Positions 1 to 64,000 of a stretch of 64,000 nucleotides of DNA are shown here, piece after piece. The notes under the pieces are model-generated. The model did no database searches. It worked only from the letters and a program-made list of their open reading frames with translations, and was not told where the DNA came from. Within the stretch, counting starts at the first letter, position 1. The number at the start of each line of letters is the position of its first letter. This stretch comes from Candidatus Iainarchaeum sp. GTDB taxonomy: Archaea; Iainarchaeota; Iainarchaeia; Iainarchaeales; VGJJ01. Location: the NCBI GenBank assembly GCA_043803765.1, contig JAZDJQ010000012.1, positions 1,165 to 65,164 on the forward strand. Direction: 5' to 3'. The translations under genes and the position numbers were made by a program.

Positions 1-1234
1 GGTAAATCGCTATATGATTTCGGATGTATTGAGTGAGATTTCCAATTTCAAACCGGATGTGGTGGGCGTGGCCGCCATCACCTCGTTGGCGCATGTCACG
101 AAGGAGATTTGTGATGTGATCAAGAATCAGTGGCCGACTATCACTATTATTCTCGGGGGCCCCCATCCCACGGTGATGCCGGAAAAATTGGCGGAGGAAA
201 CGCGAGCAGATATTGTGATTGCTGGCGAAGCGGATGGAATTATTAGTGATGTTCTGCGGGACTTGCCCGGATACAAGGAAAAACGCGTGGTGCAGGCGGA
301 AAAAGTCATGAAGTTAGACACGCTTCCTTTTCCTGCACGACACTTAGTAGATATGAAAAAGTACACTTCTCTCCCTAACACATACAAGAAGGATCCACAC
401 ACGTTTCAAGTGATGACTTCACGCGGATGCCCTTTCACTTGTACATTTTGTCATGATGCTCATGGAATATTTCGCCAGCGGAGCGTGGAAAATGTGATTG
501 GGGAGTTAAAAGAGTTGAAGGAAAAATACAGGATTAGGGAAGTGGCTTTTTGGGACGATATTTTCACGCTGAACAAACAGTGGGTTTTTCAATTCTGTGA
601 AGCATTGGAACGCGAAAAACTTGAATTGACATGGTCGTGCTATTCACGGTTAGACCTAGTGGATGAACCTATTCTTCGTGCGATGAAAAAAGCGGGGTGT
701 TGGAACATATTCTTTGGTATCGAGGCGGGTTCCCAAGACCTATTAGACAACATCAAGAAGAAGATGACCGTACCGCAGTTGGCCGAGAAAGTGAAGCTCG
801 TCAAGAAATGTGGAATTGAGATTCGTGGAAGTTTCATGATTGGATTGCCCGGGGAAACCCCTGAGAAGGCCCGCCAAACCATTCAGTTTGCGATTGATTT
901 GGATCCGGATTATGCGCAGTTCACGATTACGACTCCGTATCCCGGCACCGAACTTTGGCAGACCGCGGAGCAGTTCGGTACGCTGGATCGAAATCAGAAT
1001 TTCACAAAGTGGAACGAGTGGCAGCCCGTGTTTATTCCCACTGGATACAAGAATGGGCAGGAATTGTTAGATATGCACAAGGAGGCCTTCCGTCGATTCT
1101 ACACGCGCCCCTCATACATGCTCCGTCGCGCGTTAAAAGTGCGTTCCTTGGATGAAGTGAAGCGTAACCTCAAGGGATTGCGCGTTGTACTTGCCATGAC
1201 GTCCGGAAAGAAAGAAAAAAAAGTCTCCGCGTAA
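1..1234 (+). CDS. Cobalamin (B12)-binding radical SAM protein (class B), 5' partial
   Basis: B12-binding-like N-terminal region (VVGVAAITS...IILGGPHPT) is followed by a radical SAM CxxxCxxC motif (CPFTCTFC). The frame stays open back to position 2 and the protein lacks about 60 aa compared with paralogs at 3435-4964 and 24406-25863, so the gene starts upstream of the window. Confidence 0.7.
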   Translation, partial: VNRYMISDVLSEISNFKPDVVGVAAITSLAHVTKEICDVIKNQWPTITIILGGPHPTVMPEKLAEETRADIVIAGEADGIISDVLRDLPGYKEKRVVQAEKVMKLDTLPFPARHLVDMKKYTSLPNTYKKDPHTFQVMTSRGCPFTCTFCHDAHGIFRQRSVENVIGELKELKEKYRIREVAFWDDIFTLNKQWVFQFCEALEREKLELTWSCYSRLDLVDEPILRAMKKAGCWNIFFGIEAGSQDLLDNIKKKMTVPQLAEKVKLVKKCGIEIRGSFMIGLPGETPEKARQTIQFAIDLDPDYAQFTITTPYPGTELWQTAEQFGTLDRNQNFTKWNEWQPVFIPTGYKNGQELLDMHKEAFRRFYTRPSYMLRRALKVRSLDEVKRNLKGLRVVLAMTSGKKEKKVSA

Positions 1235-1248
1235 TTCCGGTTTTCACA

Positions 1249-2382
1249 TTATTTCTTTAAAATCGAGTGATACCATTCGAGTTGTTTCTTCACGATGACC
1301 TTCCATGCAAAGGTCTTGGCGAAAGCATGCGCATTTTTTCTCTGAATAGACAATTGTGTGGCGGTCATGGATTCGATTTCCTTCCATATACCTAATACTG
1401 CTTTCGTGTCGGAGTAATCGACAAGAAAACCCCTTCCTTGGGTGATGAACGAGGAGAAGCTCGGTATCGTGTTCAGGCAGAGAATTGCCCCATTGGCCAT
1501 GGCCTCGATGGCGCTGATGCCAAACCCTTCATATTCGGATGCGGAAACGAAGACATTAGATTCTTTCAAGAGGGACTTCCTCTGCGCTTCAGTTACATTT
1601 CCAAGAAAGATGATCTTTCCCATTCCTCCCTTCCGGAGCACGCGCTCTTCCAATTCTTTCTGAATGCCCTCCCAATCCTGTCCGGCAATCAACAGTTTGG
1701 CTTTTGGGTCGTGCGCGGAGTACTCGACGAATGCATCGATGAGCCGATCCACGCGCTTGTTTCGGGATAATCGTCCCAAGAAGAGGAATGTATGCCGTTT
1801 CTTCATCGGTATAGTAGAAGGGATTAATTCTTCCTCAATCCCGTTTGGAAGGATGATGGTCTTCTCTTGGGGCAATTCACAGAAGTGCATCTTGTCGTTC
1901 TCGCTCACGTATAGAATTCCATCTATTGATTTCCAAGAGGAGGGAAGGACAAATACGGAGTAAATCCACTTCAACCACCCCCTTTTTCGTGTGTGGAAAA
2001 ATCCTCCGTGCGTGGTAAGAATGAGCTTGGCGGAGAGTTTTTTCTTGCGCTGCGCCAATGCATCCATCCATGCACCCACTCCATGAATGTGAACAATATC
2101 CTTGTCCTGAGCGAACTTCATTAACTCATCCGCTGGAGGGGCTCGGTAGAACGAGAACCCTTTCGGGGGGACACGATGGATGATCACGCCGTCCTTCTCT
2201 TCGCGTGCCGGGAGGATGTTCCCTTTCGTGCACGTGTTGAATACAAGAATTTCCACATGATCCCCTTGTCTCGCTTGCTCTCTCGCACTCTGCCAAATAA
2301 CATTCTCTATTCCTCCAATGCATGGAATCGTATGATTTCCCACATGCAGAATGCGAAGCTTTTTTTCATTAGTCATTCCCAC
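1249..2382 (-). CDS. GT4-family (GT-B fold) glycosyltransferase
   Basis: C-terminal nucleotide-sugar binding signature EYEGFGISAIEAMANG. N-terminal domain is a GT4-like Rossmann fold (ILHVGNHTIPCIGGIENV). Confidence 0.75.
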   Translation of the reverse strand: MGMTNEKKLRILHVGNHTIPCIGGIENVIWQSAREQARQGDHVEILVFNTCTKGNILPAREEKDGVIIHRVPPKGFSFYRAPPADELMKFAQDKDIVHIHGVGAWMDALAQRKKKLSAKLILTTHGGFFHTRKRGWLKWIYSVFVLPSSWKSIDGILYVSENDKMHFCELPQEKTIILPNGIEEELIPSTIPMKKRHTFLFLGRLSRNKRVDRLIDAFVEYSAHDPKAKLLIAGQDWEGIQKELEERVLRKGGMGKIIFLGNVTEAQRKSLLKESNVFVSASEYEGFGISAIEAMANGAILCLNTIPSFSSFITQGRGFLVDYSDTKAVLGIWKEIESMTATQLSIQRKNAHAFAKTFAWKVIVKKQLEWYHSILKK

Positions 2383-3395
2383 GTCCTCCGGTCAATCAAG
2401 CCGATTCCTGCACCCAAAACAAAAACAAGGGAGCGAAGGAATACAAGGAAGATAGCTGCTGGAAGAAGGGCTCGGTGATGCATGAAAGTAAACGAAAAAA
2501 ATGAGGTGAAAATGGCATACATGAATGCAATAGTTGCGAGGATTGCCACTCCTAATAGGAATAAATCGGCTTTCAATGAATAAGCGTTGAGTAGAAAAAA
2601 TAATCCTAGCAAGAGTATCTCGAGTAGAAAAAAAGCGCCCATAAAAAATCCTGCTTTGAGTTCTTGGGGAGTATAACTATCATGAATGCTTTTCTCAGGG
2701 TGTTTAACGTACATTCGGGTCCGCCAATATGCACGAAAAAATTTAACTTTAAGATAATGTAGTAGTGTTGCCGGATGAGTATGATACACAATAGCAGTAG
2801 GAGAAAAAACGAGTTTCATTCCTTTCTCAGAAAGACGATAGGACAGTTCCGCGTCTTCTCCTGATGCTCTTGGAAATGTTTCATCGAATCCTTTTTCGGC
2901 GATGAATGTTTTTCGATGGTATGCAGCAGCATAGCTTCCTATCCAATCCATTTTCTTTGCTCTCTGCAGGTGAGTATAGCGATATTCAATATCTAATTGA
3001 TCGAACCGTGCCACCCATGATTGTTGACGGGTGCGATACGCTCCTTGTACTCCTACCACTTTCTCATCATGAAAGGGGAGAAGCATTTCGTGAATGAAGT
3101 TTTTTTCAGGAACACAATCACTATCCAAGAAAAAAATAATGTCTCCTTTCGCATGTTTTGCTCCATTGTTTCGTGCTTTCGCCGGACCTTGATTCGTTTG
3201 TTTGATTAGAATAATAGTAGAATAGGATTCCGCGATAATAGTAGTGTGGTCCGTGCTTCCATCATCCACGAGTATAATTTCGTCGGGTAGCACGGTTTGC
3301 TGGAGAAGCGCATCGACACAGGAAGGGAGTGTTTTTTCAGCATTGTATGCTGGAATAATGACGCTCACACTTGTTTTTTTTTTACGCGTTGTCAT
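2373..3395 (-). CDS. GT2-family glycosyltransferase with C-terminal transmembrane helices
   Basis: Carries VSVIIPAYNAEKTL...LVDDGSTD (GT2 DxD-type N-terminal domain). About four C-terminal hydrophobic helices resemble membrane-anchored polyprenol-phosphate sugar synthases. Overlaps the previous gene by 10 nt. Confidence 0.75.
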   Translation of the reverse strand: MTTRKKKTSVSVIIPAYNAEKTLPSCVDALLQQTVLPDEIILVDDGSTDHTTIIAESYSTIILIKQTNQGPAKARNNGAKHAKGDIIFFLDSDCVPEKNFIHEMLLPFHDEKVVGVQGAYRTRQQSWVARFDQLDIEYRYTHLQRAKKMDWIGSYAAAYHRKTFIAEKGFDETFPRASGEDAELSYRLSEKGMKLVFSPTAIVYHTHPATLLHYLKVKFFRAYWRTRMYVKHPEKSIHDSYTPQELKAGFFMGAFFLLEILLLGLFFLLNAYSLKADLFLLGVAILATIAFMYAIFTSFFSFTFMHHRALLPAAIFLVFLRSLVFVLGAGIGLIDRRTWE

Positions 3396-3434
3396 ATGAA
3401 AAATTCCTTTGATAATGAATGAAAAATAATCCCT

Positions 3435-4964
3435 TCATACCACGGGGGGAATACGTTGATTCGTCTCTCCTAATGAGGATTTTTCATTCGTGTTGAATAA
3501 ATATTTGAAGAATGTTCTTCCGCTCTTTACAAGACGGGGGAACTCGGATGGAGTAGTAATTCCTTCCCATATTTTGGCGGCAATAAAGCTTGGGCGCATG
3601 TAAAATTCTCTTCGTGCGTCATCACACGCCTGCACTAATTCACTAGATGACAGTTTGTCCGTAGATACGATCGTATTATGCGTTCCATCTTCGAGGAGCC
3701 AGTTTTCCCAGTTCTCCGATTTGATGGTAAGAAAATTGTTGGTTTTGGCCCACTCGTATGCTTCCGTTCCCGGGTACACCATTATAGGAAAAAATTGCAC
3801 CGTGTCGGGATTTACTTTTTTTGCAAATGCAACCGTTTCCCTAATCGTATCTTTTGTTTCTCCTCGGTTTCCCATCATGAAGCATGCATGCACTAATACG
3901 CCTGCTTTCTTCGTGTCTTTGAAAAACTGTTCAATCTTCTGAATATTCGTTCCTTTCTTGATGTTGTTTAGAATATCTTGTGATGCGCTTTCAACGCCGA
4001 CGCATACTAATCGGCAGCCTGCTTTTTTCATTATTTTCAGTGTTTCTAAATCAACATCGGCGCGCGAGTTGACCGTCCACGTCAACTTCAAGCCGCGGTC
4101 AATAACTTCTTGGCAAATTTCCTTCACTCGATTTCGATCAACCGTAAAAGTATCGTCCTCAATCATAATATCCTTTACGTAGGGTAAATGACGTGCAATC
4201 CATTCAAACTCATCTACGATATTTTTTACACTGCGTGAACGGAAATTATGCCCGGTGAATGTTTGGGGCCAATCGCAAAACGTGCAGCGGAAGGGGCATC
4301 CTCGGCCGGTGATAATAGTAACTTCCGGCCATAGAACAGAAGGATAGAAATAATCCTTAATATTCAAGTGCTTCTCCCATATTTGAGTAACGAAAGGAAG
4401 CTTATCTAAATATTCAACTGGAACATCAGGTGCGTCCTCGTTTTGAATAATTTCCTTTTTTTCATTTCGATAGGTTATTCCTTTCATGTTGTGATACGAT
4501 GTTCCTTTTTCCAAATGATTCGCAAGTTCAACACTGGTTAAATCGTACTCTTTACGTAATACTAAATCAACGGCGGGTGCAAGGGTGAGCGTGTTCTCCG
4601 ATACCGCGGAAACGTGCGGTCCGACCATTGCGAGTACAACGGAAGGAAGAACATTCTTGATCGATGCAGCAACGTTCGCATCATTCACCACAGAACTTGT
4701 CACAGTGTGCATGATGACAAGTTGAGGGTTGAATTCTTTTACTCGTTGAACCACTTCCTCAATGGTCATTATTTTTTTGGATGCGGTCGCATCTACTAAC
4801 TGAACCGTGTGTCCATTCATTTCAAGTGAACCTGCCGCATATCCTAACCAAATAGGATAGTAAACACACCCCCCCTTTGATACGGCAGGAGAGCGAGAGC
4901 TCTTGCTGAACTGAGCAAAATAGGGTGGATTGAGCAGAAGAACGTTGATACCCATTTGAATCAC
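3435..4964 (-). CDS. Cobalamin-binding radical SAM protein (class B)
   Basis: N-terminal B12-binding-like domain, CPFRCTFC radical SAM cluster motif, 509 aa. Paralogous to 1-1234 and 24406-25863. Confidence 0.75.
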   Translation of the reverse strand: MIQMGINVLLLNPPYFAQFSKSSRSPAVSKGGCVYYPIWLGYAAGSLEMNGHTVQLVDATASKKIMTIEEVVQRVKEFNPQLVIMHTVTSSVVNDANVAASIKNVLPSVVLAMVGPHVSAVSENTLTLAPAVDLVLRKEYDLTSVELANHLEKGTSYHNMKGITYRNEKKEIIQNEDAPDVPVEYLDKLPFVTQIWEKHLNIKDYFYPSVLWPEVTIITGRGCPFRCTFCDWPQTFTGHNFRSRSVKNIVDEFEWIARHLPYVKDIMIEDDTFTVDRNRVKEICQEVIDRGLKLTWTVNSRADVDLETLKIMKKAGCRLVCVGVESASQDILNNIKKGTNIQKIEQFFKDTKKAGVLVHACFMMGNRGETKDTIRETVAFAKKVNPDTVQFFPIMVYPGTEAYEWAKTNNFLTIKSENWENWLLEDGTHNTIVSTDKLSSSELVQACDDARREFYMRPSFIAAKIWEGITTPSEFPRLVKSGRTFFKYLFNTNEKSSLGETNQRIPPVV

Positions 4965-5178
4965 TAGGAATAAACATTTAGTATCCTATTCTTTATAAAA
5001 AAAAGCCCCCCTTCGAGCATTGTTCTATCAATGACTACTGCGCATAAAATAAATCATAGTAGAAGGCGGGCAAAGACGATGGATATTTCCATTAAAATTC
5101 TATCGTATAACAGGATACCTATGTCTTTTCGACAGATGATTATTCATCGTTTTTTTTTATGATCCTTTATTCCGACAT

Positions 5179-5646
5179 TTGCCTATTGACACCGTATTGG
5201 ATGTAGGAGCGGGGAATGGAAAAATGATTGATTATTTTACTGAAATCGGTAGAAAAATAACAGCCGTCGACCTTTACCCTACACGAAAAGATATACAGAA
5301 AATGGACATTCTTGACAATAAAATCCAAAGCAATAGTTATGATCTGGTCTATTCCGCCCATCTCATCGAACATCTTCACGACCCTGAAAAATTTGTATAT
5401 GAATTGATGCGCATATCAAAAAAATATATATGCGTAGTGGCACCACTTCCCGGAAAGAGATTTTGGGATCAGCCCGACCATGTGCGACCATACACCCAAG
5501 AGACGCTTAAGCGGGTGTTCCATCTGAACAAATGGATTAAGTGCTTTGAAATGAATCTCCCCGGTGCGGAACCCATCGCCGTCTTATTGTTTGATAAGGC
5601 GGATTCACGGATTTCGACTCTTCCTTCATATCTAAAAAAAAATTAA
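5179..5646 (+). CDS. Small class I SAM-dependent methyltransferase
   Basis: Motif I LDVGAGNGKMIDYF, then an acidic loop and motif-II-like LVYSAHLIEHL. Start uncertain. Confidence 0.5.
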   Translation: MPIDTVLDVGAGNGKMIDYFTEIGRKITAVDLYPTRKDIQKMDILDNKIQSNSYDLVYSAHLIEHLHDPEKFVYELMRISKKYICVVAPLPGKRFWDQPDHVRPYTQETLKRVFHLNKWIKCFEMNLPGAEPIAVLLFDKADSRISTLPSYLKKN

Positions 5647-6233
5647 TGACTGCATATATGGGGAATCTTGCGACATATAATAATCATATCTTCACGCAAC
5701 GAATCGGGAATAAGGGAGTGAACAATTTTTCTCAATGGAAAGAACCATTTGTTTCGGGCCCCATCCGAACTCTCTTCCGTGTAGGGAAAAAATTCCATCT
5801 TTTGGATGGAGAAACCCTCATTGTCCAACAATTTGCATAATGAGTCCGGGTCGAAGAGGGAAAGGTGCAGGGGCATCTCATATGAATGAGTGATGCGGTT
5901 GAGCCATGATTTCTTGTTCGGGGTTGAAAGCGCCAGCACGCCATTGTGGTCTAACACCCTCCAGCATTCCTGGATGAACGCGCGGGGGTTTTCCACGTGT
6001 TCAAGCACTTCCCCTGCAAGAATGCTGTTGAAGACGTGATCCTTGAAGGGCATCATCTGTCCGTCCCCGATGACTTGATTGGTTCGCGTGTGGATCAGTT
6101 CGATGTCGAGGGAGATAATGTATTCCGCAGGGATCTTTTTGAGCAAGTCCTCATGCAGGGTGCCCGCGCTCCCTCCCACGTCTAATACCGTTCCATAGAT
6201 GGAGGATAGTAAGGATTGGATACGCGTGGTCAT
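5643..6233 (-). CDS. Class I SAM-dependent methyltransferase (Methyltransf_11-like)
   Basis: VLDVGGSAGTL motif I, ...ISLDIE..., VLEHVENPRAFIQECWRVLDHNGVLALSTPN, typical of type-11 MTases. Confidence 0.6.
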   Translation of the reverse strand: MTTRIQSLLSSIYGTVLDVGGSAGTLHEDLLKKIPAEYIISLDIELIHTRTNQVIGDGQMMPFKDHVFNSILAGEVLEHVENPRAFIQECWRVLDHNGVLALSTPNKKSWLNRITHSYEMPLHLSLFDPDSLCKLLDNEGFSIQKMEFFPYTEESSDGARNKWFFPLRKIVHSLIPDSLREDMIIICRKIPHICSH

Positions 6234-6246
6234 ACGGTTTTTCTCC

Positions 6247-7011
6247 TTATTTATGGACGCCCTTCCATTCTTTTACGATTCGATTCGCGCGTGCAAGCTC
6301 ATCCACGCTTCCCGCATCCAGCCACTCTCCGCATATTTTGCTTGCCGCGAGGGTTCCGCGCAGGATATACGTGTTGTGAATATCCGTGATCTCCAATTCC
6401 CCTCGTGCGCTAGGTTTGAGGGTACGGATGATATCGAAAACGCTGGGTTTGAAGAAATATACGCCGATGGATGCCCATTGGGAAGGAGGGTTTTCTGGTT
6501 TCTCTATCAAATGCGTGACTTTTTCTCCATCCAGTACAGCGACCCCCATTTTTTTGGCCTCTTCCATAGTAGTCTCATACAATAGGATGCGTGCATCCTC
6601 AGTTCCGTTCTCGAATGCATCCGCGTAGGATTGAATAGAATCGGAGAGGATGTTATCCCCATTGATGGAAACGAATTTGCTATTTCCCACAAAGTCTTCG
6701 GCCAATGCGATGGCTTGAGGGAGTCCGCCAGCCTCGTCTTGTACGCGATACGTGAACTTAACGCCAAATTCTTTTCCGCTTCCCATGAGTTTGAAGATAT
6801 TTCCTGCGTGTTCCGTTCCTGTAATGATAAGAATGTCAGTGATGCCTGCTTCCTTGAGTGTTTGCAAGGGATAAAATATCATGGGTTTATCGTACACCGG
6901 AAGCAAGTGTTTGTTAGTGGAATTCGTGAGCGGGCGTAGGCGTGTTCCGTTTCCTCCCGCGAGAATGATTCCTTTCATTTTTTCACCTTTTGGAAATAAT
7001 CCTGATACCAT
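6247..7011 (-). CDS. Sugar-1-phosphate nucleotidyltransferase (RmlA / G1P-thymidylyltransferase-like, short form)
   Basis: N-terminal MKGIILAGGNGTRLRPLT signature of sugar nucleotidyltransferases, 254 aa. Confidence 0.75.
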   Translation of the reverse strand: MVSGLFPKGEKMKGIILAGGNGTRLRPLTNSTNKHLLPVYDKPMIFYPLQTLKEAGITDILIITGTEHAGNIFKLMGSGKEFGVKFTYRVQDEAGGLPQAIALAEDFVGNSKFVSINGDNILSDSIQSYADAFENGTEDARILLYETTMEEAKKMGVAVLDGEKVTHLIEKPENPPSQWASIGVYFFKPSVFDIIRTLKPSARGELEITDIHNTYILRGTLAASKICGEWLDAGSVDELARANRIVKEWKGVHK

Positions 7012-7967
7012 TTCTCCGTGTCATGCAGGCCTTCATGAATATCCATGCGTGCTTTCCAATTCAATACCTCTTCAGTCACTCGCGTATCGATGACGGGATG
7101 GTCTCGCTCATGCATGGAATGAGTTTCTTCCCATTCCACTGGAATATTCTTCCCCGATTCTTCTTGGATAATGTCTACCATCTCACGGATGGAGTAGGAT
7201 TTTCCTGTCGCGAGGGTGAGGGATTTTCCTTTGACTTGAGAAGAGGGGATTTTTTCATACATCGCGAGGAGTCCCGATACTGTGTCCGAGATGTGCATGA
7301 AGTCCCGCTTCAATTGTCCGTCTCCTCGCAGTTGGACTTTTTGATCGACGAATACTCCTTTCATGATTCTTGGGATGAGACGGGAGAAATTGTAGTCGTT
7401 GGATCCGTACACATTAGTGCTGCGCGCGATGGTTCCATTGATTCCATAGGTGTGGAAATAGCTCGCAGAGAGCACTTCCGCAGCCCACTTACTAGCATCA
7501 TAAGGGTGTAATTGGATGAGTTCTGGATTCCCGTGGTTGGAGGAGGGGGATTGGAACACGCGCACGGAACTCATGATCAATACCTGAGTATCCTTTTTTT
7601 GTTTGCGGAGGGTTTCCATAAGATTGAGGGTTCCATTCACGTTCACGTCCCATGTCTCGGTGGAATGTTGAGTCGACTTCCACGTGTCGGATTGGGAAGC
7701 TAGGTGGAATACCCCTTCAAATTCGTTCCCGGCGAACAGATCAGTTAGAAATCCAGCGTCGAGGATGTCTCCGGCATGGAGAGGAACGCGATCCAATCCG
7801 GGGATTCCTTTCAAATAGGGAGTTTGTCCGGGTGTGCGGGATATTCCATGGACTTCAAATCCTTTGTCCAACAATGTGCGTGCAAGGTGGGATCCGATGA
7901 ATCCATTGATTCCAGTCACCAATACATTGCGTGAATTTCCTTTGCTCATACGTTTTTCCCATCCCAA
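6975..7967 (-). CDS. NAD-dependent epimerase/dehydratase (SDR). N-terminus resembles GDP-mannose 4,6-dehydratase
   Basis: VLVTGINGFIGSHLARTLLDKGFEVHGI Rossmann motif, YDASK catalytic YxxxK. Overlaps the upstream nucleotidyltransferase by 37 nt. Confidence 0.65.
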   Translation of the reverse strand: MGWEKRMSKGNSRNVLVTGINGFIGSHLARTLLDKGFEVHGISRTPGQTPYLKGIPGLDRVPLHAGDILDAGFLTDLFAGNEFEGVFHLASQSDTWKSTQHSTETWDVNVNGTLNLMETLRKQKKDTQVLIMSSVRVFQSPSSNHGNPELIQLHPYDASKWAAEVLSASYFHTYGINGTIARSTNVYGSNDYNFSRLIPRIMKGVFVDQKVQLRGDGQLKRDFMHISDTVSGLLAMYEKIPSSQVKGKSLTLATGKSYSIREMVDIIQEESGKNIPVEWEETHSMHERDHPVIDTRVTEEVLNWKARMDIHEGLHDTEKWYQDYFQKVKK

Positions 7968-8105
7968 TTCTACTTAAACTGAGTTCCTATTTCACGAATC
8001 CATACCATACTTATTTTCCATGGTTAATAATGGATTTTGGTGCAAAACCCGATGGCTGACAGATATAGGCACTTTCTTTAAACTCGAATCGAACAGATCA
8101 TATTC

Positions 8106-9173
8106 ATGGCTTTGCGTATAGGGGTGGTGATTCCAGAGGAGAAAAATTGTGGAATCTACACGTACTCTCATTTTCTATTATCTGAACTGGAGAAAATCAA
8201 AGAGTTAGAAGTTGAATCCGTGTCTAACACGTGCAGTTCGGATAATGGAAAGTATGCGAGTCTGGCAAAACATTTGGGCAAATCATTTGACCTCGTGCAC
8301 ATCCAGTATGAGTTCGGCCGCTTCGGGAAATTTTTCGTGTCCGGAACGAGCACGCCTGCATTCTACAACGCATTTCCTTCCCACACGAAAGTGGTAACGA
8401 CATTACATGAACTTCCAAAGTCGAAGAATCCATTGGTTCGTTTCATGCATGAGCGGTTTCTTTCCACGATTCTCTCTCGTTCCAATGTCATCATCGTCCA
8501 CACGCAGGAGATGGCCCGCTTGAAAGAAAAGTACCCCTCTCACGCACACAAGATTCATGTGATCCCTCATGGGATGGTCACACCCAATGTTCTCAAAGAA
8601 AAGACGAATCTCCCCCCTTCATTGAAGGGAAAAAAAATCATTGGTTTTTTCGGTTTTGTAGTTCCGCACAAGCAAGTCGAGATGCTCATCGAAGCCTTGT
8701 CTGTTCTTCCTTCGGAGTACGTGCTGGTCGTCGCAGGCGGGACGCAGGGGCATGAGGACTACGTATCCTCACTCAAGCAGAATGCCGAATCGTTAGGAGT
8801 TTCTTCTCGCATTCACTGGACGGGTTTTGTTCCTGATTCCAAAATCGCCGAAACGCTTTCATGGATGGACGTGGTGGTGTTTCCCTATCGCCAAGTCACC
8901 GAGTCAGGAACACTGCACATTGCGTTAGGTCATCATCGGATCGTGCTGACGAGCACGTTGGAGGCATTCAAGGAGATCAAGGAAGCATATGGGTGTCTTC
9001 GCACATTCTCGCATAGAGAGGATATGATTTCTCTCATCCAATCACTCGTTATGGATATGAAAATTCGCAAAGCGATGGTCGCGAGCATGAAACGTTTCAC
9101 GCGGGATCGAAACTGGAAGACGGTTGCCCACCAACACGCGGAATTGTATGGTTGGCTCATGGAAAAAAAATAA
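8106..9173 (+). CDS. GT4-family glycosyltransferase
   Basis: GT-B two-domain architecture. The C-terminal domain has VVAGG...GFVPD...VVVFPY...ESGTLHIAL, typical of GT4. Confidence 0.7.
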   Translation: MALRIGVVIPEEKNCGIYTYSHFLLSELEKIKELEVESVSNTCSSDNGKYASLAKHLGKSFDLVHIQYEFGRFGKFFVSGTSTPAFYNAFPSHTKVVTTLHELPKSKNPLVRFMHERFLSTILSRSNVIIVHTQEMARLKEKYPSHAHKIHVIPHGMVTPNVLKEKTNLPPSLKGKKIIGFFGFVVPHKQVEMLIEALSVLPSEYVLVVAGGTQGHEDYVSSLKQNAESLGVSSRIHWTGFVPDSKIAETLSWMDVVVFPYRQVTESGTLHIALGHHRIVLTSTLEAFKEIKEAYGCLRTFSHREDMISLIQSLVMDMKIRKAMVASMKRFTRDRNWKTVAHQHAELYGWLMEKK

Positions 9174-9175
9174 TC

Positions 9176-10159
9176 CTATTTTATTGGGCGCTCTACCAAG
9201 GGCTTCCACCATTTTTCATTTTGTGCATACCATCGAATAGTCTCCCTGAGTCCTTGTTCGAATGGGACACGGGGTCTCCATCCGAGCTCATGTTCGATTT
9301 TCCTAGAGTCTAATGAGTATCGCCAGTCGTGTCCTTTTCGATCTTCCACGTACGTAATCATCTCGTCGCCCTTACCCATTTCCGCGAGAATGGATCGTGT
9401 AATTTCCATGTTGGTTCGTTCATTTCCCCCACCAATGTTGTAGACTTCTCCGCTTTTTCCTTTTTCTAGGACGCCCAATAGAGCAGCACAATTGTCTTTC
9501 ACGTGGAGCCAATCCCGAATGTTTTTCCCTTCTCCATACACGGGAACTTTTTTCTCTTGGATGAGATGAGTAATGAACAAGGGGATTAATTTTTCCGGAT
9601 ACTGATGGGTTCCATAATTGTTCGAGCTGCGGGTGATGCACACATCCATCCCATAGGTGGAATGGAAACTATACGCGAGACGATCGGCACCGGCCTTGCT
9701 GGCCGAATAGGGATTGCGGGGATTCAGGAGGCTTTCTTCCGTGAATGACCCGCTCATGATTTGACCATACACTTCATCGGTGGAAATCTGGACAAACTTT
9801 TTCACTTCATTTTTTCGTGCCGCATCCAGCAGGGTGAATGCTCCTTCCACATCCGTTCGAATGAATGCGCGCGCATCCTGAATGCTTCGATCCACATGAG
9901 ATTCGGCGGCGAAATTGATGACGGCATCGACACCCCGCATGGCTTTTTCCACAACCATCGGGTCGCAGATATCTCCTTTCATGAATGTATAGTGGGGATT
10001 ATTCTCTATCTCGACAAGATTTTCTTTTCTACCCGCATAGGTAAGCTTGTCGAGGTTGATGATTTCCCAATCCTCGTTTTGACGCAGGGTCTCTTTGATG
10101 AAATGGCTGCCAATGAATCCGCATCCACCCGTGACGAGAATCTTCATGCATGTACTCAC
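9176..10159 (-). CDS. rfbB: dTDP-glucose 4,6-dehydratase
   Basis: MKILVTGGCGFIGSHF, DKLTYAG, YSASKAGADRL (YxxxK), NYG...FIT motifs characteristic of RmlB. The likely true start is the MKILVTGG methionine near 10147. Confidence 0.8.
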   Translation of the reverse strand: MSTCMKILVTGGCGFIGSHFIKETLRQNEDWEIINLDKLTYAGRKENLVEIENNPHYTFMKGDICDPMVVEKAMRGVDAVINFAAESHVDRSIQDARAFIRTDVEGAFTLLDAARKNEVKKFVQISTDEVYGQIMSGSFTEESLLNPRNPYSASKAGADRLAYSFHSTYGMDVCITRSSNNYGTHQYPEKLIPLFITHLIQEKKVPVYGEGKNIRDWLHVKDNCAALLGVLEKGKSGEVYNIGGGNERTNMEITRSILAEMGKGDEMITYVEDRKGHDWRYSLDSRKIEHELGWRPRVPFEQGLRETIRWYAQNEKWWKPLVERPIK

Positions 10160-11247
10160 ATTCGAGATTGTTTATTAATTCACGGGCGACGCTAAAACTA
10201 TGGTTCATTCCTGAAATAATGGCCATTGTACGCGGAGTCATTAAAACCTTTGTCTGGCAGATGGGTATGCATCCCATGAAACTCGTTGTCATGATTCCGG
10301 CCTACAATGAGGCAGAGACTATTGGTCAAGTCATTGATGAGATTCCTTCCAAAATCAAGGGTATTGCTCAAATCCAAGTGCTCGTCATCGATGATGGGTG
10401 TACGGATCGCACGGCAGAAATCGCAAAATCGAAAGGGGCCATTGTCCTCTCTCATCCCACCAATAAAGGATTGGCGCGCACGTTTCAAGATGGATTGAAT
10501 CATGCCGTGATCGAGATGGGGGCAAACATCATCGTGAATACGGATGCGGACATGCAGTACAATCAGAAGCAAATCCCTCTCTTAGTCCAACCTATTCTTG
10601 ACGGAAAGGCCGACATGGTATTGGGTTCCCGGTTCAAGGGGTGGATTGAGGATATGCCCATCCAAAAAAAATGGGGGAACCGCTTAGCCACAAAAGCCGT
10701 TTCCCTTGTTTCTGGCCTTTCAATCTCGGACGGACAAACCGGGTTTCGTGCTTTTTCGCGTGAAGCAGCCTTGCGTCTCAATGTTCTCTCCGCATTCACG
10801 TATACGCAAGAAACAATTCTTCAGGCTGCCCATTACAAATTGCGAATTCTGGAAATTCCCGTGGATTTTCGCAAACGGGACGGGGACTCGCGCTTGTTTT
10901 CTAGTGTATGGAGGTACGCGCGTCGGTCTATCTTGACCTTAGTCATAGGTTACCTGAACTACAAACCTCTCCGAATTTTTGTTTCCATTGGGGGAACCAT
11001 TTTTCTTTTGGGTTTTTTGTTCGGACTTTTTGTCTTGCGTCATTTCCTCCTTACTGGATTGGTTTCTCCCCACCTTCCTTCTGCCATTCTTTCAATAGGG
11101 CTTATTCTTGTGGGGGCCCTCATCATCATTCTCGGTCTTATCGCAGAGATGATCAAACAAAACCGCCTATTGCAAGAGGAAATCCTTTACCTTCAGAAAA
11201 ATGCCCGCGCGGCGATCGTTGAAAAAAAGAGAGGAAAACATGAGTAA
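10150..11247 (+). CDS. GT2-family polyprenol-phosphate sugar synthase-like glycosyltransferase with C-terminal TM helices
   Basis: KLVVMIPAYNEAETI...VLVIDDGCTDRT (GT2) plus two C-terminal TM helices, a DPM1/AglD-like topology. The real start is probably one of the ATGs at 10261-10276 (MGMHPMKLVV...). Confidence 0.7.
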   Translation: MYSHSRLFINSRATLKLWFIPEIMAIVRGVIKTFVWQMGMHPMKLVVMIPAYNEAETIGQVIDEIPSKIKGIAQIQVLVIDDGCTDRTAEIAKSKGAIVLSHPTNKGLARTFQDGLNHAVIEMGANIIVNTDADMQYNQKQIPLLVQPILDGKADMVLGSRFKGWIEDMPIQKKWGNRLATKAVSLVSGLSISDGQTGFRAFSREAALRLNVLSAFTYTQETILQAAHYKLRILEIPVDFRKRDGDSRLFSSVWRYARRSILTLVIGYLNYKPLRIFVSIGGTIFLLGFLFGLFVLRHFLLTGLVSPHLPSAILSIGLILVGALIIILGLIAEMIKQNRLLQEEILYLQKNARAAIVEKKRGKHE

Positions 11248-12175
11248 TGGATTTTGGAATGGGAAAAAAGTCCTCGTGACGGGGGCTTCGGGCTTCCTGG
11301 GGGGATGGGTCTGCAAGGCACTCATTCGAGAAGGGGCCACTGTTTTTGGTATTACCACGCAGGAAAATCCGTTAACATGGAAGTATCACGGGATTTCTGA
11401 AAAAGTACAAAAGGTCACCATGGATATTACCTCTCCAGCTGAAGTAGAGAAATTTTTCAGAGAAAATAAGCCGGATTTCTGTTTTCACTTTGCGGGAAAA
11501 TCAAATCCTGCGCAGGTTGAGGCGGATCCAGTAGAGACCATTAAAGTGAATGTGGGGGGGACGATTGCACTTGCTTTGACATGCAGCCACACCAAAGTTC
11601 CAATGCTCTTTTCTTCCACCATCAATATTTTTGGTCCACGGGACCAGATTGATGATGCTACCCCCGCGTCTCCCAATGCTTTTTATGGTAAGACCAAACT
11701 CCTCGCCGAGGACATTTTACGCATACTTGCGGAAAAAAGAATATTGGATGTGATTATTGTGCGTATTGCTAACTTGTTTGGCCCCATTAATCCAAATGAG
11801 AAGGGGCAGTATATCAATAACAATCTCATCAATCTCCTTCAAAAAAAACCGTTAGAGAAAAAACCAAACTACTTCCGTGATTTCGTATATGTTGAGGATG
11901 CCGTGCAGGGAATCTTTTCGCTTGCTCCTTTCACGGCCTCTCATTCCGGCGGATCATTCATTCTCTCATTCGGAACATCCTATTCCGGAGAGGAGATTGT
12001 GGATGGGATGCAGTCAAAAATGCAGGGAAAAAGGGTCGTATTCACTCCTGTTCAAGGAATCCGAGTTAAAGGTCAAAAGATTAGGGAATTGACCGGGTGG
12101 AGTCCTTCCCACTCGTTAGAAGATGGGTTGGACAAGACCATTGAATGGTATAAGCAAAACGGCTCATTTCGTTGA
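11201..12175 (+). CDS. NAD-dependent epimerase/dehydratase (SDR)
   Basis: GKKVLVTGASGFLGGWVCKALIREGATVFGI Rossmann motif. Probable start at MSNGFWNGKK near 11240. Confidence 0.65.
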   Translation: MPARRSLKKREENMSNGFWNGKKVLVTGASGFLGGWVCKALIREGATVFGITTQENPLTWKYHGISEKVQKVTMDITSPAEVEKFFRENKPDFCFHFAGKSNPAQVEADPVETIKVNVGGTIALALTCSHTKVPMLFSSTINIFGPRDQIDDATPASPNAFYGKTKLLAEDILRILAEKRILDVIIVRIANLFGPINPNEKGQYINNNLINLLQKKPLEKKPNYFRDFVYVEDAVQGIFSLAPFTASHSGGSFILSFGTSYSGEEIVDGMQSKMQGKRVVFTPVQGIRVKGQKIRELTGWSPSHSLEDGLDKTIEWYKQNGSFR

Positions 12176-13165
12176 ATGGTTTTCCCCTATTTTCCTAATC
12201 GTGCGCCAAAGCATGATGTTGAGTAAAATAACGATAATATATCCCCCCACTAAGTGGACAAGGGCGACACTAGCTGCAATCGTGGCATCCACCCCTATAA
12301 GTGCAAGGAGAGTGACAATGAATGACTCTCTTATTCCTACCCCATTAAAGGTGAAGGGCACAAATATGCTGATGGAGGAAAGGGCCACTATTCCTGTTAC
12401 GCTCCCCACATCCACGGAGTTCCCAAAATAGCTCAAGAGGATGATGAAGCTAATACCAACTACTAAAAATCGGACAAACGTGAGGAATAGATTTCCCGCG
12501 ATTGGAATGCCATCCTGCCTGTGAAGTATACTGGATTCAGTCCATGCACGATATCCTTTCCCCATTTTTGGGAAGTATTTTTCAAAGAGGCGGGAGAGAG
12601 ATGATTTCCACTTTCCCCCAATAAGAAGGATAAGCAATGCCACGCTAACCATGCCGGTTACTCCACTCAGGAATGTGTTCCATTCGGGGGGGAGAATTTG
12701 TCTAAAAACAAGAACCCAACCCATGACAAGGATGGCAACGAGGGTAAGGACTTTGGTCAGGAAAACCCCCGCGACGATCCTTTTGCGGTCTACCTGTATT
12801 ACTTCCGAAAATAATGCCAGAGAAAAGTCTCCTAGGCGCCCGGGCAGGAGCGACCCCACCGTCCAACTGACCAAATAGAAGGGCAGATAAGAGAAAAATG
12901 AGATAGGGCCATGGGGGATAAGCAATATCCACAATGCCAATGCATCCAACAGGATGGCGAGGCCCCCCAATCCCAAAACAATGATCCATATCTCCAAAGG
13001 CACTTGGCTCAGGAGAGCGGTTATTGATTCCAATCCAATCATAGATAGGAGAAAGAGGATGATGACAATGGATATTCCCGCCCAAATGGTTTGCTTAGAT
13101 GGCATGGTTACTCCATGAAAAGATTCGCTTATAATACCCCTAATTTTGTGTACAACCAAAGGCAC
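12164..13165 (-). CDS. Polytopic membrane protein (flippase-like / UPF0104-type TM domain often partnered with GT2 enzymes)
   Basis: 333 aa, about eight hydrophobic helices, no soluble domain. Sits between sugar-modifying genes. Confidence 0.4.
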   Translation of the reverse strand: MPLVVHKIRGIISESFHGVTMPSKQTIWAGISIVIILFLLSMIGLESITALLSQVPLEIWIIVLGLGGLAILLDALALWILLIPHGPISFFSYLPFYLVSWTVGSLLPGRLGDFSLALFSEVIQVDRKRIVAGVFLTKVLTLVAILVMGWVLVFRQILPPEWNTFLSGVTGMVSVALLILLIGGKWKSSLSRLFEKYFPKMGKGYRAWTESSILHRQDGIPIAGNLFLTFVRFLVVGISFIILLSYFGNSVDVGSVTGIVALSSISIFVPFTFNGVGIRESFIVTLLALIGVDATIAASVALVHLVGGYIIVILLNIMLWRTIRKIGENHSTK

Positions 13166-13209
13166 GGGTTGAGTAATGTACCAGAAATTTTAATCAACCT
13201 TTATAATGT

Positions 13210-14196
13210 TTGTGCAAAGTTCTTGGTGTGATCAGTATGCGCGTATTGGTAACTGGAGCAGCCGGATTTTATGGTTGGAACATGGTTCAGCGTCTCGTGA
13301 AAAAGAAGAATGTGAACAAGGTAATTGGGGTGGATAATTTTTCCCGAACATTTTTTGAGCGCGTGAAGCCTGAGATTTTAGGAGACGACAATAGCAAATT
13401 TGAGTTGCATCGAATGGATTATGGAAAAATTGATACTCACATCCTCAATAATTTTGATGTTGATGCCATTATCCATTTTGCCGCATTTGTTTCCATCGAC
13501 GAATCTATGTTGATTCCGCAAGAATATTTCCTAAACAATGAAGTGGGAACTTTTAGCTTTACGCAGGCAATTCTGAAAAGCAAAAATCACCCATCCCTTA
13601 TCATGGCTTCTTCCCCCGAAGTGTATGGGGACCCTCTCTACACGCCCATGGATGAAAATCATCCCTTACGTCCTCGCAGTACCTATGCGGCAACTAAAGT
13701 AGCGTGCGAGAAGCACTGTATGACCATGCACGAGTGGTATGGGTATCCCGTTGTAGCCATGCGTAACTTCAATACGTATGGTCCAAATCAGAATATTTGG
13801 GGGCATGGGGCTGTGTTGCCTACTTTCATTAGCCGCTCCCTCAAAAATGAGACCTTGCGCATTGAGGGAGAAGGAAAGCAGACGCGGGACTTCATGTTTA
13901 TTGAGGATGCGATTGACGCGTATGAAAGGGTCTTGGATAACATTTCTCACGTCAAGGGGGAGATTTTCAACATCGGAACAGGGGTTCAAACTTCCATTAA
14001 AGATTTAGCATCCCTTGTTCTCTCTGCCACGGGCTCACAATCAACGGTACAACACGTTCCAGGCCGGTTGGGGGACTTACGCGCGCTCGCAGCGGATACC
14101 ACTAAAATAAACAAGGCCATTGGTTGGAAACCCAAAACACCTTTTGCGGATGGGTTAAAGACGACCGTGGAATGGTATCGTAAGTATCAGGGATGA
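13210..14196 (+). CDS. NAD-dependent epimerase/dehydratase (UDP-sugar 4-epimerase/dehydratase-like SDR)
   Basis: MRVLVTGAAGFYGWNMVQRL, YAATKVACE (YxxxK). Probable start near 13237. Confidence 0.7.
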   Translation: MCKVLGVISMRVLVTGAAGFYGWNMVQRLVKKKNVNKVIGVDNFSRTFFERVKPEILGDDNSKFELHRMDYGKIDTHILNNFDVDAIIHFAAFVSIDESMLIPQEYFLNNEVGTFSFTQAILKSKNHPSLIMASSPEVYGDPLYTPMDENHPLRPRSTYAATKVACEKHCMTMHEWYGYPVVAMRNFNTYGPNQNIWGHGAVLPTFISRSLKNETLRIEGEGKQTRDFMFIEDAIDAYERVLDNISHVKGEIFNIGTGVQTSIKDLASLVLSATGSQSTVQHVPGRLGDLRALAADTTKINKAIGWKPKTPFADGLKTTVEWYRKYQG

Positions 14197-15149
14197 AAAT
14201 GAAACATGCATTAGTCACAGGAGGCTCCGGTTTCATTGGAAGACACGTGGTCAAAAAGTTATTGGAAAATGAGGACTACACTGTCACGGTCTTAGACAAT
14301 TATTCCAATTCGACTCCCCAAAACTTGGATGAGTTCCGGGGGAATCCTCGGCTGGTTAATGTTATTGAGGGGAGCGTGGAGGATGGCGAGGTAGTCAAGC
14401 GTGCATTCCAAACCCACTTTGATATTGTTTTTCATTTGGCGGCGCAGGTAAACGTTCAATACTCCATTGATCATCCTGAAAGGGATTTTTCAGCCAATGT
14501 GGTTGGAACATTTAATGTGCTTGAGGAGTGTCGAAAGCAAAATGGAATATTCGTCTTAGTCAGCACATGCATGGTCTATGACATGGCAGATTCCAACAAG
14601 CCAATCTCTGAAATCCATCCAACGAGACAAAAATCACCTTATGCGGCAAGCAAATTAGCCGCTGAAATTCTGGTTGAGAATTATTACTACGCATACGGCC
14701 TACCCGTTGTTATTCTCCGCCCCTTCAACACCTATGGGCCGTTTCAAAAAACGAATAACGAGGGGGGAGTGGTCACTATTTTTGTCAATCGTTTTATTGA
14801 AGGTAAACCCATTCTCATATTTGGGGATGGAACGCAGACGCGTGACTTGCTATTTGTTGAGGACACTGCAGACTTTATTGTGAAGGCGGGATTTGATTCC
14901 CGTGCCCATGGTAAAATTTACAACGCAGGGTTAGGGAAAGATATTTCCATCAATAATTTAGCCCTTCTGATCACAAAAAATAAGGATTTGATTCAGCATG
15001 TTGAACACCACCACCCCCAATCCGAGATTATTCGACTGTGGTGTGATAATGGCAAGGCAGAAAGGGAATTGGGATGGAAGCCTAAACACACGCTTGAACA
15101 GGGAATAGAAAAGACCTTTGCTTGGTTGCAAAACGGAAAGAAAAAATAG
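14193..15149 (+). CDS. NAD-dependent epimerase/dehydratase (SDR)
   Basis: ALVTGGSGFIGRHVVKKLL, YAASKLAAE. Start overlaps the stop of the previous gene (ATGA). Confidence 0.7.
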   Translation: MKMKHALVTGGSGFIGRHVVKKLLENEDYTVTVLDNYSNSTPQNLDEFRGNPRLVNVIEGSVEDGEVVKRAFQTHFDIVFHLAAQVNVQYSIDHPERDFSANVVGTFNVLEECRKQNGIFVLVSTCMVYDMADSNKPISEIHPTRQKSPYAASKLAAEILVENYYYAYGLPVVILRPFNTYGPFQKTNNEGGVVTIFVNRFIEGKPILIFGDGTQTRDLLFVEDTADFIVKAGFDSRAHGKIYNAGLGKDISINNLALLITKNKDLIQHVEHHHPQSEIIRLWCDNGKAERELGWKPKHTLEQGIEKTFAWLQNGKKK

Positions 15150-15150
15150 T

Positions 15151-16281
15151 TTATCGGATTTCTTTCGCAAGTTCAATAATTCGCTCTCCTATTTTTTGGG
15201 GGGTGGCCTTAGCGAGAAAAATGGAGTGGGCATTTTTTCCTATTTCGACGGCTTTTTGAGGATTTTTGGCCAACCACGCGATCTTTTCGGCCAATCCTTT
15301 ATCATCATGGGGCTCCACCATCACCACGGACTTCCCATCCGTGAGTATTTCCTGCACGCCCTCGCTACGCGCGGTGATGCTGGGTTTGGCGAGGGCCATG
15401 GCCTCGTACATCTTTGTTGGTAGAATCCGGTTGGCCTTCTCGCCCGAACCAAATATTCCCAACGCAATATCCGCCTGATTCAATAGGGATGGAACTTCGG
15501 AATAAGGCTTTTTTCCCAAGAATTTTATGTTTTGTAACCCCAATTCTTCCGCCAGTTTTCGATTGGCGGCCCCCATTTGTCCATCCCCCACGATCCATAT
15601 TTCTACCTCCCTGTTTTTTTCCAGATGTTTGGCGGCGCGCAAGATGGTTTCCACCCCCGAAATAGGCAAGAATGTCCCGATGAATATTACGATAGTCTTG
15701 GATTGCTTCTTTTTCTTTTGGATAACGAAATTTTCCGTGTTGGCGCCAATCAATACCACAGCAGTCTTTTCCGCAGGGATTCCTAACTTATGCACGAAAT
15801 AGTTCCTTTCACCCTCCGAAGCCAAAATGGTCAGATCGGAGCACTTTGCCGCGAACCGGTCCAGCCACTTGAAAAACAAAGCCCCAATAGATTTTCCCCA
15901 TATGCTTTTTCGGGCATGAACCATTGTTTCATAGCTCGAAAGCCATGCATCAAACAATATTGGCTTTGGCGTAAAAATCCGCGCAAAGGGAACCAATGGG
16001 TGTCCAAAAAACCCCGCCCATACAAAATCGTGGGGCTTCCGTGTTGCCTTTATGAATTGGGGTAATGTTTTCAGGAAACGAATAACCATATTACGATTGG
16101 TGTCTGCGCAAATGGCTAATTCAACCCCATTTGCTCGCAGTCCCCTAATGATCACGTCATGTCGGATGTAGCTCGGTTCTCTCCCTAACCAGAGAATCGC
16201 GCGCATTATTTTCCCTCTCTTACTTCTTGAGCAATTCTCCACCCATCCAGGATTGATTCTTCGATGGAGGTGTACTTCCAT
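15151..16281 (-). CDS. GT4/GT-B glycosyltransferase
   Basis: C-terminal domain ...WIVGDGQMG...LGKKPYSEVPSLLNQADIALGIF...KMYEAMALAKPSITA is a typical GT4 donor-binding domain. Probable start at MRAILWLG near 16206, giving a 4-nt overlap with the upstream gene. Confidence 0.6.
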   Translation of the reverse strand: MEVHLHRRINPGWVENCSRSKRGKIMRAILWLGREPSYIRHDVIIRGLRANGVELAICADTNRNMVIRFLKTLPQFIKATRKPHDFVWAGFFGHPLVPFARIFTPKPILFDAWLSSYETMVHARKSIWGKSIGALFFKWLDRFAAKCSDLTILASEGERNYFVHKLGIPAEKTAVVLIGANTENFVIQKKKKQSKTIVIFIGTFLPISGVETILRAAKHLEKNREVEIWIVGDGQMGAANRKLAEELGLQNIKFLGKKPYSEVPSLLNQADIALGIFGSGEKANRILPTKMYEAMALAKPSITARSEGVQEILTDGKSVVMVEPHDDKGLAEKIAWLAKNPQKAVEIGKNAHSIFLAKATPQKIGERIIELAKEIR

Positions 16282-17513
16282 TCTCCGAACCGACCGGCAA
16301 TTTTCACCTTATGTTTTTTTAGATAGTTTAAGATAATCCTTATGTTTTTTTCATAGGCAAAATCGTATACGACATATGCAAATGGCATGTGAACGGGTTG
16401 ACACGCGAGTATATCCGTTTTACTTTTGACGAATCCTATTTCAATCAGCTCCTTAATGACCTTCTCTTTTAATGCATCAAAATCGGGCTTCTTTTCAGGA
16501 TTGAAGAATGTTTCCACCCACAGAGAATAACATCCCTCGGGCGCCATGTGGGGAGAGAACCGACTCCCCACACTAATGCGCGAAAAAGTGAATTTTTTTT
16601 CTGGAAAATAAGTCCATTGCCCAGGAGGGGGTTTTCCTTTAATCCCAAAGTTAAGGCTATACTCTGAAATATTTTTCAGCTCTCCTGCGGCACTTTTTAT
16701 TTTTTTGGGAGCATCTTGGATGGCTTGGATTAATTTAGGGAGGGGCATGGTTGAGACCAAAAAATCGAAGGAAATTTTCCTCCCGCTCCTTGTTTCGAGT
16801 ATCCTTTTTTTGAGACTAATCTGACTTACTTCTTCATTATAATAGATCTTTTCCGCTTCCACCGCCATTTTTTGGGATAAGGACTCAATGCCTCCTCGCA
16901 GGGGGTAGAAGAACCTAGGATTATACCCCACCACCACGTCTTCATGGAAGAATGTTCCTCGAATGAACTCGCTCAACGATGCTTTGGGAGTATACTTCGT
17001 GGTGCCGGCTGGCACGATTTCATCCAATGGGCGCCCCCATTGTTTTTCGTTGAATGGAAAAAAGAACAGCTCGCACAATCCTTCTCCGAATTTGGCGAGC
17101 AACCAGTCCTTGTAATTTTGTTTCTTTTTTGTTTCCTTTGATAAGTGTGCTTTGATAAGTCCTTCAAAGCATTTGAGCTGTACATCTTTTGGAAAGGCAT
17201 CAACATAGACCTGGATGGGGTATTTTCCCATTTTTCCATGCGTGTAGATGTATGCCTCTCGTTGAAAATAGGTACGGTTGTCTTTCAGGAGTCCTTCAAT
17301 GTAAGACCGCACATCTTCGTTTCTCCAATGGATGAGATGGATGACGTGGTCCAAAATGAATCCATCAATGATATCTGTCTTGCATAGCCCACCCGGGCGT
17401 TCCGTTTTTTCGAGGATTACGGCATCCTTCCCCAATTTTGCCGCACAACTCATGCCAGTTAATCCGGCGCCAATCACAAGGGTGGAAACCTTTTCGCTCA
17501 TATTCAAAGGCAA
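16206..17513 (-). CDS. FAD-dependent oxidoreductase, UDP-galactopyranose mutase-like
   Basis: N-terminal dinucleotide fold LVIGAGLTGMSCAAKL...ILEKTERPGGLCKT and an internal ...FNEKQWG... (UGM-family KQWG-type motif), 435 aa. Confidence 0.55.
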   Translation of the reverse strand: MPLNMSEKVSTLVIGAGLTGMSCAAKLGKDAVILEKTERPGGLCKTDIIDGFILDHVIHLIHWRNEDVRSYIEGLLKDNRTYFQREAYIYTHGKMGKYPIQVYVDAFPKDVQLKCFEGLIKAHLSKETKKKQNYKDWLLAKFGEGLCELFFFPFNEKQWGRPLDEIVPAGTTKYTPKASLSEFIRGTFFHEDVVVGYNPRFFYPLRGGIESLSQKMAVEAEKIYYNEEVSQISLKKRILETRSGRKISFDFLVSTMPLPKLIQAIQDAPKKIKSAAGELKNISEYSLNFGIKGKPPPGQWTYFPEKKFTFSRISVGSRFSPHMAPEGCYSLWVETFFNPEKKPDFDALKEKVIKELIEIGFVKSKTDILACQPVHMPFAYVVYDFAYEKNIRIILNYLKKHKVKIAGRFGEWKYTSIEESILDGWRIAQEVREGK

Positions 17514-17642
17514 TGACTAAGGCATTAAAAGCTTAGATTAAATGGGTGTTCGAATGTTGTTTAAATACGCTTTTGGTACAATCGTGGGCGGCTTTGGCGA
17601 GAATGCCATGACATAAAAAGTATTGGACATATTTTCTCTTCC

Positions 17643-19121
17643 ATGGACCGCGTTATTTCCTTTTTCTCGCAACACTCATTAAAGTTGGGCATTCTTTGTG
17701 TGGTCGTCCTTTTCCTCTTCTTCTTCCCCCCTTTTTTTGTGTCAATTGATGAACACCAATACATTAGTAACGCCCTCCTTCTCCAGGAAAATAATCTCAA
17801 GGACGCGAACCCCCTTTTGTATTGCGGTGGCATTGTTTCAGGGGAGGATTATCTCTCTTCCTACCACATCGGAAAGTCGTTCTCCATTATTCCATTCACG
17901 TGGTTTCCCTTTCCTTTTATTATGCTATCAGGGTTACTCATTCACTTACTTAATTCATTTTTCTTCTTTCTTATTTTGGGAAAGATAAAGATCGATAGAC
18001 GGTGGACGCTGTTATTTCTGTTCTATCCGGCCTTTTTGTGGGAGAGCCGCACACTCTTTTCGGAGACATTCGCCTTGTCGTTCCTCCTCGCGGGGGCGTA
18101 TTTCTATCTCGCGAGATCTCCTTCGCGGATGGTCGTGGCGGGTTTTCTTTTCGGTCTGGCCGCGTTGGTGCGGTATGAGACGGTGTTGATTTCTCTTGGT
18201 TTCGCCCTCGCTCTTTTTTGGAATACGCGAAAGGATCGGTTTCACTGGAAGCACCGCTTCGTTTTCTTTGCGGTTGGGGGTTGTGTGGCGGGCTTATTAT
18301 TGTTGGGTTGGAATGCATGGTATTATGGAAATCCATTCTCCACACAGTTTGGTTCTCCCGCCCGTCTCTTCACGTCGTTCCCTCAGCCGTTGTTCTTGAA
18401 TAACCTCATCTCATTTGTGGGAATACTCCTCATCGCGTATCCCCTCCTTCTCGTGTCCCCTTTCCGTTCACATGTCTTGCGGCTCGAGCTCATTCTTGCT
18501 TCTGTTTTCACACTTTTCCTTTTTTCCCAAACCACCAATATTAGCGTTTATCCCTTTCTTTCTCCTCTCACAATCACGGGACGAATGCGGTATTTCATTC
18601 CGCTTTCCGGCCTCTTGCTGATTGTGTATGCGGAGTCCCTTTCTCGTTTGATTCCAGCGGTAACAAAGAAGTTAGGTTCTGCGAATTTTTCCAGAATGGG
18701 AACAGGCATTCTCCTCCTCTTCGTGGCGGGTATTCTCGCGTTGAATGTTATGCACCAAGGGTTGCTCGAGAAGCGCGCCACGGTCTCGGATCAGATTCAG
18801 GGGGCTATTCCTTCCGATGCACTGGTCATTGGATCGAGTGATGATTGTATTTATTTTCTCCCTCTCCTCTCTGGAGATCGGAAGTATGTGAAAGTGGATG
18901 ATGCGATGAAAGATATTCCGCTTCTCATTGAAATGCATGAGGGACCTGTTTTCGTGATGCGTCTGCGATATTCCAATCTTTCAGAAAGTAGTATCCGCCA
19001 GGATGTCATTGATAAGGAGCGTGAGTCCATGGATGCGTTCATTCTCGCGAACGATTCGCATTTGTCTCCGGTGTTTGATTCTAACTCTCCTCATTCATTG
19101 ACCATTTATGCGTGGAAGTAA
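17643..19121 (+). CDS. Polytopic membrane protein, candidate GT-C fold glycosyltransferase (PMT/ArnT-like)
   Basis: About 12 TM helices. An acidic DEH motif follows TM1 directly (FFVSIDEHQY), as in GT-C enzymes. Confidence 0.4.
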   Translation: MDRVISFFSQHSLKLGILCVVVLFLFFFPPFFVSIDEHQYISNALLLQENNLKDANPLLYCGGIVSGEDYLSSYHIGKSFSIIPFTWFPFPFIMLSGLLIHLLNSFFFFLILGKIKIDRRWTLLFLFYPAFLWESRTLFSETFALSFLLAGAYFYLARSPSRMVVAGFLFGLAALVRYETVLISLGFALALFWNTRKDRFHWKHRFVFFAVGGCVAGLLLLGWNAWYYGNPFSTQFGSPARLFTSFPQPLFLNNLISFVGILLIAYPLLLVSPFRSHVLRLELILASVFTLFLFSQTTNISVYPFLSPLTITGRMRYFIPLSGLLLIVYAESLSRLIPAVTKKLGSANFSRMGTGILLLFVAGILALNVMHQGLLEKRATVSDQIQGAIPSDALVIGSSDDCIYFLPLLSGDRKYVKVDDAMKDIPLLIEMHEGPVFVMRLRYSNLSESSIRQDVIDKERESMDAFILANDSHLSPVFDSNSPHSLTIYAWK

Positions 19122-19125
19122 GTGC

Positions 19126-19875
19126 TCACTTCTTCACGGCCTTCAATACCAGGATCATTCCGCTCTCTAATTGCGGGTTCATTTGTTGGTCCACCCAGAG
19201 GATGGGATATAGGATGGGAAATGCGAGCAGGAACCATAACCCAAAATGCAAAACTCCTCCGACGCGCATAACGTAGGTTGAGAGGGGGCTTCCGAAAAGG
19301 TATTGGCTCGCTTCCACGTCGAATCCGGCTTTTCCGAGCATCTTCACCAGTTTTTCTCGCGTATAGTATTGGTTCACAAAATGTTGCATGGCGTGGATTT
19401 TTTTGTATGTCTCATCAAAATGAGGATTGTCCAACGCATCCACGCTCAACACGAATACGCCTTCTTTCTTGAGGACGCGAAAACATTCCTTCAATACTTT
19501 CTGGTCATCCTTCGTGTGTTCAAGTACGCACACGGATACGACTTTATCGAATTTTCCATTGGAAAACGGAAGTTCTTCTCCCATGCCCACGAGGAATGGG
19601 ATAGTTGGATCTTGGATGGTTTGGGCGAAGGCCACTTCTCGGGGGGTGGGTTCTATTCCGGTGGGATTGCACCCCGTTGCTTTCAGGAATCCGCAATAGA
19701 ATCCTTTTCCGCTTCCCACATCAAGAATAGTTTCCCCCGCGTGGGGTTCCAAGTATTTCGTAAGCACATTGAGTTCGAATATGCGCACACAATGGAGGAA
19801 TTGGAGCTTGGCGAGTACGAGTTTTCCAAAGGGCTTGATGAACAGGGTCATACGAGAACAATTTGCCCGCACCAA
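19126..19875 (-). CDS. Class I SAM-dependent methyltransferase with C-terminal hydrophobic helix
   Basis: ILDVGSGKGFYCGFL motif I, VVSVCVLEHTKD, LKKEGVFVLSV. C-terminal TM segment. Confidence 0.6.
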   Translation of the reverse strand: MVRANCSRMTLFIKPFGKLVLAKLQFLHCVRIFELNVLTKYLEPHAGETILDVGSGKGFYCGFLKATGCNPTGIEPTPREVAFAQTIQDPTIPFLVGMGEELPFSNGKFDKVVSVCVLEHTKDDQKVLKECFRVLKKEGVFVLSVDALDNPHFDETYKKIHAMQHFVNQYYTREKLVKMLGKAGFDVEASQYLFGSPLSTYVMRVGGVLHFGLWFLLAFPILYPILWVDQQMNPQLESGMILVLKAVKK

Positions 19876-19955
19876 CTATAAATGATGCTCTTTTCGTAGT
19901 GCAAAGAACGAATGCTCCATTAAGGTTATAACGATAAATTTGGGGGGGTTTACAT

Positions 19956-20972
19956 ATGACGACCGTCCTACTCTATGGTCAACCTTATTCTAAGAAAGTG
20001 GGGGGCGCGGAACAATTCACTCGTTTGCTGCAGAAGATTATTCCTGATTTGGTTCCACTGTATTCCGACTCGAGCCATTTTCCATTGTTGGCCGAACCCT
20101 TGAAGGCGAAAGAGGTCGCGGAGAAACTAGGGCGAGAACTCTTTCAATTGAATCCTCACACGGTGATTTACAGTGGAATGTATGGTTGGGCCCTTCCACG
20201 CACAACGAGTTATCGAAAGATTGCTATCTGTCATGGGACTTATTCGTCTTTCGCTCGTGCAGCGATGCCGTGGTCATTGGATCGTATTCGGACGGAATTC
20301 GTGTATAGCTATTTCGAAAAAAAATCGTTTGCCAACGCGGACATGGTCATTTCCAATTCGACGTTTACCCGGGATTGTCTGCGTGCCGATTATGGGATAG
20401 AATCGATTCCCATCTCTCTTGCCACCGATGATCAGGTATTCCGAAAGAAGAAATGGAAAGAAAAAAAAAAACTTGGACTGCCCGATATGCCTATCATTCT
20501 TTTCGTTGGACGGCCGGACCATTATAAGGGGTTTGATATCGTTGAAAAGTTGGCTCGTATGCACCCCGAGTGGCACTTTGTCTCTCTTACTTCTCCGCGT
20601 GCCCAATCCGAGGTGGTTGACGCACGCGATTCTGTTCCGTTTGAGGAGTTGGTCGAATACTATCACGCCTGCGACGCGGTATTATTCCCTAGCCGATTCG
20701 AGAGTTTCGGGTATGTCACGATTGAGGCATTGATGGCTCACAAGCCGATTGTGACAATTTCTTTTGGGATTGCGAGGGAGATTGTTCATCCTTATTGTAT
20801 TGTATCTCCTTCTCCCTCATTGGAGGATTATTCGTCTTCTCTAATCCGTGCGTTATCCCTCCCGAAGAAAGCCTCATTCTCTGAAATCGAAAAGCGTTTT
20901 TCGCTCACCCGCCTGCAGAAGGATCTGCAACGGGTATTTAGCATCGAGAAAAAAGGAGCGAAGTCTGAATGA
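19956..20972 (+). CDS. GT4-family glycosyltransferase
   Basis: C-terminal PSRFESFGYVTIEALMAHKPIV, an E-x7-E-like GT4 signature. Confidence 0.7.
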   Translation: MTTVLLYGQPYSKKVGGAEQFTRLLQKIIPDLVPLYSDSSHFPLLAEPLKAKEVAEKLGRELFQLNPHTVIYSGMYGWALPRTTSYRKIAICHGTYSSFARAAMPWSLDRIRTEFVYSYFEKKSFANADMVISNSTFTRDCLRADYGIESIPISLATDDQVFRKKKWKEKKKLGLPDMPIILFVGRPDHYKGFDIVEKLARMHPEWHFVSLTSPRAQSEVVDARDSVPFEELVEYYHACDAVLFPSRFESFGYVTIEALMAHKPIVTISFGIAREIVHPYCIVSPSPSLEDYSSSLIRALSLPKKASFSEIEKRFSLTRLQKDLQRVFSIEKKGAKSE

Positions 20973-22153
20973 ATCCTCCACGCATTGCATTGGTCGCCCC
21001 CTATATGATTCCCGAGCGTGGTGCCTGTCCCGCACGCGTGAGTTCGGTGGAAAAATTCCTTTGTGAGAAAGGATGGAGTGTGGATTGTTATGCTCCTGCC
21101 CGCAAAGGAGTGAACCCCATTTCAAATGTGGTGCGATATTCAGGCCCAATGGAATTGTTTCGATTACTATTGAGTAAAAAGTATGACGCAGTCTGGTCCA
21201 CGTCACCTCCGCTCACGCATTCGTTGTTCGCCGCACTTGCAACGAAACTTTCGGGCGGGAAGATAGCCGTGGATTTGCGCGATCCTTGGGTGGACGTGGC
21301 GTATCCCCGTTCCCCTTTTTTCAATCTCAAGCGCTGGGTGTTTCAAGTTGTAGAGTGGCTGACGTTCCTCTTGGCGGATAATATCTTCATCGTCTCGCCG
21401 GGAATCCAACAGTACATCATGGTCTATCCGTTCATGGATTCCTCCAAAATTATTCTCGCGCCGAATGGAACAATTCCCGAACGATTTGCGTTCAATCCCA
21501 AGACCCGCATCGAGGTTCGAAAGAAATTAGGTATTTCTCCAAAAGAAATAGTAGGATTGTATCCCGGAGCGCACTTCTACACGGATACGGACACGTTCAT
21601 TCAGCGTCTGAGCGAAGTTCCCTCTCTTTCGAAGATCACGATTATGATGGTGGTTCCCCTCACGAAAAAAGGGACAAAGACTCTCACTTTCCAGGCAGAT
21701 GAGATTCGTTCCCGGTTAGAGGAGAAGAGATTGGGAAAACGAATCATCTGGGTGGACGGAACATATGTAGAAGACTCAAGGTTGGGTGATTATTTTTCAG
21801 CAGCCGATTTTGGGTTTGTGACACTGGATACGCGATTGGATTATTGTATCCCCCTAAAAGTGTATGATTGCCTGGGCTCCGGATTGGACGTCTGGGCATT
21901 AGGTCCTCCATCTGGGGATTTGAAGGAGGTTCTCTCCAGAAACAATAATAATAGTAAGAGTAGTTCGGGAAGCATTTACTCCCATTCCTGGCCCGACCTT
22001 CTGGCAATGGGGCAAGAGTGGGTCAAAAAGCACCGTTTTGATGCTAAAGTGCGCAAGAAACAAAGCAAGGCTGCAGGTAAATTATATAGTCGAGTCATAG
22101 CCAATGAGACCATATTCCGTACTCTCAATGAGTGGTTTCAAAAAACCCGCTGA
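20969..22153 (+). CDS. Divergent GT-B fold glycosyltransferase
   Basis: N-terminal IALVAPYMIPERGACPARV...KGWSVDCYAP resembles GT4 N-domains. C-terminal ...PLKVYDCLGSGLDVWA donor-site-like region. Translationally coupled to the previous GT4. Confidence 0.4.
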   Translation: MNPPRIALVAPYMIPERGACPARVSSVEKFLCEKGWSVDCYAPARKGVNPISNVVRYSGPMELFRLLLSKKYDAVWSTSPPLTHSLFAALATKLSGGKIAVDLRDPWVDVAYPRSPFFNLKRWVFQVVEWLTFLLADNIFIVSPGIQQYIMVYPFMDSSKIILAPNGTIPERFAFNPKTRIEVRKKLGISPKEIVGLYPGAHFYTDTDTFIQRLSEVPSLSKITIMMVVPLTKKGTKTLTFQADEIRSRLEEKRLGKRIIWVDGTYVEDSRLGDYFSAADFGFVTLDTRLDYCIPLKVYDCLGSGLDVWALGPPSGDLKEVLSRNNNNSKSSSGSIYSHSWPDLLAMGQEWVKKHRFDAKVRKKQSKAAGKLYSRVIANETIFRTLNEWFQKTR

Positions 22154-22154
22154 C

Positions 22155-23579
22155 CTAGCGGAATCCTATTATCTTTCCTAGGAAACGTCCTATTTTCGTT
22201 AGGGGAGTTGGAGATCCGCGTGTCAAGGAGTAAGTCAACCGTTTGAGTCCAAGCAAATCTCCCCCAGCAAATGTATCGTTTTTTCCAAAATGAAAAGTTT
22301 TTTTTCCATGAATGTTCCACTCATTCCGTGTTTCCGTAAGGGTACCATCCTCACACGTGATGATAAATGCCGCGCTCGTGTTCGCACGGGGAATTTTTCC
22401 TTTCGTTTTTTTGGCGAGAAAACGCAATGCTTTATCGTTCCATCCAGCGACGGACAGATGGTCTTTCCAGCTCGCCACAAAAGGACTATTTTCATTCACG
22501 TCCAATCCAACGAAAGATGCAAATCCTCCAGTGGGTTGTTGGAGGGAAAGAAGGAATGTAGTTCCTTTTTTCACATTCGCTTGGAACCCTCCAATCTTTT
22601 TCAATGCACGGAGAACGTCTCCGGTTCCTGCTCCAAAGATGGGATACCGAATTTTTTTTCCATGATGATATCCAAAAGCAAATGACCCGTCCTCAAGTTG
22701 TTGGGAAATAATGAATCGGGCAGCCTTTTGGGCGGCATGTTGGAATCGTTTTTCTTTCGTGTGCGCGTATAGCAAAAACAAAGGAGAGACACAGCGAGCA
22801 GTGTAATAGGTGATAATTTGTTCCTTGTCATTGGCCTGGAAAATCCCCCCGGCAGTGGGTTTCTCATTGGATTGAAGGGAGAGAATCATCGCCCCTGCGT
22901 GAGTAGCATATTCAGCATATTTTTGATCACGAGTAGCATCGGTTAATAACAAGAGGGCTTCGCATGCGGTGGCAATCTTGTTCGGGACAAAAAGATTAGG
23001 GGCGTTATTACACTGCCCCTTCTCGTATTGTTGAAAGGTCTTCTTTTCATCATTCCAGAATCGGGCGATGAGCACACCGTCAATATTTTTTCTTGCGGCA
23101 TCGATGAAGGGCTGCCCTTTTCCTTTTTCCATTTTTTCAAGTCGCGTGCCCAATCGTAATAGCGCGATGTCCACTGCGCACTCGTGAATAATAGAAATGA
23201 ATCCCATGGAAGGGTTGGCTTCAAATGCCGAATCATTGAATGTCCCATTATCGCGTTGGTTTTTGAGGATGTATTCTCCACAAGAACGAGCATATTCGAG
23301 GTAATGAGAATTTTTCGTGTTTTTCTCCAACGAGAGAAGCCCCGTGATTAATCCTTCGTATCGCCAATCGGTTCCAGGTCCAATATAGGAGAGGGAATCA
23401 TCCCAATAATGTACGACCGGCCCACCAAATCCACGGGACTGTTCCACTGTCGTAAACCAATCAAGAAGATTCGATACCACTTGGTTCAATTCGATTTTTG
23501 TTTTAGTGCGCATCCGTTCAACCAATAATTCTCTCGCCCAACGCATTTTTATTCCATTGGATGCTGAGTCCATGAACAT
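22155..23579 (-). CDS. (alpha/alpha)6-toroid repeat protein (prenyltransferase/squalene-oxidase-like or N-acylglucosamine-2-epimerase-like fold)
   Basis: Repeated Q-x2-DG-[ST]-F motifs (QRDNGTF, QLEDGSFAF, QQPTGGFASF) typical of alpha-toroid repeat proteins. No clear signal peptide. Start uncertain. Confidence 0.35.
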   Translation of the reverse strand: MFMDSASNGIKMRWARELLVERMRTKTKIELNQVVSNLLDWFTTVEQSRGFGGPVVHYWDDSLSYIGPGTDWRYEGLITGLLSLEKNTKNSHYLEYARSCGEYILKNQRDNGTFNDSAFEANPSMGFISIIHECAVDIALLRLGTRLEKMEKGKGQPFIDAARKNIDGVLIARFWNDEKKTFQQYEKGQCNNAPNLFVPNKIATACEALLLLTDATRDQKYAEYATHAGAMILSLQSNEKPTAGGIFQANDKEQIITYYTARCVSPLFLLYAHTKEKRFQHAAQKAARFIISQQLEDGSFAFGYHHGKKIRYPIFGAGTGDVLRALKKIGGFQANVKKGTTFLLSLQQPTGGFASFVGLDVNENSPFVASWKDHLSVAGWNDKALRFLAKKTKGKIPRANTSAAFIITCEDGTLTETRNEWNIHGKKTFHFGKNDTFAGGDLLGLKRLTYSLTRGSPTPLTKIGRFLGKIIGFR

Positions 23580-24393
23580 GGTGTCTTTCGATTCTCACCG
23601 CGTAGATGAGCGGGGATACACCACCTCTTTGAAAGTGGGAAAACAAGAGATTCTCGCGAAGTGGGGTATTGAATTCTCGGATGGAAATGGTTTTTTCATC
23701 CATGGAAAAGAAGGAAATGCCCCAATGAGTCTCCTCTCTCTTTCAACGAATGAAAAGGAGACGCAGGGAGAAATGGTGGTACATCTCAAGACGACTGATT
23801 TGCGCATTTCCATGCACGAAAAATTTTTCCCGAAAAAAATTGTCCGCGAGTATGTATTTATTCCATCACACGACACGTTCATGCAGGACATCTCCATCAG
23901 TCAGGGATTCGTGAAGGGTATTTTTTCGTCCATGAAAATAGGAAGTGAAACTATTACCTTTACTGGAAAGGAACGCAATCACCAATTTAACGAGACAAAA
24001 GTAATATTGAATGGAAAAGAATTTGATCTTCGTATTGAGTATGAGAGTTCCCACTCCGGAACGGGGTTTTCTCCTATGATCTATGGGCGAACTTCCCCCA
24101 AGGATGGGTGGGTGGTGCATGCGCGTCTCTTCCCAAAAGTGGCTTCGAAAAAAGTCATTGTGTGGTGCAATCCCTTGTGGAACAAGAAAATTCCTTTCTC
24201 GGATATTCTTGTGCACATTAAACCATTAGTGGACTACTTGTGGAACATTGGGGAGCTCCCGGAGAGGGCGCACATTCGGATGGGTGGATTGACTGCCTAT
24301 GGTCTCGCGGAGGTGAAGAAAGACATTCCAATCTCTTTCACAGAGACGATAACTCTTATTCCAAAAAAGATTCAGGCGAAAAAGAAAAAATAA
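23506..24393 (+). CDS. Hypothetical protein
   Basis: 295-aa ORF with no recognisable motifs and a K-rich C-terminus. The 5' end overlaps the upstream minus-strand gene, so the real start is probably near 23572 (MNMVSF). Confidence 0.3.
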   Translation: MRIRSTNNSLAQRIFIPLDAESMNMVSFDSHRVDERGYTTSLKVGKQEILAKWGIEFSDGNGFFIHGKEGNAPMSLLSLSTNEKETQGEMVVHLKTTDLRISMHEKFFPKKIVREYVFIPSHDTFMQDISISQGFVKGIFSSMKIGSETITFTGKERNHQFNETKVILNGKEFDLRIEYESSHSGTGFSPMIYGRTSPKDGWVVHARLFPKVASKKVIVWCNPLWNKKIPFSDILVHIKPLVDYLWNIGELPERAHIRMGGLTAYGLAEVKKDIPISFTETITLIPKKIQAKKKK

Positions 24394-24405
24394 TCAGTAG
24401 ATTCT

Positions 24406-25863
24406 TTATGCGTTCTTGTTCTTGACCTTGATAGCATAGTCGATGATGGAGTAGGGCATAATGTTGTGAGCCAATAATGTGCCGATGACTCTTCCGGGAA
24501 ATCCATAGTCGCGCATCAATCGCCGCACATGGTATTTCTTCCGTATTTCCCTCTGGACTTTGGGGATCTTCTTCTCAATATATCGTCTCTGCTCCGTGGA
24601 AATACAAGGAGTGGAAATAATGATGTGATCGGCCTTCTGGTTCACATCGTTCAGGTAATCCGCGGGCTCGATGAGGAACAATCCTCTCTTCTTTGCCTGT
24701 TCGAATCCTTCCGTTCCGAAATAAGGCACAAAATTGTTGAAGGAGGCCCATCGAATAGGATACTTAAGAGCAAAGTTGAAAGTATCCTCAACATCTTGGA
24801 GTGTTTGGTCAGGGAATCCAACCATCATGTTGAGGTGGACATCGAATCCAACATCAATGGCATCCAGGATTGCCTTCTCAATCTGCTGGAGGGTTTCTCC
24901 CTTATGCAACAATTGGAGCATCTTCTCGTTTCCTACTTCGACTCCATAAATAATCGCTTCGAACTTGGCGTCCTTCATGGCCTGCAACACTTCTCTGTTC
25001 ACTCGATCCGCGCGCACGCCTTGAGGAACGTTAAGGATAAGTCCCTTGAAGTCTTCTTTCTGAATAAGATGGCAGAATTTGATAACTCTATTCATGTCTA
25101 GGGTAAAATTATCATCCAAATATTCAATGCGACGATATCCTTTCTCGTACCAATACTTAACCTCTTCGAGCATGTCTTCCGCGGAGCGGAATCGCCACCA
25201 GTTCCCGCTTACGACGGGAGCCGCACAAAAAATGCATTTTTCAGGGCAGCCGCGAGAAGAAAGGACGACCATTCCTGGGTACCAATACTTGGACAATTCG
25301 AACTTCTCATATTTGGGCCAAGGCAAGGATTGAATGTCTCTTCGAAAGAGTCGTTCGCCTGTGAACACAATGTTGCCTCCTTCCCGATAAATAAGTCCTT
25401 TGATCTCACTAATGGGTTTGTCTTGGCATAATTCAAGAAGAGTCTCTTCTCCCTCTTTGATGATTCCATAATCAATGGCTAAACACTCATTCAATACTTT
25501 TTCTTTCGCCGTAGAAATATGGGCGGCTCCAACTGCAATAGGAATGTGAGGAAGGGCGTCCTTAATTTGGGTGATAAGTGTATAGCTATCCTTGTACCGA
25601 TAGCTCTTCATTGCGATTCCAATGAGATTGGGTTTGAACGCTTCGACTTTCTTCAGAATGTCCTCGAATCCGTATCCGAGATTCATGTCCAATACATCGT
25701 ATTCCACTCCATTCATCTGGAGGAATTCCCCAATGTATCCCAATGCCAAATCGGGTACATCGCCGGGACGATACGATGATTTATGGTAGGCAACCGGAAT
25801 CAATAGTACTCGAGTATATCGCATAGAGATTTTGTCCTCTTTCGGTCCTTTTAATTTGTCCAC
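24406..25863 (-). CDS. Cobalamin-binding radical SAM protein (class B)
   Basis: B12-binding-like N-domain (LIGIAMKS...IPIAVGAAHIS) followed by CPEKCIFC. Third paralog in the cluster. Confidence 0.75.
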   Translation of the reverse strand: MDKLKGPKEDKISMRYTRVLLIPVAYHKSSYRPGDVPDLALGYIGEFLQMNGVEYDVLDMNLGYGFEDILKKVEAFKPNLIGIAMKSYRYKDSYTLITQIKDALPHIPIAVGAAHISTAKEKVLNECLAIDYGIIKEGEETLLELCQDKPISEIKGLIYREGGNIVFTGERLFRRDIQSLPWPKYEKFELSKYWYPGMVVLSSRGCPEKCIFCAAPVVSGNWWRFRSAEDMLEEVKYWYEKGYRRIEYLDDNFTLDMNRVIKFCHLIQKEDFKGLILNVPQGVRADRVNREVLQAMKDAKFEAIIYGVEVGNEKMLQLLHKGETLQQIEKAILDAIDVGFDVHLNMMVGFPDQTLQDVEDTFNFALKYPIRWASFNNFVPYFGTEGFEQAKKRGLFLIEPADYLNDVNQKADHIIISTPCISTEQRRYIEKKIPKVQREIRKKYHVRRLMRDYGFPGRVIGTLLAHNIMPYSIIDYAIKVKNKNA

Positions 25864-25869
25864 GCGACA

Positions 25870-26817
25870 TCAGTCCAATCCCATCTTATCTATGATTCCG
25901 GCGACCAAGGACTTAGGAGTATGGTTGATGTAGGTTCCTAGTTTCACTCCAGAGGAACAACCGATACATTGTTTGAGGGTCCGTTGGGTCATGGCAATTT
26001 GTTTTTGTTTATGGTCTTCAGATTCCCAAATCTTCTTGAATCCTTCCTCAAACACATTTCCAAACTTGGTATGCCCAAGTAGGTCAAAACAACAACTAGC
26101 CAATTCCCCATTCCAGTACACGACTGAATTATTATTGACCCATGAACAAGTGCCCAATTTGGTGTAATCGAATCGTCGCACAAACTCCTTGTTGGTAGAC
26201 TCCCATTGCTTGGCCACCCCACTCACGTCTCCCGCGACCCACGCGAAGTGCATGGCTTTGAGGAGGAGAGTATTGACGCCTATTTCCTTTGACCATTTTT
26301 TCATTTGTCCTATTTCATGCTCATTGTATTTATTCACCATGAATGAAACAATAATGTTGGGGTTGTTCTTTTCTAATCGCTTTTTCTCCGCACAAAGAGT
26401 TTCAATCCCTTTTTTGGCGAGCGAAAAATTATCCACTCCAATCACGGCAGGCTTCCGGTACTCTTCATAGGTTTCCCGGGTGAACCCATCAAAGGATAAT
26501 ACTGCATTGTCCAATCCTGCCTTGATGATGGAAGCTGCCTTTCCTTCCATGAGGGTCGCATTGCTCGTGATGCTTGTCCGTTTTCCTTTGCTCTTGGCAT
26601 AGGCGATGAATTCTTCTATTTTAGGATGAAGAAGTGGTTCAGCCGTGACCCCGAAATTGAGACTTTTCACGTAGGAGTCTGTCTCATCGATGAGTTTTTT
26701 GAATTTTTCTAAATCCATGAATCCCTTAGGTCGTTCGATGAATGGATTGTCGCATAGTGCACACTTTAGATTGCAGATGTTCGTGAGTTCGATGGATAAT
26801 TCGCTCGGATAGATCAT
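25870..26817 (-). CDS. Radical SAM protein with C-terminal SPASM/twitch-like Cys-rich domain
   Basis: LTNICNLKCALCDNP (CxxxCxxC) at the N-terminus. C-terminal cluster of Cys (CSWV...ASCCFDL...CIGCSSG). Confidence 0.65.
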   Translation of the reverse strand: MIYPSELSIELTNICNLKCALCDNPFIERPKGFMDLEKFKKLIDETDSYVKSLNFGVTAEPLLHPKIEEFIAYAKSKGKRTSITSNATLMEGKAASIIKAGLDNAVLSFDGFTRETYEEYRKPAVIGVDNFSLAKKGIETLCAEKKRLEKNNPNIIVSFMVNKYNEHEIGQMKKWSKEIGVNTLLLKAMHFAWVAGDVSGVAKQWESTNKEFVRRFDYTKLGTCSWVNNNSVVYWNGELASCCFDLLGHTKFGNVFEEGFKKIWESEDHKQKQIAMTQRTLKQCIGCSSGVKLGTYINHTPKSLVAGIIDKMGLD

Positions 26818-27530
26818 TTAATTACCCTCATAGCCAGATAGTTTCGGGAATCTAGTTCCTTAACAGTATATCCGAGACCCTTTAATGTCTTTTCGCACTC
26901 CAACTTCCGCTCTTCGGTGAGGGCTTCAAAGATAACATCCGGGCAATCTTTTTGGAGGGTGTGTAGGGCGCCCAGCAGGACGCGATTTTCGCTTCCTTCG
27001 CAGTCAATCTTGATGAGGGACACCTTCCCTAGAAGTTTTACTTCATCGAGTCGTTTTACATGAGCCGTGTCTTTTTGACGGAGGTCCAATCCAAGCATTC
27101 CTTTCGCGACATCCACTTGCGCGGGATCAATAGTCGTGGCTCCACTATATTGGGTATCCCGGTAGAGCGGAAAGAATCCTTCCCGATCCGAAAGGCCATA
27201 TTCATGAAGCGTGAATTGGTTCGCATATTTGGAATGTGTGAGATTCTTTCGTAGTAAGGCCAGAATGCGCGGGTTCACGTCGAAACCATGCGCGTGTCCA
27301 CCGGTTTGGTGAATAAAATAAATGCTAACTAATCCGTAGTGGCACCCAACATCCACGAGCAATCCTCCTTGGTATTTGGAAAAATCCACATCTTTTACCC
27401 ACATGGGCACGTGAAGATGCAAGGTCTCCCATTTTATTGGAAGTGTTATTTCTTCGCGGATATCCTTGATAGGTTGGAGAATCCGATCCCAGAGATTCAT
27501 TTCGATCCTCCTGTGGTGGATGGACGCCAA
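26814..27530 (-). CDS. FkbM-family SAM-dependent methyltransferase
   Basis: VDVGCHYGLVS motif I and IKIDCEGSE (the FkbM-type I-K-I-D-x-E-G-x-E signature). Confidence 0.6.
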   Translation of the reverse strand: MASIHHRRIEMNLWDRILQPIKDIREEITLPIKWETLHLHVPMWVKDVDFSKYQGGLLVDVGCHYGLVSIYFIHQTGGHAHGFDVNPRILALLRKNLTHSKYANQFTLHEYGLSDREGFFPLYRDTQYSGATTIDPAQVDVAKGMLGLDLRQKDTAHVKRLDEVKLLGKVSLIKIDCEGSENRVLLGALHTLQKDCPDVIFEALTEERKLECEKTLKGLGYTVKELDSRNYLAMRVIK

Positions 27531-28222
27531 AAATAATAGTGCTTGTAGTCTACTCCTTCGTGGGAGTATCCTTCTCGCGTGAATCGGTCGATGGTTTCTC
27601 TCTTCTCATCTTCTCCATATATCTCAGGATGGAGCTCTAAGAGGAATCGCGGATTGTGTTTGGTCCATTTAGAATCGGTAAATACTTGTTCCGCAAGTAT
27701 CTTTTCAGCTCCTTCAATATCAACAAAATAGAAAGAGGGAATCATCTTGGACTGTGCATGAATCCAATGCAAATCGTTTTTTTCCGAAAGAGGAGCGTGA
27801 ATCACTTGAAATCTTTCGAGAAGAATGGGGTTGAATTCCCGGAGCATGTGGAGAATAGTCACATAGTGCAGGTCCATTTCCACTCCCACAACTCTCCCAT
27901 CTTTCCCTGCAAGGTCAGCCATCTGGAGGGCAAATTCTCCATAGTTGGATCCCAAGTCCAATATCATTTCACCTGGGCGAATAACGGCATCCAATTTCGC
28001 AATGATAGCGGGCTCCCATGCATCGCGGGATCGTAGAAATGCGCGCCACCCTTCGCGGGGCTCAATGAATAATTGGCCATGTTTCACAGGAAAAAAACCC
28101 GCACTTTTTCGGGTCCACCACGGGGATTGGATGAGGAAAGAGTACCAGAGAGCCTTCCCATGAATCTTTTTCCACAAGGAAATAGCGGGAGAATGATTCA
28201 CCACCGGATGATCGTGATCCAT
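27497..28222 (-). CDS. FkbM-family SAM-dependent methyltransferase
   Basis: ILDLGSNYGEFALQ motif I and YFVDIEGAE (FkbM-like). Overlaps the neighbouring gene by 34 nt. Confidence 0.55.
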   Translation of the reverse strand: MDHDHPVVNHSPAISLWKKIHGKALWYSFLIQSPWWTRKSAGFFPVKHGQLFIEPREGWRAFLRSRDAWEPAIIAKLDAVIRPGEMILDLGSNYGEFALQMADLAGKDGRVVGVEMDLHYVTILHMLREFNPILLERFQVIHAPLSEKNDLHWIHAQSKMIPSFYFVDIEGAEKILAEQVFTDSKWTKHNPRFLLELHPEIYGEDEKRETIDRFTREGYSHEGVDYKHYYFWRPSTTGGSK

Positions 28223-28226
28223 ATTG

Positions 28227-29552
28227 TCATGCCCCCTTTGTCATACGAGAAAAGGAGTGGAGAATCTTTTTTAACAACTCTCGCTCGGATGGGGTGACCC
28301 ATTCAAAGTGGAATCGGTATCCGATTCGCCGAATAGCATAGATGATGAGCAAAATGGACAATGTCGCATACACGAACACATTGGAAGCCGCGGCTACCTG
28401 AACACCCTGCGTAGCTGCCCATGCATACATGACCAGTGCGATTCCCGCTGAGGGAAGGAACACTTCGAGAAATAATTGTTTGAGGTTTCCTCTCGAATAC
28501 GCATAGCCATGAAGGGGTCTCACGGCATTGAAGAGGGATACTCCCCCCACGAGGAGGAGGCCCAATCCATACACTTCAGCATGATTGGTGGGAGCGACGA
28601 AGGAAAGGACGTAGTCCCCCACCAAATAGTATCCTATAAGCTGCACGGTACTCACAAGGATGGAATATTTGATGATAGCATTCACGATGAAAAGATCATT
28701 CTCCTTTCCAGTAGTTCGCGCCAAGGCCACGATGCACATTTTTTGTAGGATTTGTGGAATGAAAATGAATACCCCTGCAAGGGTGAGAGCAATAGTATAG
28801 TTCCCCACCGCAAACGCGGTGGCGAAAAATCCGAGGAAGAAAATGTCCGCGCGATAAATCAATTGGGCCACCGATCCGATAAAGTGGTTCCAGAGGATAG
28901 AGGTGTTGAACACGGATTTGAAATCCTGCTTCAATACACTGGGAGAAAGCAGCAAAGGAAAGGGGAATGTTTTCAGGAAGCGATACACCCATGCCATGGA
29001 GAACAGTCCCGTGAGGACGGCGAGCAGGAGGAGATAAACTCCCAATTCCCGCTCGACGTATACGATTCCAAGTCCGCCAAGGAAGAGGAGTTGATAGGCG
29101 AGGTTCATCTTCAATATGTCTTTCTGCTTGAATTCTACGAAAAAGAATTCTTGGATGGATGCTTGAAGCGTGTTGAGATGATACACGAGTGCAGTGCCAA
29201 TGAGATAGATAAGCAGAAAATCCCCGCGAGAGGAATACAGCAGCCATCCCCCAACGAGCATGAGAGAAAAAACCAACATCGTGCGGACTGCCCAGAACGA
29301 TAGAAAACTTTCAGCGAATTTTTTTGGGTTTTTTTTGAATGAAACATAGTCTCGAAAGAGCAGCACTTCCGGGGTAATCATGAGAAAGGCAAACATGGCG
29401 ATAAATCCCCCGGTGATTCCAATGATGGCAATATCCTCACGTGGAAGAATACGACTTAGGAGAAAAAAGGAAAAGAGCCCCATAATCATAGACAATGTTT
29501 GGTTTGCCGTGCTCATGAGAGCTTGCTTGAATAGTTGTTCCTTGAGGACCAT
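28227..29552 (-). CDS. Wzx-like oligosaccharide flippase (MOP superfamily polysaccharide biosynthesis protein)
   Basis: 441 aa and about 12-14 TM helices through its whole length. Sits inside a glycan cluster next to the core-building GTs. Confidence 0.6.
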   Translation of the reverse strand: MVLKEQLFKQALMSTANQTLSMIMGLFSFFLLSRILPREDIAIIGITGGFIAMFAFLMITPEVLLFRDYVSFKKNPKKFAESFLSFWAVRTMLVFSLMLVGGWLLYSSRGDFLLIYLIGTALVYHLNTLQASIQEFFFVEFKQKDILKMNLAYQLLFLGGLGIVYVERELGVYLLLLAVLTGLFSMAWVYRFLKTFPFPLLLSPSVLKQDFKSVFNTSILWNHFIGSVAQLIYRADIFFLGFFATAFAVGNYTIALTLAGVFIFIPQILQKMCIVALARTTGKENDLFIVNAIIKYSILVSTVQLIGYYLVGDYVLSFVAPTNHAEVYGLGLLLVGGVSLFNAVRPLHGYAYSRGNLKQLFLEVFLPSAGIALVMYAWAATQGVQVAAASNVFVYATLSILLIIYAIRRIGYRFHFEWVTPSERELLKKILHSFSRMTKGA

Positions 29553-29561
29553 ACCATTACC

Positions 29562-31088
29562 TCACATCAACCAATGGCCATGTTTGAAGCTTCCGGCCAT
29601 GCGGGCAATCTTGACAGCGAAGGCATATCCCAATCCGACGAACACGAGAAAAGGAAAATAAATGAAGGATTTGCTCTCGAAAAACTTGAGACCGCGAGGA
29701 GAGGATAGTTCGAGCTCTCTTTCGGAATCCTTCCACAACCCCGTGACAACCTTGAAGTCTTCAACCGGATCTACAAAAAACTTCCATCTTACGTGGAGGA
29801 ATTCATCGCACAATTTAGTGGGGTGTTTCTTGTGCAATAGAACATCATTCATATGATACTTGAGTCGCTGGTGCGTGTATTTCAATATCGCCCGGACGCC
29901 CTTCGGGGATACCAGCGTGCGATCCTCCGTATACATTTTTGATGCGGTAGGTATTCGGACATATTCAAATCCTAATTCCATGATTCGAAAGGAAAGATCA
30001 GTATCCTCTCGGTAATAAAAAAAATCTTCATCGTATCCGCCAAGGTGATCCAATATCGTCTTTCGGAATCCCGTGCTGGTTCCACCATAATGTCCATATG
30101 CCGAAACCGCTCCTACGCATGGGGAATCAAATCCATTCACCAGTGTTTGCAACCAGTTTTTTTGGGGAACGCAGTCATGATCCATATTGATGACTACCTC
30201 ATGCTTCGCGGCATTGATCCCTGCGTTCCTCGCCTTGCATACGCCGGAGCGGGGTAAAAAAATGAGGGAGATGCGGGGATTTTTTTGGAAGTTTTTTTTC
30301 AACAAGAATGGAGTTTTCCCATCATAGCTTCCATCATCCACCACGATTATTTCGTATTTCCCCTTGAAGTCCTGACGGAGCATTCCATTCACGGCCTTGA
30401 TGAGAGGCTCTCCTCCATTAAGGGTGGCCACGACAATACTGGCCGTTTGAGGGGGCCAAGTCTTTTTCGTTTCGTTTTTTTTCAATCCCACTCCATGTTC
30501 CAAGGCAAGTCGGGTCAGAATATGGGAGATGTATCCATCTTCAACGTCTCCGCGCGCGGCGACCTTTATTTGAGCCTCATGGAGGGTGGTTTTCCATTCC
30601 TTGAGAGACTCTACTACCACCCCATCGCCGCGCGAGGCAATGGTATGGGCGAGTTCAAGCTGATGGTCATCCGTATGTTCTCCGTTCTCCCTGTGTCGGG
30701 GCATGATGATAAGGGGTTTCCCCATTTGCAGTGCGGTGCCAATGTTTCCCTCTCCAGCATGCGTGACAAATAGGCGGCACTCGGAGAGGTTTTTTTCAAA
30801 CGTGGGAATGCTCATGAATGAGGTGACTTTCATTTTGGGGTGAGTGAATGGTGTGTTCCCAGACTGCACCACGACTTCTTCCTGGATGATTTTTTGATCG
30901 ACAAGCATCGCGATTTCATTCAACAATCGGTAGAAGGGTTGAGGATGGGTTCCCACGGAGACAAAAATCATGATTGGTTCCTCGCAAAGATGGATCCGGC
31001 ATACACGCCGGAGGGGTAATATTTTTTGAGGCTTGGCCACTGGTATAGTACGCGATCGGCAAACAGGGAAATGATTCTCCCGCTCCAA
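29562..31088 (-). CDS. Bifunctional Alg13-like (GT28 C-terminal domain) :: GT2 glycosyltransferase fusion
   Basis: Alg13/MurG-C-like MIFVSVGT...THAGEGNIGTALQMGKPLIIMPR, followed after a linker by GT2 IVVATLN...IIVVDDGSYDG...DHDCVP. The probable start is the MIFVSVGT methionine near 30974; the first 38 codons of the ORF would otherwise overlap the Alg14-like gene. Confidence 0.65.
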   Translation of the reverse strand: MERENHFPVCRSRTIPVAKPQKILPLRRVCRIHLCEEPIMIFVSVGTHPQPFYRLLNEIAMLVDQKIIQEEVVVQSGNTPFTHPKMKVTSFMSIPTFEKNLSECRLFVTHAGEGNIGTALQMGKPLIIMPRHRENGEHTDDHQLELAHTIASRGDGVVVESLKEWKTTLHEAQIKVAARGDVEDGYISHILTRLALEHGVGLKKNETKKTWPPQTASIVVATLNGGEPLIKAVNGMLRQDFKGKYEIIVVDDGSYDGKTPFLLKKNFQKNPRISLIFLPRSGVCKARNAGINAAKHEVVINMDHDCVPQKNWLQTLVNGFDSPCVGAVSAYGHYGGTSTGFRKTILDHLGGYDEDFFYYREDTDLSFRIMELGFEYVRIPTASKMYTEDRTLVSPKGVRAILKYTHQRLKYHMNDVLLHKKHPTKLCDEFLHVRWKFFVDPVEDFKVVTGLWKDSERELELSSPRGLKFFESKSFIYFPFLVFVGLGYAFAVKIARMAGSFKHGHWLM

Positions 31089-31426
31089 CTCGGAGTGTAG
31101 GGTCGGCAGTAGCTCTCAATGAATATGACAGGAACTCCCCGCAGCTTGGCGGCAAGGCATACGGGGACCGTCACATCGGCTCCGGTAGACACTACCATGC
31201 GAGGCTTGACCTCATCCACAATGGAAAGGGCACGGATGAATGCACGAATGGTAGTGATGGGATTCCGCGCAGGGCGAGTGATGAAATACACGGTTTCTTT
31301 TTCAGCCAATGAGATGGTGTCCGGTCGTTCGAACGTGATGAAGCAGTGGGGTGCTTTTTCATAGAAGGATTTCAATTGCCTCATCTCAGTGAGGTGCCCC
31401 CCGGCGGAGCAGGTAAGCATAATCAT
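30968..31426 (-). CDS. Alg14-like glycosyltransferase membrane-anchor/acceptor subunit
   Basis: MIMLTCSAGGHLTEM...VVSTGADVTVPVCLAAKLRGVPVIFIESYCRP matches the Alg14 family pattern. 152 aa, immediately upstream of the Alg13-like fusion. Confidence 0.65.
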   Translation of the reverse strand: MIMLTCSAGGHLTEMRQLKSFYEKAPHCFITFERPDTISLAEKETVYFITRPARNPITTIRAFIRALSIVDEVKPRMVVSTGADVTVPVCLAAKLRGVPVIFIESYCRPYTPSWSGRIISLFADRVLYQWPSLKKYYPSGVYAGSIFARNQS

Positions 31427-31429
31427 GCG

Positions 31430-32542
31430 TCATGTACCCCCATACAATGCAATGGCTTGCGTATGGTTGAGCCAAAAAAGAAGGAGGGTTATAACGATGA
31501 CCACGACTTGCATCCCAAGGATAATCAACACCACCTGCTTCTCGGTGAATCGTCCCATGCGCATGACGACATGAGTCAGACTGCCTATTTTCTCAGGGCT
31601 CTTGAGGATGCCATCCGATTGGATAATGCCAAAGCTCTGAGCCTGCATTTTCGTGCGACCCTTGAGGATAAGCTCGACGAAATAGAGGCCAAAAATCATG
31701 ATTCCTATTTTTTCCATGTTCCCAATCACGCACGCGGAGGCAATAGCGGCGCCCATCATGAGGGTGAATGAGTCTCCGGGAAATATTTTAGCCGGGGTCC
31801 AATTGTAGACCAAGAATGCGAGAACGGCTCCAATGAGCCCGACCATGATAATGGCGACCTCAATGCGACCCAATACCAATGCGACAATTAGCACGGCGAA
31901 GGCATTAAGCAGTCCCATCCCTCCTTCCAATCCATTCAATCCAGCCAGCATATTGGTGGCGTTGCTTGCTCCCGTGACCGCAATAGGAACCAACATGAGT
32001 GCGTATATAATTCCAAAGTTCATGAATCCCAAAAAGGGAATATCCACTCCCGTGTTCCCAATCGTTTGCGGTAATACCATTAGGGGAAATGCGGCAAAAA
32101 TGGGGAACAGGGCGTGCTGGTATTGCCGTATCCCTTTCGTCCACCCAATCACATCATCCACCATTCCAATGAGCCCAACCATAATGATGGTGAGCAAGGC
32201 TGCGAGCACAGACAACAAGTCGATATCCTGGAAAAGGTCAAAGTATGAATGAAATGCGAGCGCAATCATAATGGAGAAGACGAAAGAAAGAAGAACGATA
32301 ACCCCGCCCATCCCTGCTACGACATGACTTCCTTCCATTTTGTTGAAGTCATTCCACACGATTTTCTGCAGGTGCATCCTCCTGATAAAAAAGGGAAAAG
32401 TAGAATGAGCCACAATGAAGGAAATTGCGGCAATCGAGAGAAAATTGAATGGATAGATGTTCATCCATGCGAATGACAATGCGAGAAAAAAGAAAACGAG
32501 AATGGGAATTTTTTTCATCATGGGAATCATCCACTCATACAA
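31430..32542 (-). CDS. aglH: UDP-GlcNAc:polyprenol-phosphate GlcNAc-1-phosphate transferase (MraY/WecA/GPT family, archaeal AglH-like)
   Basis: Ten or more TM helices, VDDV (DDxxD-like) motif and ATNMLAGLNGLEGGMG (NxxNxxDGxDGL-type) motif. Confidence 0.75.
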   Translation of the reverse strand: MYEWMIPMMKKIPILVFFFLALSFAWMNIYPFNFLSIAAISFIVAHSTFPFFIRRMHLQKIVWNDFNKMEGSHVVAGMGGVIVLLSFVFSIMIALAFHSYFDLFQDIDLLSVLAALLTIIMVGLIGMVDDVIGWTKGIRQYQHALFPIFAAFPLMVLPQTIGNTGVDIPFLGFMNFGIIYALMLVPIAVTGASNATNMLAGLNGLEGGMGLLNAFAVLIVALVLGRIEVAIIMVGLIGAVLAFLVYNWTPAKIFPGDSFTLMMGAAIASACVIGNMEKIGIMIFGLYFVELILKGRTKMQAQSFGIIQSDGILKSPEKIGSLTHVVMRMGRFTEKQVVLIILGMQVVVIVITLLLFWLNHTQAIALYGGT

Positions 32543-32605
32543 GAGGAAGAATATTCAAAAACGATTCTCGGTGGCTATTAAAGCGCACGTGGTGCAACTC
32601 TCGAA

Positions 32606-34921
32606 TCACTCGGTGTTGGTGTCCAAGATGTTGGCATCGGCAACACCTGCGTTCGCATCCACAATAATCGTATCACCTTCCACACTCCCCCCGTCCCGTA
32701 GAAGAATAGCTTTCGGATTAAACCCCCAGATGCGAACCCCCCCAGTATTCGAGTAGAGAGCAGGGAACGTCTCTTCTAAAGTTGGATCATCGAACCATAA
32801 TCGCACGAGCATGGTAGAATTGGATTTCGTCGTGAACACATACAAGCGGCTCATGGCCTTGTCCCGATATAAGTGAAGCGGGGAACCTCCTTGAAGCAGG
32901 GTGGGTTGTCCATTCCAGACGGTAGAAAATGCTTCCATCTGGGCAGGAGTAAAAGTGTTGTCGCCACACTTGTACGAGACTTCCTTCGTGAGGGTTGTCT
33001 CTTCTCTCGAACAGAAAAGCATGGATCCTCCGAATTCCATAATTCGAGGATCATTAGCCATGATCACATTATATGCATAGAATCCAAGATTGGTCTGCTT
33101 GGTCAAAAGGTCATCCCCAAAAATGAGATGGGTCGATCCATACTTTGTCAACAACCCCACAGCCTCATCCATGTTATCCGTAATAAGAAATAGAGCCACG
33201 TCAGCGGATGCTTTCAAATCAGTATTCCGATTGTCGACAATCACTCCCCGCTGAGCCAGAAATGTAATCCAATGCCCCTCATCCCACCAGTTGAAGAATT
33301 TAGCATCCGGGGGGAGATGTTCATCGGACCAAAATAGGGCAGTCTTCCATCCCCAGGAGGACTCGATGTTGGGAGTATTCTCTTCCACAAAAAAGATTCC
33401 GGCCGCCAATCCGAAGAGCAATGAAAAACCAATTGCCGCAATGATAATCTTCTGAGTCCCAACGCTCCGTTTCTCCATGGAACGGTGGGTTAGATGCAAT
33501 ACGACTGCTCCCATGAGAGCGAGAGGCAATCCCCAATAAAACGTGAATTTAAGTTTTCCCCACGCGAGAATGAACGCAATGACAATCCACACGAGCGGGA
33601 TGACCAACTGGTGGTGGGATTGGGGCCGCTTCCATAACAGATAGACGCAGGAGGGAATCCCCAACAAAGCAAAAACGACGAGCATACTATACTTGTTCCC
33701 GAAATAATTGCTCCCCTGACTCTCTTCACCAATAGTGGCTCCCAGCACTCCTCCTCCTGTGAGAGTATAGTTGAATAGTACAACAAAAATAGGGATGAAC
33801 AGCAATAGCAGGATTGACAATACATAGAGTCCATTCACTGCTTTCTGCCACCTATCATCCTTGCGTGAGAACCGCTCGCAAACGGCGAAGAAACCCACGG
33901 CTGCAAGTATTAAGATGATAGTGAAATGCCACGAGAGTTCAATCCCAATGAGGCGCAGTCCCAGATTGGATGCGATTTGGTCCATCCAGAAAGTTCCCGT
34001 TTGTATGGTAGAGATGATCACGAACGGAATGAATGCGGCCAGCCATACGAGACCGAAATGCCTCGCTTCTGCGTGTTCATTGCGTGCGAGGAAAGAGAGA
34101 AACCCCACTGCTCCAATCCCCATGAGAATCGGAACTAATTGATTCGAACCGGGCCAGGACAATACCATCCCCCCAAAACATATTCCTGCGGCCACGCCGA
34201 ATCCGATACGACGCTTCAATTTCGTTTCATTATACGCGGCTTTGACGAAGAAGAACAATCCAAAGACCATCCATAGGAAGCCGAACGAGTCGTCCTCGAA
34301 GAATCCCCCCATCGTGCGATAAACAAAAGCGGGAACAACCGCGGCAAGAATCCCTGCGAATAGTCCCGTCGACCGTTCATATTTTCCATGAAACAATTCC
34401 TTTCCAAGAAAATACATCCCTACACACGCCAATGCTCCATATAATGCAGGGAGAATTTTTACCCACAGAATCCAATTCTCGAGTACATATTTTCCATTGA
34501 GTGTAAAAATCTTGTAAATCGCCGCAGAGACATACCAGAAGAAGGAAGGAGTATTGGTGAGCGTGGCCGCAGCCGCATTCTGGTAATAGGCGAGCGGATC
34601 AAATGCAGGCGCGGGCAACCCTTGGAGGATGTAGGACACCATGCGCGCATGCCAGTATGAGTCAAACTCAAAAAAGAGTTCAAACCGCATCAAGTGGGCG
34701 CGGACAATGAATCCTAAAACGAAAACAAGTCCAACAAACAAACTTTCCTTGGAAAGAATAATGCGTTTCAGACGCTCAACAATTGTATTAGGAGAATGAT
34801 GCGCAGAAGAAGCCGTTTTTTCTTCCATTAGAGGAATTCCCTCAGACGCGTGAGCAGTGAGAGTAGCATGCGCAGCGTGTTCTGCTTCCTGCACGTTTTC
34901 AAGCGAGGGTTCCATAATCAA
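32606..34921 (-). CDS. aglB: Oligosaccharyltransferase AglB/STT3
   Basis: 771 aa. N-terminal 13-TM region, then a soluble C-terminal domain with the WWDxG catalytic motif (WWDEGHW). Confidence 0.75.
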   Translation of the reverse strand: MIMEPSLENVQEAEHAAHATLTAHASEGIPLMEEKTASSAHHSPNTIVERLKRIILSKESLFVGLVFVLGFIVRAHLMRFELFFEFDSYWHARMVSYILQGLPAPAFDPLAYYQNAAAATLTNTPSFFWYVSAAIYKIFTLNGKYVLENWILWVKILPALYGALACVGMYFLGKELFHGKYERSTGLFAGILAAVVPAFVYRTMGGFFEDDSFGFLWMVFGLFFFVKAAYNETKLKRRIGFGVAAGICFGGMVLSWPGSNQLVPILMGIGAVGFLSFLARNEHAEARHFGLVWLAAFIPFVIISTIQTGTFWMDQIASNLGLRLIGIELSWHFTIILILAAVGFFAVCERFSRKDDRWQKAVNGLYVLSILLLLFIPIFVVLFNYTLTGGGVLGATIGEESQGSNYFGNKYSMLVVFALLGIPSCVYLLWKRPQSHHQLVIPLVWIVIAFILAWGKLKFTFYWGLPLALMGAVVLHLTHRSMEKRSVGTQKIIIAAIGFSLLFGLAAGIFFVEENTPNIESSWGWKTALFWSDEHLPPDAKFFNWWDEGHWITFLAQRGVIVDNRNTDLKASADVALFLITDNMDEAVGLLTKYGSTHLIFGDDLLTKQTNLGFYAYNVIMANDPRIMEFGGSMLFCSREETTLTKEVSYKCGDNTFTPAQMEAFSTVWNGQPTLLQGGSPLHLYRDKAMSRLYVFTTKSNSTMLVRLWFDDPTLEETFPALYSNTGGVRIWGFNPKAILLRDGGSVEGDTIIVDANAGVADANILDTNTE

Positions 34922-34954
34922 TAAGAAACATCAAATCGTTATAAAGACATCTGC

Positions 34955-35200
34955 GGGCGGAAAAAAAGTAAAAGAATGAGTGTTGACAGCGCTGCCGCGG
35001 GCCGTTTTCGCCCGGCCGCACCGAAAAACGGGTACCATTGTATGGTACCCCTATCGAGGAAAAAAAGTAAAAGAATGAGTGTTGACAGCGTTGGTGCGGC
35101 TCCGAGGAAAACCCCAGCGCCACGAGCCACGGGTTCTCGTTTCACTTCCGGGTTCGAAATGGGTCCGGGTGGGGCCAAGTCCCTATGACTGTCAACAAGA
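34955..35200. repeat. Intergenic structured element: 31-bp perfect direct repeat x2 with nested hairpins and a distal inverted partner. Candidate ncRNA or recombination site
   Basis: aaaaaaagtaaaagaatgagtgttgacagcg occurs at about 34961-34991 and 35060-35090. Hairpins cgggc-N7-gcccg and gggtacc-N7-ggtaccc lie between the copies. gccgcacc (copy-1 unit) and ggtgcggc (copy-2 unit) are complementary. tgttgacag pairs with ctgtcaaca at about 35188-35196. A GGTTCGAAAT T-loop-like motif sits at about 35150 without a full cloverleaf. Confidence 0.3.
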
Positions 35201-35248
35201 ATAAACTGCCTAGAAAAGGGTTAAAAAGGTTGGGCTGGGCAAACCCTC

Positions 35249-35614
35249 TCATTCGTCGCCGATGGACATAATCTGAAAGCCGTATTTTTCTACCTCTTCC
35301 TTAGACCAAAAATTCTGTTGTTTGGTTTTACTAACCCATGTTATTTTTTTCCTGATAGAGCGGCCAGTGTATTGTTTTGTTTGAGGATTCCATTCTTCTA
35401 AAATAAGAACATCCCCCGGGTTGCACTCAAAATCGGCCAATCGAAGCTCAAACTTTTTTTGACCCAATGTAATCGCATCAAAAAATTGCGGCCAAGTTTT
35501 CTTATGAATTTCTTTGCGTAGCATTTTTTCACCAAGTATTTTTACAAAACAAAAAGGCGATGTGAAACAACTTTTCCCCAGGATTTTTGCAATAAAGCAA
35601 AAAGGCCGAATCAC
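35249..35614 (-). CDS. DUF3850/ASCH-like PUA-fold small protein
   Basis: KTWPQFFDAITLGQKKFELRLADFECNPGDVLILEEWNP...YTGR resembles DUF3850/ASCH domains. The ORF-track start is GTG; the probable real start is the ATG at about 35524 (MLRKEIHKK), giving about 91 aa. Confidence 0.5.
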   Translation of the reverse strand: MIRPFCFIAKILGKSCFTSPFCFVKILGEKMLRKEIHKKTWPQFFDAITLGQKKFELRLADFECNPGDVLILEEWNPQTKQYTGRSIRKKITWVSKTKQQNFWSKEEVEKYGFQIMSIGDE

Positions 35615-36561
35615 AGCAACTCGTCTTCCTCTTCTTTCGCATCGTCTTCTTCATCCTCGTCATCGTCTTCGCCTTTCACTTTCTTTTTTTTCGGCGGGAT
35701 TTTGACGGGGGCTTTGCGGTTTTTTCCTTTGATGGGAGAAAGGTCGATCTCATCTTCCTCTTCTTCGTCTTCATCAGGCAGGGGAAGTTCCTCTTCATTC
35801 TCGTTTTCTTCTGCTTCGTGTACCCGCCCGTGTGTTGGAATATTTTGTTTGACGTGCGTCGGTTTCACCGGCACGACAGGAATTTCTTCTTCATCCTCTT
35901 CGTCTTCTAAATCCTCATCATCTTCTACAACCATGGGAGTGGTTTTCTTTTTTGTTGCACTTCCGCTCGTAAGTCCGCGTACCAAATCATCGGCTGTTTC
36001 AAGTCCGCGAATCATTTCTTTTTCATTTTTTGCTCCAGCGCAAATGACTTTTCCGTTTTTGAAAAGCAACATGGTGAGTTTAGGGTCATCCAATCGTAAG
36101 ATTGCACCCGGAAATTGTTCGGGTTCGTATTCCACATTGTCTAATTGCATGGCGGTGGCAAACAAATCCAAGTTTTGGTGCAAATTTCCTGTTGCCACCA
36201 GATTCACAACATCGTATTCAATCTTTTTCAGAATTTTGACAGTGGGTTGTATTTCATTAATCATTTTGTTTACTTTTTTTATTGCCACATCAATCTGGCT
36301 TTGGGCGCTGGCTCCCGAGCAGATGATTTTTCCGTTTTTGAATAACAGCATGGACACTTTGGGCTCTTTCATTTTGAGAATGGCCCCTGGAAACTGTTCG
36401 GGCTCATACTCAATGTTGGGGATGGACATGGCTAAATTGTACAAGTCTAAGTTGGCGTTCAGTCCACCACTCGCAACCAAGTTCACGATGGCATAGTCAA
36501 TCGTTCTTCCCTTGTGGTCAAAGGAATGTTGTTCAAATACTTGTCCGGAACCCTCACTCAT
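35611..36561 (-). CDS. tbp: TATA-box binding protein with about 110-aa charged C-terminal extension
   Basis: Two TBP repeats (VNLVASGGLNANLDLYNLAM...EYEPEQFPGAILKM / VNLVATGNLHQNLDLFATAM...EYEPEQFPGAILRL) followed by a D/E-rich and K-rich tail (DDEDLEDEEDEEE...KKKKVKGEDDDEDEEDDAKEEEDELL). Confidence 0.85.
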   Translation of the reverse strand: MSEGSGQVFEQHSFDHKGRTIDYAIVNLVASGGLNANLDLYNLAMSIPNIEYEPEQFPGAILKMKEPKVSMLLFKNGKIICSGASAQSQIDVAIKKVNKMINEIQPTVKILKKIEYDVVNLVATGNLHQNLDLFATAMQLDNVEYEPEQFPGAILRLDDPKLTMLLFKNGKVICAGAKNEKEMIRGLETADDLVRGLTSGSATKKKTTPMVVEDDEDLEDEEDEEEIPVVPVKPTHVKQNIPTHGRVHEAEENENEEELPLPDEDEEEEDEIDLSPIKGKNRKAPVKIPPKKKKVKGEDDDEDEEDDAKEEEDELL

Positions 36562-36596
36562 GCATCATCATCTCCCAACCCTTTTTTCCCAACGTA

Positions 36597-36612
36597 GGCG
36601 CTTTTTAAAGCC
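36597..36612 (-). promoter_or_regulatory. Candidate TATA/BRE for tbp
   Basis: tttaaaaa (minus strand) about 40-50 nt upstream of the tbp ATG. Confidence 0.3.
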
Positions 36613-36705
36613 CTTTTATACTCCCTCTCTCTCCCAAAAACCATTTAAATAGAAGACTAACTTCCTCCCCTATTCTAAAGGAGGAAAAAGCCCCTCCGGC
36701 ACGGG

Positions 36706-36720
36706 TTTCTTTATAAAAGA
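36706..36720 (+). promoter_or_regulatory. Candidate TATA box for the rpl21e-rpoF-DUF655-ksgA operon
   Basis: tttctttataaaag about 50 nt upstream of the rpl21e ATG. Confidence 0.35.
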
Positions 36721-36766
36721 TTCCCATTCCCTTGTTGTAGTTGGGAAAGCAGGTTGGGATGACAAT

Positions 36767-37114
36767 ATGGCAGGTAAGAAAGCACGAGGGTGGCGGGCAA
36801 AATCTCGAGCCAAGATAACATCGCGGGGCAACCCTACGGTTACCACACGCTTGCGCACCTATAAGGAAGGGGAAACGGTTCAGATCGTGATTAATGGGAG
36901 AATTCATTCGGGTATGCCTTTTCGTCGTTTTCATGGGTTAACGGGCAACGTGGTGCGGATGCAGGGAAAATCCGTTATTGTAAATGTACAGCAGGGCAGT
37001 CAGTGGTGTGAACTCGTAGTGAATCCCGTACACTTGAAAAGTATTGAACAGCGTGCAATGGACAACGTTGAGAGTGCGGTCGTGGGCGCATTGGAAGGAG
37101 GAAAAGAAGCATGA
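36767..37114 (+). CDS. rpl21e: 50S ribosomal protein L21e
   Basis: MAGKKARGWRAKSR...GETVQIVINGRIHSGMPFRRFHGLTGNVV is characteristic of L21e. Confidence 0.9.
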   Translation: MAGKKARGWRAKSRAKITSRGNPTVTTRLRTYKEGETVQIVINGRIHSGMPFRRFHGLTGNVVRMQGKSVIVNVQQGSQWCELVVNPVHLKSIEQRAMDNVESAVVGALEGGKEA

Positions 37115-37452
37115 TTGGAAAAGAAATCCTTGAACGAAAACCCGTTTCCTTATCCCATATTCGTGATTTTCTTGAAAATAGGGATATGGGGGGAAAGGAG
37201 CCTTCCTATGAGCAAACGCAAACATTGGATTATGTTGTCAAGTTTGCTAAATTACCAAAAGATAAGGCGGAGAGTCTTTTTAACAATTTATTGAATATTG
37301 AAAATATGTCCGAGGATGTTGCGGTGAAAATAGTCGATTTTCTCCCAGAGGATGAGGAAAGCATCAAGATTCTCCTTCCTAAAGGAAACGAACTAACGGA
37401 TGCCCAAATTGGGGAAGTGCTTGCCCTGGTAAAAAAGCACTCGGGTTCCTGA
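37111..37452 (+). CDS. rpoF: DNA-directed RNA polymerase subunit Rpo4/F
   Basis: 113 aa, MIGKEILERK...YEQTQTLDYVVKFAKL...VKIVDFLPEDEE pattern. Sits in the conserved archaeal rpl21e-rpoF-DUF655-ksgA arrangement. Confidence 0.65.
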   Translation: MIGKEILERKPVSLSHIRDFLENRDMGGKEPSYEQTQTLDYVVKFAKLPKDKAESLFNNLLNIENMSEDVAVKIVDFLPEDEESIKILLPKGNELTDAQIGEVLALVKKHSGS

Positions 37453-37557
37453 AAACAGCTTTCCAGCAAAAAAAAGGAAAAGCGGTTTGTTTCAGGTTGA
37501 GAGTGGAAGACACTCATAAATAGACCAATGCATCCCTTTCTTTTGGAGTGAATAAGA

Positions 37558-38142
37558 ATGAACGAGGAAAAAGCACTCATATTGGATTATCTCCCCCAAG
37601 GAAAAAGCTCCGGCTTCAAGAGTGAGCCTGCGGCATTCGTGTTAGGTATGAACTTTTTCACTATTCTTGAAGTCGTTCCAAAACCCGGCGTAGAATTGAA
37701 GCCATTGGAAGAGGTGTACATTGGAAAGGAATCCCGTGACAAGATTGACCATATTAAGCAGCGCATTCCATTTGAGCAATTAACCAATGTCGCACGAGGA
37801 GAGTTAGAGAAAGCAGTGGAAATAGTAATCCGTGCGAATGAAAAAAGATTTCTCACTTTTTTCAATACAAGCGGGAGTATTTCCCTTAAGCGTCATCAAT
37901 TAGAATTGCTTCCCGGAATTGGCAAACACCATTTAGGTGATATTCTCCGTGCACGGCAGGAAAAACCATTCGAGTCATTTGATGATATTGAAAAAAGAAT
38001 CAAGTTTCTCACTTCGCCTGTTTCGATTCTGCGGAGACGTATTATTTCAGAGTTAGAAGGAGATGAGAAGCATTACCTTTTCGCCCGTCCTCCGCAAGTA
38101 GAGGATGGATTACGTAGGCCGGCAGGACGATTTACTCGGTGA
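37558..38142 (+). CDS. DUF655-family RNA-binding protein
   Basis: EEKALILDYLPQGKS... is the N-terminal hallmark of DUF655. Conserved position between rpoF and ksgA. Confidence 0.7.
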   Translation: MNEEKALILDYLPQGKSSGFKSEPAAFVLGMNFFTILEVVPKPGVELKPLEEVYIGKESRDKIDHIKQRIPFEQLTNVARGELEKAVEIVIRANEKRFLTFFNTSGSISLKRHQLELLPGIGKHHLGDILRARQEKPFESFDDIEKRIKFLTSPVSILRRRIISELEGDEKHYLFARPPQVEDGLRRPAGRFTR

Positions 38143-38975
38143 ACCAATTTGTGAGTCTCGAATTACTTCAACGGAGCATGGTCGAAGCGGGTTTTTTTCC
38201 CGAAAAAAGGTATTCGCAGAATTTTTTGATTGATGAACGGGTTGTGCGTAAACTCGTTGATTCGGCATCTCTCACGATGGGGGATTGCGTGATTGAAATT
38301 GGGGGAGGAACCGGTCTTGTAACGGAAATAATGGCGCAAACCCCTGCGCGGATAACCACAATAGAACTGCATGCGGGGTTAGCCGCTTATTTGAAAAAAA
38401 AGTTTTCAGGAATGAAAAATGTTACTGTGATTGAGAAGGATTTTTTGCAAGTAGACTTGAATCGTGTTCCATTCAACAAAGTAGTAGCCTCGCCCCCTTA
38501 TGCAATCTCAGACGATATTATGTACAAACTATTTCAGCATGGATTTGAACGGGGGAGTTTTATTTGGCAGATGGAATTTGCTGAAAAAATGCTTTCTCCT
38601 CCCGGGAGCGGGGAATACCATCCCTTGTCGGTTATTGCACAGCATTTTTATGATGGAATGATTTTGAGCAGGATTTCTCCAACATCGTTCTATCCTGTCC
38701 CCAATCATTTCTCCGGACTATTAGTATTGAAACGCCGCAAAAAAATTCCTCGATTGGAATCATTTCCAGTATTTGTTTCATTACTCAAAACGCTTTTTCG
38801 TTTTCGCAACAAAACGATGGAGAATGCCCTTAAACAATTACGCAAACATCCGGTAAAAGGACTTAATCACGAATTATTAGAAAATGCAGTTCGTGAACGT
38901 AAACTTGGCGGTGAAAAAGTTTTCCTTGTTGAGCCGGAAGATTTTGTACGAATTTTTCACGATGCGATAAAATAA
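38139..38975 (+). CDS. ksgA: 16S/18S rRNA adenine dimethyltransferase KsgA/Dim1
   Basis: SQNFLIDERVV...VIEIGGGTGLVTE...VVASPPYAISDDIM motifs. Confidence 0.85.
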   Translation: MNQFVSLELLQRSMVEAGFFPEKRYSQNFLIDERVVRKLVDSASLTMGDCVIEIGGGTGLVTEIMAQTPARITTIELHAGLAAYLKKKFSGMKNVTVIEKDFLQVDLNRVPFNKVVASPPYAISDDIMYKLFQHGFERGSFIWQMEFAEKMLSPPGSGEYHPLSVIAQHFYDGMILSRISPTSFYPVPNHFSGLLVLKRRKKIPRLESFPVFVSLLKTLFRFRNKTMENALKQLRKHPVKGLNHELLENAVRERKLGGEKVFLVEPEDFVRIFHDAIK

Positions 38976-39008
38976 AAAAAAATAAAAATATAAAAAAAAT
39001 TAGAAGGA
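38976..39008. terminator. Bidirectional oligo-A/T terminator region
   Basis: taaaaaaaaataaaaatataaaaaaaatt lies between the convergent ksgA (+) and 39023-39832 (-). Archaeal termination occurs at oligo-T runs. Confidence 0.4.
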
Positions 39009-39022
39009 ATGAATGCTTTTAT

Positions 39023-39832
39023 TTATTTTGGACTCGCTCCCAATTCGCAAAAGTATTTGGCGGTGGAATCCGTAATCATATTACAGAGTGCCACGTTGTG
39101 TGTTACTCCTGCCACGCTTCCAATACAGCTGTTGATTCCTCCTTGTGATGCAATACGATTACATATATCAACCGATTTTAGTGATACGGCGACTTCTTGA
39201 TAACAGGTTTCTTTTGCTTTGACTGCAAAAACATTTTGACAAATGACAGGGTTTCCTTCCGATATCGCGGCTTGAATATAACACGAATCCTTTTTGTTTC
39301 CAAATAATCCGTCTAATAATGTTTGCGTGGCGAACAATCCTTCGCATTCGGATTCTTTTACGAGCTTAATATTTTGTCCGGGGGATTGCCGATAATACAG
39401 CCCGGTGAAAACGGTTGGATCATCCGCATTGAGAATAGTGAATCCGGATACGGCAAGGCGGGCCGCATCCTCGGTGCGTACATAGAGAGCAAAAACGAAT
39501 GGTTCTAAACACCCGCATTGCGTACAGGTTGAGTCGGTTGCCTGATAGGTTAATTGCACTTCCTCAATGGGTACGCCTCGAACGGTATAGTAGGAAGTAA
39601 GAATAATAATCTCCTCCTGGACAGGAAAAGTACTATAGGATGCTTGGTGCTGTTGTGCCCACTCGCTTCTCCATGGGATTTCAACGCATTTTTGGGGTTG
39701 CATGAGCACCCACTCTTTTGATTCGGAAGAGGGGTTTCCTTCTACGGGCAATTCCCATTGGGACACCATATAAATAACCACTCCTGAAATAAGAATGATC
39801 CCCAACGTCAAACCTACTGCCCATGGATTCAT
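39023..39832 (-). CDS. Membrane-anchored extracytoplasmic Cys-rich hypothetical protein
   Basis: N-terminal TM helix (AVGLTLGIILISGVVIYMV), then a 240-aa domain with about 14 Cys. No family recognised. Confidence 0.35.
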   Translation of the reverse strand: MNPWAVGLTLGIILISGVVIYMVSQWELPVEGNPSSESKEWVLMQPQKCVEIPWRSEWAQQHQASYSTFPVQEEIIILTSYYTVRGVPIEEVQLTYQATDSTCTQCGCLEPFVFALYVRTEDAARLAVSGFTILNADDPTVFTGLYYRQSPGQNIKLVKESECEGLFATQTLLDGLFGNKKDSCYIQAAISEGNPVICQNVFAVKAKETCYQEVAVSLKSVDICNRIASQGGINSCIGSVAGVTHNVALCNMITDSTAKYFCELGASPK

Positions 39833-39929
39833 CGTGCAACGTGGAGGCGCGCAGGGTTAATAATTCCCCCCGTGTTAATGGGAGTGTTTTTAAGGTTAGA
39901 AATGTTAATGAGTAGAGTAACCGTTTTGA

Positions 39930-41141
39930 GTGAATGTGAGGGGGATGATTTTCATGAGCTCTTTTTTTGACCGGGTGAATCGATTGCAGGATAAGGGGGA
40001 AAGCATAGGATATACGACCACGGGGTCGGTGAATTATCATCCGTATGACGCTCAACCTGTTCGTTTTCATCCTGCAGAGAAAACAGAACAACAGCTCAAA
40101 GATGAGGAAGCCCTTCAGCAAATGATTCAGGAAACCCATGCCAAGATTCGCGTGATTGGAGTAGGAGGGGGAGGAACAAATACCGTACAGCGTTTAAGTG
40201 AAGTAGGATTGGAAGGAGGTGAAATGTTTGCCGTTAACACGGATGCACAAGCATTGTTGCATATTCATGCTCATCGGAAGATTTTGATTGGAAAGCAACT
40301 CACTCGAGGGTTAGGTGCAGGATCGGACCCTTCTATTGGAGAGGCGGCTGCTCGTGAGAGTGAGGAAGATTTGAAAGACTTGTTGAGTGGTTCGGATTTG
40401 GTTTTTATTACATGCGGAATGGGCGGTGGAACGGGAACGGGTGCTGCTCCTGTTATTGCGAATATTGCAAAAGCACAGAATGCACTTACGGTTGGAGTGG
40501 TTACGCTTCCTTTTACGGTAGAAGGAAGAACACGAATTGAGAATGCATTAGAAGGATTAAACCGTTTGCGTAAGGAAGCGGACACGGTTATTATTATTCC
40601 GAATGATAAAATTTTGGAGATTGCTCCTGATTTGCCGGTTAATGCTGCATTCAAAGTGGCGGATGAAGTATTGGTGAATGCGGTAAAAGGAATAACGGAA
40701 ATGATAACACGTCCCGGGTTGATTAATTTGGATTTTGCTGATTTGCGCACCATTCTTTCCAAAGGAGGAGCTGCCCTTATTGGATTAGGTGAAAGTAAAG
40801 CCGATAAAGCGAGTGATGCTCGTGCCCTTGAAGCAGTAGAGAACGCACTCACTTCTCCATTATTGGATGTTGATATTTCAGGTGCGAATCGTGCATTGAT
40901 TAATGTGGTGGGTGGGAGCGATATGACGTTGCGGGAAGCGGAAATGATTGTAGAAGTAGTGGGTTCACGCATTGATGCGAATGCCCATATCATTTGGGGG
41001 GCCATGATTGATGAGAATATGCCCCGTTCGCATATTCAGGCGATGGTGGTGATTGCCGGAGGAAAGATTCCTTTCCTTGATTCTCCTGTAGCGGCAGGGG
41101 AAAGTAATAAATTAGATTTGGATATTGAATTCACTGAGTGA
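39930..41141 (+). CDS. ftsZ: Cell division GTPase FtsZ
   Basis: IRVIGVGGGGTNTV, GMGGGTGTGAAPVIANIAK (tubulin signature), NVDFADL. Probable start at MSSFFDR near 39954. Confidence 0.9.
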   Translation: MNVRGMIFMSSFFDRVNRLQDKGESIGYTTTGSVNYHPYDAQPVRFHPAEKTEQQLKDEEALQQMIQETHAKIRVIGVGGGGTNTVQRLSEVGLEGGEMFAVNTDAQALLHIHAHRKILIGKQLTRGLGAGSDPSIGEAAARESEEDLKDLLSGSDLVFITCGMGGGTGTGAAPVIANIAKAQNALTVGVVTLPFTVEGRTRIENALEGLNRLRKEADTVIIIPNDKILEIAPDLPVNAAFKVADEVLVNAVKGITEMITRPGLINLDFADLRTILSKGGAALIGLGESKADKASDARALEAVENALTSPLLDVDISGANRALINVVGGSDMTLREAEMIVEVVGSRIDANAHIIWGAMIDENMPRSHIQAMVVIAGGKIPFLDSPVAAGESNKLDLDIEFTE

Positions 41142-41164
41142 TACGGAGCACAGGATAGATTGTT

Positions 41165-41356
41165 ATGGCATTCAACATTGGGGAATGGTTTTCTTCTTTC
41201 ATTTCGTCCACCCAGAGGATTCTGATTGTGAGCAAAAAACCAGATACCGCCAAATTTATGAATATGGCAAGAATTACCGCCATTGGGTTAGTAATATTAG
41301 GCGCCCTTGGGTATGCGATTGAGCTTATTACTTTCTTTATTCGGAATGCGGTATAG
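41165..41356 (+). CDS. secE: Preprotein translocase subunit SecE/Sec61-gamma
   Basis: 63 aa, a single C-terminal TM (ITAIGLVILGALGYAIELI) preceded by KKPD...F. Conserved position upstream of spt5. Confidence 0.75.
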   Translation: MAFNIGEWFSSFISSTQRILIVSKKPDTAKFMNMARITAIGLVILGALGYAIELITFFIRNAV

Positions 41357-41385
41357 TCGTGCGTCCAGGGGGGCGTTTTTAAGCA

Positions 41386-41865
41386 TTGTGGGGGTTCTTT
41401 TTCCCTACAAATAGGGTTTTTTTTATGATTTATACCATTCGCACGACGGTTGGACAGGAATCAATGGCAATAGACATTCTAACGGCGCGGGCCAAGAAAG
41501 AGGGGCTGGAGATTTACAGTATGGCATTGATGCCCGGACTGAAAGGATACGTTTTAGTTGAAGCCGACCACGAAAACACCGTACAGCGTGCCATTGCGGG
41601 AATTTCCATCATCAAAAGCCGTGGTGTTGTGGCAGGTCATGTAAAGATTGAGGAAATGGGCACAATTCTATCAAGCAAGCCCTTAATGGAAAGCATTAAG
41701 CCTGACCAGAAAGTAGAATTGATTGCCGGCCCCTTCAAGGGGGAAAAAGCACGCGTGATTAGAGTGAATGAGACAAAGGAAGAAGTCACGGTGGAATTGC
41801 TCGAAGCCACCGTTAAGATACCCGTTACGATTAAAGCGGAACAAATACGCGTAATAAAAGAGTGA
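41386..41865 (+). CDS. spt5: Transcription elongation factor Spt5 (NusG homolog)
   Basis: NGN domain (IYTIRTTVGQE...GYVLVEA) plus KOW (IAGPFKGEKARVIRV). Probable start at 41425 (MIYTIRT). Confidence 0.8.
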   Translation: MWGFFFPTNRVFFMIYTIRTTVGQESMAIDILTARAKKEGLEIYSMALMPGLKGYVLVEADHENTVQRAIAGISIIKSRGVVAGHVKIEEMGTILSSKPLMESIKPDQKVELIAGPFKGEKARVIRVNETKEEVTVELLEATVKIPVTIKAEQIRVIKE

Positions 41866-41956
41866 ATTTTTCTTTTTTTCAAATAGTCCTTTTTTAAGCC
41901 TTTTCAAGTGTTTCAATCGTACTGTTACGCAAGTTTGCTTCTGGGAGAAAAAAGGT

Positions 41957-42436
41957 ATGCCTGAAATAAAGTTGATGATTGATGGGGGAAAAGCCACAGC
42001 AGCCCCTCCTATTGGGCCTGCACTTGCACCGTTGGGGTTGAACGTGGGGAAAATCGTTCAAGAGATTAATGATAAAACAAAGAGCTTTGCAGGGATGAAA
42101 GTTCCCGTGGTACTGGACATTGACAAGAATAAGAATTACACAATTACAGTAGGAAGCCCTCCCACGAGTGCATTGATACGAAAAGAAGCCGGTGCGGATA
42201 AAGGAGCAGGAAATCCCAAAACGGAAGTGAAGGGCAATCTTACTTTTGACCAGGTAAAGAAAATTGCCGAAATGAAGATGGGAAAGTTGAATTCGTACAA
42301 ACTGCGTTCCGCATGCAGGGAAATCATTGGAACGTGCAACACCATGGGAATAACCATTGATGGGAAGCATGCCAAAGCGGTTCAATTAGAATTTACCGAC
42401 GGAAAATTCGACGACCAGTTTGCATCGTCTCGATAA
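41957..42436 (+). CDS. rpl11: 50S ribosomal protein L11
   Basis: KLMIDGGKATAAPPIGPALAPLGLNVGKIVQEIN is a canonical L11. Confidence 0.9.
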   Translation: MPEIKLMIDGGKATAAPPIGPALAPLGLNVGKIVQEINDKTKSFAGMKVPVVLDIDKNKNYTITVGSPPTSALIRKEAGADKGAGNPKTEVKGNLTFDQVKKIAEMKMGKLNSYKLRSACREIIGTCNTMGITIDGKHAKAVQLEFTDGKFDDQFASSR

Positions 42437-42504
42437 GCATTCCCATGTTTGTACCTTCATGTTTTTGAATAGGAAAAGCACGTTTCTTAGTTGAGTGAGA
42501 CATT

Positions 42505-43584
42505 ATGAAGGCAGTATTAGTTTGTGCTGGCACTCTCCGTAAAAATATGGCAGGGGTTGAGCAGTCTGTTTATTATCTTGCTAAATTCCTTCAGAAGAAA
42601 AAAGTGGATGTGGAAGTATATTGTGTTACAGATAATCCAATCGGAAAAACAACATATGATACCATTCCCATCACGGAATTCCCTGGAATCATTTTCAATA
42701 AAGCGTTTTATTTTTCACTTCCATTATATTTTGCACTTGCGAAGGAAAATCATGATGTAATTCATGCATATGGAACGAATTCTCTCACTACTCTTGCCGC
42801 TCTTGCGGCAAAGAAAAAAGGACAGTGCATGGTGATTACCGGGGCAAGCTCTATTTCTTCTTCTCCCTTGAGGAAAAAACTGCACCCGTTAATGTATGCA
42901 ATGTATCGCTTCTTGGCAAAAAAAATAGATTCCCTTATTTGCGTGTCAGCGTATGAGTATGAATTGTTTAAGCAGAATATTCCATTGCCCGAAGAGAAAT
43001 ACGCTCGCATTCCAAATGGTATTGATGTGGAAAAGTTTGCTTCTATTAAAAAAAAGGTGCAAAAACATTCTATTTTAACCGTTGCACGTCTGGTGAAGCA
43101 GAAAGGAGTGCATCGCCTTGTGCGTGCTCTCCCATTGATAATGAAAAAATTCCCAGATGCACACTTATTCATTGTGGGGGATGGAATTGAAATGAAAAAT
43201 TTGCGTGCACAAGTGGAAGAAGAAAAGATGTCTTCCCACGTAACATTTGAAGGATATATTCAGTTTGAAAACTTAGATCGGTTAGCTCAATTGTATTCAA
43301 CATCTCATGTTTTTTCATTGATGGCCGACTCGGAAAGTCAAGGTTTGGTGTATACGATGGCCATTGCCTCACGAACGATTATTGTAGCCACTCAATCAAG
43401 TGCGATGATGGACTTTATTCAAGCAAAAGTGGCATTAGGAGTGAAAAACCCGGATGATTCAAAGGAAGTAGCAGAGAAAATAATGATGGCATTTACGCAT
43501 CCTTTTCCAAAGGGAGAAAATAAGGAACTCGTTTGGTCGTGGGACCGGATTGGGGGGGAAATACTTAAATTATATGGGAAATAA
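42505..43584 (+). CDS. GT4-family glycosyltransferase inserted between rpl11 and rpl1
   Basis: GT-B fold. N-domain MKAVLVCAGTLRKNMAGVEQSVYYLAKFL. C-domain ...FIVGDGIEM...SLMADSESQGLVYTMAIASRTIIVATQ. Confidence 0.7.
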   Translation: MKAVLVCAGTLRKNMAGVEQSVYYLAKFLQKKKVDVEVYCVTDNPIGKTTYDTIPITEFPGIIFNKAFYFSLPLYFALAKENHDVIHAYGTNSLTTLAALAAKKKGQCMVITGASSISSSPLRKKLHPLMYAMYRFLAKKIDSLICVSAYEYELFKQNIPLPEEKYARIPNGIDVEKFASIKKKVQKHSILTVARLVKQKGVHRLVRALPLIMKKFPDAHLFIVGDGIEMKNLRAQVEEEKMSSHVTFEGYIQFENLDRLAQLYSTSHVFSLMADSESQGLVYTMAIASRTIIVATQSSAMMDFIQAKVALGVKNPDDSKEVAEKIMMAFTHPFPKGENKELVWSWDRIGGEILKLYGK

Positions 43585-43704
43585 AGGACGATTGTCCAAG
43601 ATTGTGCGTATTTTAAGCGTGTTTTATTCTCACTCCCTCTCCATTTATGGCCATTCTTTTTAAGCATTCCCCCGCGGAATTACATTACTTTCTCATTCTA
43701 TTCC

Positions 43705-44424
43705 ATGAAGAGGAAGCCGTCCAACCACTTGAGAGTGGGAGGTTTTTCGATGGAAAAAAAACAAGTCTTGAATGCGTTGCAGCAGTTGCGCCAGTCGGCA
43801 AAACCGAGGAAGTTCAAGCAGACGATTGATTTTACGATTAATTTCAAAAATATTGATTTTAAGAAAGTGGAAAACCAAGTCGATGTGGATGTAGCATTAC
43901 CCAATCCTATTGGAAAGGGCGATGGTAAAGTTCTGTTGTTTGTTCGCGATAAAGAATTTGCTTCTCAAGCAAAGGACATCGTAGACCATGTCATGATGGA
44001 AGATGAAATTAGCAAGCTTAACAAGAAACAGATTGCCGAAATAACCAATCAGTATATTGGATTCCTCTCCGAGGGACCCGTCATGTTGACGGTTGGAAAG
44101 TACTTAGGGCAGACGCTTGCACCAAAGAATAGAATGCCCAAGCCCGTAACAATGGATATTAAACAATTGCAAACGATTGTTGCGCGTTTAAAATCGGTAG
44201 TGAAGATTTCCAACCGTAAAGGAAAATTCATGCCCCTTGTTCACGTTTCGATTGGTAAAGAAGAAATGCAGGATGAGGCGATTGCTGAAAATGCGGTTGC
44301 CGTGTATCAAGCAGTTCTCCCTGCAATTGGTAACAAGCCCGGAAACGTAAAATCGGTATTAGTCAAAATGACCATGTCTCCTCCTATTGTGATTGGTGGA
44401 AAGCAAGGGGGCGCATTGGCATGA
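43705..44424 (+). CDS. rpl1: 50S ribosomal protein L1
   Basis: ...RKFKQTIDFTINFKNIDFKK...LPNPIGKGD... Probable start at MEKKQV (43750). Confidence 0.9.
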   Translation: MKRKPSNHLRVGGFSMEKKQVLNALQQLRQSAKPRKFKQTIDFTINFKNIDFKKVENQVDVDVALPNPIGKGDGKVLLFVRDKEFASQAKDIVDHVMMEDEISKLNKKQIAEITNQYIGFLSEGPVMLTVGKYLGQTLAPKNRMPKPVTMDIKQLQTIVARLKSVVKISNRKGKFMPLVHVSIGKEEMQDEAIAENAVAVYQAVLPAIGNKPGNVKSVLVKMTMSPPIVIGGKQGGALA

Positions 44425-45269
44425 CAACGCACACGCGTAAATGGAAAGAATCCGAAGTCGCTCGCCTCACCCAGTTGGCAAAAGAATATCCTGTTATTGG
44501 AGTAGCAGACTTGAAAGGTTTCCCTGCTAGTTTGCACGGTTCACTAAAAGTAAAGCTCGCAGGAAAAGCCGTGTTGACTGTTTCAAAACGCAAAGTGATT
44601 CAGCATGCTTTCAGGAACGCAGGAATTGATTCTTCATTAGTTGACAATGTGAAAGGGTCAAGTGCTGTTCTTTTCACCAAGACGAATCCATTTGAATTAT
44701 TTTCATTAGTTAAACAATCATCCGGAAAGGTTTCAGCGAAAGAAGGACAATTAGCCCCTGAAGACATTGTGATTCCCGCCGGAGATACGGGGTTGCCTCC
44801 CGGTCCTGCATTATCCGACTTGAAGGGTGCCGGTCTTAATGTACGAGTACAGGGCGCCACGATTGCAGTGGTGGAAGACAAGGTTGTAACGAAGAAAGGG
44901 GAGCCTGTCACCAAGCCGGTGATTAGTGTGCTTGGAAAGTTTGGAATAAAACCAATCAAGTTACGGTTATCTCTTACGAATGTGCTTGAAAATGGAACAA
45001 TCTATCCTGCCTCTGTTCTTGACATTGATGAAGAAGCCGTGTTCAACCAGTTTGTTAGAGCGGAACAACAGGCATTCAATCTTTCAGTAAACGCTGGAAT
45101 TTACACGGATAAATCCATTCCTGTTATTCTGGGGAAGGCATTCCGCGAGGCAAAAGCAGTAGCAATAGAAGCCAATGTTATTACATCCGAAACCGCGGTC
45201 GAAGTGTTAGGAAAGGCGCAGCGTGCTGCGGTTGAAATCAATTCCCAGCTTAAGGAGGACACCCTGTAG
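44421..45269 (+). CDS. rplP0: 50S ribosomal protein L10 / acidic ribosomal protein P0
   Basis: KWKESEVARLTQLAKEYPVIGVADLKGFPASL... P0 family. Start overlaps the rpl1 stop. Confidence 0.85.
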   Translation: MTTHTRKWKESEVARLTQLAKEYPVIGVADLKGFPASLHGSLKVKLAGKAVLTVSKRKVIQHAFRNAGIDSSLVDNVKGSSAVLFTKTNPFELFSLVKQSSGKVSAKEGQLAPEDIVIPAGDTGLPPGPALSDLKGAGLNVRVQGATIAVVEDKVVTKKGEPVTKPVISVLGKFGIKPIKLRLSLTNVLENGTIYPASVLDIDEEAVFNQFVRAEQQAFNLSVNAGIYTDKSIPVILGKAFREAKAVAIEANVITSETAVEVLGKAQRAAVEINSQLKEDTL

Positions 45270-45326
45270 GGGTGCTTTTACCGTCATTACATAAATGACA
45301 AAAAAGGAGAAATGAGGTGACACGCC

Positions 45327-45629
45327 ATGGAATATGTGTATAGTGCGATGCTCTTGCATTCCGCAAAGAAAGAAGTCAGCGAGGCGCATGTCACGAAGGT
45401 GTTGGAAGCCGCGGGAATCACGCCGGATTCCGCCCGCGTGAAGGCACTCGTTGCATCTTTAAAGAACGTCAACATTGACGATGCAATTGCGAAAGCAGCC
45501 GTTTCGGCCGCGCCGGTTGCCGCTGCACCCGCAGCTGCAGGAGTAGCCAAAGCCGAAGCCAAGCCAGTAAAGGATGAGAAAAAGTCCGAAGAAGAAGCAG
45601 CCGCCGGGTTAGCCAGCTTGTTTGGATAA
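45327..45629 (+). CDS. rpl12: 50S ribosomal protein L12 / P1 stalk protein
   Basis: [19 protein letters not shown]... with an Ala/Pro hinge and acidic C-terminus ...[13 protein letters not shown]. Confidence 0.85.
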
Positions 45630-45690
45630 ATTTGCTCGTATAGAAAAAAGGGGGATGGGGCGCTGTGCTCCATCTTTCTTCTTTTTCTAT
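45630..45690 (+). terminator. Oligo-T terminator after rpl12
   Basis: tttcttctttttctatatcttgttttttttacctttttt directly follows the rpl12 stop. Confidence 0.4.
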
Positions 45691-48095
45691 ATCTTGTTTT
45701 TTTTACCTTTTTTCTTTCCTTTTTTCGCAGGCCATTTTTTAGTTGGTTCGTTTTCTTTTATCGTCTTTTTGGTCAGGAGGGTTTCATTTTTGGGTCTCTT
45801 TTCGTTTCCTCTCAATTCGGCGGATGCTTTCCTCAATTTTTTTCCTGTTTCCCTCATCTGTTGGGAATAATTCCCTGATATTTCTTCAAATGCTTCTTTT
45901 GAAAGCAGTCCGTTTGCATGTTGATAGGCTGCATGGCGTAATCCTTGTTTAGCTGCAAATAGTCGTGCTTCAAGTTCGTCTACCTGCTGTAAGATGCGTG
46001 AGTTAATGGCAGGAAGTGTTACATCCAATTCATTTGGTGCATCCGCACGTTTACCCCAATCCATTTTTTGGATGCGCCCGCTATAGGATACGATTAGCAC
46101 GACTGCCAGGAAGAGAACGATTATTCCTAATATCCATTCTAATGGTATGGGATTGCCATTCGATGTCTGGATGAGGACGCTTCCTTTTCCTTCGCCATTA
46201 ATCGAAATGGGTATTGTTCCTCCATTTCCATTGCCAACGGGGGAGGCAATTCCATTAAGTAAAGTAAATCGTGATTCGGGTAGCGTGGCGTAGTACTCTT
46301 GCACGTCTTTTGTTACCTCGTATGTGTTTTCAGCCAACAATATGAGGGATAGACCGCTGCTCAAACTGCTCGCAGCGACTGCTCCTTGATTTTTTTCCAT
46401 GTAATAATTTGCCGAGTTAAGGTAATACTTGGCATGATCCAAATAGAGGTTGGCCCACCCGTATTGCGTTGGTTTGTCTTTTAATTTAGTCTCCAATTGG
46501 GTTATTTTAGTTTCGAGTGTTTCTCGAACGTCTTTTTCTCCATCGGATTCGATAAGGATGGCATTAACGAGTGCTAGTGCGGATGCCGCGTTCATGGCAG
46601 CACTGAGGTGGTGCTCATTCAACTTGTCCATTTTTGCCGCGTTTAGTCTTCTTTCGGCATCAGCTCCTGTTCCATCTTGTATAAGGGTGAGTCCGTTCTC
46701 AGCATTCGTTAGAAAATCAGTATAATAATCCGCAAAAGGTGTCTGTGTCTTTAGTCCCTTCGTGGATTTTTCTACTCCTACGTTATAGAATTCGGAGCTT
46801 GATTCGTACCATGCGCGGGCAAACTCATAATCTTGTACGCGTGAAACCGCTTGAGCGTGCTCCGCGTCCTGTGTTGCCGCTTCAATGATTGAGATTTCCT
46901 TTAACTCTTCTAATTGTGTTTTTGCCCATGTTAATCTCTGTTGTGCGGCGATGTACCATTCTACTCCTTCGATAGGAACCGTCTTGTCGAATATTTTTTG
47001 CTGTTCCTCAATCTTGTCCAATAACGTATCCACCCATTCTTCTAATAGCCCATTCTCCATGTTGATTAGTTCAGAATTGTTTGATACATCTTCCACAAAG
47101 TAGGCATTCACTCTCGCGAGAAAAGCAAAGTTTCCTGCCGAATAGTGATACCCGTTCTGGGTGAGTAATTCTGCCTCATTGGCTGTTTTTTCGGAGTCGC
47201 TCACGCTGCGGGATAATACCTCGATTAATCCCGCGTCATCTAACAGGGTGTGATTCAGGGCATTCTGTGCTCGTTGGGTGGCATCTCGTGTTTGCTGGAT
47301 AAACAATGTATTGAGTTTTCCTAGTGCTTCGGCGGATGGGGAAGGAACTATCTTTTCTGGAATGTATACGGATTCTTCCGCCTCGGCTGTTTGTGAAATA
47401 TCAATACTTCCAATATCGGAATACGCGTATTTTAACACGTCATCCAGATTGCGTGTTTCAACTATTTTCATCCCCCACTCTTCCAATGCGTAATCGGGTA
47501 GAAAAATATTTTTTACTCCGTCGCTCATTTTTACGACCTGTCTTGATTCTCCTTCCGGAATTAGAAATAGTTTGACATTGCCTTTTGCTGCTTCTTTTGA
47601 TTTTTCGAAAATGCCTCCTACGGGTCCTACTTCTCCGGTGTGGGTGATGGTTCCAGTCAATCCCACGTTGGAGGGAATTTTTTTGTCTTGGAGTGAACTC
47701 ACAACAAGTAATGCCATTGCGCTTCCCGCGCTGGGTCCATCCACTACGCTTGCTTCTGAATCAATGGAGAAAAAATAATCATACTTGTCTACGTCGGGCG
47801 AGTAATTCTTGGCTAGTTTCACGGCTATTTTTTCCGTGCTTTGAGTGGCCGTTCCAACTAATGGACCGGATACGCTTGACCATACGGTTCCATTTCCGGG
47901 GACTAATTTCAGCATTAACTCTGCATCTAATGCCGTTCCGTCGGGTGCTACGGCAAAAACAGTAAGGGATTGATTGGGAATAATGGCATGTGCCGGTACG
48001 CTGAACGCAAGGACTCCCAGCAATGCCATCGCAAAAAGCAGGTATTTTCTCATTCTAAAAAGAGCGTTTTTCCCGTATATATAGTTTCTTCCCAA
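45687..48095 (-). CDS. Extracytoplasmic Lon-protease (S16) domain protein with signal peptide, long helical region, C-terminal TM anchor and K-rich tail. No AAA+ module
   Basis: Signal peptide MRKYLLFAMALLGVLAFSVPAHA. Lon proteolytic domain VDGPSAGSAMALLVVSSL...LTGTITHTGEVGPVGGIFEKSKEAAKGNVKLFLIP, with the catalytic Ser in DGPSAG and a downstream Lys. C-terminal TM (LEWILGIIVLFLAVVLIV), then KKWPAKKGKKKGKKNKI. The track start is TTG; the probable real start is ATG at about 48053. Candidate TATA tatatata lies about 25 nt upstream of it. Confidence 0.65.
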   Translation of the reverse strand: MGRNYIYGKNALFRMRKYLLFAMALLGVLAFSVPAHAIIPNQSLTVFAVAPDGTALDAELMLKLVPGNGTVWSSVSGPLVGTATQSTEKIAVKLAKNYSPDVDKYDYFFSIDSEASVVDGPSAGSAMALLVVSSLQDKKIPSNVGLTGTITHTGEVGPVGGIFEKSKEAAKGNVKLFLIPEGESRQVVKMSDGVKNIFLPDYALEEWGMKIVETRNLDDVLKYAYSDIGSIDISQTAEAEESVYIPEKIVPSPSAEALGKLNTLFIQQTRDATQRAQNALNHTLLDDAGLIEVLSRSVSDSEKTANEAELLTQNGYHYSAGNFAFLARVNAYFVEDVSNNSELINMENGLLEEWVDTLLDKIEEQQKIFDKTVPIEGVEWYIAAQQRLTWAKTQLEELKEISIIEAATQDAEHAQAVSRVQDYEFARAWYESSSEFYNVGVEKSTKGLKTQTPFADYYTDFLTNAENGLTLIQDGTGADAERRLNAAKMDKLNEHHLSAAMNAASALALVNAILIESDGEKDVRETLETKITQLETKLKDKPTQYGWANLYLDHAKYYLNSANYYMEKNQGAVAASSLSSGLSLILLAENTYEVTKDVQEYYATLPESRFTLLNGIASPVGNGNGGTIPISINGEGKGSVLIQTSNGNPIPLEWILGIIVLFLAVVLIVSYSGRIQKMDWGKRADAPNELDVTLPAINSRILQQVDELEARLFAAKQGLRHAAYQHANGLLSKEAFEEISGNYSQQMRETGKKLRKASAELRGNEKRPKNETLLTKKTIKENEPTKKWPAKKGKKKGKKNKI

Positions 48096-48147
48096 ATTCC
48101 GCCAAAAAGCGTTCGTGTGAATGAAATGAATCCCGTTCCTTTCATGT

Positions 48148-49107
48148 TCACTCTTTTAATCCGTGTCCGCACAACAAGGCGATCGTGTTTCCCTTCCAAT
48201 CATAATCTTCCACAACCGCTTGCACGGCGGCTCCTGAATATTCTGCGTATAATCCTTCCGTTTTAGCTAGGCTTATTTTGCTTTCTTTCATTCTTTTTTC
48301 ACTCACTGCTAGTATTTCTCCTTGTGTTTCATGCACGGCGGCGAGTGCTTCGCTTCCATAAATGGGGTTTCCGCATTCGATGGCGCCTGCTACCGTGTGC
48401 GGGTTGTGCAGGGGTTTGAGCGCATACGTGCTTTTTTCCCATGCCGAAACCAATGGTGCACAATTTTCTGCTTGCACGCCTACTAGTCGTGGAAACGATT
48501 TTATTTTTTTTAGTTTTTTGAGTTGAAATAATCCTGCGTGCAGCGCGGTAATAAGTGTTCCGTTTCCAATGGGGCAAATAATCTGGTCTATTTTTTTTCC
48601 TTTCATTTGTTCGACTAATTCTAATGCTATTGTTTTCTGTCCTTCCATTCGCAATGGATAATCTCCCGTGAGCATGTATCCTTTTTTTGTTGAGGCAATC
48701 TCCCATGTTTTTTTGAGTGCTTCATTATAATCTCCTTGTACGCGTACGAGTTTTGCCCCATATGCTTTGATTTGAGTAATTTTGTTTTCAGGCACATGAT
48801 GCGGAACGCAGATCGTAGCATGTATTCCTGCTCGTGCAGCGTATGCTGAAATGCTTGCTCCCATGTTTCCCGTGCTGGCGCAGACCACTTTCCTGAATCC
48901 GTTTGAAATGGCGTGAGAAATCTCCACCGTGCTTCCTCGGTCTTTGAAACTGCCGGTAGGATTGGCATACTCTATTTTGTAGGAAACGCCCTTCCATTTC
49001 GTGCTTGCAACAAGGGGGGTGTTTCCCTCGTTCATTGAGATGATTTTCCTAGGGGTAGGTAAAAAGTAGGAAAATCGCCATATGGAGGAAGGGGGAAACG
49101 GGGGCAT
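48148..49107 (-). CDS. thrC: Threonine synthase (PLP-dependent, short form)
   Basis: GNTPLV...NPTGSFKDRGSTVEISHA...VCASTGNMGASISAYAARAGI is a ThrC-type PLP fold. Probable start at MNEGNTPLV (about 49035). Confidence 0.6.
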   Translation of the reverse strand: MPPFPPSSIWRFSYFLPTPRKIISMNEGNTPLVASTKWKGVSYKIEYANPTGSFKDRGSTVEISHAISNGFRKVVCASTGNMGASISAYAARAGIHATICVPHHVPENKITQIKAYGAKLVRVQGDYNEALKKTWEIASTKKGYMLTGDYPLRMEGQKTIALELVEQMKGKKIDQIICPIGNGTLITALHAGLFQLKKLKKIKSFPRLVGVQAENCAPLVSAWEKSTYALKPLHNPHTVAGAIECGNPIYGSEALAAVHETQGEILAVSEKRMKESKISLAKTEGLYAEYSGAAVQAVVEDYDWKGNTIALLCGHGLKE

Positions 49108-49626
49108 ATGCCCCTTTCAACCAAGCAGGGGTTAATGAGCTTGTCGCCAACCCTGTCCTTTTTTATTGGTGAAAAACGTCCCCCTTGCTCTATGTCTGGA
49201 AGAATACCTCCTCGGGAGCAAATAACATCCGCTCGGCGAAATAAAATGATTAATGCTCTTCAATCGCGTAAAGAGGAAACATTCAGGAAGAGAGAAGAAG
49301 CAACCCTGCGTGATAGGGGAATTACGATTGCTTTATTGGCGGCTCATGAAGGGTATCGTTGGTTGAAACGGGATGATCCTCGTTATAATGTTCAATCCAA
49401 GCGCATTTATGACCTTTTCAAAAAGCGTGAGGCGGTGGCGTATTTTCGAAATCCTGATTCGATAGCGGGGAGAAACTTTTTGACCGTGTTGAAAAGTACG
49501 TTGAGGCAGAATGGTGAAAGTCCAAGAGCTGCTAATGACCGTTTGATAAAATTTCTTTTTCATGTTAACCGTTTTCGTAAAGAAATTCTTCTTGGGTGGA
49601 GAAGAAAACTCGTTACTCGTGCGTGA
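49108..49626 (+). CDS. Hypothetical basic protein
   Basis: 172-aa ORF between convergent/divergent neighbours with no motif. Coding status uncertain. Confidence 0.2.
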   Translation: MPLSTKQGLMSLSPTLSFFIGEKRPPCSMSGRIPPREQITSARRNKMINALQSRKEETFRKREEATLRDRGITIALLAAHEGYRWLKRDDPRYNVQSKRIYDLFKKREAVAYFRNPDSIAGRNFLTVLKSTLRQNGESPRAANDRLIKFLFHVNRFRKEILLGWRRKLVTRA

Positions 49627-51271
49627 ACCATAATTTGGTTTCATTTTCTTTTTTCTCATCAATGCGGCAATACCCATAGTTTGAAAATTGAATTTCCGTA
49701 CCTACTCCTAATTCATTTATTTTTTCTCCCGCCATTCCATAGTCAATACTGCTGTCAGGTTGGGTAATGGCCACACTCACTCCATGTGTTAGCCAGTTAG
49801 TTTGAGTTGTGTTCTCCAATCGTGCAATGCTTACGAATTGGGCGTTTATTTTCCATTCGTCCATACTATTAATTTTCACAATGTAGGCGTTGCGCAGGCG
49901 CAGGGTGCTTCCTATTCTCCATTTTTTTGTATCTTCTTTGCTTACATAAAATGCTTGTGTTCCTGATTTCAATTCTTTTTTTTCTCCATCCATTTCTATC
50001 ATTAATTCGGGAACAAAGTCCACGTCTAATTGAATAGGGTTTAGGATAAATGGAATCATAGGGCTGTTTTCAACATATTTTCGGTTGTAGTTCGCCAAAA
50101 TATCAATACTTAATCGCGTGTCACTCGTTTTTACTCCTAAGTCTACCATCATGTCCACAAATGCATGGGGATTGAATCCTTTTCGTCCGAGCGATTGTAC
50201 CGTAAAAAGCCGGGGGTCATCCCATCCTGAATATTTTCCACTTGCTATTCCTTCAATCATTTTGCTTTTGCTTAATTCGGCTCCTTCCAGTGATAGTTTT
50301 CCGTGGTGAAACGTGTGCGGGTAGGTCCATCCGAAGTGCCGATATAGCCATTTCTGCTTTTTTACATTGGATGTGTGCTGTTGTCCTCGTATGATGAGGG
50401 TTACTCCCATCAAGTGGTCATCAATCGCGGCAGCAAAATTGTATCCGGGCCATACGAATTTGTCCTTTATCTTGTAGTGCTGGGGTTTATCCACTATTTT
50501 GGCTGCCCACCAGTCTCTTTCTGCCGGGTCTTCCGCGTTCATGTCTGTTTTGATGCGCAAAACAGCTTTCCCTTCTTTGTATTCGTGTTGGAACATTTTT
50601 TCGAGTCTTTTTTTTTGTTCGGTTGGTTCTAATGAACGGCAGGGGCATGGTTTCTTGTTGAGCGTGTTTTTTTTCCATTTTTCCCTTTCGCACGTGCACA
50701 CGTAGGCGTTTCCCATTTCGATGAGTTGGTGCATGTAATCATAGTAAATTTCCAGTCGGTCGGATTGTCGTACGATTTTGTCAGGGGGGCAATGTACCCA
50801 TTCTAAGTCATGCAGGAATAATTCTTCTACTCCTTGCATGGGTTTTTTTATTTTGGGGTCCGTGTCTTCAAATCGGAGGATGAATTCTCCATTGTATTTT
50901 TTTGCATACAAATAACTCAGAATGGCCGGTCTCATATTTCCGAGGTGGGCGGGGGCATTGGGGTTGGGTGCCCATCGTGTGATGACAGGTTCATTCGTTG
51001 TCCATTCCAAATCCAATAATCCCACTTTTTTGTCGGGTATTTTGAGTTCGAATCCTTCTGCTTCGAATTTTTGGTATTCTTCCCTAATCTCGGTTAATCC
51101 CATCCTGTTTACTTTTTCTACTGTTTTTTTTGCAATGGGAACCATTTCTTTTACGTTTTCATCAGGATAGAGTGCTTTTATTTTTCCTATTACTGCTGCG
51201 ATATCCGCTTTTCCGTGGTGGTCATAGGCATTCCGGATAGCATAACGATAGGCATCGTGTTCCATAGTCAT
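49613..51271 (-). CDS. gltX: Glutamyl-tRNA synthetase, archaeal type
   Basis: Class I HIGH motif (APNPNAPAHLGNMRPAILSY...FILRFEDTDPK), KMSKS-like LSKSK, 552 aa with an archaeal-type C-terminal anticodon-binding domain. Confidence 0.85.
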   Translation of the reverse strand: MTMEHDAYRYAIRNAYDHHGKADIAAVIGKIKALYPDENVKEMVPIAKKTVEKVNRMGLTEIREEYQKFEAEGFELKIPDKKVGLLDLEWTTNEPVITRWAPNPNAPAHLGNMRPAILSYLYAKKYNGEFILRFEDTDPKIKKPMQGVEELFLHDLEWVHCPPDKIVRQSDRLEIYYDYMHQLIEMGNAYVCTCEREKWKKNTLNKKPCPCRSLEPTEQKKRLEKMFQHEYKEGKAVLRIKTDMNAEDPAERDWWAAKIVDKPQHYKIKDKFVWPGYNFAAAIDDHLMGVTLIIRGQQHTSNVKKQKWLYRHFGWTYPHTFHHGKLSLEGAELSKSKMIEGIASGKYSGWDDPRLFTVQSLGRKGFNPHAFVDMMVDLGVKTSDTRLSIDILANYNRKYVENSPMIPFILNPIQLDVDFVPELMIEMDGEKKELKSGTQAFYVSKEDTKKWRIGSTLRLRNAYIVKINSMDEWKINAQFVSIARLENTTQTNWLTHGVSVAITQPDSSIDYGMAGEKINELGVGTEIQFSNYGYCRIDEKKENETKLWFTHE

Positions 51272-51311
51272 AGTTTCAATTCAATTCCTTTTTCCTTAAT
51301 AGGAATTTCCC

Positions 51312-52055
51312 TCATTTTTCCCAGTTGGTATCAAATGTTTGTTCCAACGCACGGGCAAGAGGAGTATTTTCTGGCCATATTGCAAAATGATATTCGGGTT
51401 TCTCCTGTTTCATATCCGATAACAGCATCACTACTTTTTTTCCATCCATCACATAGGCGTGCAATCCGTGTTTTGCGTCTTGTAATTCAATGTTGTCTAC
51501 TTTCTGCATTTTTTCCTTGAATTCTTCGGGGTGTTCTCCTGCCAGCCGTATTTTAACATTTCGTGTTGCTGCTTTTTGTAATGCGTGATGAAGCAAGTGA
51601 TGATGCATATCCAGTCGTGTTAGTCCGGTGATGCGCTCGTTTGTTGAATCTATTTCTTGGGCTAGTATTTTGTAAAAGTCGGTTCGTGATTTGACTTTGA
51701 GTATTTTTTCTTCGATGGACGCAGCCTGATTTTCAGGCTGTTTCAATTGGGTTATCCATTCTTTTGCTTCCGTCTGAAGAGTGTCTAATTGGTTTTGCCT
51801 CTCCCCTACCAGTTTGTTGAATGATTCTTGGGGGGACATGGCGCGGTATTTCTTTGGGCGCGTGGCGACTTCAACGGCGAGCCCCTTCTGTATGAGTCCG
51901 CCTAATACATCATACACGCGTGTTTTAGGTACACCTGACTCACTTGCAACGAGCGGAGAGTCTGCTTCTTTTAATCGAAACAATGTACCCATGACTTTGG
52001 CTTCATACTCGGTAAGGCCCATTTTGGTCAAAAAAGATTCTACACGTTGGTTCAT
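51312..52055 (-). CDS. TrmB-family transcriptional regulator
   Basis: N-terminal wHTH ...LGLTEYEAKVMGTLFRLKEADSPLVASESGVPKTRVYDVLGGLIQKGL..., 247 aa. Confidence 0.8.
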   Translation of the reverse strand: MNQRVESFLTKMGLTEYEAKVMGTLFRLKEADSPLVASESGVPKTRVYDVLGGLIQKGLAVEVATRPKKYRAMSPQESFNKLVGERQNQLDTLQTEAKEWITQLKQPENQAASIEEKILKVKSRTDFYKILAQEIDSTNERITGLTRLDMHHHLLHHALQKAATRNVKIRLAGEHPEEFKEKMQKVDNIELQDAKHGLHAYVMDGKKVVMLLSDMKQEKPEYHFAIWPENTPLARALEQTFDTNWEK

Positions 52056-52133
52056 TTTATTACCCGAAGCAGTGAGTTAAGGATGATTTGTTCACTGGGG
52101 TATTTAAACCTGTTTTCACGCTCAACGGAAACC

Positions 52134-52508
52134 CTAATGCGGAGGGTGATGCGTCTCCCCATGCCCCCCTTCCTCTTGTCCAAATCCTAGGAAGTCCCTC
52201 GCACTTGTCACAATAAGTGTTCCCCCTACGAGGGTGAATACGGTTGCTACAAACCATAAGGATGCGAATAAGTCCCCATATTTGAACACCATAAAGTAGA
52301 CTAATATGCCAGTAATGAGTAATGTTAGCGTCCCGTTTCCTTGCATCATTTGGGTTACGAATGAGTAGATGGAAAATATCAATACGACTTTTAACACTAA
52401 ATCCGCTCCTGGAATAAAGGACGTAATAAGGAATGGAATGAGAAGCAAGATGAGGATGACGACTAATACTCCTATAATGAGGTTTCCTTTCTGATTGAGT
52501 ATCGTCAT
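52134..52508 (-). CDS. Small membrane protein with His-rich C-terminal tail (paralog of 52505-53107)
   Basis: Three to four TM helices then ...GQEEGGHGETHHPPH. The segment LVLKVVLIFSIYSFV aligns with LIMKVVGLLFIISFV of the neighbouring gene. The alternative 152-aa ORF in another frame (52060-52518) was rejected. Confidence 0.4.
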   Translation of the reverse strand: MTILNQKGNLIIGVLVVILILLLIPFLITSFIPGADLVLKVVLIFSIYSFVTQMMQGNGTLTLLITGILVYFMVFKYGDLFASLWFVATVFTLVGGTLIVTSARDFLGFGQEEGGHGETHHPPH

Positions 52509-53107
52509 TTTTGATCACCCCTTTTTCCTGCTGTTCTCCTTTGATGGGCTAGTCGTAATGCTCGCTCATATGCGGTGCGTTGTCCCTGCATTTCACGCGG
52601 GGATGGCGTTGAATGTCCTCGTTCATATCCTTGTTCATGTTCATTTCCATACTCGTGTTCTCGCCCTCTTCCATACTCTTGTTCCATTTCTTCATGCGGC
52701 TGCCTTTCTTCGTACTCTTGTTCTCTCCCTTGTTCACGATGTTGTTCATGCTGAGAAGGCATTTCCCTTTTTGCGCTTTTTCGATAGAGCACTCCCCCTA
52801 GGTTAAGAATAGGAGATCGAAATCCTCCGAGGAAGCTGAGATCTACAAGAATGTGAATAATTCCAAACATGGTGAGTAAGTACAAAAACAATGCTCCTCC
52901 AAATATTTTCCAGAAGTCGAATAGCAGGAATGAGGATAATCCGATAATGAGTCCTACCGACAAAATAGGGTGTTGAATGTGGGACCGGACAAAACTGATG
53001 ATGAAAAGCAGTCCTACTACTTTCATGATGAGTTCCAAGTCTCCCAAAATTCCCCCTATTTGGAGGAGCATCATTCCAAACAATAGGCTCATACTCTTTC
53101 TCCCCAA
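52505..53107 (-). CDS. Membrane protein with His/Glu/Gln-rich repetitive C-terminal tail
   Basis: Four TM helices then HEQHREQGREQEYEERQPHEEMEQEYGRGREHEYGNEHEQGYERGH, a quasi-repeat of E-H/Q-E-Y-G/E units. Confidence 0.45.
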   Translation of the reverse strand: MGRKSMSLLFGMMLLQIGGILGDLELIMKVVGLLFIISFVRSHIQHPILSVGLIIGLSSFLLFDFWKIFGGALFLYLLTMFGIIHILVDLSFLGGFRSPILNLGGVLYRKSAKREMPSQHEQHREQGREQEYEERQPHEEMEQEYGRGREHEYGNEHEQGYERGHSTPSPREMQGQRTAYERALRLAHQRRTAGKRGDQK

Positions 53108-53149
53108 CCGTTTAGGGAATTAAAGACCTTCCCTTTTTTTCAACAGATT

Positions 53150-56100
53150 TCATATGCACGTCTGGTTTGGAGTGAGTTTACTCATTATTTGGTCCATGCT
53201 GTTTGCCCCCATTGCCTGATAGAGCGCGTCGTCATTCCAATAAAATAGGGCTTCTACTCCATTATCATATACGCATACATCTCCTTTTGCTACCAAATCA
53301 AACACATCTTGGATGGAATCGACTACCTGACTGGGATTGTTATGTTCAACGGAAGATACTCCGTCTAAGAATTGGGTGGTAGTGAATGTAGGATAGTTGC
53401 TCGTGGCGAATTGGATTCCTTGTTTTTCCGCGCTTAGTGTGAAACTTCCATCTGTAGGAGTGTAAAACAATGTGTGAAGGTACGCGTTTCCACCCGTTGA
53501 GGCATACCCCCAGTCCTGCGCATACACGTATTGCCAATTAGTTAATTGTTCTTCGTTGTTAGCCCTTCTATCTGGTTTTTGATTGAATGCTATTGCACTA
53601 TCCATTCCTTCATAGTCCATGCACCCTTGAACTCCATCCCAATAATTGAGGGTTTCTCCTGTAATGACGGGTTCGCCTCCATCGGACAACGAATAATAAA
53701 CTGAAAATGGTTGGTTGGTTTGGGCGTGGGATACTTTGGCGATTAATGGAGTGGCAATGGATGGGGAAAATGCCATCGTGTAATCCCCCATTCCGGTAGG
53801 GGCGTTCACGTATAGCAGTCTTCCTCTTGTTTCAGGACGAGTATTGAGTTGGGTGATGCCCCTTTCAACCAGCGTGTGCAAAACGAATGAACCGTCTTTT
53901 TGCATATCATCATGCGTCTCCACGAAGCTGTCATTAATCTTAATGAACCCATTTTCGTGCGCATATTCCATCCCGTATCCTTCCCGTTGCATCACTCCAT
54001 TAACCAGTCCTACTTCCCCATCAATAGGAATGCGGTAGAATGGGCTGTTGATGATAGGCGTATCAAGTAAATAGAACTGGATTTTTATCTTGGCTTTTGG
54101 TTTTCCTCCCAAATCAAAGAACTGCCAATCATCCCCTTCTATTTCTACATCCATATCAATCGAATATTTTCCCGGAGTGTGAATATAGGTCTGTTCCCCA
54201 TACTTGTATACAAATTCGAGCGCGTTTTTCTTCTCATAGAACCTCCTATATCCCTTGTGTTCATTCGACCCTACAAACCACGGGGGCGCATCCGCGAATG
54301 ATATTTTGTTGTAATAATTCGCAAAGTCGTCCTTGAAGTCATCCGAGTACCCATCTGCCATAAGGTTGGCCGTGAAGTGAGTAAGCTTGTTGAGCGTTTC
54401 CACGTTTGGAACCGAGGGAGTGAAGATGACGTTCTTTTCGTTCACATATTGTCCGAATTCCTCATCATCTCCATCAATCCATTGATTTAGTGCAGGCTTC
54501 CCTCCTAATAGTTTGGTCGACTTGGGATACTCAGGGCAGTGCCCTATCGTCTTATTGACGTAATTATTCACGTTGACACTAAGGAATTGGACGACAGGGG
54601 ATTGCGTTCCATCGTCGGGTAATCCGAACACATACATGATATCGTATTTTTCGGCTGCAAGATTGGGGATACTGCATACGTATTCAGCCGTTTTCCCTGT
54701 ATCGATTGTTCCCACGGAAGTGCAGGAGAGGTCAATCGGCTTGGGTGCATTCTCATAATCGGTGGATAGGCTCTCCGCGAAAAGGTATATGATCATGTTC
54801 CCGTCGACGGGCATGAGAGTCCTGTTTTCGATGCTCGCAGTAAAAGTAATTTCGTTTGTTTTAGTGATGGAATAACCAATCCCTTTCACTCCTACTTTCT
54901 CATCCTTGATTATTTTGTTTACTTGTTTGAATACGGATTGGGGTTGAGAATTAGGGTTTGTGGGGCAATCAAACGTGTAATTGTTCGCTTCAAGGAATTC
55001 TTCTAATGCACGTAATCTTTTCATCAAGTCGATGTTGAATTGGGTGGCATCGCAGTATATTCCATTGGCGTTTTCTGCATCACAGGCTCCCATCGGAACG
55101 CCGTATTCCTCATCCCATCTCCAATTGTATGCTATTTTGGGTAGTATTTCTTCCCCAGTATTCCCTTGTATCGTTCCAGCGTTGCATGCTTCGGCATTGA
55201 CGTAAGGGAATGGCAGTGTTTGAGTGTGCTCGGCCGTTTTGAATTTGACATGGAATTTTTCTTCTCGTATGGTATCTTCCGTTCCATCACAACTCCCATG
55301 GTCTTCTTCCGGTCCAATCTTGTAGTTCTGGAATTCCCCGTTTACACAACTTACTTTCCCTTCTCCTTTGTGTTCCGCGTCCCCATGAATGTGTTCAGTG
55401 GCGCGCAGTGTAACAACCCCGAAAAGGGGAGTAGTGTTGGCATACCCTTCGATGTTAGTGAATCGCGCCCCTACGCTCTGTATTTCCTTCCCTTCGCCTT
55501 CTTCATCATCTCCATCTTCTTCTGTATCATTGAATATTTCTTGTTCATTGAGAACCCATTTTCCTTTGAAATGGGTGGAAATGTTAGAGGATAATTGGAC
55601 ATTGATCGCATCGGGTGGAAGAACGACTTCTTCTCCTTCCGTGATTCCCTTTAGATGAATAATATAATCATCCATATCCGTCACGGTGAAGAACATCTCG
55701 CACAGGTCCACGTCTTCCGCCATCATCATCGACACCAGTATTGCAACAATGATTCCAATGATGATGCATACCGGGCACCCCAGCATGAATGATAGTATCT
55801 TCGTGAGGATAGGTCCTGCTCCTGTCATCCCTCCAATCGTGCTGCCGAGTGAGGAGAAGGCATACGCTCCAACATTGGCAGCAGTCTGTGTAGCGGCGGT
55901 GGCAGTGGGTGCCAACGCGGCGCTTGCCAATTGGGGAACAATATAGCTGCTGGCTAATTGGGTCGCGGCCGTGGATACGGCGGTTCCGGCGGCCTGTCCC
56001 ACCCAGAATCCTTCATCCGTTTGTTGCGAGGATGTCATCCAGTGGCATACTGCGGCAGTGACGGATACTTTTTCTTTGTATAATCGGTTCAGCACGATCG

Positions 56101-59100
56101 TGGTGTCTTCCGAGTCTTTTCCAAAAAGGACGAATGCGGTCTTGGTCATGTCAAATGCCCTATCTTGAGTTGCTCTCATCTTGACATCCAGTCTTGCAAT
56201 TCGCTCGAATGCGTTCCCCTGAATTCGGGCATGAACCGTTACATCGTATGATCCTGGAAGAGTTGCTTGCGTTCTCTTGATTGTGAATGTATTCGTTTTC
56301 GTGATAACTTGTTTCAGTGGTTGGACTTCGATTGCTCCTTTGGGTGCTCCTCCCGAGCATCCTTCGTTTCCCTGTTCGATGCAGAAAGCGACTTCTACGG
56401 GTGTCTTACATGCGGTTACATCAATGAGGAATGTTGCTTTATTTTCTCCCGAGCGGATGGTGACTCCTTTTCCTGGTTCGGGTGCGATTTTCACGCATGA
56501 TTCAAGCGTATTGACTCCTACTTGTATTGGAATGGTTTTGCTAACGAGGATGGGGGCTTCCGGGTTTCCTATTTCTCCTCCAACCGATAGAGTGAATCCC
56601 CCCGTTTTCCCTGAAAGCGGCTTGTAGGGGATAAACGTAAGCGAAGCATCGTATTCTCCTTTTTCTATTGATAGGAATTGCGAAGCGAGGGGAGTGTATG
56701 CTCCTTTCTGTAGTACTTGGGAATAGGTTTCTTGTGTTTCAGGGTCCTTTATGCTCAATACGAGTTGTCCAAGCGCATTTCCACTCCAATCCACTTTGGC
56801 TTGGATGTGACGCATCTCAACACTATCTCCTCCAACGATACAATCGTGTGAAAGAGTAAATGGAATTGTTCCTTCGTGTTCGAATGGTCTGATTTCGAAT
56901 CTTTCTCCTTCTATTCCATTAAGCACGATTCCCCCATTCTGGCAATCGGACAACGGAGCAAGGTGGATGGTGAGAGGGATATTCGCTAAATATTTTTGAT
57001 TCGTGTAGCTGTTCACCCCTTCCACGAGAATGCTTCCGCTGACTAATTGTGTTTGGTTGATTTTTACCACGGGTTTGGTTTGGGCAAGAATGAAAAACGA
57101 TTCTTTCTTTCCCGGTGCTATTTCCATCCCTTCTTGTTGCTGGATGTTTTCTTTCATTTCTTTTTCATCGAGCCATGCATGGGGTGAAAGTTGGAGTGAC
57201 ATTCCTGAAATAGTGAATGGGCTTCCGGCAATGTTTTGAATGGATAATTCTTTCACTTCCCTTGCATTCCCTACAAGGGGTAAATTAAATATTATTTCAG
57301 CAGGAGTCAACTGAAAAGGAGAAATGATGACGGGCAATACAATACTGGCGTCCGCGTAGTCTTTCTTTTGAAGAATGATAATGTAGTTTTCCCCGGGCCA
57401 TCCTCCCGTGATCGTAGCAGACGCACTTCCGTCGTTAATCGTATTCGTTTGTCCCCATAAAATGGTAGTGCCATCCGTTCCTTTCTGATAGAGGTTGACG
57501 AGCACTCCTTCGATTGGTTTTTCCATTGCATCGTTGACGTAAATCGTGATCGTGGTGGGGGTGAAAGGAAAGATTCCTGTTACACTACTATTCACTTTCA
57601 TTTCTTGCAGGGATTCCACTCCAAGTGCAATGGATGATTCGGCTACTATTTCCTCTTCATCGTACACGCGTAATACAAAATCGGCTATCCCATTCTGTGC
57701 GGCATGGAATGTAACATTTCCAATTATCCATTCCCCCGTGGAAAGGCTTCCTAATGAAATCGTATTGGGTGAAATGGGAATGGTAATTGTATCCATTCCT
57801 TTTTCTTCTATTATTTCTCCATTCGGGGTCTGGAAAAAATAGTTCGTTATCTTAATAGGAAACTCGTCTCCAATTATGTTCCCTGTTAATCGGATGTTTC
57901 CATTGGTTCCTTTTTTTCCCGCTTGAATAATGAATGAATAGGTGTATTCTCTCCCCGCTATTAGAGTGGAATGAGGACCCAATACGACTCCTTCATCCTG
58001 ATCCAATAGTGTTTCTCCTGCGATGCACACAATATCCCCGCAATTCCATTTTTCTCCAAAAAATAGTGTTTGCACATGCGAGTCGGCATAGAATTTGTTT
58101 TTTTCCGATGTGTTTTCGGCTAGTTCAAGCGTTGCATCGGCAGGACTCCGAATAAACAATCCGTCTTCCGTTTCCCCCCATGCACGATAATAGAGAGGAG
58201 TGTTTCCTCCTAAAGAAGCTGAATCATTTACATATAGTTGAACGTCAATCCAATAATCCCCACTCGTATCGCTATTCCACGTCCACTCTCCCCATTTTCC
58301 ATCTCCATTCGTCACATGCGCGGAATCATATTCCCATCCGTTCACTTGGGAATAGGTTGTTCCTTTTTCGGTTTGACCCGTGCTTCCGATTAAATCGTGA
58401 ATGGCAATAGTGTCCGTATCCAATAGTCCATCGTATCCTTCTCGTACGTGGATTCCTATTTTTTTCCATTTTCCTTGTGGAATCGTCACGCGGAATTTCC
58501 CCGTATAGTGTCCTCCCGGTTTCAGCATGGACACGCTTTTTCCCGTTAGGGTATCTCTCCACCCTTCCAATTGTACCTGAACATCACTCCCAATCTCTTC
58601 TTTTCTCAAAAAGGGTTTAATCATTATTTTTTTACCCGGAATTAATGAATAGTTTGTTGTGGTGAGGGAAACATACCCCGGAGCGGACGCTTGGATATAT
58701 ACGTATCGGTCTGCTTTGAACACGTGCGTAGCAATCCCCTTTTCGTCTGCTTGAACGAGGCATGTTTCATCCGGACAATCCACATCAAAAAGAGTGTGAA
58801 ATAACACCGTAGCAAAAGGGATTATTTTTCCAAGGGAATCCACTACTTCTACTTGAACAGTGGATTCTCCTAGCGTGAGCACCACATCCACTTGGGTGGG
58901 TTCTCCTTTTTCTAAGAAAAAGGGCGGTGTTTCCACGTAGCTATAATTTCCCTTCATAACACTTACTGCGTAATTTCCTGTTGGAATTCCTTTCACGCTT
59001 GTTCTTCCCTGCGCGTCCGTTGGAGTAATCGTGATTCCAATGGGTGTTCCCGTTCCGGTAATATCAATGAGTTGAACGATTGCCCCCAAAACGGGCATTC

Positions 59101-60382
59101 CTTTTTCGTCTCGCACCGTAACATTGACTATTCCTGAATTCTCTGAATTGGCTAAAGACAATGAGAAAACGGTTTCAGTTTCTCCTTGTATTGTTGAAAA
59201 AACCTTTTTACTATACACATAGTCGGGGTGCTTCACCACGATGGTTATTCCTTCTCCTGTTGTCAATCCAATAGTAGAAATGATTCCTTCCGAGTTGGTT
59301 TGTTTTTCAGCAATAACAGTATTCGTTTTGGTACTCAACACGATGACGTTGGCTCCTTGAATAGGTTGGTTGGAAAAAGCATCTACTGCTCTAACAACTA
59401 ATGTTCCCTTTATGCTCTTGGACAACACCCATCTTTCCTCATGCACGGTATGCGGGGCTATTTCAATAATAGGACTCGTTCCAACTCCATAATTTCCCGA
59501 TTCATCAAGGAATGAAAAATAATAATCTCCTCCTTCCAAATCAAAAGATACGTATCCTAGCAGATTCGTCTTTTTTTCTCCTGCCAAAACGTGGGTTGAC
59601 GTGAATGCTTGCACGTTCACTCCTGAAAGAGGAGTATTTCCCTCATCTTTTTGTATAATCCATTCTGCTCTTCCGGTTGGAATGCTCTTTTTTTCAAGCG
59701 AAATAACCGTATTCTCTGGAGAAAGCGCTATTTGGGATAGGGGAACATACCCCTCTAATTGAATATTTGCTTTTGGTTTCTCGCATCCAAGTGGTGGAGT
59801 AATGGAAAAAAATCCGTCCGTGATGGACTCGGTTGTAGGAATGAAAGACATTCCATTTTCACACGCGAGATGAATTTCCCCATTTTTTCCCTGAATAATT
59901 TGATGTGATGCATCTACCAAATGAAATGTCCATTCAGGGGGGGCTAATGAAATAGGCATCAATACTATTTTCACCGGCTCATGCGTCCTATTAACTATAA
60001 TTTCTTTTTGCAGTGTTTCCCATTCCTCTCCGCTCAACGTTACAAAAAGATGGGTTCCCGCAGGAACAGACTCAAACAGTACTCTTCCCGTTCCGTCAGT
60101 GGTTAGGGAAAATTCTTCTTTGTTAAACACTCCTTCTACTGTGATTCCGGATATGGGAAACCCGTCGGATGAAACCGCATAGAGTGAAACATTCCCAACA
60201 CTTGAATTGAATAAATAAAAAAAGAGTCCGCCAACAAAAAATAAGAGCAATAATCCAAACACGTACATGCTTGGAACAATCTTATCGATAGGGTCCACTA
60301 TTCGATAAACCGGAATGACGGAGTCAACCGCATCAAGGAAACGATAATACGCGTCCTCTACCCGGTGAAGCCAATTAGGCAT
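53150..60382 (-). CDS. Giant (2410 aa) membrane-anchored surface protein. Layout: N-terminal TM, many CarbopepD_reg/Ig-like beta-sandwich repeats, internal hydrophobic A/G/T-rich segment plus TM, acidic linker, C-terminal module of about 625 aa shared with the downstream paralog
   Basis: N-terminal TM (YVFGLLLLFFVGGLFFYLF). Repeats of the type GTHLFVTLSG..., GANVIVLSTKTN...SEGIIS, GAIVQLIDITG...DAQGRTSVKGIPTGNYAV. Internal segment ...GTAVSTAATQLASSYIVPQLASAALAPTATAATQTAANVGAYAF...ILSFMLGCPVCIIIGIIVAILV. Acidic stretch EEDGDDEEGEGKE. C-terminal module rich in N-x-S/T sequons, ending ...SIQDVFDLVAKGDVCVYDNGVEALFYWNDDA.... Confidence 0.8.
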   Translation of the reverse strand: MPNWLHRVEDAYYRFLDAVDSVIPVYRIVDPIDKIVPSMYVFGLLLLFFVGGLFFYLFNSSVGNVSLYAVSSDGFPISGITVEGVFNKEEFSLTTDGTGRVLFESVPAGTHLFVTLSGEEWETLQKEIIVNRTHEPVKIVLMPISLAPPEWTFHLVDASHQIIQGKNGEIHLACENGMSFIPTTESITDGFFSITPPLGCEKPKANIQLEGYVPLSQIALSPENTVISLEKKSIPTGRAEWIIQKDEGNTPLSGVNVQAFTSTHVLAGEKKTNLLGYVSFDLEGGDYYFSFLDESGNYGVGTSPIIEIAPHTVHEERWVLSKSIKGTLVVRAVDAFSNQPIQGANVIVLSTKTNTVIAEKQTNSEGIISTIGLTTGEGITIVVKHPDYVYSKKVFSTIQGETETVFSLSLANSENSGIVNVTVRDEKGMPVLGAIVQLIDITGTGTPIGITITPTDAQGRTSVKGIPTGNYAVSVMKGNYSYVETPPFFLEKGEPTQVDVVLTLGESTVQVEVVDSLGKIIPFATVLFHTLFDVDCPDETCLVQADEKGIATHVFKADRYVYIQASAPGYVSLTTTNYSLIPGKKIMIKPFLRKEEIGSDVQVQLEGWRDTLTGKSVSMLKPGGHYTGKFRVTIPQGKWKKIGIHVREGYDGLLDTDTIAIHDLIGSTGQTEKGTTYSQVNGWEYDSAHVTNGDGKWGEWTWNSDTSGDYWIDVQLYVNDSASLGGNTPLYYRAWGETEDGLFIRSPADATLELAENTSEKNKFYADSHVQTLFFGEKWNCGDIVCIAGETLLDQDEGVVLGPHSTLIAGREYTYSFIIQAGKKGTNGNIRLTGNIIGDEFPIKITNYFFQTPNGEIIEEKGMDTITIPISPNTISLGSLSTGEWIIGNVTFHAAQNGIADFVLRVYDEEEIVAESSIALGVESLQEMKVNSSVTGIFPFTPTTITIYVNDAMEKPIEGVLVNLYQKGTDGTTILWGQTNTINDGSASATITGGWPGENYIIILQKKDYADASIVLPVIISPFQLTPAEIIFNLPLVGNAREVKELSIQNIAGSPFTISGMSLQLSPHAWLDEKEMKENIQQQEGMEIAPGKKESFFILAQTKPVVKINQTQLVSGSILVEGVNSYTNQKYLANIPLTIHLAPLSDCQNGGIVLNGIEGERFEIRPFEHEGTIPFTLSHDCIVGGDSVEMRHIQAKVDWSGNALGQLVLSIKDPETQETYSQVLQKGAYTPLASQFLSIEKGEYDASLTFIPYKPLSGKTGGFTLSVGGEIGNPEAPILVSKTIPIQVGVNTLESCVKIAPEPGKGVTIRSGENKATFLIDVTACKTPVEVAFCIEQGNEGCSGGAPKGAIEVQPLKQVITKTNTFTIKRTQATLPGSYDVTVHARIQGNAFERIARLDVKMRATQDRAFDMTKTAFVLFGKDSEDTTIVLNRLYKEKVSVTAAVCHWMTSSQQTDEGFWVGQAAGTAVSTAATQLASSYIVPQLASAALAPTATAATQTAANVGAYAFSSLGSTIGGMTGAGPILTKILSFMLGCPVCIIIGIIVAILVSMMMAEDVDLCEMFFTVTDMDDYIIHLKGITEGEEVVLPPDAINVQLSSNISTHFKGKWVLNEQEIFNDTEEDGDDEEGEGKEIQSVGARFTNIEGYANTTPLFGVVTLRATEHIHGDAEHKGEGKVSCVNGEFQNYKIGPEEDHGSCDGTEDTIREEKFHVKFKTAEHTQTLPFPYVNAEACNAGTIQGNTGEEILPKIAYNWRWDEEYGVPMGACDAENANGIYCDATQFNIDLMKRLRALEEFLEANNYTFDCPTNPNSQPQSVFKQVNKIIKDEKVGVKGIGYSITKTNEITFTASIENRTLMPVDGNMIIYLFAESLSTDYENAPKPIDLSCTSVGTIDTGKTAEYVCSIPNLAAEKYDIMYVFGLPDDGTQSPVVQFLSVNVNNYVNKTIGHCPEYPKSTKLLGGKPALNQWIDGDDEEFGQYVNEKNVIFTPSVPNVETLNKLTHFTANLMADGYSDDFKDDFANYYNKISFADAPPWFVGSNEHKGYRRFYEKKNALEFVYKYGEQTYIHTPGKYSIDMDVEIEGDDWQFFDLGGKPKAKIKIQFYLLDTPIINSPFYRIPIDGEVGLVNGVMQREGYGMEYAHENGFIKINDSFVETHDDMQKDGSFVLHTLVERGITQLNTRPETRGRLLYVNAPTGMGDYTMAFSPSIATPLIAKVSHAQTNQPFSVYYSLSDGGEPVITGETLNYWDGVQGCMDYEGMDSAIAFNQKPDRRANNEEQLTNWQYVYAQDWGYASTGGNAYLHTLFYTPTDGSFTLSAEKQGIQFATSNYPTFTTTQFLDGVSSVEHNNPSQVVDSIQDVFDLVAKGDVCVYDNGVEALFYWNDDALYQAMGANSMDQIMSKLTPNQTCI

Positions 60383-60556
60383 TTTCCACTCCCTTCATGG
60401 TTCATCTCGGGGACTTTTCCTTTAAATGAGTCCTCTTAAGAGCAGACATTATGCCCGGTTGGGCGGGCCCAAAATAATCCCATGATAAATACCAGAACGA
60501 CCGCTTCGCTCTCTCAGATTCTTGGAACGAATGGTCTGTGAGGCGCGTGCTGGACC

Positions 60557-61219
60557 TCAATTGCCAGATAATTTACTAATAATATTCCACACATCGTCGC
60601 CCGATGGAAGGGTTACGCCACCACCGGATCCCCCAGAATAGCGGGGACCAGGGTCAGAATAGCTAAACGTACAATGGTCCCTCATAAAAACACTTCCCGT
60701 TATGCTGCAACTCCACATGCCATCATTCCCACTACTCACCGGTTTCGAATCACACAAACTCCAATCAGAGACGCCGTCCTCATCCCCAGGGTCAGAAGAC
60801 ATAGCTGAAGAAGGACACTCATACTCCACTAGACCCTCCTCTTCTTCAACGACAACACTACATGTTCCAGAACAAGAGGGAGTATGGACGAGTCCTATCT
60901 GGTGCCAACAATTAGGAACCCTTTCGCAGATTTCCTCATTTTGCGCCGTTTCGGCATTTTGGGAGACAACACATGCATTGTACTGCGCAGTACAGATAGC
61001 CATGGCAGACGTAAAGGTTGTATGAGCATCGTAACCGGATAAATTTCCTCCCGCGTTACAGGTGGTGTTCGTGGCTTTCGGACAAACACCCGCCGATCCT
61101 CCCCCAGCCAATCCCGATGGCGGAATGGTAGAAGACGTCTGCGCCCATGCAAGGAACAATGCAGCTAAAATAATCATCAATGCAACTGGAAAAAGAGAAC
61201 GGGGATTACGAGAAGGCAT
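60557..61219 (-). CDS. Cys-rich small secreted/membrane-anchored protein (paralog A)
   Basis: N-terminal anchor RSLFPVALMIILAALFLAWA, about 15 Cys, G/S-rich C-terminus with a DDVWN motif, several N-x-S/T sequons. Confidence 0.55.
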   Translation of the reverse strand: MPSRNPRSLFPVALMIILAALFLAWAQTSSTIPPSGLAGGGSAGVCPKATNTTCNAGGNLSGYDAHTTFTSAMAICTAQYNACVVSQNAETAQNEEICERVPNCWHQIGLVHTPSCSGTCSVVVEEEEGLVEYECPSSAMSSDPGDEDGVSDWSLCDSKPVSSGNDGMWSCSITGSVFMRDHCTFSYSDPGPRYSGGSGGGVTLPSGDDVWNIISKLSGN

Positions 61220-61255
61220 ACAATGAAAATCCGGTTCCTTCTATTTAAACACCAC

Positions 61256-62038
61256 CTATTTCCCTTCTTGTTTCTTTTTCTCCTCTTCATTCCACACACT
61301 TATTTCCTCGTCGCCCCAAGGCCCCGCCCCTCCTCCTCCGGGCAACGGACCTTGAGTTGTAGGAGTAGGGGTCGTGGCGCCTGTTACTGGACCTCCCCCT
61401 GTTGAAGGACCGACTCCTCCCCCACTGTCAGACGATGAAATACCGATGCACGTTGGGGGGCCCCAAACTTTAAACCCTTTGACACTGCATCGATAAAAAT
61501 TCATAAAAGCGGGATCCGGAATACCCCCCTGCCAATCTTCATACGTACAGGGTTCGGCACTAGCTTCACCATCCCTAACCGTGAATTCACAATGCTCAAC
61601 AGAGTAGGTGCCGTCATCATTTCTTTTTATCCTGCCACACTCACCAGCACCACCGGGCATATCATTCTTCCCACAATCATACCCAGCAGTTCTTCCTTTG
61701 GTATATTCACAATATGAAACCTTTTCGCAATCCGACTCTTTGCTACTTGGATCTCTTTTGCATTGGTCCATCTTTGATTGGCAATCACTCTTTGCTTTGT
61801 TATAGGCTTCAAGTAGTCCACCATCACTAGCGCTCACCCCTTTTGCAAAACACCACCCTCCTCCTTTCATTTCAGGACATTCAGCCACGGCACCCCCTAC
61901 TGGGAGTCCAGTGGATTGAGTATTTTCAGTACTGTTAACCCAAACGATGAATAGTGCTGCCAGCGCGATCATTATAATGACGGGAAAAAAGGAGCGCTGA
62001 TTGGGGGAAGGCATGAAGGTACGTATTTTTCTCGACAT
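61256..62038 (-). CDS. Cys-rich small secreted/membrane-anchored protein (paralog B)
   Basis: N-terminal anchor RSFFPVIIMIALAALFIVWV, about 16 Cys, G/P/T-rich linker, C-terminal ISVWNEEEKKK. Shares the anchor and the VWN motif with paralog A. Confidence 0.55.
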   Translation of the reverse strand: MSRKIRTFMPSPNQRSFFPVIIMIALAALFIVWVNSTENTQSTGLPVGGAVAECPEMKGGGWCFAKGVSASDGGLLEAYNKAKSDCQSKMDQCKRDPSSKESDCEKVSYCEYTKGRTAGYDCGKNDMPGGAGECGRIKRNDDGTYSVEHCEFTVRDGEASAEPCTYEDWQGGIPDPAFMNFYRCSVKGFKVWGPPTCIGISSSDSGGGVGPSTGGGPVTGATTPTPTTQGPLPGGGGAGPWGDEEISVWNEEEKKKQEGK

Positions 62039-62047
62039 ATTTAATTG

Positions 62048-64000
62048 TTATCCTCCGGGCGGGCCTAAACATGTTTTTCCTGCTTTTAGTTTGTTGGTTT
62101 CAGCGCTGATGCTTGTTTGTCCTGTTTGTTTGTATATTGTTTCAGGGTTCCAGAAGAATCGTGCTTTTGCTCCCGAGTCGCTTATGCAAATCTTTCCATC
62201 CGCTACAAGGTCGAACACGTCTTGGATGGAATCAATAACGGATGAACCATTGTTGTAGGGCATGGTGGTGATTCCGTCCAGTATTTGGGTGGTGGAATAG
62301 GTTGGATCGTTTGCCGTGATGAATTTGGCAGTGGTTGCCTCGGAACTCAATGAGTAGGCTCCATCGGTTGAAGTATACAATATGGTGCGCAAGTAGGCTT
62401 TTCCTCCAACTAATGCTTTCTCCCAATCTACTGCATACAAGTATGGCCAGCTTGTGTATTTGTCCGTGGGTGTTCCTGCTCTGTCCGGGGAATAATTAAA
62501 CTTTTCATAGATGGGCGTTCCCGTGAAATCGTAGCAGTTTCCTGCTCCTTCCCAGAATGTGAGGGTGTTTCCCGTGTCTTGGGGAACTCCATTCTGATTA
62601 ATTTGGTAGTAGGCCGCGAATGGATTGGGTGTTATTTTGTGGTTTACTTGCATCATGATCGGTGTTGCAAGGGATGGAGTGAACACGATAGTCTGGTCAC
62701 CGGCTCCGGATGGTGCGGTTACTTCGAGGATATTTCCTCTCGTGCTGGGGAGACTATTTAGTTTTCGCAGATCGGATGACTTGTCTACGGTAACACTGGC
62801 GAGTGCAGAGCTCCCCATTCCTGAATAGGTTTGGACAAGCGAATCGTTTATTTTCACCAATTCTTGGCTCGTGTTGATGTATTCCACTCCATAACCTACC
62901 CTATCAAATACCGTGTTCTCTACTCCAACGAGTCCATCGAGTGGCATCCGGTAGAACGGAGAATTGGGTGATGGTTCTTCGAGGTGATAGAATTCTGCGA
63001 TGATGGCAGCCGATGGTTTTCCTTCTGCATCGAAGAATTTCCAATCGTCCTTAAATAGGATGGAAAGGTCGATACGATACTTTCCTGCGGCTGGAAGCAG
63101 TGGGTCATTAAAATATTTGTTGGTGAACGCCAAGTAATCCGTTCCATAATATTGGGCGAATCCAACATTCCCAACGGATCCCTTGAACCATACGGGGGCA
63201 TCCGCAAAACTCGTGTTGGAATAATACTCCCTGAAGTCATTCTCGAAGTCCGCCGAGTACCCATCCCGAATGAGGTAGGCATCGAAGTGCATGAGGTTGG
63301 TTAATGCTTGTACGCTGGGAACCTGCGGGGTGAATACTACACTGGTGTCATTTACGTTGCTCCCGTAATTGGGGTCGGATGTGTCGATCCAATAATTGAT
63401 GGCAGGAGTGCCGAAAACCAATATAGTTCCCTTGGGAATATTCTTGCATGTTCCGTTGTTCTGTTCTTCCATGCTGTCCGTGTCGATGGGGACGATGGAT
63501 TGGCTGTAGGTGATGTTAGAAGTGGTGGTGCTGGATAATGCGAATCCTGCCCAATACGTGCTGCTTATTCCGAATCCGGTTACCGGGCACTCTAATCGTT
63601 TACCACTGTTGGCAGGAATGGTGCTGCTGACTACGCAATCATGTGGAATAACATCTCCTTCATTGTTGCTTCCAAATGAAATAGTAATAGTGGCATTCTG
63701 GGAGTTGGTATCGGTATTATTCACGTCCGCGATGAATATAATATTGGTAGAACTGTTCTCTGCGAACCGGTATCCTATTTGAGTGATTCCAATGAATCCT
63801 GGAGGGATACTTCCATTACCCGGGAAGTATAATTCTTTTTCTTGTTTTGCCGGGTCTTCCGGGCAGTCGAATTGGTAATTGTTTGCTTTCAGGAACTCGT
63901 CCAGTGCGTGGAGTCGCTTATTCATCATGATGTTGAATTGGGTAGCATCGCAATAAACATGGTTTGAGTTGCTCGCGTCACACGCATCAATAGGTATTCC
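62048..64000 (-). CDS. Second giant surface protein paralog, 3' (C-terminal) portion only. The gene continues beyond the window end
   Basis: The C-terminal module of about 625 aa is collinear with that of 53150-60382 (FDCP...DGYS[AD]DF[EK][ND]DF..Y[YS]N.SFADAP.WF...SIQDVFDLVA.G..C). The frame stays open upstream of the track's Met through position 64000 (GIPIDACDASNSNHVYCDATQFNI-MMNKRL...), matching GVPMGACDAENANGIYCDATQFNI-DLMKRL in the first paralog. Confidence 0.75.
   Translation of the reverse strand, partial: GIPIDACDASNSNHVYCDATQFNIMMNKRLHALDEFLKANNYQFDCPEDPAKQEKELYFPGNGSIPPGFIGITQIGYRFAENSSTNIIFIADVNNTDTNSQNATITISFGSNNEGDVIPHDCVVSSTIPANSGKRLECPVTGFGISSTYWAGFALSSTTTSNITYSQSIVPIDTDSMEEQNNGTCKNIPKGTILVFGTPAINYWIDTSDPNYGSNVNDTSVVFTPQVPSVQALTNLMHFDAYLIRDGYSADFENDFREYYSNTSFADAPVWFKGSVGNVGFAQYYGTDYLAFTNKYFNDPLLPAAGKYRIDLSILFKDDWKFFDAEGKPSAAIIAEFYHLEEPSPNSPFYRMPLDGLVGVENTVFDRVGYGVEYINTSQELVKINDSLVQTYSGMGSSALASVTVDKSSDLRKLNSLPSTRGNILEVTAPSGAGDQTIVFTPSLATPIMMQVNHKITPNPFAAYYQINQNGVPQDTGNTLTFWEGAGNCYDFTGTPIYEKFNYSPDRAGTPTDKYTSWPYLYAVDWEKALVGGKAYLRTILYTSTDGAYSLSSEATTAKFITANDPTYSTTQILDGITTMPYNNGSSVIDSIQDVFDLVADGKICISDSGAKARFFWNPETIYKQTGQTSISAETNKLKAGKTCLGPPGG

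Follow-up and report, generated by a model that had tools for sequence, protein, structure and literature searches.

Possible radical SAM tailoring of N-glycan precursors encoded in a conserved glycosylation gene cluster of Iainarchaeia

Results

Gene content of the locus

The window, the whole 64,000-nucleotide stretch analyzed here, comes from a metagenome-assembled genome of Diapherotrites/Iainarchaeum, a DPANN archaeon. Positions 1 to 34,921 hold 32 genes that lie back to back and cover ~99% of the 34.9 kb (Table 1), with -121 to +214 bp between consecutive genes and a uniform GC content throughout. The gene calls from which the initial annotation derived a glycosylation super-cluster of ~35 kb were all present, and no non-glycan insertion splitting the locus was found across the 32 genes. 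The inventory includes about ten glycosyltransferases, RmlA/RmlB, five SDRs, a split Alg14/Alg13, an AglH-type GPT and AglB, and the cluster also encodes five methyltransferases and four radical SAM enzymes, the latter all cytoplasmic.

Table 1. Positions of features in the cluster and of the adjoining rRNA gene
Feature	Position	Strand	Evidence or remark
rSAM1, B12-binding-domain radical SAM	1..1234	+	B12-binding 57.1, Radical_SAM 87.1 bits; 5' end cut by window edge
GT4_a glycosyltransferase	1249..2382	-	Pfam Glycos_transf_1, Glyco_transf_4
GT2_a, GT2 with about three C-terminal TM helices	2373..3395	-	Glycos_transf_2 129 bits; TM segments
rSAM2, B12-domain radical SAM, HpnJ sister family by sequence	3435..4964	-	TIGR03471 433.9 bits
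Short class I methyltransferase, 155 aa	5179..5646	+	Methyltransf_11 48 bits
MT_b, class I methyltransferase	5643..6233	-	Methyltransf_23, Methyltransf_11
RmlA-like sugar-1-phosphate nucleotidyltransferase	6247-7011	-	NTP_transferase 193 bits; rmlA_long 246, below cut-off 320
SDR_a, 4,6-dehydratase-like SDR	6975-7967	-	135-138 bits, CDP-/dTDP-glucose 4,6-dehydratase models
Block: GT4_b, RmlB, AglJ-like GT2, SDR_b, LPG_synthase_TM, SDR_c, SDR_d, GT4_c, FAD amine-oxidase-family	8106..17513
RmlB	9176-10159		Equivalog 465.7 bits, cut-off 365.1
AglJ-like Dol-P-hexose-type GT2	10150-11247		AglJ model 142 bits, below cut-off 325
LPG_synthase_TM "flippase-like" 8-TM protein	12164-13165
FAD amine-oxidase-family protein	16206-17513
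Block: LA_3751-like protein, MT_c, GT4_d, GT4_e, alpha/alpha-toroid protein, conserved protein of no known family	17643..24393
LA_3751-like putative membrane glycosyltransferase, 9 TM	17643-19121
MT_c, class I methyltransferase	19126-19875
Alpha/alpha-toroid protein	22155-23579
Conserved 295-aa protein	23506-24393		Homologue in CP064981.1, 42% identical
rSAM3, B12-domain radical SAM, orphan family by sequence	24406..25863	-	B12-binding 70.7, Radical_SAM 82.8 bits
SPASM/twitch-type radical SAM	25870..26817	-	Radical_SAM 65, SPASM 40.7 bits
FkbM methyltransferase	26814-27530	-	fkbM_fam 69.8 bits, cut-off 37.7
FkbM-like methyltransferase, weak	27497-28222	-	24.8 bits, below 37.7
11-TM membrane protein, no known family	28227..29552	-	TM count
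Alg13-like domain fused to GT2	29562-31088	-	Glyco_tran_28_C + Glycos_transf_2
Alg14-like protein	30968-31426	-	Alg14 64.5 bits
AglH-type GlcNAc-1-P transferase (GPT)	31430-32542	-	PF00953 / Glycos_transf_4 116.5 bits
AglB oligosaccharyltransferase, right-hand end of cluster	32606..34921	-	STT3 64, archaeo_STT3 122 bits
5S rRNA gene, just beyond AglB	35080-35196

The Agl core named in the initial annotation (AglB, AglH GPT, GT2 and GT4 enzymes, an RmlA-like protein, RmlB and SDRs) was recovered with Pfam and NCBIfam models, RmlB above its equivalog cut-off. Alg14 and the Alg13-GT2 fusion are additions to that list, and the order GPT, Alg14, Alg13-GT2 is kept in relatives. AglB has WWDEG at residue 545 and 13 TM segments. 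A Wzx flippase and a UGM-like gene had also been proposed. No ORF of the cluster matches a Wzx/MOP flippase, and the supposed UGM-like gene, with 39 bits on the UGM model (cut-off, 304), encodes instead the flavin amine-oxidase-family protein. The only flippase candidates are the LPG_synthase_TM protein and the 11-TM protein, a homologue of which adjoins rSAM3 or GT4_a in DPANN relatives. The 11-TM protein had neither a Pfam match at E<=1 nor a PDB match, and hhalign did not relate it to MurJ/Wzx or Wzy_C; we regard it as a candidate flippase or polymerase.

In the complete genome of a relative (CP064981.1; 1.05 Mb), a ~40-kb version of the cluster occurs in one contiguous stretch. The host of the window is a genome-reduced DPANN archaeon, as suggested earlier. 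Close relatives share the gene order AglB-AglH-Alg14-Alg13/GT2-SDR_a-RmlA-MT_b-rSAM2-GT2_a-GT4_a-unk441-rSAM3, and their cluster extends past rSAM1, i.e., past the left window edge. The radical SAM genes are physically tied to AglB-AglH-Alg14-Alg13 in these relatives, which upholds the assignment of the locus to protein glycosylation. The idea that three class B radical SAM proteins are unusual in such a locus fared less well: clusters with two to three B12-rSAM genes recur in Iainarchaeia, Aenigmarchaeota and Elusimicrobiota.

Three B12-domain radical SAM proteins

The three proteins previously called as B12-type radical SAM enzymes each exceeded the Pfam cut-offs for both domains, with 57.1, 57.4 and 70.7 bits for B12-binding (cut-off, 32.1) in rSAM1, rSAM2 and rSAM3, respectively, and 83 to 87 bits for Radical_SAM (cut-off, 29.5). 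Each has a CxxxCxxC motif, which reads CPFTCTFC in rSAM1, a protein that lacks ~75 to 100 N-terminal residues at the left window edge. The DxHxxG motif was absent from all three. Since the B12 Rossmann domain is real (Pfam and an AlphaFold model) and the best PDB matches of that model are not HemN-like, the concern that these are coproporphyrinogen-oxidase-like proteins lacking that domain falls away. Judged from sequence, cobalamin dependence is plausible; no cobalamin genes were found in the remaining 29 kb of the window. Because pairwise identity among the three is only 27 to 31%, the paralogy noted before is ancient, with three separate families, and a recent duplication was rejected. The top NCBIfam model was HpnJ for every one of them rather than a methylase model, and none reached a methylase family cut-off.

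By its alignments, rSAM2 is a sister family of HpnJ and, among the three, the closest HpnJ relative. It matched the HpnJ model TIGR03471 with 433.9 bits over model positions 3 to 469 of 472; BchE ranked second (184 bits), a score that no other model exceeded. Its highest score on a methylase model was 142 bits (PhpK family, a phosphorus methylase), and its highest on C-methylase models were 96 to 97 bits (HpnR and RiPP C-methyltransferase). HpnJ was the best model for 23/23 diverse members of the rSAM2 family, and the cut-off was reached by 0/23. Identity was 33 to 36% to annotated HpnJ and 25% to BchE. In a neighbor-joining tree built without characterized C-methylases such as GenK, Fom3 and TokK, which were compared by NCBIfam and PDB scores only, the rSAM2 family and annotated HpnJ formed a clade with 96% bootstrap. 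HpnJ keeps 67% of the 75 residues invariant in the rSAM2 family, versus 45 to 51% for BchE, rSAM3 and RiPP rSAM, and 23 family-invariant residues, including C317, C361, H117 and H429, are consistently different in HpnJ. The AF2 model of rSAM2 (pLDDT, 85) gave AprD4, TsrM, OxsB, CysS and TokK as the best Foldseek PDB matches, and AprD4, a sugar diol-dehydratase, is the closest solved structure by both sequence and fold. Membership of rSAM2 in HpnJ itself was rejected, as its score lies below the cut-off of 577.6, GT2_a is not HpnI and HpnK is absent.

We found no characterized close relative of rSAM1 or rSAM3, and both belong to orphan families. The best NCBIfam scores of rSAM1 (HpnJ, 204 bits; ApyD, 172; BchE, 165) were all far under cut-off; the tree sets it apart as a clade of its own, and a 460-aa protein of CP064981.1 is 82% identical to it. 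The best scores of rSAM3 were 153 bits (HpnJ) and 117 bits (PhpK). Its homologues share 65 to 93% identity in DPANN and 40 to 45% in Elusimicrobiota, Dehalococcoidales and Halobacteriota, and the family, which spans DPANN and several bacterial phyla, forms its own clade with 100% support.

Conserved neighbors of rSAM2

In 44 of the 47 archaeal loci, the gene directly downstream of rSAM2, in the same orientation, is a GT2_a homologue. Of the 23 bacterial loci, at least 11 likewise have the two genes side by side in the same orientation, in O-antigen/LPS-type contexts. The bacterial cassettes lack AglB and have Wzy_C, GT9 or Bac_transf genes as neighbors. The same layout, a radical SAM gene adjoining a GT2 gene, is found in bona fide hpn loci. 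GT2_a was rejected as HpnI (19 bits on the HpnI model and 29 bits by BLASTP), and the cluster contains no gene for the HpnK deacetylase. In Iainarchaeia, rSAM2 and GT2_a are usually followed by GT4_a as the third gene, and a GT4_a homologue lies downstream of GT2_a in 31/47 archaeal loci. MT_b is found beside rSAM2 in 23/47, and the order SDR_a-RmlA-MT_b-rSAM2 is conserved in relatives. The 155-aa methyltransferase is conserved at 82% in locus L006 and at 62% in locus L026. In Lawsonia, the rSAM2 homologue sits in a methyltransferase-rich cluster, with five methyltransferase genes around it.

SPASM/twitch radical SAM protein and methyltransferases

The SPASM radical SAM protein called earlier is present, with both domains detected (Pfam SPASM cut-off, 21.5). 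In its SPASM domain, at the C terminus, no more than four cysteines are conserved across the family (C224, C242, C284 and C287), which makes the domain twitch-like. The top PDB folds for its AF2 model (pLDDT, 89.5) were BlsE (E, 2e-15) and BtrN (E, 2e-11). The family has few members, almost all of them in Iainarchaeia. The FkbM gene overlaps this radical SAM gene by 4 nt, and the pair with its 4-nt overlap is conserved in CP064981.1. As to the two FkbM and three class I methyltransferases listed previously, the three class I enzymes (the 155-aa protein, MT_b and MT_c) and this FkbM were found as described, while the second FkbM call was reduced to a weak likeness.

Discussion

Positions 1 to 34,921 make up the greater part of a lineage-conserved N-glycosylation super-cluster in an archaeon of the Iainarchaeia (Diapherotrites, DPANN). 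The explanation that we tentatively put forward, at a little under an even chance, is that lipid-linked N-glycan precursors undergo radical sugar tailoring and that the rSAM2-GT2 cassette probably catalyzes a nonmethylating rearrangement. The AglH-type phosphotransferase and the split Alg14/Alg13 would start the dolichol-linked glycan, sugars would be provided and attached by the approximately ten glycosyltransferases together with the RmlA/RmlB/SDR set, and the step onto protein would fall to AglB. Radical SAM tailoring would occur on the cytoplasmic side before flipping, with either nucleotide sugars or the lipid-linked intermediate as substrate. rSAM2 and the membrane-anchored GT2_a may act as a two-gene cassette in the manner of HpnJ-HpnI: GT2_a would attach a sugar, either a hexose or a hexosamine, to a lipid-linked acceptor, and rSAM2 would abstract an H atom from that sugar and rearrange it without methylation, most likely by ring contraction to a carbocyclic, ether-linked residue. 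The SPASM/twitch protein could oxidize or decarboxylate a sugar in the manner of BlsE/BtrN, after which the coupled FkbM enzyme would O-methylate it. rSAM1 and rSAM3 may provide further radical sugar tailoring, for which C-methylation and deoxygenation are both possible.

The nonmethylating reading of rSAM2 is suggested by the full-length HpnJ score, the well-supported clade and the rSAM-GT2 layout shared with hpn loci. Contraction of a sugar ring has been proposed for both HpnJ, a putative nonmethylating enzyme, and Cds, and nonmethylating Cbl-rSAMs catalyze ring formation or rearrangement (PMC13459092, PMC13598231). Against this reading we count the failed HpnJ cut-off, the 23 differing residues, the lack of an HpnI orthologue and of HpnK, the predominance of methylases among characterized Cbl-rSAMs, and the methyltransferase-rich cluster of the Lawsonia homologue. 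The explanation as a whole is further weakened by the composition of the tree and by the reference chemistry of HpnJ, which rests on genetic inference.

The initial annotation deduced C-methylated sugars from the class B assignment, so that all three B12-domain proteins would be cobalamin-dependent C-methyltransferases of the GenK/GenD1/Fom3 type acting on unactivated N-glycan sugar carbons, with the class I and FkbM enzymes adding O-methyls. The deduction is not specifically supported, and we consider it unlikely, though deserving of serious attention. Methylases are the majority of characterized Cbl-dependent rSAMs (PMC13598231), each of the three proteins carries a B12-binding domain, they scored 117 to 142 bits on the PhpK family and 85 to 110 bits on the MCR glutamine C-methyltransferase, TsrM, CysS, TokK and MgmA are among the Foldseek matches of rSAM2, and the Lawsonia gene neighborhood fits. 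rSAM1 and rSAM3, as orphans, have no better assignment. However, the HpnJ score of rSAM2 is about three-fold or more over that on any methylase model (434 versus <=142 bits), and the HpnJ clade, the top rank of HpnJ for all three proteins and the unreached methylase cut-offs also speak against methylation. It is improbable that some or all of these proteins are instead AprD4-like, cobalamin-independent sugar 1,2-diol dehydratases that work with an SDR reductase to yield deoxy sugars, the "B12 domain" being a structural relic without a cobalamin requirement. Among PDB entries, AprD4 ranks first for rSAM2 (sequence, 79 bits; fold E, 1e-24; TMq, 0.69) and second for rSAM3; on its NCBIfam model, rSAM1 scored 117 bits, rSAM2 92 and rSAM3 57, and the cluster is rich in SDRs; yet these scores are well under the HpnJ scores in every paralogue, and rSAM2 and AprD4 share only 21 to 22% identity in structural alignment. 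The missing DxHxxG motif, which might be cited in favor, is uninformative because class B rSAMs generally lack it, and C6 deoxygenation is already explained by the RmlB-type 4,6-dehydratases.

The radical SAM genes might also serve another envelope component encoded beside aglB, such as glycolipid/lipoglycan head groups or an exopolysaccharide, rather than N-glycans, which we regard as quite improbable. Lipid head groups are the substrates of HpnJ and Cds (PMC13459092), and the bacterial rSAM2-GT2 cassettes occur in AglB-free surroundings. A 35-kb cluster with this many glycosyltransferases could feed more than one product, and a Dol-P-hexose-type GT2, an LPG_synthase_TM protein and a GT-C-like membrane protein are all encoded. 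Nevertheless, the Iainarchaeia cassette lies a few genes from AglB-AglH-Alg14-Alg13 in many independent genomes, the cluster has no lipid-biosynthesis gene, and DPANN archaea usually lack lipid synthesis of their own. If the tailoring of N-glycan precursors proposed here is correct, the relation of rSAM2 to HpnJ means that the sugars on the cell surface may be more unusual than "methylated" suggests.

Relation to known systems

Like archaeal Agl clusters, in which AglB and AglH go with chitobiose synthesis of the Alg13/14 or Agl24 type, the locus groups a GPT, an AglJ-like Dol-P-hexose GT2 and other genes around an aglB whose product has WWDxG. Its split Alg14/Alg13 is of the EpsE/EpsF type, for which there is an earlier report in DPANN (PMC8993221). 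Unlike in known Agl clusters, Alg13 is fused to GT2, and a recognizable Wzx/AglR flippase was not found. As far as the literature was searched, none of the described Agl pathways includes radical SAM enzymes, and no paper connected AglB with radical SAM in archaeal glycosylation, the sole match being unrelated plant-pathogen genomics.

The SPASM/twitch protein resembles BlsE and BtrN, carbohydrate-acting twitch rSAMs, in fold and in its single auxiliary-cluster-type cysteine set, but it shares only 14 to 20% identity with them, its domain is called SPASM by Pfam, and its family is nearly lineage-restricted. AprD4 (apramycin C3' deoxygenation; PDB 6fd2) has the sugar-ring context and the B12-like N-terminal domain in common with rSAM2; unlike the activity proposed for rSAM2, AprD4 uses no cobalamin and pairs with the reductase AprD3.

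The HpnJ/HpnI system of hopanoid side-chain cyclitol ether formation (TIGR03471 and TIGR03472) is like rSAM2-GT2_a in its B12-binding and radical SAM core, in the sequence relationship described above, in the placement of the rSAM gene next to a membrane GT2, and in having an LPG_synthase_TM-domain gene in the neighborhood. It differs in that rSAM2 falls under the equivalog cut-off and has its own invariant residues, its GT2 partner is not HpnI, HpnK, SHC and HpnH are missing from the cluster, and the context consists of AglB/AglH/Alg13-14 or of bacterial O-antigen/LPS genes, in hosts that include archaea. Cds, the calditol synthase of Sulfolobus acidocaldarius, is an archaeal radical SAM enzyme that converts a hexose to cyclopentyl calditol on GDGT lipids and is proposed to contract a glycosidically attached hexose to an ether-linked carbocycle (PMC13459092). 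Cds targets a membrane-lipid head group in acidophiles, whereas the context of rSAM2 is DPANN protein N-glycosylation; likened by chemistry and not by sequence, it offers the nearest archaeal parallel to the reaction proposed for rSAM2.

Gene content and boundaries of the cluster

As judged from its gene content, the locus is a cluster of the Agl type to which radical SAM (rSAM) modules have been added, among them a cross-domain cassette of an HpnJ-sister gene and a GT2 gene. ORF listing together with Pfam and NCBIfam scans showed that 32 genes fill about 99% of positions 1-34,921, with intergenic gaps of -121 to +214 bp and uniform GC content. The cluster combines an AglB carrying the WWDxG motif with an initiating GlcNAc-1-P transferase and an Alg13/14-type second-sugar enzyme. 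The Alg13-GT2 fusion is kept across Iainarchaeia; as listed, it begins at a TTG that makes it overlap Alg14 by 121 nt, and translation therefore probably starts at a later codon. AglB is followed by a 5S rRNA gene and then by housekeeping genes (TBP, KsgA, FtsZ, L1/L10 and GluRS), and is therefore the right boundary of the cluster, while the left boundary falls outside the window.

Features of the cluster, from AglB leftward, and of the remaining window
Feature	Position	Strand	Remarks
AglB/STT3	32606-34921		STT3 64 bits, archaeo_STT3 122 bits; WWDEG at residue 545; 13 TM segments
AglH-type GlcNAc-1-P transferase	31430-32542		PF00953 116.5 bits
Alg14	30968-31426	-	64.5 bits; separate gene upstream of the Alg13-GT2 fusion
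Alg13-like domain fused to GT2	29562-31088	-	Glyco_tran_28_C 41.9 bits; C-terminal TM helix
11-TM protein	28227-29552	-	family without a name
FkbM-type methyltransferase pair	26814-27530, 27497-28222		second weakly FkbM-like
SPASM-type radical SAM protein	25870-26817
B12-rSAM3	24406-25863
Conserved uncharacterised protein
Alpha/alpha-toroid protein	22155-23579	-	soluble, 474 aa
Several GT4s
Class I methyltransferase
Putative membrane glycosyltransferase			9 TM, LA_3751-like
FAD amine-oxidase-family protein
Four SDRs
LPG_synthase_TM protein	12164-13165		"flippase-like"
AglJ-like GT2
RmlB			exceeds equivalog cut-off
GT4_b
SDR_a
RmlA
Two class I methyltransferases			one of them MT_b, 5643-6233
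B12-rSAM2	3435-4964
GT2_a	2373-3395		membrane-anchored
GT4_a	1249-2382
B12-rSAM1	1-1234		cut by window edge
TBP	35611-36561	-	316 aa as listed
Extra GT4 glycosyltransferase	42505-43584	+	7.5 kb outside the cluster
2410-aa protein	53150-60382	-	N-terminal TM segment; CarboxypepD_reg and Big_1 Ig-like domains

The same scans bore out the gene content of the initial annotation with minor corrections. Two FkbM methyltransferases had been proposed; the first scored 69.8 bits (TIGR01444/PF05050; cut-off, 37.7), whereas the second reached only 24.8 bits. The gene described as UGM-like did not hold up: it scored 39 bits on TIGR00031 against a cut-off of 303.75, through its N-terminal FAD-binding part only, and matched Pfam Amino_oxidase at 72.7 bits.

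A Wzx flippase had also been proposed, but no ORF matched Polysacc_synt or MurJ; the LPG_synthase_TM "flippase-like" protein is present. The 11-TM protein gave nothing by Pfam at E<=1, by profile search of the PDB, or by hhalign against MurJ/Polysacc_synt_3 or Wzy_C proteins, using a profile slightly weakened by one non-homologous Elusimicrobiota protein in its alignment. Its family adjoins rSAM3 or GT4_a in DPANN relatives (loci L003, L006, L008, L013-L015 and L086), and to the eye alone its N-terminal consensus resembles that of Wzx proteins. The toroid protein has weak matches to pectate lyase 2, prenyltransferase and the squalene-hopene cyclase C-terminal domain, and is kept beside the rSAM3 or SPASM gene in relatives.

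Outside the cluster, the extra GT4 gene lies among ribosomal-protein and FtsZ genes. The domains of the 2410-aa protein suggest that it is probably a giant surface protein; with 19 N-x-S/T sequons, compared with about 17 expected from composition, it shows no sequon enrichment. The usual archaeal TBP has about 180 aa, and the length of the TBP ORF is probably due to an N-terminal extension or to a start codon chosen too far upstream.

Conservation of the cluster in relatives

rSAM2 and the SPASM protein each match, at 100% identity, an NCBI protein of a "Candidatus Diapherotrites archaeon" MAG, encoded on a 173-kb contig. The closest complete genome, Candidatus Iainarchaeum CP064981.1 (1.05 Mb), has almost the same genes in one unbroken cluster of about 40 kb, which extends from AglB (at about 497 kb) to past rSAM1 (at about 531 kb). 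Independent MAGs either repeat the gene order of the window (e.g., locus L007) or show a more compact form. Because the gene order is shared by independent MAGs and one complete genome, the cluster is real and an assembly chimera is ruled out; a large non-glycan insertion splitting the locus was looked for, and neither such an insertion nor other foreign DNA divides it.

Several B12-rSAM genes in one glycan cluster had initially been regarded as unusual. However, the arrangement recurs in CP064981.1 (two B12-rSAMs and one SPASM rSAM), in an Aenigmarchaeota contig (two B12-rSAMs), in Elusimicrobiota, and in other Iainarchaeia, where loci L012 and L079 have additional B12-rSAM paralogues. On the Elusimicrobiota contig (L004, ERZ27247322 k141_242683), three B12-domain rSAM genes lie in a polysaccharide cluster together with GT4s, RmlA-like and SDR genes, a PMT_2 GT-C enzyme and a flippase of the MurJ/Wzx type, a layout that parallels the archaeal one in a bacterium. 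The archaeal N-glycan pathways so far described employ glycosyltransferases, SDRs, aminotransferases and ordinary methyltransferases, and our literature search found no paper linking radical SAM enzymes with AglB clusters, DPANN or Diapherotrites glycosylation.

Radical SAM proteins of the cluster

The CxxxCxxC motif is present in all three B12-rSAMs (CPFTCTFC, CPFRCTFC and CPEKCIFC), with Radical_SAM scores of 83-87 bits. The B12-binding domain PF02310 scored 57.1, 57.4 and 70.7 bits in the three proteins, all above the cut-off of 32.1, while HemN-like models reached at most 38 bits. The B12-binding Rossmann domain originally proposed was thus upheld and a HemN/coproporphyrinogen-oxidase-like identity was rejected. 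In the AF2 model of rSAM2 (pLDDT 85, pTM 0.86), a Rossmann domain at the N terminus precedes the rSAM barrel, and the best PDB matches of the model were AprD4, TsrM, OxsB, CysS, TokK and MgmA. The three proteins are class B enzymes at the level of their domains and may bind cobalamin; AprD4 has a B12-type domain without a cobalamin cofactor. A role as RiPP maturases was rejected, as the neighbors include no peptide, PqqD or protease genes, in contrast to a Clostridium locus.

A cobalamin requirement of these predicted B12 enzymes is plausible. The remaining 29 kb of the window hold no genes for cobalamin transport, salvage or synthesis. In a comparative study, cofactor-biosynthesis enzymes, including those for cobalamin, were found in just about one-quarter of Diapherotrites genomes (PMC8407392).

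The three B12-rSAMs share 27-31% identity with each other and belong to three separate cross-domain families. Among annotated plasmids and NCBIfam, neither rSAM1 nor rSAM3 has a characterised relative above 33% identity, and for these two enzymes methylation is as likely as any other putative reaction.

The SPASM protein scored 40.7 bits on Pfam SPASM, in agreement with its earlier assignment; the seven-cysteine motif for two auxiliary Fe-S clusters, on the other hand, is not present. As only C224, C242, C284 and C287 are conserved in the C-terminal part of the family, the domain appears twitch-like. The nearest folds of its model (pLDDT 89.5) were BlsE and BtrN, twitch rSAMs that modify carbohydrates, and its gene overlaps the FkbM methyltransferase gene by 4 nt, an overlap kept in CP064981.1. 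The modeled fold and the kept overlap suggest a putative sugar oxidation or decarboxylation coupled to O-methylation.

rSAM2 as a sister of HpnJ

When rSAM2 was compared with 18,950 NCBIfam models, the best match was HpnJ with 433.9 bits end to end, followed by BchE (184 bits), ApyD (146 bits) and PhpK (142 bits); on the HpnJ model, rSAM1 and rSAM3 scored 204 and 153 bits, respectively. Twenty-three diverse members of the rSAM2 family had the same HpnJ-best pattern (best E value, 3e-140), and none of the 23 reached the cut-off of 577.6 bits. Membership of rSAM2 in HpnJ (the TIGR03471 equivalog) was therefore rejected.

In tblastn searches of annotated plasmids, rSAM2 was 44% identical to its own family (Lawsonia), 33-36% to PGAP-annotated HpnJ and 25% to BchE; identities within its own family range from 44 to 100%. 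A neighbor-joining tree (28 sequences, 466 columns, 100 bootstraps) grouped the rSAM2 family with HpnJ at 96%, with support of 79% for the rSAM2 family alone and 100% for HpnJ, and placed rSAM1, rSAM3 and BchE on branches apart from this clade. Of 75 residues that do not vary within the rSAM2 family, HpnJ shares 67%, compared with 45-51% for BchE, rSAM3 and a RiPP rSAM, and 23 rSAM2-invariant positions, including two cysteines and two histidines, are consistently different in HpnJ. Taken together, the HpnJ scores, identities, tree and residue differences place rSAM2, at the sequence level, in a sister family of HpnJ rather than in HpnJ itself, HpnJ being its closest relative among the B12-rSAM families. 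We know of no characterised member of the rSAM2 family.

Distribution of the rSAM2-GT2 cassette

In GTDB genomes, at least 433 rSAM2-family loci were counted, and 80 of them were retrieved. The family occurs in Archaea (Iainarchaeia, Micrarchaeota and Hydrothermarchaeota) and in at least eight bacterial lineages; the bacterial carriers include Desulfobacteria, Anaerolineae/Chloroflexota, Planctomycetota (with an anammox genome among them), Thermodesulfovibrionales, Fibrobacteres, Chitinivibrionales and "Stahlbacteria". Viral carriage of the family was looked for and none was found.

In 44 of the 47 evaluable archaeal loci, the rSAM2 gene is followed within 2.5 kb by a same-strand homologue of GT2_a, which is directly downstream in 27 of these 44; by tblastn, such a homologue is directly downstream in 11 of 23 bacterial loci. 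One Fibrobacteres locus counted as negative nevertheless has a GT2 gene of greater divergence, which overlaps the stop codon of the rSAM gene and adjoins a GT9 heptosyltransferase gene. The anammox locus has the rSAM-GT2 pair after Wzy_C and GT4 genes, and a Desulfobacterales chromosome has the pair followed by a Bac_transf gene. The order in Iainarchaeia is AglB-AglH-Alg14-Alg13/GT2-SDR_a-RmlA-MT_b-rSAM2-GT2_a-GT4_a-unk441-rSAM3 (unk441 being the 11-TM family), which ties the cassette to the assembly of N-glycans on dolichol.

Among the carriers seen, the pig pathogen Lawsonia intracellularis alone is cultivable. Its plasmid 1 (27 kb; locus L088, NC_008012.1 8094-25518) carries an rSAM2-family gene (44% identity) in a cluster with five class I methyltransferases, a second radical SAM gene, GT2s, and GalE, SIS, HAD-IIIA and GHMP-kinase genes. 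The methyltransferase and the GT2 next to this gene were rejected as orthologues of MT_b and GT2_a, respectively.

Proposed reaction of rSAM2

HpnJ is needed to convert bacteriohopanetetrol-glucosamine to the cyclitol ether and the archaeal rSAM Cds is needed for calditol, and for both reactions a radical contraction of the sugar ring has been proposed (PMC13459092). Non-methylating cobalamin-rSAMs are few (OxsB, HpnJ, BchE, PbsB and ladderane synthase), and each of them forms or rearranges a ring (PMC13598231). In analogy to these enzymes, GT2_a would move a hexose or hexosamine onto a lipid-linked acceptor at the membrane, and the soluble rSAM2 would then rearrange the sugar placed by GT2_a. 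In a more far-reaching version of this proposal, which we consider rather unlikely, the rSAM2-GT2 pair would be an uncharacterised cross-domain counterpart of HpnJ-HpnI. The hexose just added to a polyprenol-linked glycan would become an ether-linked carbocycle (a cyclitol or carbasugar), and hence a glycosidase- and acid-resistant pseudo-sugar would occur in the N-glycans of Iainarchaeia and in the O-antigens/LPS of Desulfobacteria, Anaerolineae, anammox Planctomycetota, Fibrobacteres and Lawsonia. To our knowledge, such a pseudo-sugar is undescribed in any protein-linked or surface glycan.

On the other hand, the rSAMs may be C-methylases, as the initial annotation held. On methylase models the three rSAMs scored 117-142 bits for PhpK, 58-97 for HpnR, 41-86 for KedN5 and 34-50 for TsrM; all scores for the C-methyltransferase families (GenK, Fom3, TokK, HpnR and KedN5 types) were far under the cut-offs and lower than the score on HpnJ. 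For rSAM2, the best-resolved enzyme, C-methylation has a weak case, with the HpnJ model far above the methylase models; exotic sugar tailoring in the N-glycosylation cluster of a genome-reduced archaeon nevertheless stands. It may also be that rSAM2 catalyzes an AprD4-type dehydration, in line with AprD4 being its best structural match and with the five SDRs of the cluster, or that the rSAM target is something other than N-glycans, an alternative to be set beside the position of the cassette within the AglB-to-rSAM3 gene order.

Significance and comparison with hopanoid loci

Up to four radical SAM enzymes thus form part of a glycosylation cluster that is conserved in DPANN archaea, and one of them, rSAM2, belongs to a large family without a characterised member that is nearest to HpnJ and GT2-associated in 44/47 archaeal and 11/23 bacterial loci. 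Solving the rSAM2 reaction would provide a soluble, heterologously testable model for HpnJ/Cds-type chemistry and a new sugar-tailoring step in surface-glycan biology, including that of Lawsonia intracellularis. It would also indicate whether genome-reduced DPANN cells need scavenged cobalamin for their surface coat, which bears on host interaction.

GT2_a was rejected as an HpnI orthologue, since it scored 19 bits on the model of HpnI and a BLASTP comparison gave 29 bits. The hopanoid loci L089 (6001-10591) and L091 (1692-6334) also contain an LPG_synthase_TM-domain gene, as does the archaeal cluster; the two proteins have no BLASTP-detectable similarity and were not taken to be the same. The hpn loci differ from the cluster in their hpnK and hopanoid genes, as the cluster is without a YdjC/HpnK or SHC gene. 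Like the cassette, however, the hpn loci place the rSAM gene beside a GT2 gene, in the order hpnJ-hpnI-LPG_synthase_TM-hpnK or hpnI-hpnJ-hpnK-LPG_synthase_TM.

Follow-up and report, generated by a model that had tools for sequence, protein, structure and literature searches.

The GlcNAc2-PP-Dol (chitobiose) core of eukaryotic N-glycans is assembled by Alg7 (DPAGT1) and then by the Alg13/Alg14 pair. In Sulfolobus acidocaldarius, AglH, an archaeal polyprenol-phosphate HexNAc-1-P transferase (GPT), is followed by Agl24, a MurG-like GT-B glycosyltransferase that acts on HexNAc-PP-dolichol (Meyer et al., 2017, 2022). In Agl24, the Alg14 and Alg13 parts are fused in one polypeptide, and the protein belongs to a separate archaeal clade (Meyer et al., 2022), whereas the closest sequence relatives of the split enzyme described here come from the bacterial systems EpsD-EpsE/EpsF (L. 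lactis pNZ4000), Cps14E-F/G and PssA-PssD/E. The characterised EpsE/F-type enzymes move Glc or Gal (Meyer et al., 2022).

The locus in question lies in a MAG of Candidatus Diapherotrites (Iainarchaeia, DPANN), within a stretch of 64,000 nucleotides that was analyzed as a whole (hereinafter, the window). The initial annotation had proposed that five minus-strand ORFs at positions 28227-34921 specify a eukaryote-like chitobiose core. Judging from sequence comparisons and structural models, this block is probably the N-glycosylation initiation-and-transfer operon of the Iainarchaeial archaeon; the proposed core chemistry fares less well.

Gene layout, AglB and the primer enzyme

All five ORFs are present, with small corrections of the start codons. 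The gaps along the series AglB, GPT, Alg14, Alg13::GT2, MOP-like protein and methyltransferase are 84, 3, -4, 9 and 4 nt, respectively, and the ATG of Alg13::GT2 overlaps the Alg14 stop codon as ATGA, in agreement with the tight linkage and translational coupling claimed previously. The first gene, aglB (32606-34915, minus strand), encodes an STT3-family oligosaccharyltransferase of 769 aa (PF02516, 64.1 bits; Pfam cutoff 24.5), denoted “STT3 domain-containing protein” by NCBI (MFH0970363.1); the deposited start is the ATG at 34915, and the ORF reaches to a TTG at 34921. The N-terminal half of the protein is polytopic, with approximately 13 hydrophobic segments (aa 54-511), and the motifs EFDSYWH (aa 83), FFEDDSF (aa 205) and WWDEG (aa 543) line up with those of mammalian STT3A, the nearest solved relative (41 bits), so that AglB possesses both the WWDxG catalytic motif and the acidic DxD/ExD motifs of the first external loops that define STT3 membership. 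It does not belong to the archaeosortase-A-associated AglB subfamily TIGR04154 (121.7 bits, below the NCBIfam cutoff of 450).

The second gene (31430-32521, minus strand; 363 aa as deposited) encodes a homolog of the Alg7/AglH/DPAGT1-type GPTs (Glycos_transf_4, PF00953, 116.5 bits, above cutoff) that is labelled only “hypothetical protein” in NCBI; the deposited start is the ATG at 32521, in place of the 32542 given initially, and homologs of about 345 aa also permit the ATG at 32464. The motifs listed for AglH/Alg7, DxxK, DDxx(D/N), NxxNxxxGxxGLxxG and (F)xGD (PMC5222938), appear here as D58xxK (D58FNK), D122D123VIG, N187ATNMLAGLNGLEGG (N187xxNxxxGxxGLxxG) and KIFPGD250, all of them invariant among 12 orthologs, although the fifth position of the second motif is occupied by G instead of the consensus D/N. 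With the family profile, DPAGT1 reaches 122 bits (E 3e-34) and the best MraY 68 bits; the corresponding values for the single sequence are 60 bits (eukaryotic GPT) and 41 bits, and the WecA HMM gives 16.8 bits. By sequence, this GPT is a eukaryote/archaeal-type member of the PNPT superfamily, and the suspicion that it could be closer to MraY was not borne out. Since the profile matches DPAGT1 far better than MraY, HexNAc-PP-polyprenol is favoured as the primer: the GPT would move HexNAc-1-phosphate from a UDP-sugar to polyprenol or dolichol phosphate at the cytoplasmic face, yielding HexNAc-PP-lipid, with GlcNAc-1-P the most likely substrate moiety given the family to which the enzyme belongs. 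Specific recognition of UDP-GlcNAc by DPAGT1 involves an Arg-His-Arg region in the enzyme's last cytoplasmic loop. HMMER leaves this region unaligned to the GPT family, which keeps an E283...K287(A/G)R...SFG...DGxL segment of uncertain equivalence to the Arg-His-Arg loop.

The split glycosyltransferase and the second sugar

The two genes that follow encode the halves of a split GT-B enzyme. The N-terminal, acceptor-binding half, Alg14-like or of the EpsE-PssD type (30968-31426, minus strand; 152 aa), matches PF08660 with 64.5 bits, aligned over profile positions 75-170 of 171 only, and the NCBIfam model NF041549 (PssD/Cps14F) over its full length (residues 3-146 against positions 1-151 of 151) with 132.8 bits, above the equivalog cutoff of 110; the NCBI name of the protein follows the latter family. 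The residues C6SAGGH11 and E104-S105 are invariant across the family, and the AF2 model (pLDDT 93) finds the MurG N-domain as its top fold match (TMq 0.75). The protein contains no transmembrane helix, the GGH motif begins at residue 9, and none of 115 homologs has more than 30 residues before GGH, an N-terminal extension or transmembrane segment being absent from all of them.

The C-terminal, nucleotide-sugar-binding half, Alg13-like or of the EpsF-PssE type (30477-30971, minus strand), comprises aa 1-165 of a fusion protein, for which the initially assigned TTG start at 31088 (29562-31088) was replaced by the ATG at 30971, giving the 469 aa of MFH0970360.1. It matches Glyco_tran_28_C (PF04101, 41.9 bits) and NF041548 (PssE/Cps14G, EpsF; 92.5 bits, below the equivalog cutoff of 120), carries the motifs THAGEGNIG (aa 70) and DDHQLE (aa 101), and its AF2 model (pLDDT 92.7) matches GT-B donor domains. 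With their GT-B fold and conserved GGH and E motifs, the two halves are expected to form a MurG-like enzyme that would add the second sugar, by analogy through a beta-1,4 linkage.

The remainder of the fusion protein is an inverting GT-A domain of the GT2 family (29562-30446, minus strand; aa ~176-469; Glycos_transf_2, PF00535, 91.3 bits, above cutoff) with the motifs VVDDGS (aa 210), DHD (aa 264) and YREDTD (aa 320), the nearest solved relatives of which are chondroitin synthase and the archaeal GT2 6YV7. The protein ends in a single C-terminal transmembrane helix (aa 435-453, nt 29613-29669), which is kept in 27 of 31 fused and 82 of 83 stand-alone orthologs; the stand-alone form (~295 aa, 50-57% identity) is found in other Diapherotrites and in Micrarchaeota. 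Fusion and tail-anchor conservation suggest that the GT2 domain adds the next sugar and, through its helix, holds at the membrane a two-part enzyme that would otherwise be soluble.

The initial annotation had called for phylogenetics as the test of a eukaryotic affinity of the halves, and here its expectation failed. In neighbor-joining trees (200 bootstraps, MurG root; limited taxon sampling that included no Asgard sequences), both DPANN halves join the bacterial EpsE/F-PssD/E enzymes with 94-95% bootstrap support, whereas the yeast and human proteins form a clade of their own (96-100%), in agreement with the placement of the split DPANN homologs in the EpsE/EpsF group by Meyer et al. (2022). 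Identity to the Firmicutes starter enzymes is 30-37% (77-101 bits), with lower scores (50-66 bits) for the two alphaproteobacterial ones. Given this grouping, a eukaryote-like chemistry of the second step remains an analogy, and the same holds for GlcNAc as the second sugar because even MurG, Alg13 and Agl24, all of which use UDP-GlcNAc, do not share conserved residues at the donor site (Meyer et al., 2022). The donor specificity of the EpsE/F-PssD/E clade is labile (UDP-Glc, UDP-Gal, UDP-GlcA) and is not readable from sequence.

Under the strict chitobiose scheme, of the eukaryote/Sulfolobus type, the GPT would make GlcNAc-PP-dolichol and the Alg14/Alg13-like pair would add beta-1,4-GlcNAc to produce GlcNAc2-PP-Dol. 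GlcNAc is the single most likely donor for this step by analogy, at a probability that falls somewhat short of even: within the MurG/Alg13-14/Agl24 superfamily, the three enzymes characterised as acting on a HexNAc-PP-lipid acceptor all take UDP-GlcNAc, the primer enzyme is a DPAGT1-like GPT and not a PHPT as in exopolysaccharide loci, the score of the Alg14-like half with human ALG14 (73 bits, 28% over 179 columns) is only slightly below that with L. lactis EpsE (80 bits), and the JGI automated annotation names the homologs ALG13 and beta-1,4-N-acetylglucosaminyltransferase. Against this stand the BLASTP scores of the Alg13-like donor half, 77-87 bits with three Firmicutes EpsF/PssE proteins and 50-59 bits with two alphaproteobacterial ones vs. 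33-38 bits with yeast and human Alg13, the 94% bootstrap for its grouping with bacterial enzymes, the Alg14-like score in excess of the PssD equivalog cutoff, and the lability of the clade's donors. A hexose or hexuronic acid as the donor is about equally likely. The pair could represent EpsE/F-like chemistry grafted onto N-glycosylation, adding Glc, Gal or GlcA to HexNAc-PP-lipid to give a non-chitobiose core, a scheme that we regard as a serious contender, if still well under an even chance. It draws on the profiles and trees discussed above, on the Glc or Gal specificity of the characterised members and the NCBIfam annotation of PssD/E and the related WelK as glucuronosyltransferases, and on a UDP-glucose dehydrogenase encoded in two related islands (L004 and L005). 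However, no such dehydrogenase was found in the window, and every characterised EpsE/F-type enzyme uses PHPT-made Glc-PP-undecaprenol whereas the conserved partner here is the GPT. Of the proposed chitobiose core, then, the linkage of an initiation module to the oligosaccharyltransferase, the Alg7-then-Alg13/14 logic and the DPAGT1-like GPT stand, but the step-2 halves are of the EpsE/F type.

Conservation of the block and its genomic surroundings

Synteny was assessed in 80 species-level genomes that carry the Alg14-like gene, most apparent absences in this sample being contig ends. The Alg13-like gene lies directly downstream in 76 of the 80 genomes, and a GPT is encoded within 6 kb in 65, co-directionally in 54, mostly about 100 nt or less upstream, and divergently, adjoining AglB, in the other 11. 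AglB is found within 6 kb in 61 genomes, usually directly beside the GPT; an orthologous GT2 gene follows Alg13 in 43 genomes, and the two are fused in 14. Such recurrence of the AglB-GPT-Alg14-Alg13(-GT2) arrangement excludes chance and is the reason why the block is read as the N-glycan initiation and transfer module of this lineage. The conserved neighbours, GPT and AglB rather than a PHPT Wzx/Wzy/Wzz locus, also set the pair apart from exopolysaccharide starters of the bacterial EpsE/F type. Membership in the Agl24 group (fused, Crenarchaeota/Bathyarchaeota clade), with Agl24 compared by description, was rejected given the two separate genes in the 76 genomes.

The block encodes a further product, a 441-aa polytopic membrane protein (28227-29552, minus strand; ~10-12 hydrophobic segments) that had been annotated as a Wzx flippase. 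A direct Pfam or NCBIfam match is absent even at E≤10, and a PDB profile search gave no match; the connection to the MOP superfamily is transitive. Only 208 representatives among 1.84 billion are homologous at E≤1e-3, and of 46 distant homologs, 9 match Polysacc_synt, 3 Polysacc_synt_3 and 3 MatE (at most 15 distinct members), with an hhalign probability of 64.6% (E 6e-5) against an annotated oligosaccharide flippase. A MOP-like gene is directly downstream of the block in three related loci as well (L002, L006 and L037). Polytopic topology and this distant homology make the protein a plausible, if weak, candidate for a lipid-linked oligosaccharide flippase. Further co-directional genes follow, namely two methyltransferase-like ORFs (27497-28222 and 26814-27530), a radical SAM/SPASM enzyme (25870-26817) and a B12-binding radical SAM enzyme (24406-25863), all on the minus strand and assigned by Pfam/NCBIfam, with gaps from the putative flippase gene onward of 4, -34, -4 and 6 nt. 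Methyltransferase and B12-binding radical SAM genes also come after the block in L002 and L003. The genes at 24406-28222 probably function in glycan tailoring and may belong to the same operon.

That the GPT, the Alg14-like and Alg13::GT2 proteins and the MOP-like protein instead serve a Wzx-type pathway for a surface polysaccharide or glycolipid that is not attached to protein, with AglB adjacent through the clustering of surface-glycan genes and the N-glycan primed elsewhere, e.g., by an AglJ-like synthase, appears improbable. In its favour, the window contains 35 kb of mixed sugar genes and encodes an AglJ-like Dol-P-hexose synthase (GT2), the Alg14/fusion pair is located away from AglB and the GPT in Candidatus Iainarchaeum CP064981, and the PssD/Cps14F family name derives from exopolysaccharide and capsule systems. 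However, AglB accompanies the pair in most of the species sampled, as detailed above, and Wzy polymerase, Wzz and tyrosine-kinase genes of the pNZ4000 kind were not detected in the window. Like the separated pair of CP064981, it also counts against N-glycosylation from a pyrophosphate-linked primer that Euryarchaeota build N-glycans on Dol-P, not Dol-PP, and that DPANN AglB is euryarchaeal-like (Meyer et al., 2022); the AglJ-like synthase could prime a different route. Under the favoured N-glycosylation reading, glycosyltransferases of the island would extend the glycan, the MOP-like protein might then flip the lipid-linked product, and AglB would pass it to Asn.

Comparison with known systems

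The block resembles bacterial exopolysaccharide starters in the split of the enzyme, the ATGA-type coupling, the Alg14-like half devoid of a transmembrane helix, and the gene order (primer enzyme, Alg14-like, Alg13-like, next glycosyltransferase). The bacterial primer enzyme, in contrast, is a PHPT “sugar transferase” (Bac_transf), and Wzz, a tyrosine kinase and a polymerase are encoded in the bacterial loci, which lack an oligosaccharyltransferase, whereas AglB adjoins here; the GT2 fusion was not seen in the sampled bacterial loci. MraY-MurG, which leads from lipid I to lipid II of peptidoglycan, offers a parallel: as is proposed here, a PNPT-family primer enzyme precedes a GT-B of the GT28 type, which attaches a sugar in beta-1,4 linkage to a HexNAc-PP-lipid, and the N-domain of MurG can be superposed with the Alg14-like model. 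The relation is, however, distant (20-32 bits), MurG consists of a single chain, and the GPT profile is closer to DPAGT1 than to MraY. With the AglH-Agl24 route of S. acidocaldarius, the block has in common an archaeal GPT, the MurG-like second enzyme and the GGH motif, but its enzyme is split, EpsE/F-like and encoded beside aglB.

The eukaryotic system (Alg7, Alg13/Alg14 and STT3) employs the same GPT subfamily, an STT3-family oligosaccharyltransferase, the same order of reactions, and a step-2 GT-B that is divided into corresponding halves, which carry GGH and DHQ-type motifs. It differs in that the archaeal halves group with EpsE/F and not with the yeast and human proteins, in that the N-terminal helix by which eukaryotic Alg14 anchors Alg13 to the membrane has no counterpart in the archaeal Alg14-like protein, and in that the archaeal Alg13-like domain is fused to a tail-anchored GT2, with all genes in one operon. 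The tail-anchored fusion of the step-2 and step-3 enzymes and the lineage-wide synteny are what is new here, a modest addition to the known systems.

The gene block and its conservation

All five minus-strand ORFs of the block that were named in the initial annotation were found with the claimed domain content: AglB (STT3; ORF 32606-34921, PF02516, 64 bits), a GlcNAc-1-P transferase homolog (GPT; Glycos_transf_4, PNPT/GPT; ORF 31430-32542, PF00953, 116.5 bits), an Alg14-like protein (30968-31426, PF08660, 64.5 bits), an Alg13-like domain fused to GT2 (Alg13::GT2; ORF 29562-31088, Glyco_tran_28_C 41.9 bits, GT2 domain 91 bits) and a polytopic membrane protein without a family match, denoted “Wzx” (28227-29552). 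The stop side of the fusion gene stands as annotated, and its start is moved from 31088 to the ATG at 30971, which yields a 469-aa product and overlaps the stop of the Alg14-like gene as ATGA; the deposited NCBI starts of AglB and GPT are the ATGs at 34915 and 32521, respectively. The tight linkage that had been claimed is apparent in the intergenic gaps, which along the gene string from AglB measure 84, 3, -4, 9 and 4 nt. Proteins of the block are exactly matched by the NCBI proteins MFH0970358-63 of a Candidatus Diapherotrites (Iainarchaeia, DPANN) MAG; public annotation labels the GPT and the 441-aa membrane protein “hypothetical” and names the Alg14-like protein a [quoted passage not shown].

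With an alignment of the Alg14-like family as the query, a single genome for each GTDB species was scanned, which yielded 80 loci, nearly all from Iainarchaeum/Diapherotrites with a few from Aenigmarchaeota and Micrarchaeota; neighbors at these loci were counted by tblastn with the window proteins. The Alg13-like gene lies directly downstream of the Alg14-like gene in 76 of the 80 loci, the other four comprising three contig ends and one locus (L023) removed by the overlap filter. A GPT is encoded within 6 kb of the Alg14-like gene in 65 loci (in 54 of these co-directionally, mostly about 100 nt or less upstream, and in 11 divergently together with AglB). AglB is found within the same distance in 61 of the 80 loci, and in most of those that seemingly lack it, the sequence available upstream is shorter than 2.4 kb. 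In 43 of the 80 loci, the gene immediately after the Alg13-like gene encodes an orthologous GT2 (identity 40% or more), and the two are fused in frame in 14, which represent the clade nearest to the window. The fusion accounts for about 34 protein clusters, all from DPANN; the stand-alone form of the same GT2 (about 295 aa) is present in many other Diapherotrites and in Micrarchaeota, and at two related loci (L004 and L005) the GT2 ortholog belongs to sugar islands without Alg13/14.

This gene neighborhood is more than chance. Linkage is strong, with an exception in the complete genome CP064981 of Ca. Iainarchaeum, where the Alg14/fusion pair lies away from AglB and GPT. Judged by gene order, the comparison shows that the split Alg14/Alg13-type genes are a fixed syntenic part of the predicted AglB pathway in 80 or more Iainarchaeial species, coupled to a DPAGT1-like GPT. 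Two features are new: the synteny of AglB, GPT, Alg14 and Alg13 throughout the Iainarchaeial lineage, and the fusion of Alg13 to a tail-anchored GT2. Five AglB-GPT-Alg14-Alg13 contigs of GTDB representatives (L008, L059, L063, L069, and L071) are labeled Thaumarchaeota, Chloroflexi/Chloroflexota or Falkowbacteria and are probably mis-binned DPANN.

For the 441-aa “Wzx” protein, nothing useful came from a PDB profile search or from Pfam and NCBIfam scans at E<=10. Its family is small (208 representatives at E<=1e-3 in a search of 1.84 billion); distant members match Pfam Polysacc_synt (9), Polysacc_synt_3 (3), or MatE (3), the profile of the close family and that of an annotated oligosaccharide flippase align across 290 columns (65% probability), and in the nearest relatives the gene lies directly downstream of the fusion. 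A MOP-type flippase is thus the best guess for its identity. A bacterial locus on a plasmid of Agrobacterium sp. RAC06 (L087, 3112-5245) encodes a PssD-like protein, a PssE-like protein and an “oligosaccharide flippase” of 440 aa in the same order as the Alg14-like, Alg13-like and MOP-like proteins of the window, with genes for UDP-glucose dehydrogenase and an epimerase preceding the PssD-like gene.

The surrounding sugar island

The region from 1 to 34.9 kb is a sugar island that encodes GT4 and GT2 enzymes, methyltransferases and B12-radical-SAM enzymes. It includes a dTDP-glucose 4,6-dehydratase (9176-10159(-); TIGR01181 466 bits, cutoff 365) and an RmlA-like glucose-1-P thymidylyltransferase (6247-7011(-)), and probably supplies a dTDP-6-deoxyhexose. 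An AglJ-like Dol-P-hexose synthase of the GT2 type (TIGR04182 142 bits, below the cutoff) is encoded near a membrane protein of PF03706 (LPG_synthase_TM, “flippase-like”), at 10150-11247(+) and 12164-13165(-); PF03706 recurs in the related islands L001, L004, and L005, and together the two proteins might supply and flip a Dol-P-sugar with which the glycan is extended outside the cytoplasm. Three B12-binding radical SAM proteins and one radical SAM/SPASM protein (14-1234(+), 3435-4964(-), 24406-25863(-), and 25870-26817(-)) are encoded among the glycosyltransferase and methyltransferase genes, and orthologs of the B12-radical-SAM genes come after the fusion in the related loci L001, L002, and L003, which suggests that the glycan carries C-methylated or otherwise radical-modified sugars. 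The string of genes for an epimerase/dehydratase, RmlA-like NTP transferase, methyltransferase, B12-radical-SAM enzyme, GT2 and GT4 at 1249-7967(-) directly follows the fusion in L003 and L001 and is about 22 kb away from it in the window; therefore, the island is modular and has undergone rearrangement.

Upstream of the block, a stand-alone 5S rRNA gene (35080-35196(-)) is located between aglB and the TBP gene (35611-36561(-)), and the TBP-aglB neighborhood is retained in L002; the TBP and 5S rRNA genes mark the source as archaeal. The 316-aa TBP is far longer than two TBP repeats, with matches that stop near aa 190. A 2410-aa protein encoded at 53150-60382(-), predicted to be at the cell surface, has a TM segment in its N-terminal part, CarboxypepD_reg and Big_1 domains and only 19 N-X-S/T sequons; it may serve AglB as a substrate. 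Three ORFs, at 17643-19121(+) (492 aa), 23506-24393(+) (295 aa) and 62048-63928(-) (626 aa), gave no meaningful Pfam match at E<=10. The first of these, within the sugar island, encodes a multi-TM protein (sole Pfam match PspC, E 8.4) that could be a polymerase, a ligase or a second flippase.

Affinities of the GPT and the split glycosyltransferase

Among solved structures, the single GPT sequence is best matched by human DPAGT1 (60 bits, E 2e-15, compared with 41 bits for MraY), and a profile of 12 orthologs gives 122 bits (E 3e-34) with DPAGT1 vs. 68 bits with the best MraY, the GlcNAc-recognition loop of DPAGT1 being outside the alignment; the WecA model scores 16.8 bits. The motifs that define AglH/Alg7, namely DxxK, DD, NxxNxxxGxxGLxxG and the (F)xGD loop (PMC5222938), are all present and invariant in the 12 orthologs. 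Because the GPT is thus closer to DPAGT1 than to MraY-like enzymes, the GPT type proposed initially is retained. By family knowledge, the product would be HexNAc-PP-polyprenol, in which the sugar is most probably GlcNAc.

The Alg14-like and Alg13-like proteins, the two halves of a split GT-B glycosyltransferase, are modeled by AlphaFold with high confidence (pLDDT 93 and 92.7, respectively). In PDB fold searches, the Alg14-like model superposes best (TMq 0.75) on the domain of MurG that binds the acceptor, at the N-terminus, and the Alg13-like model on the nucleotide-sugar domains that form the C-terminal part of GT-B enzymes; these searches confirm the fold and do not separate the eukaryotic Alg14 and bacterial PssD subfamilies. 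A PDB search for a solved Alg14 or Alg13/14 complex matched only MurG and epimerases. Two features common to MurG, Alg14 and Agl24 (Meyer et al., 2022), the GGH loop and a Glu downstream of it, are invariant in the Alg14-like family.

The two halves were compared with yeast Alg13 (PDB 2KS6), with yeast Alg14, human ALG14, human ALG13 and E. coli MurG, confirmed by exact look-up, and with the experimentally studied L. lactis EpsE and EpsF from the plasmid pNZ4000 record. In BLASTP, the Alg14-like protein scores 101 bits with L. plantarum PssD, 80 with L. lactis EpsE, 73 with human ALG14 and 34 with yeast Alg14, and the Alg13-like domain scores 77-87 bits with EpsF/PssE of three Firmicutes, 38 with human ALG13 and 33 with yeast Alg13. 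In neighbor-joining trees of both halves (MurG root, 200 bootstraps), thinly sampled and without Asgard, Agl24, Cps14 or PssD/E references, the DPANN proteins cluster with bacterial EpsE/F-PssD/E proteins (94-95% bootstrap), and yeast and human form a separate clade (96-100%). The Alg14-like protein also exceeds the NCBIfam PssD equivalog cutoff (132.8 vs. 110 bits). In published phylogenies, DPANN split homologs are intermingled with bacterial sequences in the EpsE/EpsF group, and eukaryotes are the sister group of Thor/Odin Asgard (Meyer et al., 2022); the same grouping was reported previously (Lombard, 2016). By phylogeny, the two halves thus side with bacterial EpsE/F-type enzymes, the outcome that the initial annotation had set against its own reading.

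The second sugar and comparison with known systems

Characterized EpsE/F enzymes transfer Glc or Gal onto Glc-PP-undecaprenol (Meyer et al., 2022), and PssD/E-type and WelK enzymes are annotated as glucuronosyltransferases in NCBIfam. A hexose or hexuronic acid as the second sugar is accordingly a serious contender. In bacterial EPS loci of the pNZ4000 type, however, the primer enzyme is a PHPT “sugar transferase”, and the flanking genes encode Wzz, a tyrosine kinase and a polymerase, whereas the conserved partners here are the DPAGT1-like GPT and AglB; with such partners, the acceptor would have to be a HexNAc-PP-lipid. MurG, Alg13/14 and Agl24, which act on HexNAc-PP-lipids, all use UDP-GlcNAc (Meyer et al., 2022), and GlcNAc, the chitobiose option, is our tentative first choice; some other sugar takes the rest of the probability. 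The donor cannot be read from sequence, because donor-site residues vary and the DHQ-type motif that the window Alg13-like protein has in common with the Glc-transferring EpsF is, by inspection, also present in yeast and human Alg13. Reading the donor from the MurG donor-site residues was rejected, given their variation even among UDP-GlcNAc users: they are not retained in Agl24 or Alg13/14 (Meyer et al., 2022). A search of the island for a UDP-GlcNAc- or UDP-GlcA-specific pathway found only the dTDP-glucose route and generic epimerases. Of the chitobiose-core proposal, the type of GPT and the logic of the pathway are upheld; neither chitobiose chemistry nor a eukaryote-like affinity of the Alg13/14 halves follows from the evidence.

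The eukaryotic Alg14 is anchored in the membrane by an N-terminal TM helix, whereas such a helix is present in none of 115 Alg14-like homologs. At its C-terminus, the GT2 domain has one hydrophobic helix (aa 435-453), and 82 of the 83 stand-alone orthologs and 27 of the 31 fused ones retain it, so that in the fused clade the tail-anchored GT2 would covalently tether the donor-binding half to the membrane, the reverse of the eukaryotic arrangement. This tethering strongly suggests that the next sugar, after the GPT and Alg14-Alg13 steps, is added by the GT2 domain, whose closest solved relatives are chondroitin synthase and an archaeal GT2 (PDB 6YV7). The fusion thus predicts the enzyme for step 3, and the block provides a concrete prokaryotic test system both for the sugar that the split enzyme adds to a HexNAc-PP-lipid and for the membrane recruitment of a TM-less Alg14.

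Views differ on where the eukaryotic Alg7-Alg13/14 initiation complex came from: a bacterial EpsE/F origin of Alg13/14, with the archaeal split homologs as rare transfers, was favored by Lombard (2016), and archaeal (Asgard) ancestry by Meyer et al. (2022). A rather doubtful reading is that Iainarchaeia possess a split eukaryote-style Alg14/Alg13 hard-wired to an Alg7-type GPT and the OST, with a Dol-PP-GlcNAc2 core and, in one subclade, a tail-anchored bifunctional enzyme for steps 2 and 3. If true, it would contradict the view of archaeal split EpsE/F-like genes as “few and scattered” products of HGT and would offer a prokaryotic model of, or possibly a donor lineage for, the eukaryotic complex. 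Should the donor be other than GlcNAc, the block would add one more variant to the very diverse archaeal N-glycan cores. In Euryarchaeota, Dol-P is the carrier on which N-glycans are built, and the AglB of DPANN is similar to that of Euryarchaeota (Meyer et al., 2022), so a DPANN lineage in which a GPT primes a pyrophosphate-linked pathway, as the synteny implies, would be notable if true; a Dol-PP-linked GlcNAc2 core, in particular, would set Iainarchaeia apart from the Dol-P-based euryarchaeal pathways.

Follow-up and report, generated by a model that had tools for sequence, protein, structure and literature searches.

Bacterial O-antigen and capsule loci hold variable polysaccharide cassettes that are flanked by conserved housekeeping genes. 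A different kind of precedent comes from the ribosomal stalk genes of Methanococcus vannielii, where rplA-rplJ-rplL form an operon of their own that is autoregulated by L1 and where rplK is not co-localised with rplA (PMC3616713; PMC2175363). The RNA bound by L1 directly precedes rplA and is described as a stem whose internal bulge contains G-A and an unpaired A (PMC3616713). Here we describe a locus that bears on both systems. It lies in a 64,000-nucleotide stretch of DNA (hereafter the window, to which all coordinates refer) from a Candidatus Diapherotrites/Iainarchaeum DPANN MAG, in which the gene string ftsZ-secE-spt5-L11-GT4-L1-P0-P1 runs along one strand. The explanation that we favour, and consider likely, is that the GT4 gene encodes a functional glycosyltransferase for surface glycans or N-glycans which has long resided in the spacer between a monocistronic L11 gene and an L1-P0-P1 operon, this gap being a hot spot for cargo. 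A literature search on Diapherotrites and glycosyltransferases returned nothing on a GT4 gene between L11 and L1.

Gene order around the GT4 gene

The neighbours of the GT4 gene were identified using Pfam and NCBIfam. All are on the forward strand: ftsZ (39930-41141), secE (41165-41356), spt5 (approximately 41425-41865) and L11 (41957-42436; 159 aa), the last matching Pfam Ribosomal_L11_N and Ribosomal_L11 together with NCBIfam NF002232 (202 bits, above cut-off). Downstream of the GT4 gene, the L1 open reading frame (43705-44424, + strand, counted from its first ATG), P0/L10 (44421-45269, +; 282 aa) and the stalk protein P1/L12 (45327-45629, +; 100 aa; TIGR03685 at 115 bits, above cut-off) are contiguous on one strand. 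P0 is without an acidic C-terminal tail, and the start of its gene and the stop codon of L1 overlap by 4 nt.

The true start of L1 is almost certainly at 43750 (43750-44424, +), since a Shine-Dalgarno sequence, GGGAGG, is located at 43737-43742, the NCBIfam alignment begins at residue 16 of the longer frame and the proteins of the relatives all read MEKxQ. An earlier note on this DNA gave the spacers on either side of the GT4 gene as about 70 and 120 bp. The upstream spacer is indeed 68 bp (42437-42504), and the downstream spacer is 120 bp if the L1 frame is taken from its first ATG; measured to the probable start, however, it is 165 bp.

The GT4 gene and its product

The GT4 gene (42505-43584, +) is an intact open reading frame of 359 aa running from ATG to TAA, exactly as the earlier note had described, and domain matches, fold and coordinates all agree with its description as a GT4 enzyme whose gene is flanked by L11 and L1 and shares their strand. 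The product matches Pfam Glycos_transf_1 (PF00534; 81.2 bits, E 8e-23, gathering cut-off 26.4) and Glyco_transf_4 (PF13439; 76.1 bits, E 4e-21, gathering cut-off 28.5). An AlphaFold (AF2) model of the protein (mean pLDDT 89, pTM 0.85) is of a two-Rossmann GT-B fold. When this model was submitted to Foldseek, the top matches were the GT-B/GT4 enzymes MshA, PimA, PimB', BshA and PglA (E 1e-13 to 1e-17, TM-scores approximately 0.7-0.78), while a PDB profile search placed PimB', PimA and BshA at the top. No transmembrane segment is predicted. With Pfam, NCBIfam, the AF2 model and Foldseek in concurrence, 42505-43584 is a GT4 glycosyltransferase gene. Furthermore, 15 homologues were found at E<=2e-76 and their alignment contains 66 invariant columns, which identifies it as a real gene rather than a chance open reading frame.

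The EX7E donor-site motif is characteristic of the GT4 family, although it is not universal. Its first glutamate is present in the window protein as E277 and is invariant. The position of the second is occupied by Met285, which aligns to a glutamate in PimB' and which is a methionine in every aligned member of the subfamily except P0016. Donor binding may therefore be atypical.

No NCBIfam equivalog was matched above its cut-off by the GT4 protein (Agl16, BshA, PelF, EpsE and others all scored far below), and thus no particular function can be transferred to it from these families. Identity with Agl16 was rejected on this ground (NF041010, 53.4 bits against a cut-off of 575). A weak match to the Pfam GT4-conflict family (24.5 bits against a cut-off of 26) was not read as a sign of a defence role.

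An exact-sequence look-up of the window GT4 in a contig index gave no match, so gene context was taken from homologues. The word-indexed search used for this purpose returned just 16 GT4 homologues at E<=1e-10, and the contig context was examined for eleven of them. All eleven lie in a stalk-cluster or a glycan-island context within the Iainarchaeia clade.

Upstream regions of L11, GT4 and L1

The earlier note had placed the GT4 gene inside a universally conserved operon. Conversely, we find that L11 and L1 are each preceded by a conserved TATA-like box and leader of their own. Upstream of L11, the TATA-like box TTTTAAGC (41892-41899, +) would be part of a promoter belonging to L11 itself, and is followed by two conserved leader elements, CTGTTAC (41922-41928, +) and GCTTCTGGGAGA (41937-41948, +). 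Box and leader are kept in 12 related loci irrespective of whether the upstream gene is spt5, GT2, a HAD gene on the minus strand or a minus-strand gene of unknown type. Across the 64 kb, TTTTAAGC occurs at four sites, all of them in spacers of this gene cluster and none before GT4; as 3.1 would be expected, the motif is not over-represented and only its placement is informative. A 26-nt stretch inside the GT4 coding sequence repeats the L11 leader at 85%; the resemblance is probably due to chance.

T-runs are found downstream of spt5 and of L11. In the spacer between L11 and GT4, TTTTTGAATA (42462-42471, +) consists of a T5 run followed by GAATA. Its position, together with comparison to relatives, makes it a candidate for a weak L11 terminator, for a TATA-like box of GT4, or for both. 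In locus L019, which has a divergent epimerase as the gene upstream, the same sequence, ATGTTTTTGAAT, precedes the GT4 start by 29-40 nt, and TTTTTCAAT is found at the equivalent position in L018 and L092. The terminator-like signals flanking GT4 are weak (T5 upstream, T4 downstream). A scan for sigma-70 promoters and intrinsic terminators, which is not applicable to archaea, gave counts at the level of shuffled sequence, and its only useful output was a hairpin at 43725-43738.

The approximately 110 nt upstream of L1 are conserved in 14 related loci irrespective of the upstream gene. Within them lie a TTTWTAA box, TACTTTCTCATTCT and, with the Shine-Dalgarno sequence as part of it, an invariant hairpin, ACCACTYGAGAGTGGGAGGTT. 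In the window, the putative proximal promoter module of the L1 operon (43657-43699, +) contains the box TTTTTAAGC at 43657-43665, of which the T-T-T-x-T-A-A core varies little or not at all across the 14 loci, and TACTTTCTCATTCT at 43686-43699. Judged from spacing, TACTTTCTCATTCT is at the distance from the TTTTTAAGC box at which transcription would start. Further out, about 150 nt upstream of L1, the conserved motif GTCCAAGATTGTGC is followed by a distal TTTTAAGC box (43594-43618, +). This exact pattern occurs once in the window; most close relatives have it upstream of L1, and in other places it is rare. It may represent a distal promoter or the binding site of a regulator.

The leader of L1 (43710-43749, +) is conserved and is predicted by RNAalifold to form two helices, with the 43725-43738 hairpin and the Shine-Dalgarno sequence inside the structure. 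In the predicted fold, helices of 7 and 5 bp are separated by an asymmetric loop whose six nucleotides (window GUCCAA, consensus GCCAAC) lie opposite GA, and the 5-bp helix is closed by a YGAG tetraloop. In shape it agrees with the bulged stem described ahead of rplA (PMC3616713). It contains 12 pairs and, the inner helix being invariant in 14 of 14 loci, shows no covariation. The leader also includes GUGGGAG, which may resemble the L1 site of 23S rRNA. A scan of 35-49 kb against Rfam by E-value returned only 5S rRNA and a chance match to RsmY, with no ribosomal-protein leader family. The leader is put forward as a candidate for an L1 autoregulatory hairpin. Throughout this section, the roles of promoters, terminators and the L1-binding leader are those that we infer from conservation and spacing alone.

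An obligate linkage of L11 to L1 is also contradicted outside the clade. In 41 of 60 more distant DPANN loci, the stretch of at least 2.5 kb ahead of L1 contained no L11 gene, and in M. vannielii rplK resides elsewhere. Taking together the autonomous TATA-like boxes and leaders, the T-runs, these 41 loci and the M. vannielii precedent, the premise of a single operon is not supported, and the GT4 gene would sit in a gap between separately controlled units.

Content of the gap in related genomes

The insertion is not a singular one: an orthologue of the GT4 gene occurs at this locus in ten other related genomes, or eleven with the window (loci L001/L018, L003/L004, L005, L006/L022, L019, L092, L093, L094, L095 and L096). 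These orthologues are 51-67% identical to the window protein and are directly downstream of L11 and/or upstream of L1. They are usually accompanied by an epimerase gene and often by a GT2 gene beside L11, with spt5-GT2-L11-epimerase(-)-GT4-L1 as the commonest arrangement. The window holds no orthologue of either companion: its best GT2 matches are 25-31% identical, and the epimerase gave no match at E<1e-8. Nine genomes, counting the window, have a contig that extends to L1. In eight of them GT4 is directly followed by L1, and in the ninth, L094, a kinase gene intervenes.

In other relatives the gap is empty or differently occupied. It measures 213-235 bp without any gene in L012, L020 and L023. 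It contains a DUF1801 gene in L015, an unknown 175-aa open reading frame in L014, another GT4 with a B12-radical-SAM gene in L021, and, in L016, a methyltransferase, an epimerase, a second methyltransferase, a GT4 on the minus strand and a membrane protein. The cassettes are small (0-5.4 kb). Placement of the GT4 gene is thus largely a trait of the lineage, an outcome that the earlier note had itself allowed for.

This variety raises a possibility that extends our favoured explanation, namely that the L11|L1 gap (and also the spt5|L11 gap) is an exchange locus for surface-glycan cassettes, at which the conserved flanks serve as homology arms and recombination between lineages swaps GT4, epimerase, methyltransferase, radical-SAM and membrane-protein modules. 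At least eight distinct gap contents are found in genomes with a P0 protein 66-77% identical to that of the window, and the cargo is nearly all glycan-related. Sister pairs differ from each other, L012 being empty where L003 has the GT4 gene, and L023 being empty where L022 has both epimerase and GT4. Genomes without this GT4 in the gap have, in an island, a divergent homologue belonging to the same subfamily (P0016 on the L012 contig, P0015 in the L014 assembly), and the flanking L11 protein is 78-87% identical across the clade. Against exchange, the point of insertion varies: DUF1801 in L015 lies downstream of a GTCC motif. Additionally, in a neighbour-joining tree the GT4 proteins of the gap form one clade, with L019 nearest and P0013 basal, and this tree broadly matches that of L1+P0+P1+L11, as would fit vertical descent with loss; both are simple trees built from few markers, in which one placement with repeated loss is not cleanly separable from repeated gain or exchange. 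Overall, we regard exchange as possible but rather unlikely.

The same comparison bears on whether the GT4 gene arrived recently by horizontal insertion, is the remnant of a mobile element or reflects an assembly chimera. The gene has the lowest GC of those analysed (0.391, GC3 0.356), and is flanked by a perfect 11-nt direct repeat, TAAGCATTCCC, at 42434-42444 and 43661-43671. The downstream copy, however, is part of the conserved TATA region of L1, and the repeat is probably a chance occurrence. The slightly low GC is offset by a synonymous codon usage that resembles the housekeeping neighbours and differs from the glycan island, so that by composition the gene is not marked as foreign. The same arrangement recurs in independent assemblies from different samples, a synteny that excludes a chimeric contig, and orthologues that are merely 51-67% identical indicate that the placement is old. 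These origins are effectively refuted. No tRNA was detected in the window by a tRNA scan, and no integrase or transposase domain was detected among the open reading frames scanned. A mobile element or integrated island was accordingly rejected, the TAAGCATTCCC pair being the only flanking repeat.

A glycan island and candidate partners

The earlier note had remarked on a heavy investment in glycosylation in this window, and this is borne out. A glycan and N-glycosylation island of approximately 35 kb (1-34921) contains GT4s, GT2s, NDP-sugar enzymes, B12-radical-SAM enzymes, methyltransferases and an LPG_synthase_TM protein, and ends in an AglH-like phosphotransferase and AglB/STT3. The GT4 gene probably belongs to this island functionally.

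Two genes of the island are of particular relevance. One encodes a polytopic membrane protein (17643-19121, +) with approximately 8-9 hydrophobic segments and no Pfam match; the other, a SAM methyltransferase (19126-19875, -). In the L016 gap cassette, homologues of the former (32% identity) and of the latter (49%) flank a GT4 homologue (45%), and in L007 and L008 a member of the membrane-protein family and a GT4 homologue form a divergent pair. The closest out-group homologues of GT4 similarly adjoin a polytopic membrane protein and a methyltransferase, and the out-group homologues P0015 and P0016 reside in glycan or lipid islands that have no ribosomal-protein genes. From these associations, the products of 17643-19121 and 19126-19875 are probable functional partners of the GT4 enzyme.

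Such contexts are difficult to reconcile with a GT4 tied to translation, whether by glycosylating a stalk protein or translation factor or by growth-rate-coupled co-expression with L1-P0-P1. That idea draws on the position of GT4 directly before L1 in the eight genomes noted above, despite 33-49% protein divergence, on a synonymous codon usage like that of the ribosomal-protein neighbours, and on the weakness of the T5 and T4 signals to either side. Sister genomes, however, do without the GT4 gene or have unrelated cargo in the gap; the nearest homologues are in glycan islands beside membrane-protein, methyltransferase and LPG_synthase_TM genes; and most relatives pair GT4 with epimerase and GT2, as in ordinary glycan pathways. 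Moreover, the promoter and leader of L1 are identical in character with or without GT4 upstream. We consider a link to translation very improbable, although the tight adjacency of GT4 and L1 could have a functional or regulatory basis.

Discussion

The favoured explanation, a surface- or N-glycan GT4 long resident between separately controlled units, can be set out as follows. The enzyme would be cytoplasmic and PimA/MshA-like, with a nucleotide sugar as donor and a lipid-linked or other glycan intermediate as acceptor, and would probably act with the membrane protein and the methyltransferase of the island. Its gene would have been relocated long ago, in a lineage-specific event, from a surface-glycan setting into a permissive gap between operons. 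Within the Iainarchaeia (Diapherotrites) clade, the spt5|L11 and L11|L1 spacers appear to tolerate and accumulate glycan cargo (GT2, NAD-epimerase, GT4, methyltransferases, a B12-radical-SAM enzyme and a sulfotransferase), and the window may present a reduced form of this arrangement with the GT4 gene alone left. Expression of GT4 would come from a weak promoter of its own at TTTTTGAATA and from some read-through out of L11, for which the T5 run is the sole terminator-like signal here. Expression of L1-P0-P1 would be kept independent by its own promoter and L1-binding leader.

The stalk genes of archaea accordingly do not make up a single inviolable operon. The boundary between L11 and L1 is a natural seam that is often broken, so that the presence of a gene at this point is no sign of exotic co-expression. 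In this respect, we regard the finding as genuine, but as a fairly commonplace quirk of gene order. Its wider interest is that the L11|L1 and spt5|L11 seams repeatedly host glycan genes in one DPANN clade, which offers a compact, well-anchored locus at which to follow how genes turn over and surface glycans diversify in archaea that are not in culture. Were exchange to be true, it would have diversified the cell surface of these probably host-associated organisms. Two by-products are a set of candidate promoter and leader elements for a phylum without experimental promoter data, among them a likely autoregulatory hairpin of L1, and the hint of a three-gene module consisting of a GT4, a polytopic membrane protein and a methyltransferase.

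Comparison with known systems

With PimA, PimB', MshA, BshA and PglA, which are retaining glycosyltransferases of the GT4 family, the window enzyme shares a GT-B fold (query-normalised TM-score of up to 0.78) and the Glyco_transf_4 and Glycos_transf_1 domains. The Gly-rich, Lys/Arg and first-Glu residues of the donor site are also shared, as is a soluble or peripheral character with no transmembrane segment. It differs from PimA-type enzymes in its low identity (12-22% to the solved structures listed) and in the methionine that replaces the second EX7E glutamate in its subfamily.

Sulfolobus Agl16, a GT4 of archaeal N-glycosylation, is matched collinearly over its full length (residues 16-358 against positions 15-349 of the 352 in model NF041010) and resembles the window enzyme in a genome context with AglB and an AglH-like phosphotransferase. 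At 53 bits against a cut-off of 575, however, the window GT4 is not an orthologue.

As in the MvaL1 operon of M. vannielii (L1-L10-L12), the L1, P0 and P1 genes of the window are contiguous, L1 and P0 overlap, and L11 is a separate unit (PMC3616713; PMC2175363). The window also has a predicted stem/internal-loop/stem RNA directly before L1, covering the Shine-Dalgarno sequence. It departs from M. vannielii in that L11 is still nearby instead of elsewhere and in a leader that is without covariation or an Rfam match.

From O-antigen and capsule loci the gap differs in its ribosomal-protein flanks, in its small cassettes (0-5.4 kb) and in that exchange is here a proposal; what it has in common with them is a set of variable glycan genes, held between strongly conserved flanks and differing among close relatives.

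The glycosyltransferase gene and its neighbours

The 359-aa ORF at 42505-43584 on the forward strand was matched by the Pfam domains Glycos_transf_1 (8e-23) and Glyco_transf_4 (4e-21). Its predicted structure adopts a two-Rossmann GT-B fold (mean pLDDT 89) whose closest PDB neighbours are MshA, PimA, PimB', BshA and PglA, and a PDB sequence profile search returned the same families. A deposited protein of identical sequence is annotated as a GT4 family member from a 'Candidatus Diapherotrites archaeon' MAG. On the strength of these domain matches, the fold and the deposited entry, the placement of a forward-strand GT4 gene between L11 and L1 in the earlier note is correct to the base. In place of the second glutamate of the EX7E donor-site motif (E277-M285; 43333-43359, forward strand), the subfamily alignment has Met285 throughout except in the homologue P0016; the position aligns with the Glu of PimB'. 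A scan of the protein for hydrophobic segments found none.

On the forward strand, ftsZ (39930-41141), secE (41165-41356), spt5 (about 41425-41865) and L11 (41957-42436) precede GT4, and L1 (ORF from 43705, probable start 43750, end 44424), P0/L10 (44421-45269) and P1/L12 (45327-45629) follow it. The L1 start at ATG 43750 is preceded by GGGAGG and is common to all relatives; the spacer downstream of GT4, put at 120 bp in the earlier note, is instead about 165 bp. The next gene after P1 is convergent (45687-48095, reverse strand) and encodes a protein of ~800 aa with a proteolytic Lon_C region as its sole domain. This Lon_C-only protein lies directly downstream of P1 in all close relatives (loci L001-L023) whose contig reaches it, with a DUF8412/OmdA gene in between in several. 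Further along, the reverse strand carries a giant 2410-aa ORF (53150-60382).

The P0 of the window (282 aa) ends in ...KEDTL and so lacks the acidic C-terminal factor-binding tail, which P1 carries (...GLASLFG). A P0 profile scan of GTDB species genomes gave 80 further loci, mostly DPANN, of which only the Methanothermococcus locus L044 has a canonical P0 tail (...AAAGLGLLF). P0 stops within ~20 residues in about 50 of the 80; the others have a longer, charge-rich tail that lacks the motif, or are cut by a contig end.

Conservation and variable content of the L11-L1 gap

An indexed protein search with GT4 retrieved only 16 homologues at E<=1e-10, and genomic context was recovered for most. Orthologues with 51-67% identity occupy this locus in 10 other genomes, 11 with the window (L001/L018, L003/L004, L005, L006/L022, L019, L092, L093, L094, L095 and L096), which excludes an assembly chimera. 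L003/L004 share the exact gene order of the window over 11 kb. An opposite-strand NAD-epimerase gene separates L11 from GT4 in seven of the ten, and six have a GT2 gene directly upstream of L11: between spt5 and L11 (L006/L022, L092, L093), at the edge of a glycan island (L001, L005), or next to a gene broken by the contig end (L095). In a neighbour-joining tree the gap-resident GT4s are monophyletic, with L019 closest to the window and P0013/P0014 basal. Because this tree also agrees broadly with that of L1+P0+P1+L11, the residence of GT4 in the gap appears to be old and largely vertically inherited.

The synteny comparison therefore upholds a GT4 shared at this locus, and it also reveals variable gap content within the clade (P0 66-77% identical to that of the window). 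In L012, L020 and the complete genome CP064981.1 (L023) the gap is empty, with a length of 213-235 bp. It holds a DUF1801 gene in L015, a 175-aa ORF of unknown function in L014, and a different GT4 (37% identity) with a B12-radical-SAM gene in L021. The 5.4-kb gap of L016 contains a methyltransferase, an epimerase, a second methyltransferase, an opposite-strand GT4 (45% identity) and a 524-aa membrane protein. In L013, the gene that closely precedes L1, at a contig edge, encodes a sulfotransferase. Even sister taxa differ: the gap is empty in L012 and occupied by GT4 in L003, and empty in L023 and filled by an epimerase and GT4 in L022. Glycan cargo would thus be turning over at this gap among close relatives. 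Exchange of cassettes with the conserved ribosomal genes as homology arms is compatible with these data, and we regard it as a rather unlikely explanation.

L11 and L1 are mostly adjacent in more distant Iainarchaeia. Among 60 distant loci (L031-L091, mostly Woesearchaeota and Nanoarchaeota, each with 2.5 kb or more of contig before L1), L11 is absent within at least 2.5 kb upstream in 41 and present in seven; the linkage is commonly lost in these lineages. Together with the variable gap content, this marks the L11|L1 junction as a natural seam and, in this clade, a hot spot for glycan-type cargo. One distant Iainarchaeum locus (L025:4702-5268) has small ORFs and a GNAT Acetyltransf_3 gene between L11 and L1; ribosomal-protein acetyltransferases belong to that Pfam family.

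A probable role in glycan assembly

The closest out-group homologues, P0015 (46%) and P0016 (39%), reside in ordinary gene clusters for glycans or lipids. LPG_synthase_TM, B12-radical-SAM, GT2 and methyltransferase genes accompany them there, and ribosomal genes are absent. The L11-L1 gaps of their genomes (L014 and L012, respectively) are without GT4. A 490-524-aa protein without a Pfam match is the divergent partner of both P0015 and the L016 homologue. A homologue of this partner (33% identical, ~8-9 hydrophobic segments, C-terminal part soluble) is encoded at 17643-19121 of the window, adjoining a methyltransferase gene (19126-19875) whose product is 49% identical to the methyltransferase of the L016 cassette. 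As both genes sit in the 35-kb island, a three-gene module contiguous in the L016 gap is split in the window, with GT4 in the gap.

The island (1-34921) opens with B12-radical-SAM, GT4 and GT2 genes, continues with many NDP-sugar enzymes and ends in an AglH-like phosphotransferase and AglB/STT3. It comprises four B12-binding radical-SAM genes and a SPASM radical-SAM gene, several GT4s and GT2s, six epimerase/dehydratase genes, LPG_synthase_TM, a flavin amine-oxidase-like protein and an Alg13/14-like (Glyco_tran_28_C) fusion with GT2 (29562-31088). The presence of B12-radical-SAM enzymes hints at sugars that are C-methylated or unusual in some other way. A 5S rRNA gene (35080-35196, reverse strand, Rfam 58 bits) lies between the island and the DUF655-KsgA-ftsZ block; an Rfam scan of 35-49 kb matched no other rRNA family.

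No NCBIfam equivalog came near its cut-off for GT4. From the homologues in glycan clusters, the split module and the island ending in AglB/STT3, we infer that GT4 transfers a sugar in the cytoplasm during the assembly of surface glycans or N-glycans. The position of the gene might instead reflect a functional link to the ribosome, but the enzyme is missing from sister genomes and its homologues are located in glycan islands, making such a link highly improbable. We consider it likely that a glycan-pathway GT4 has had an old, lineage-specific stay in a permissive inter-operon gap where cargo turnover is ongoing.

Composition and repeats

Of all genes analysed, GT4 is the lowest in GC (0.391; GC3 0.356). 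The idea of a compositionally distinct insert was nonetheless not borne out, as similar GC3 values are found for ftsZ, KsgA and one island GT2 (2373-3395, reverse strand; 0.349, unusually low for the island). That GT2 is not an orthologue of the relatives' L11-flanking GT2 (27-31% identity). The synonymous codons of GT4 fit a housekeeping set (ftsZ, secE, spt5, L11, L1, P0, P1) slightly more closely than they fit the island set (+0.033 per codon). The same preference is seen in L11 and L1, and it is reversed in every island gene but one. This small effect argues against a recent foreign origin.

No tRNA was detected in the window, nor any integrase or transposase domain in the genes scanned. 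On either side of GT4 (42434-42444 and 43661-43671) lies the 11-nt sequence TAAGCATTCCC, a perfect direct repeat whose downstream copy belongs to the conserved TATA region of L1. Additionally, a 26-nt L11-leader segment (AAGTTTGCTTCT...AAAAAAGGT; 41931-41956) recurs with 85% identity within the GT4 coding sequence (43033-43058). Both may be due to chance or be traces of past rearrangement.

Upstream modules of L11, GT4 and L1

Spacers were compared across 12-14 related loci. Upstream of L11, a TTTWTAAG box ~65 nt before the gene is followed by CTGTTAC and GCTTCTAGGAGA, and these elements are kept whether spt5, GT2, HAD or an unknown gene precedes. T-runs follow L11 in every locus compared. The ~110 nt before L1 are conserved far above their surroundings, with an identical pattern behind a GT4, L11, radical-SAM, membrane-protein, DUF1801 or sulfotransferase gene. 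This module contains a TTT(T/A)TAA box (43657-43665, forward strand), TACTTTCTCATTCT ~25 nt past it (43686-43699, forward strand) and an invariant ACCACTYGAGAGTGGGAGGTT. The spacing of the first two is that expected for the TATA box and transcription start in archaea.

As L11 and L1 each have their own conserved upstream elements whatever gene precedes, GT4 probably sits between transcription units and not within one. Thus, of the earlier proposal of an insertion in a universally conserved operon with unusual read-through, the position stands and a single operon is not supported; some read-through into or through GT4 is plausible. The octamer TTTTAAGC occurs four times in 64 kb, always in spacers of the cluster: one copy precedes spt5, one L11 and two L1. 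The same scan found none before GT4. The GT4 spacer holds TTTTTGAATA (42462-42471), a candidate promoter for the gene whose T5 run may also serve L11 as a weak terminator. In L019, ATGTTTTTGAAT likewise precedes GT4, there behind a divergent epimerase gene, and TTTTTCAAT takes its place in L018 and L092.

A further conserved motif, GTCCWARAWTNTGC (43594-43607), lies about 150 nt upstream of L1, directly after the preceding gene, in most cases with a T-rich, TTTTA-like run behind it. It is rare elsewhere, and could be a distal promoter or regulator-binding site. The motif is found upstream of L1 in L006, L012, L013, L016 and L019-L023. In L015 it closely follows L11, and L021 carries an additional, degenerate copy directly after L11.

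In the fold that RNAalifold predicted for the L1 leader, an asymmetric internal loop separates two helices, a tetraloop closes the second of them, and the Shine-Dalgarno sequence lies within the structure. The helices are invariant and hence display no covariation, and Rfam gave no match to the leader; for these reasons a regulatory role is offered as a well-motivated proposal and not as a result. Methanococcus vannielii transcribes rplA-rplJ-rplL together, and its rplK is not co-localised with them (PMC3616713; PMC2175363). L1-interacting mRNAs have been described as a stem with an internal bulge immediately before rplA (PMC3616713), a form with which the leader predicted here agrees.
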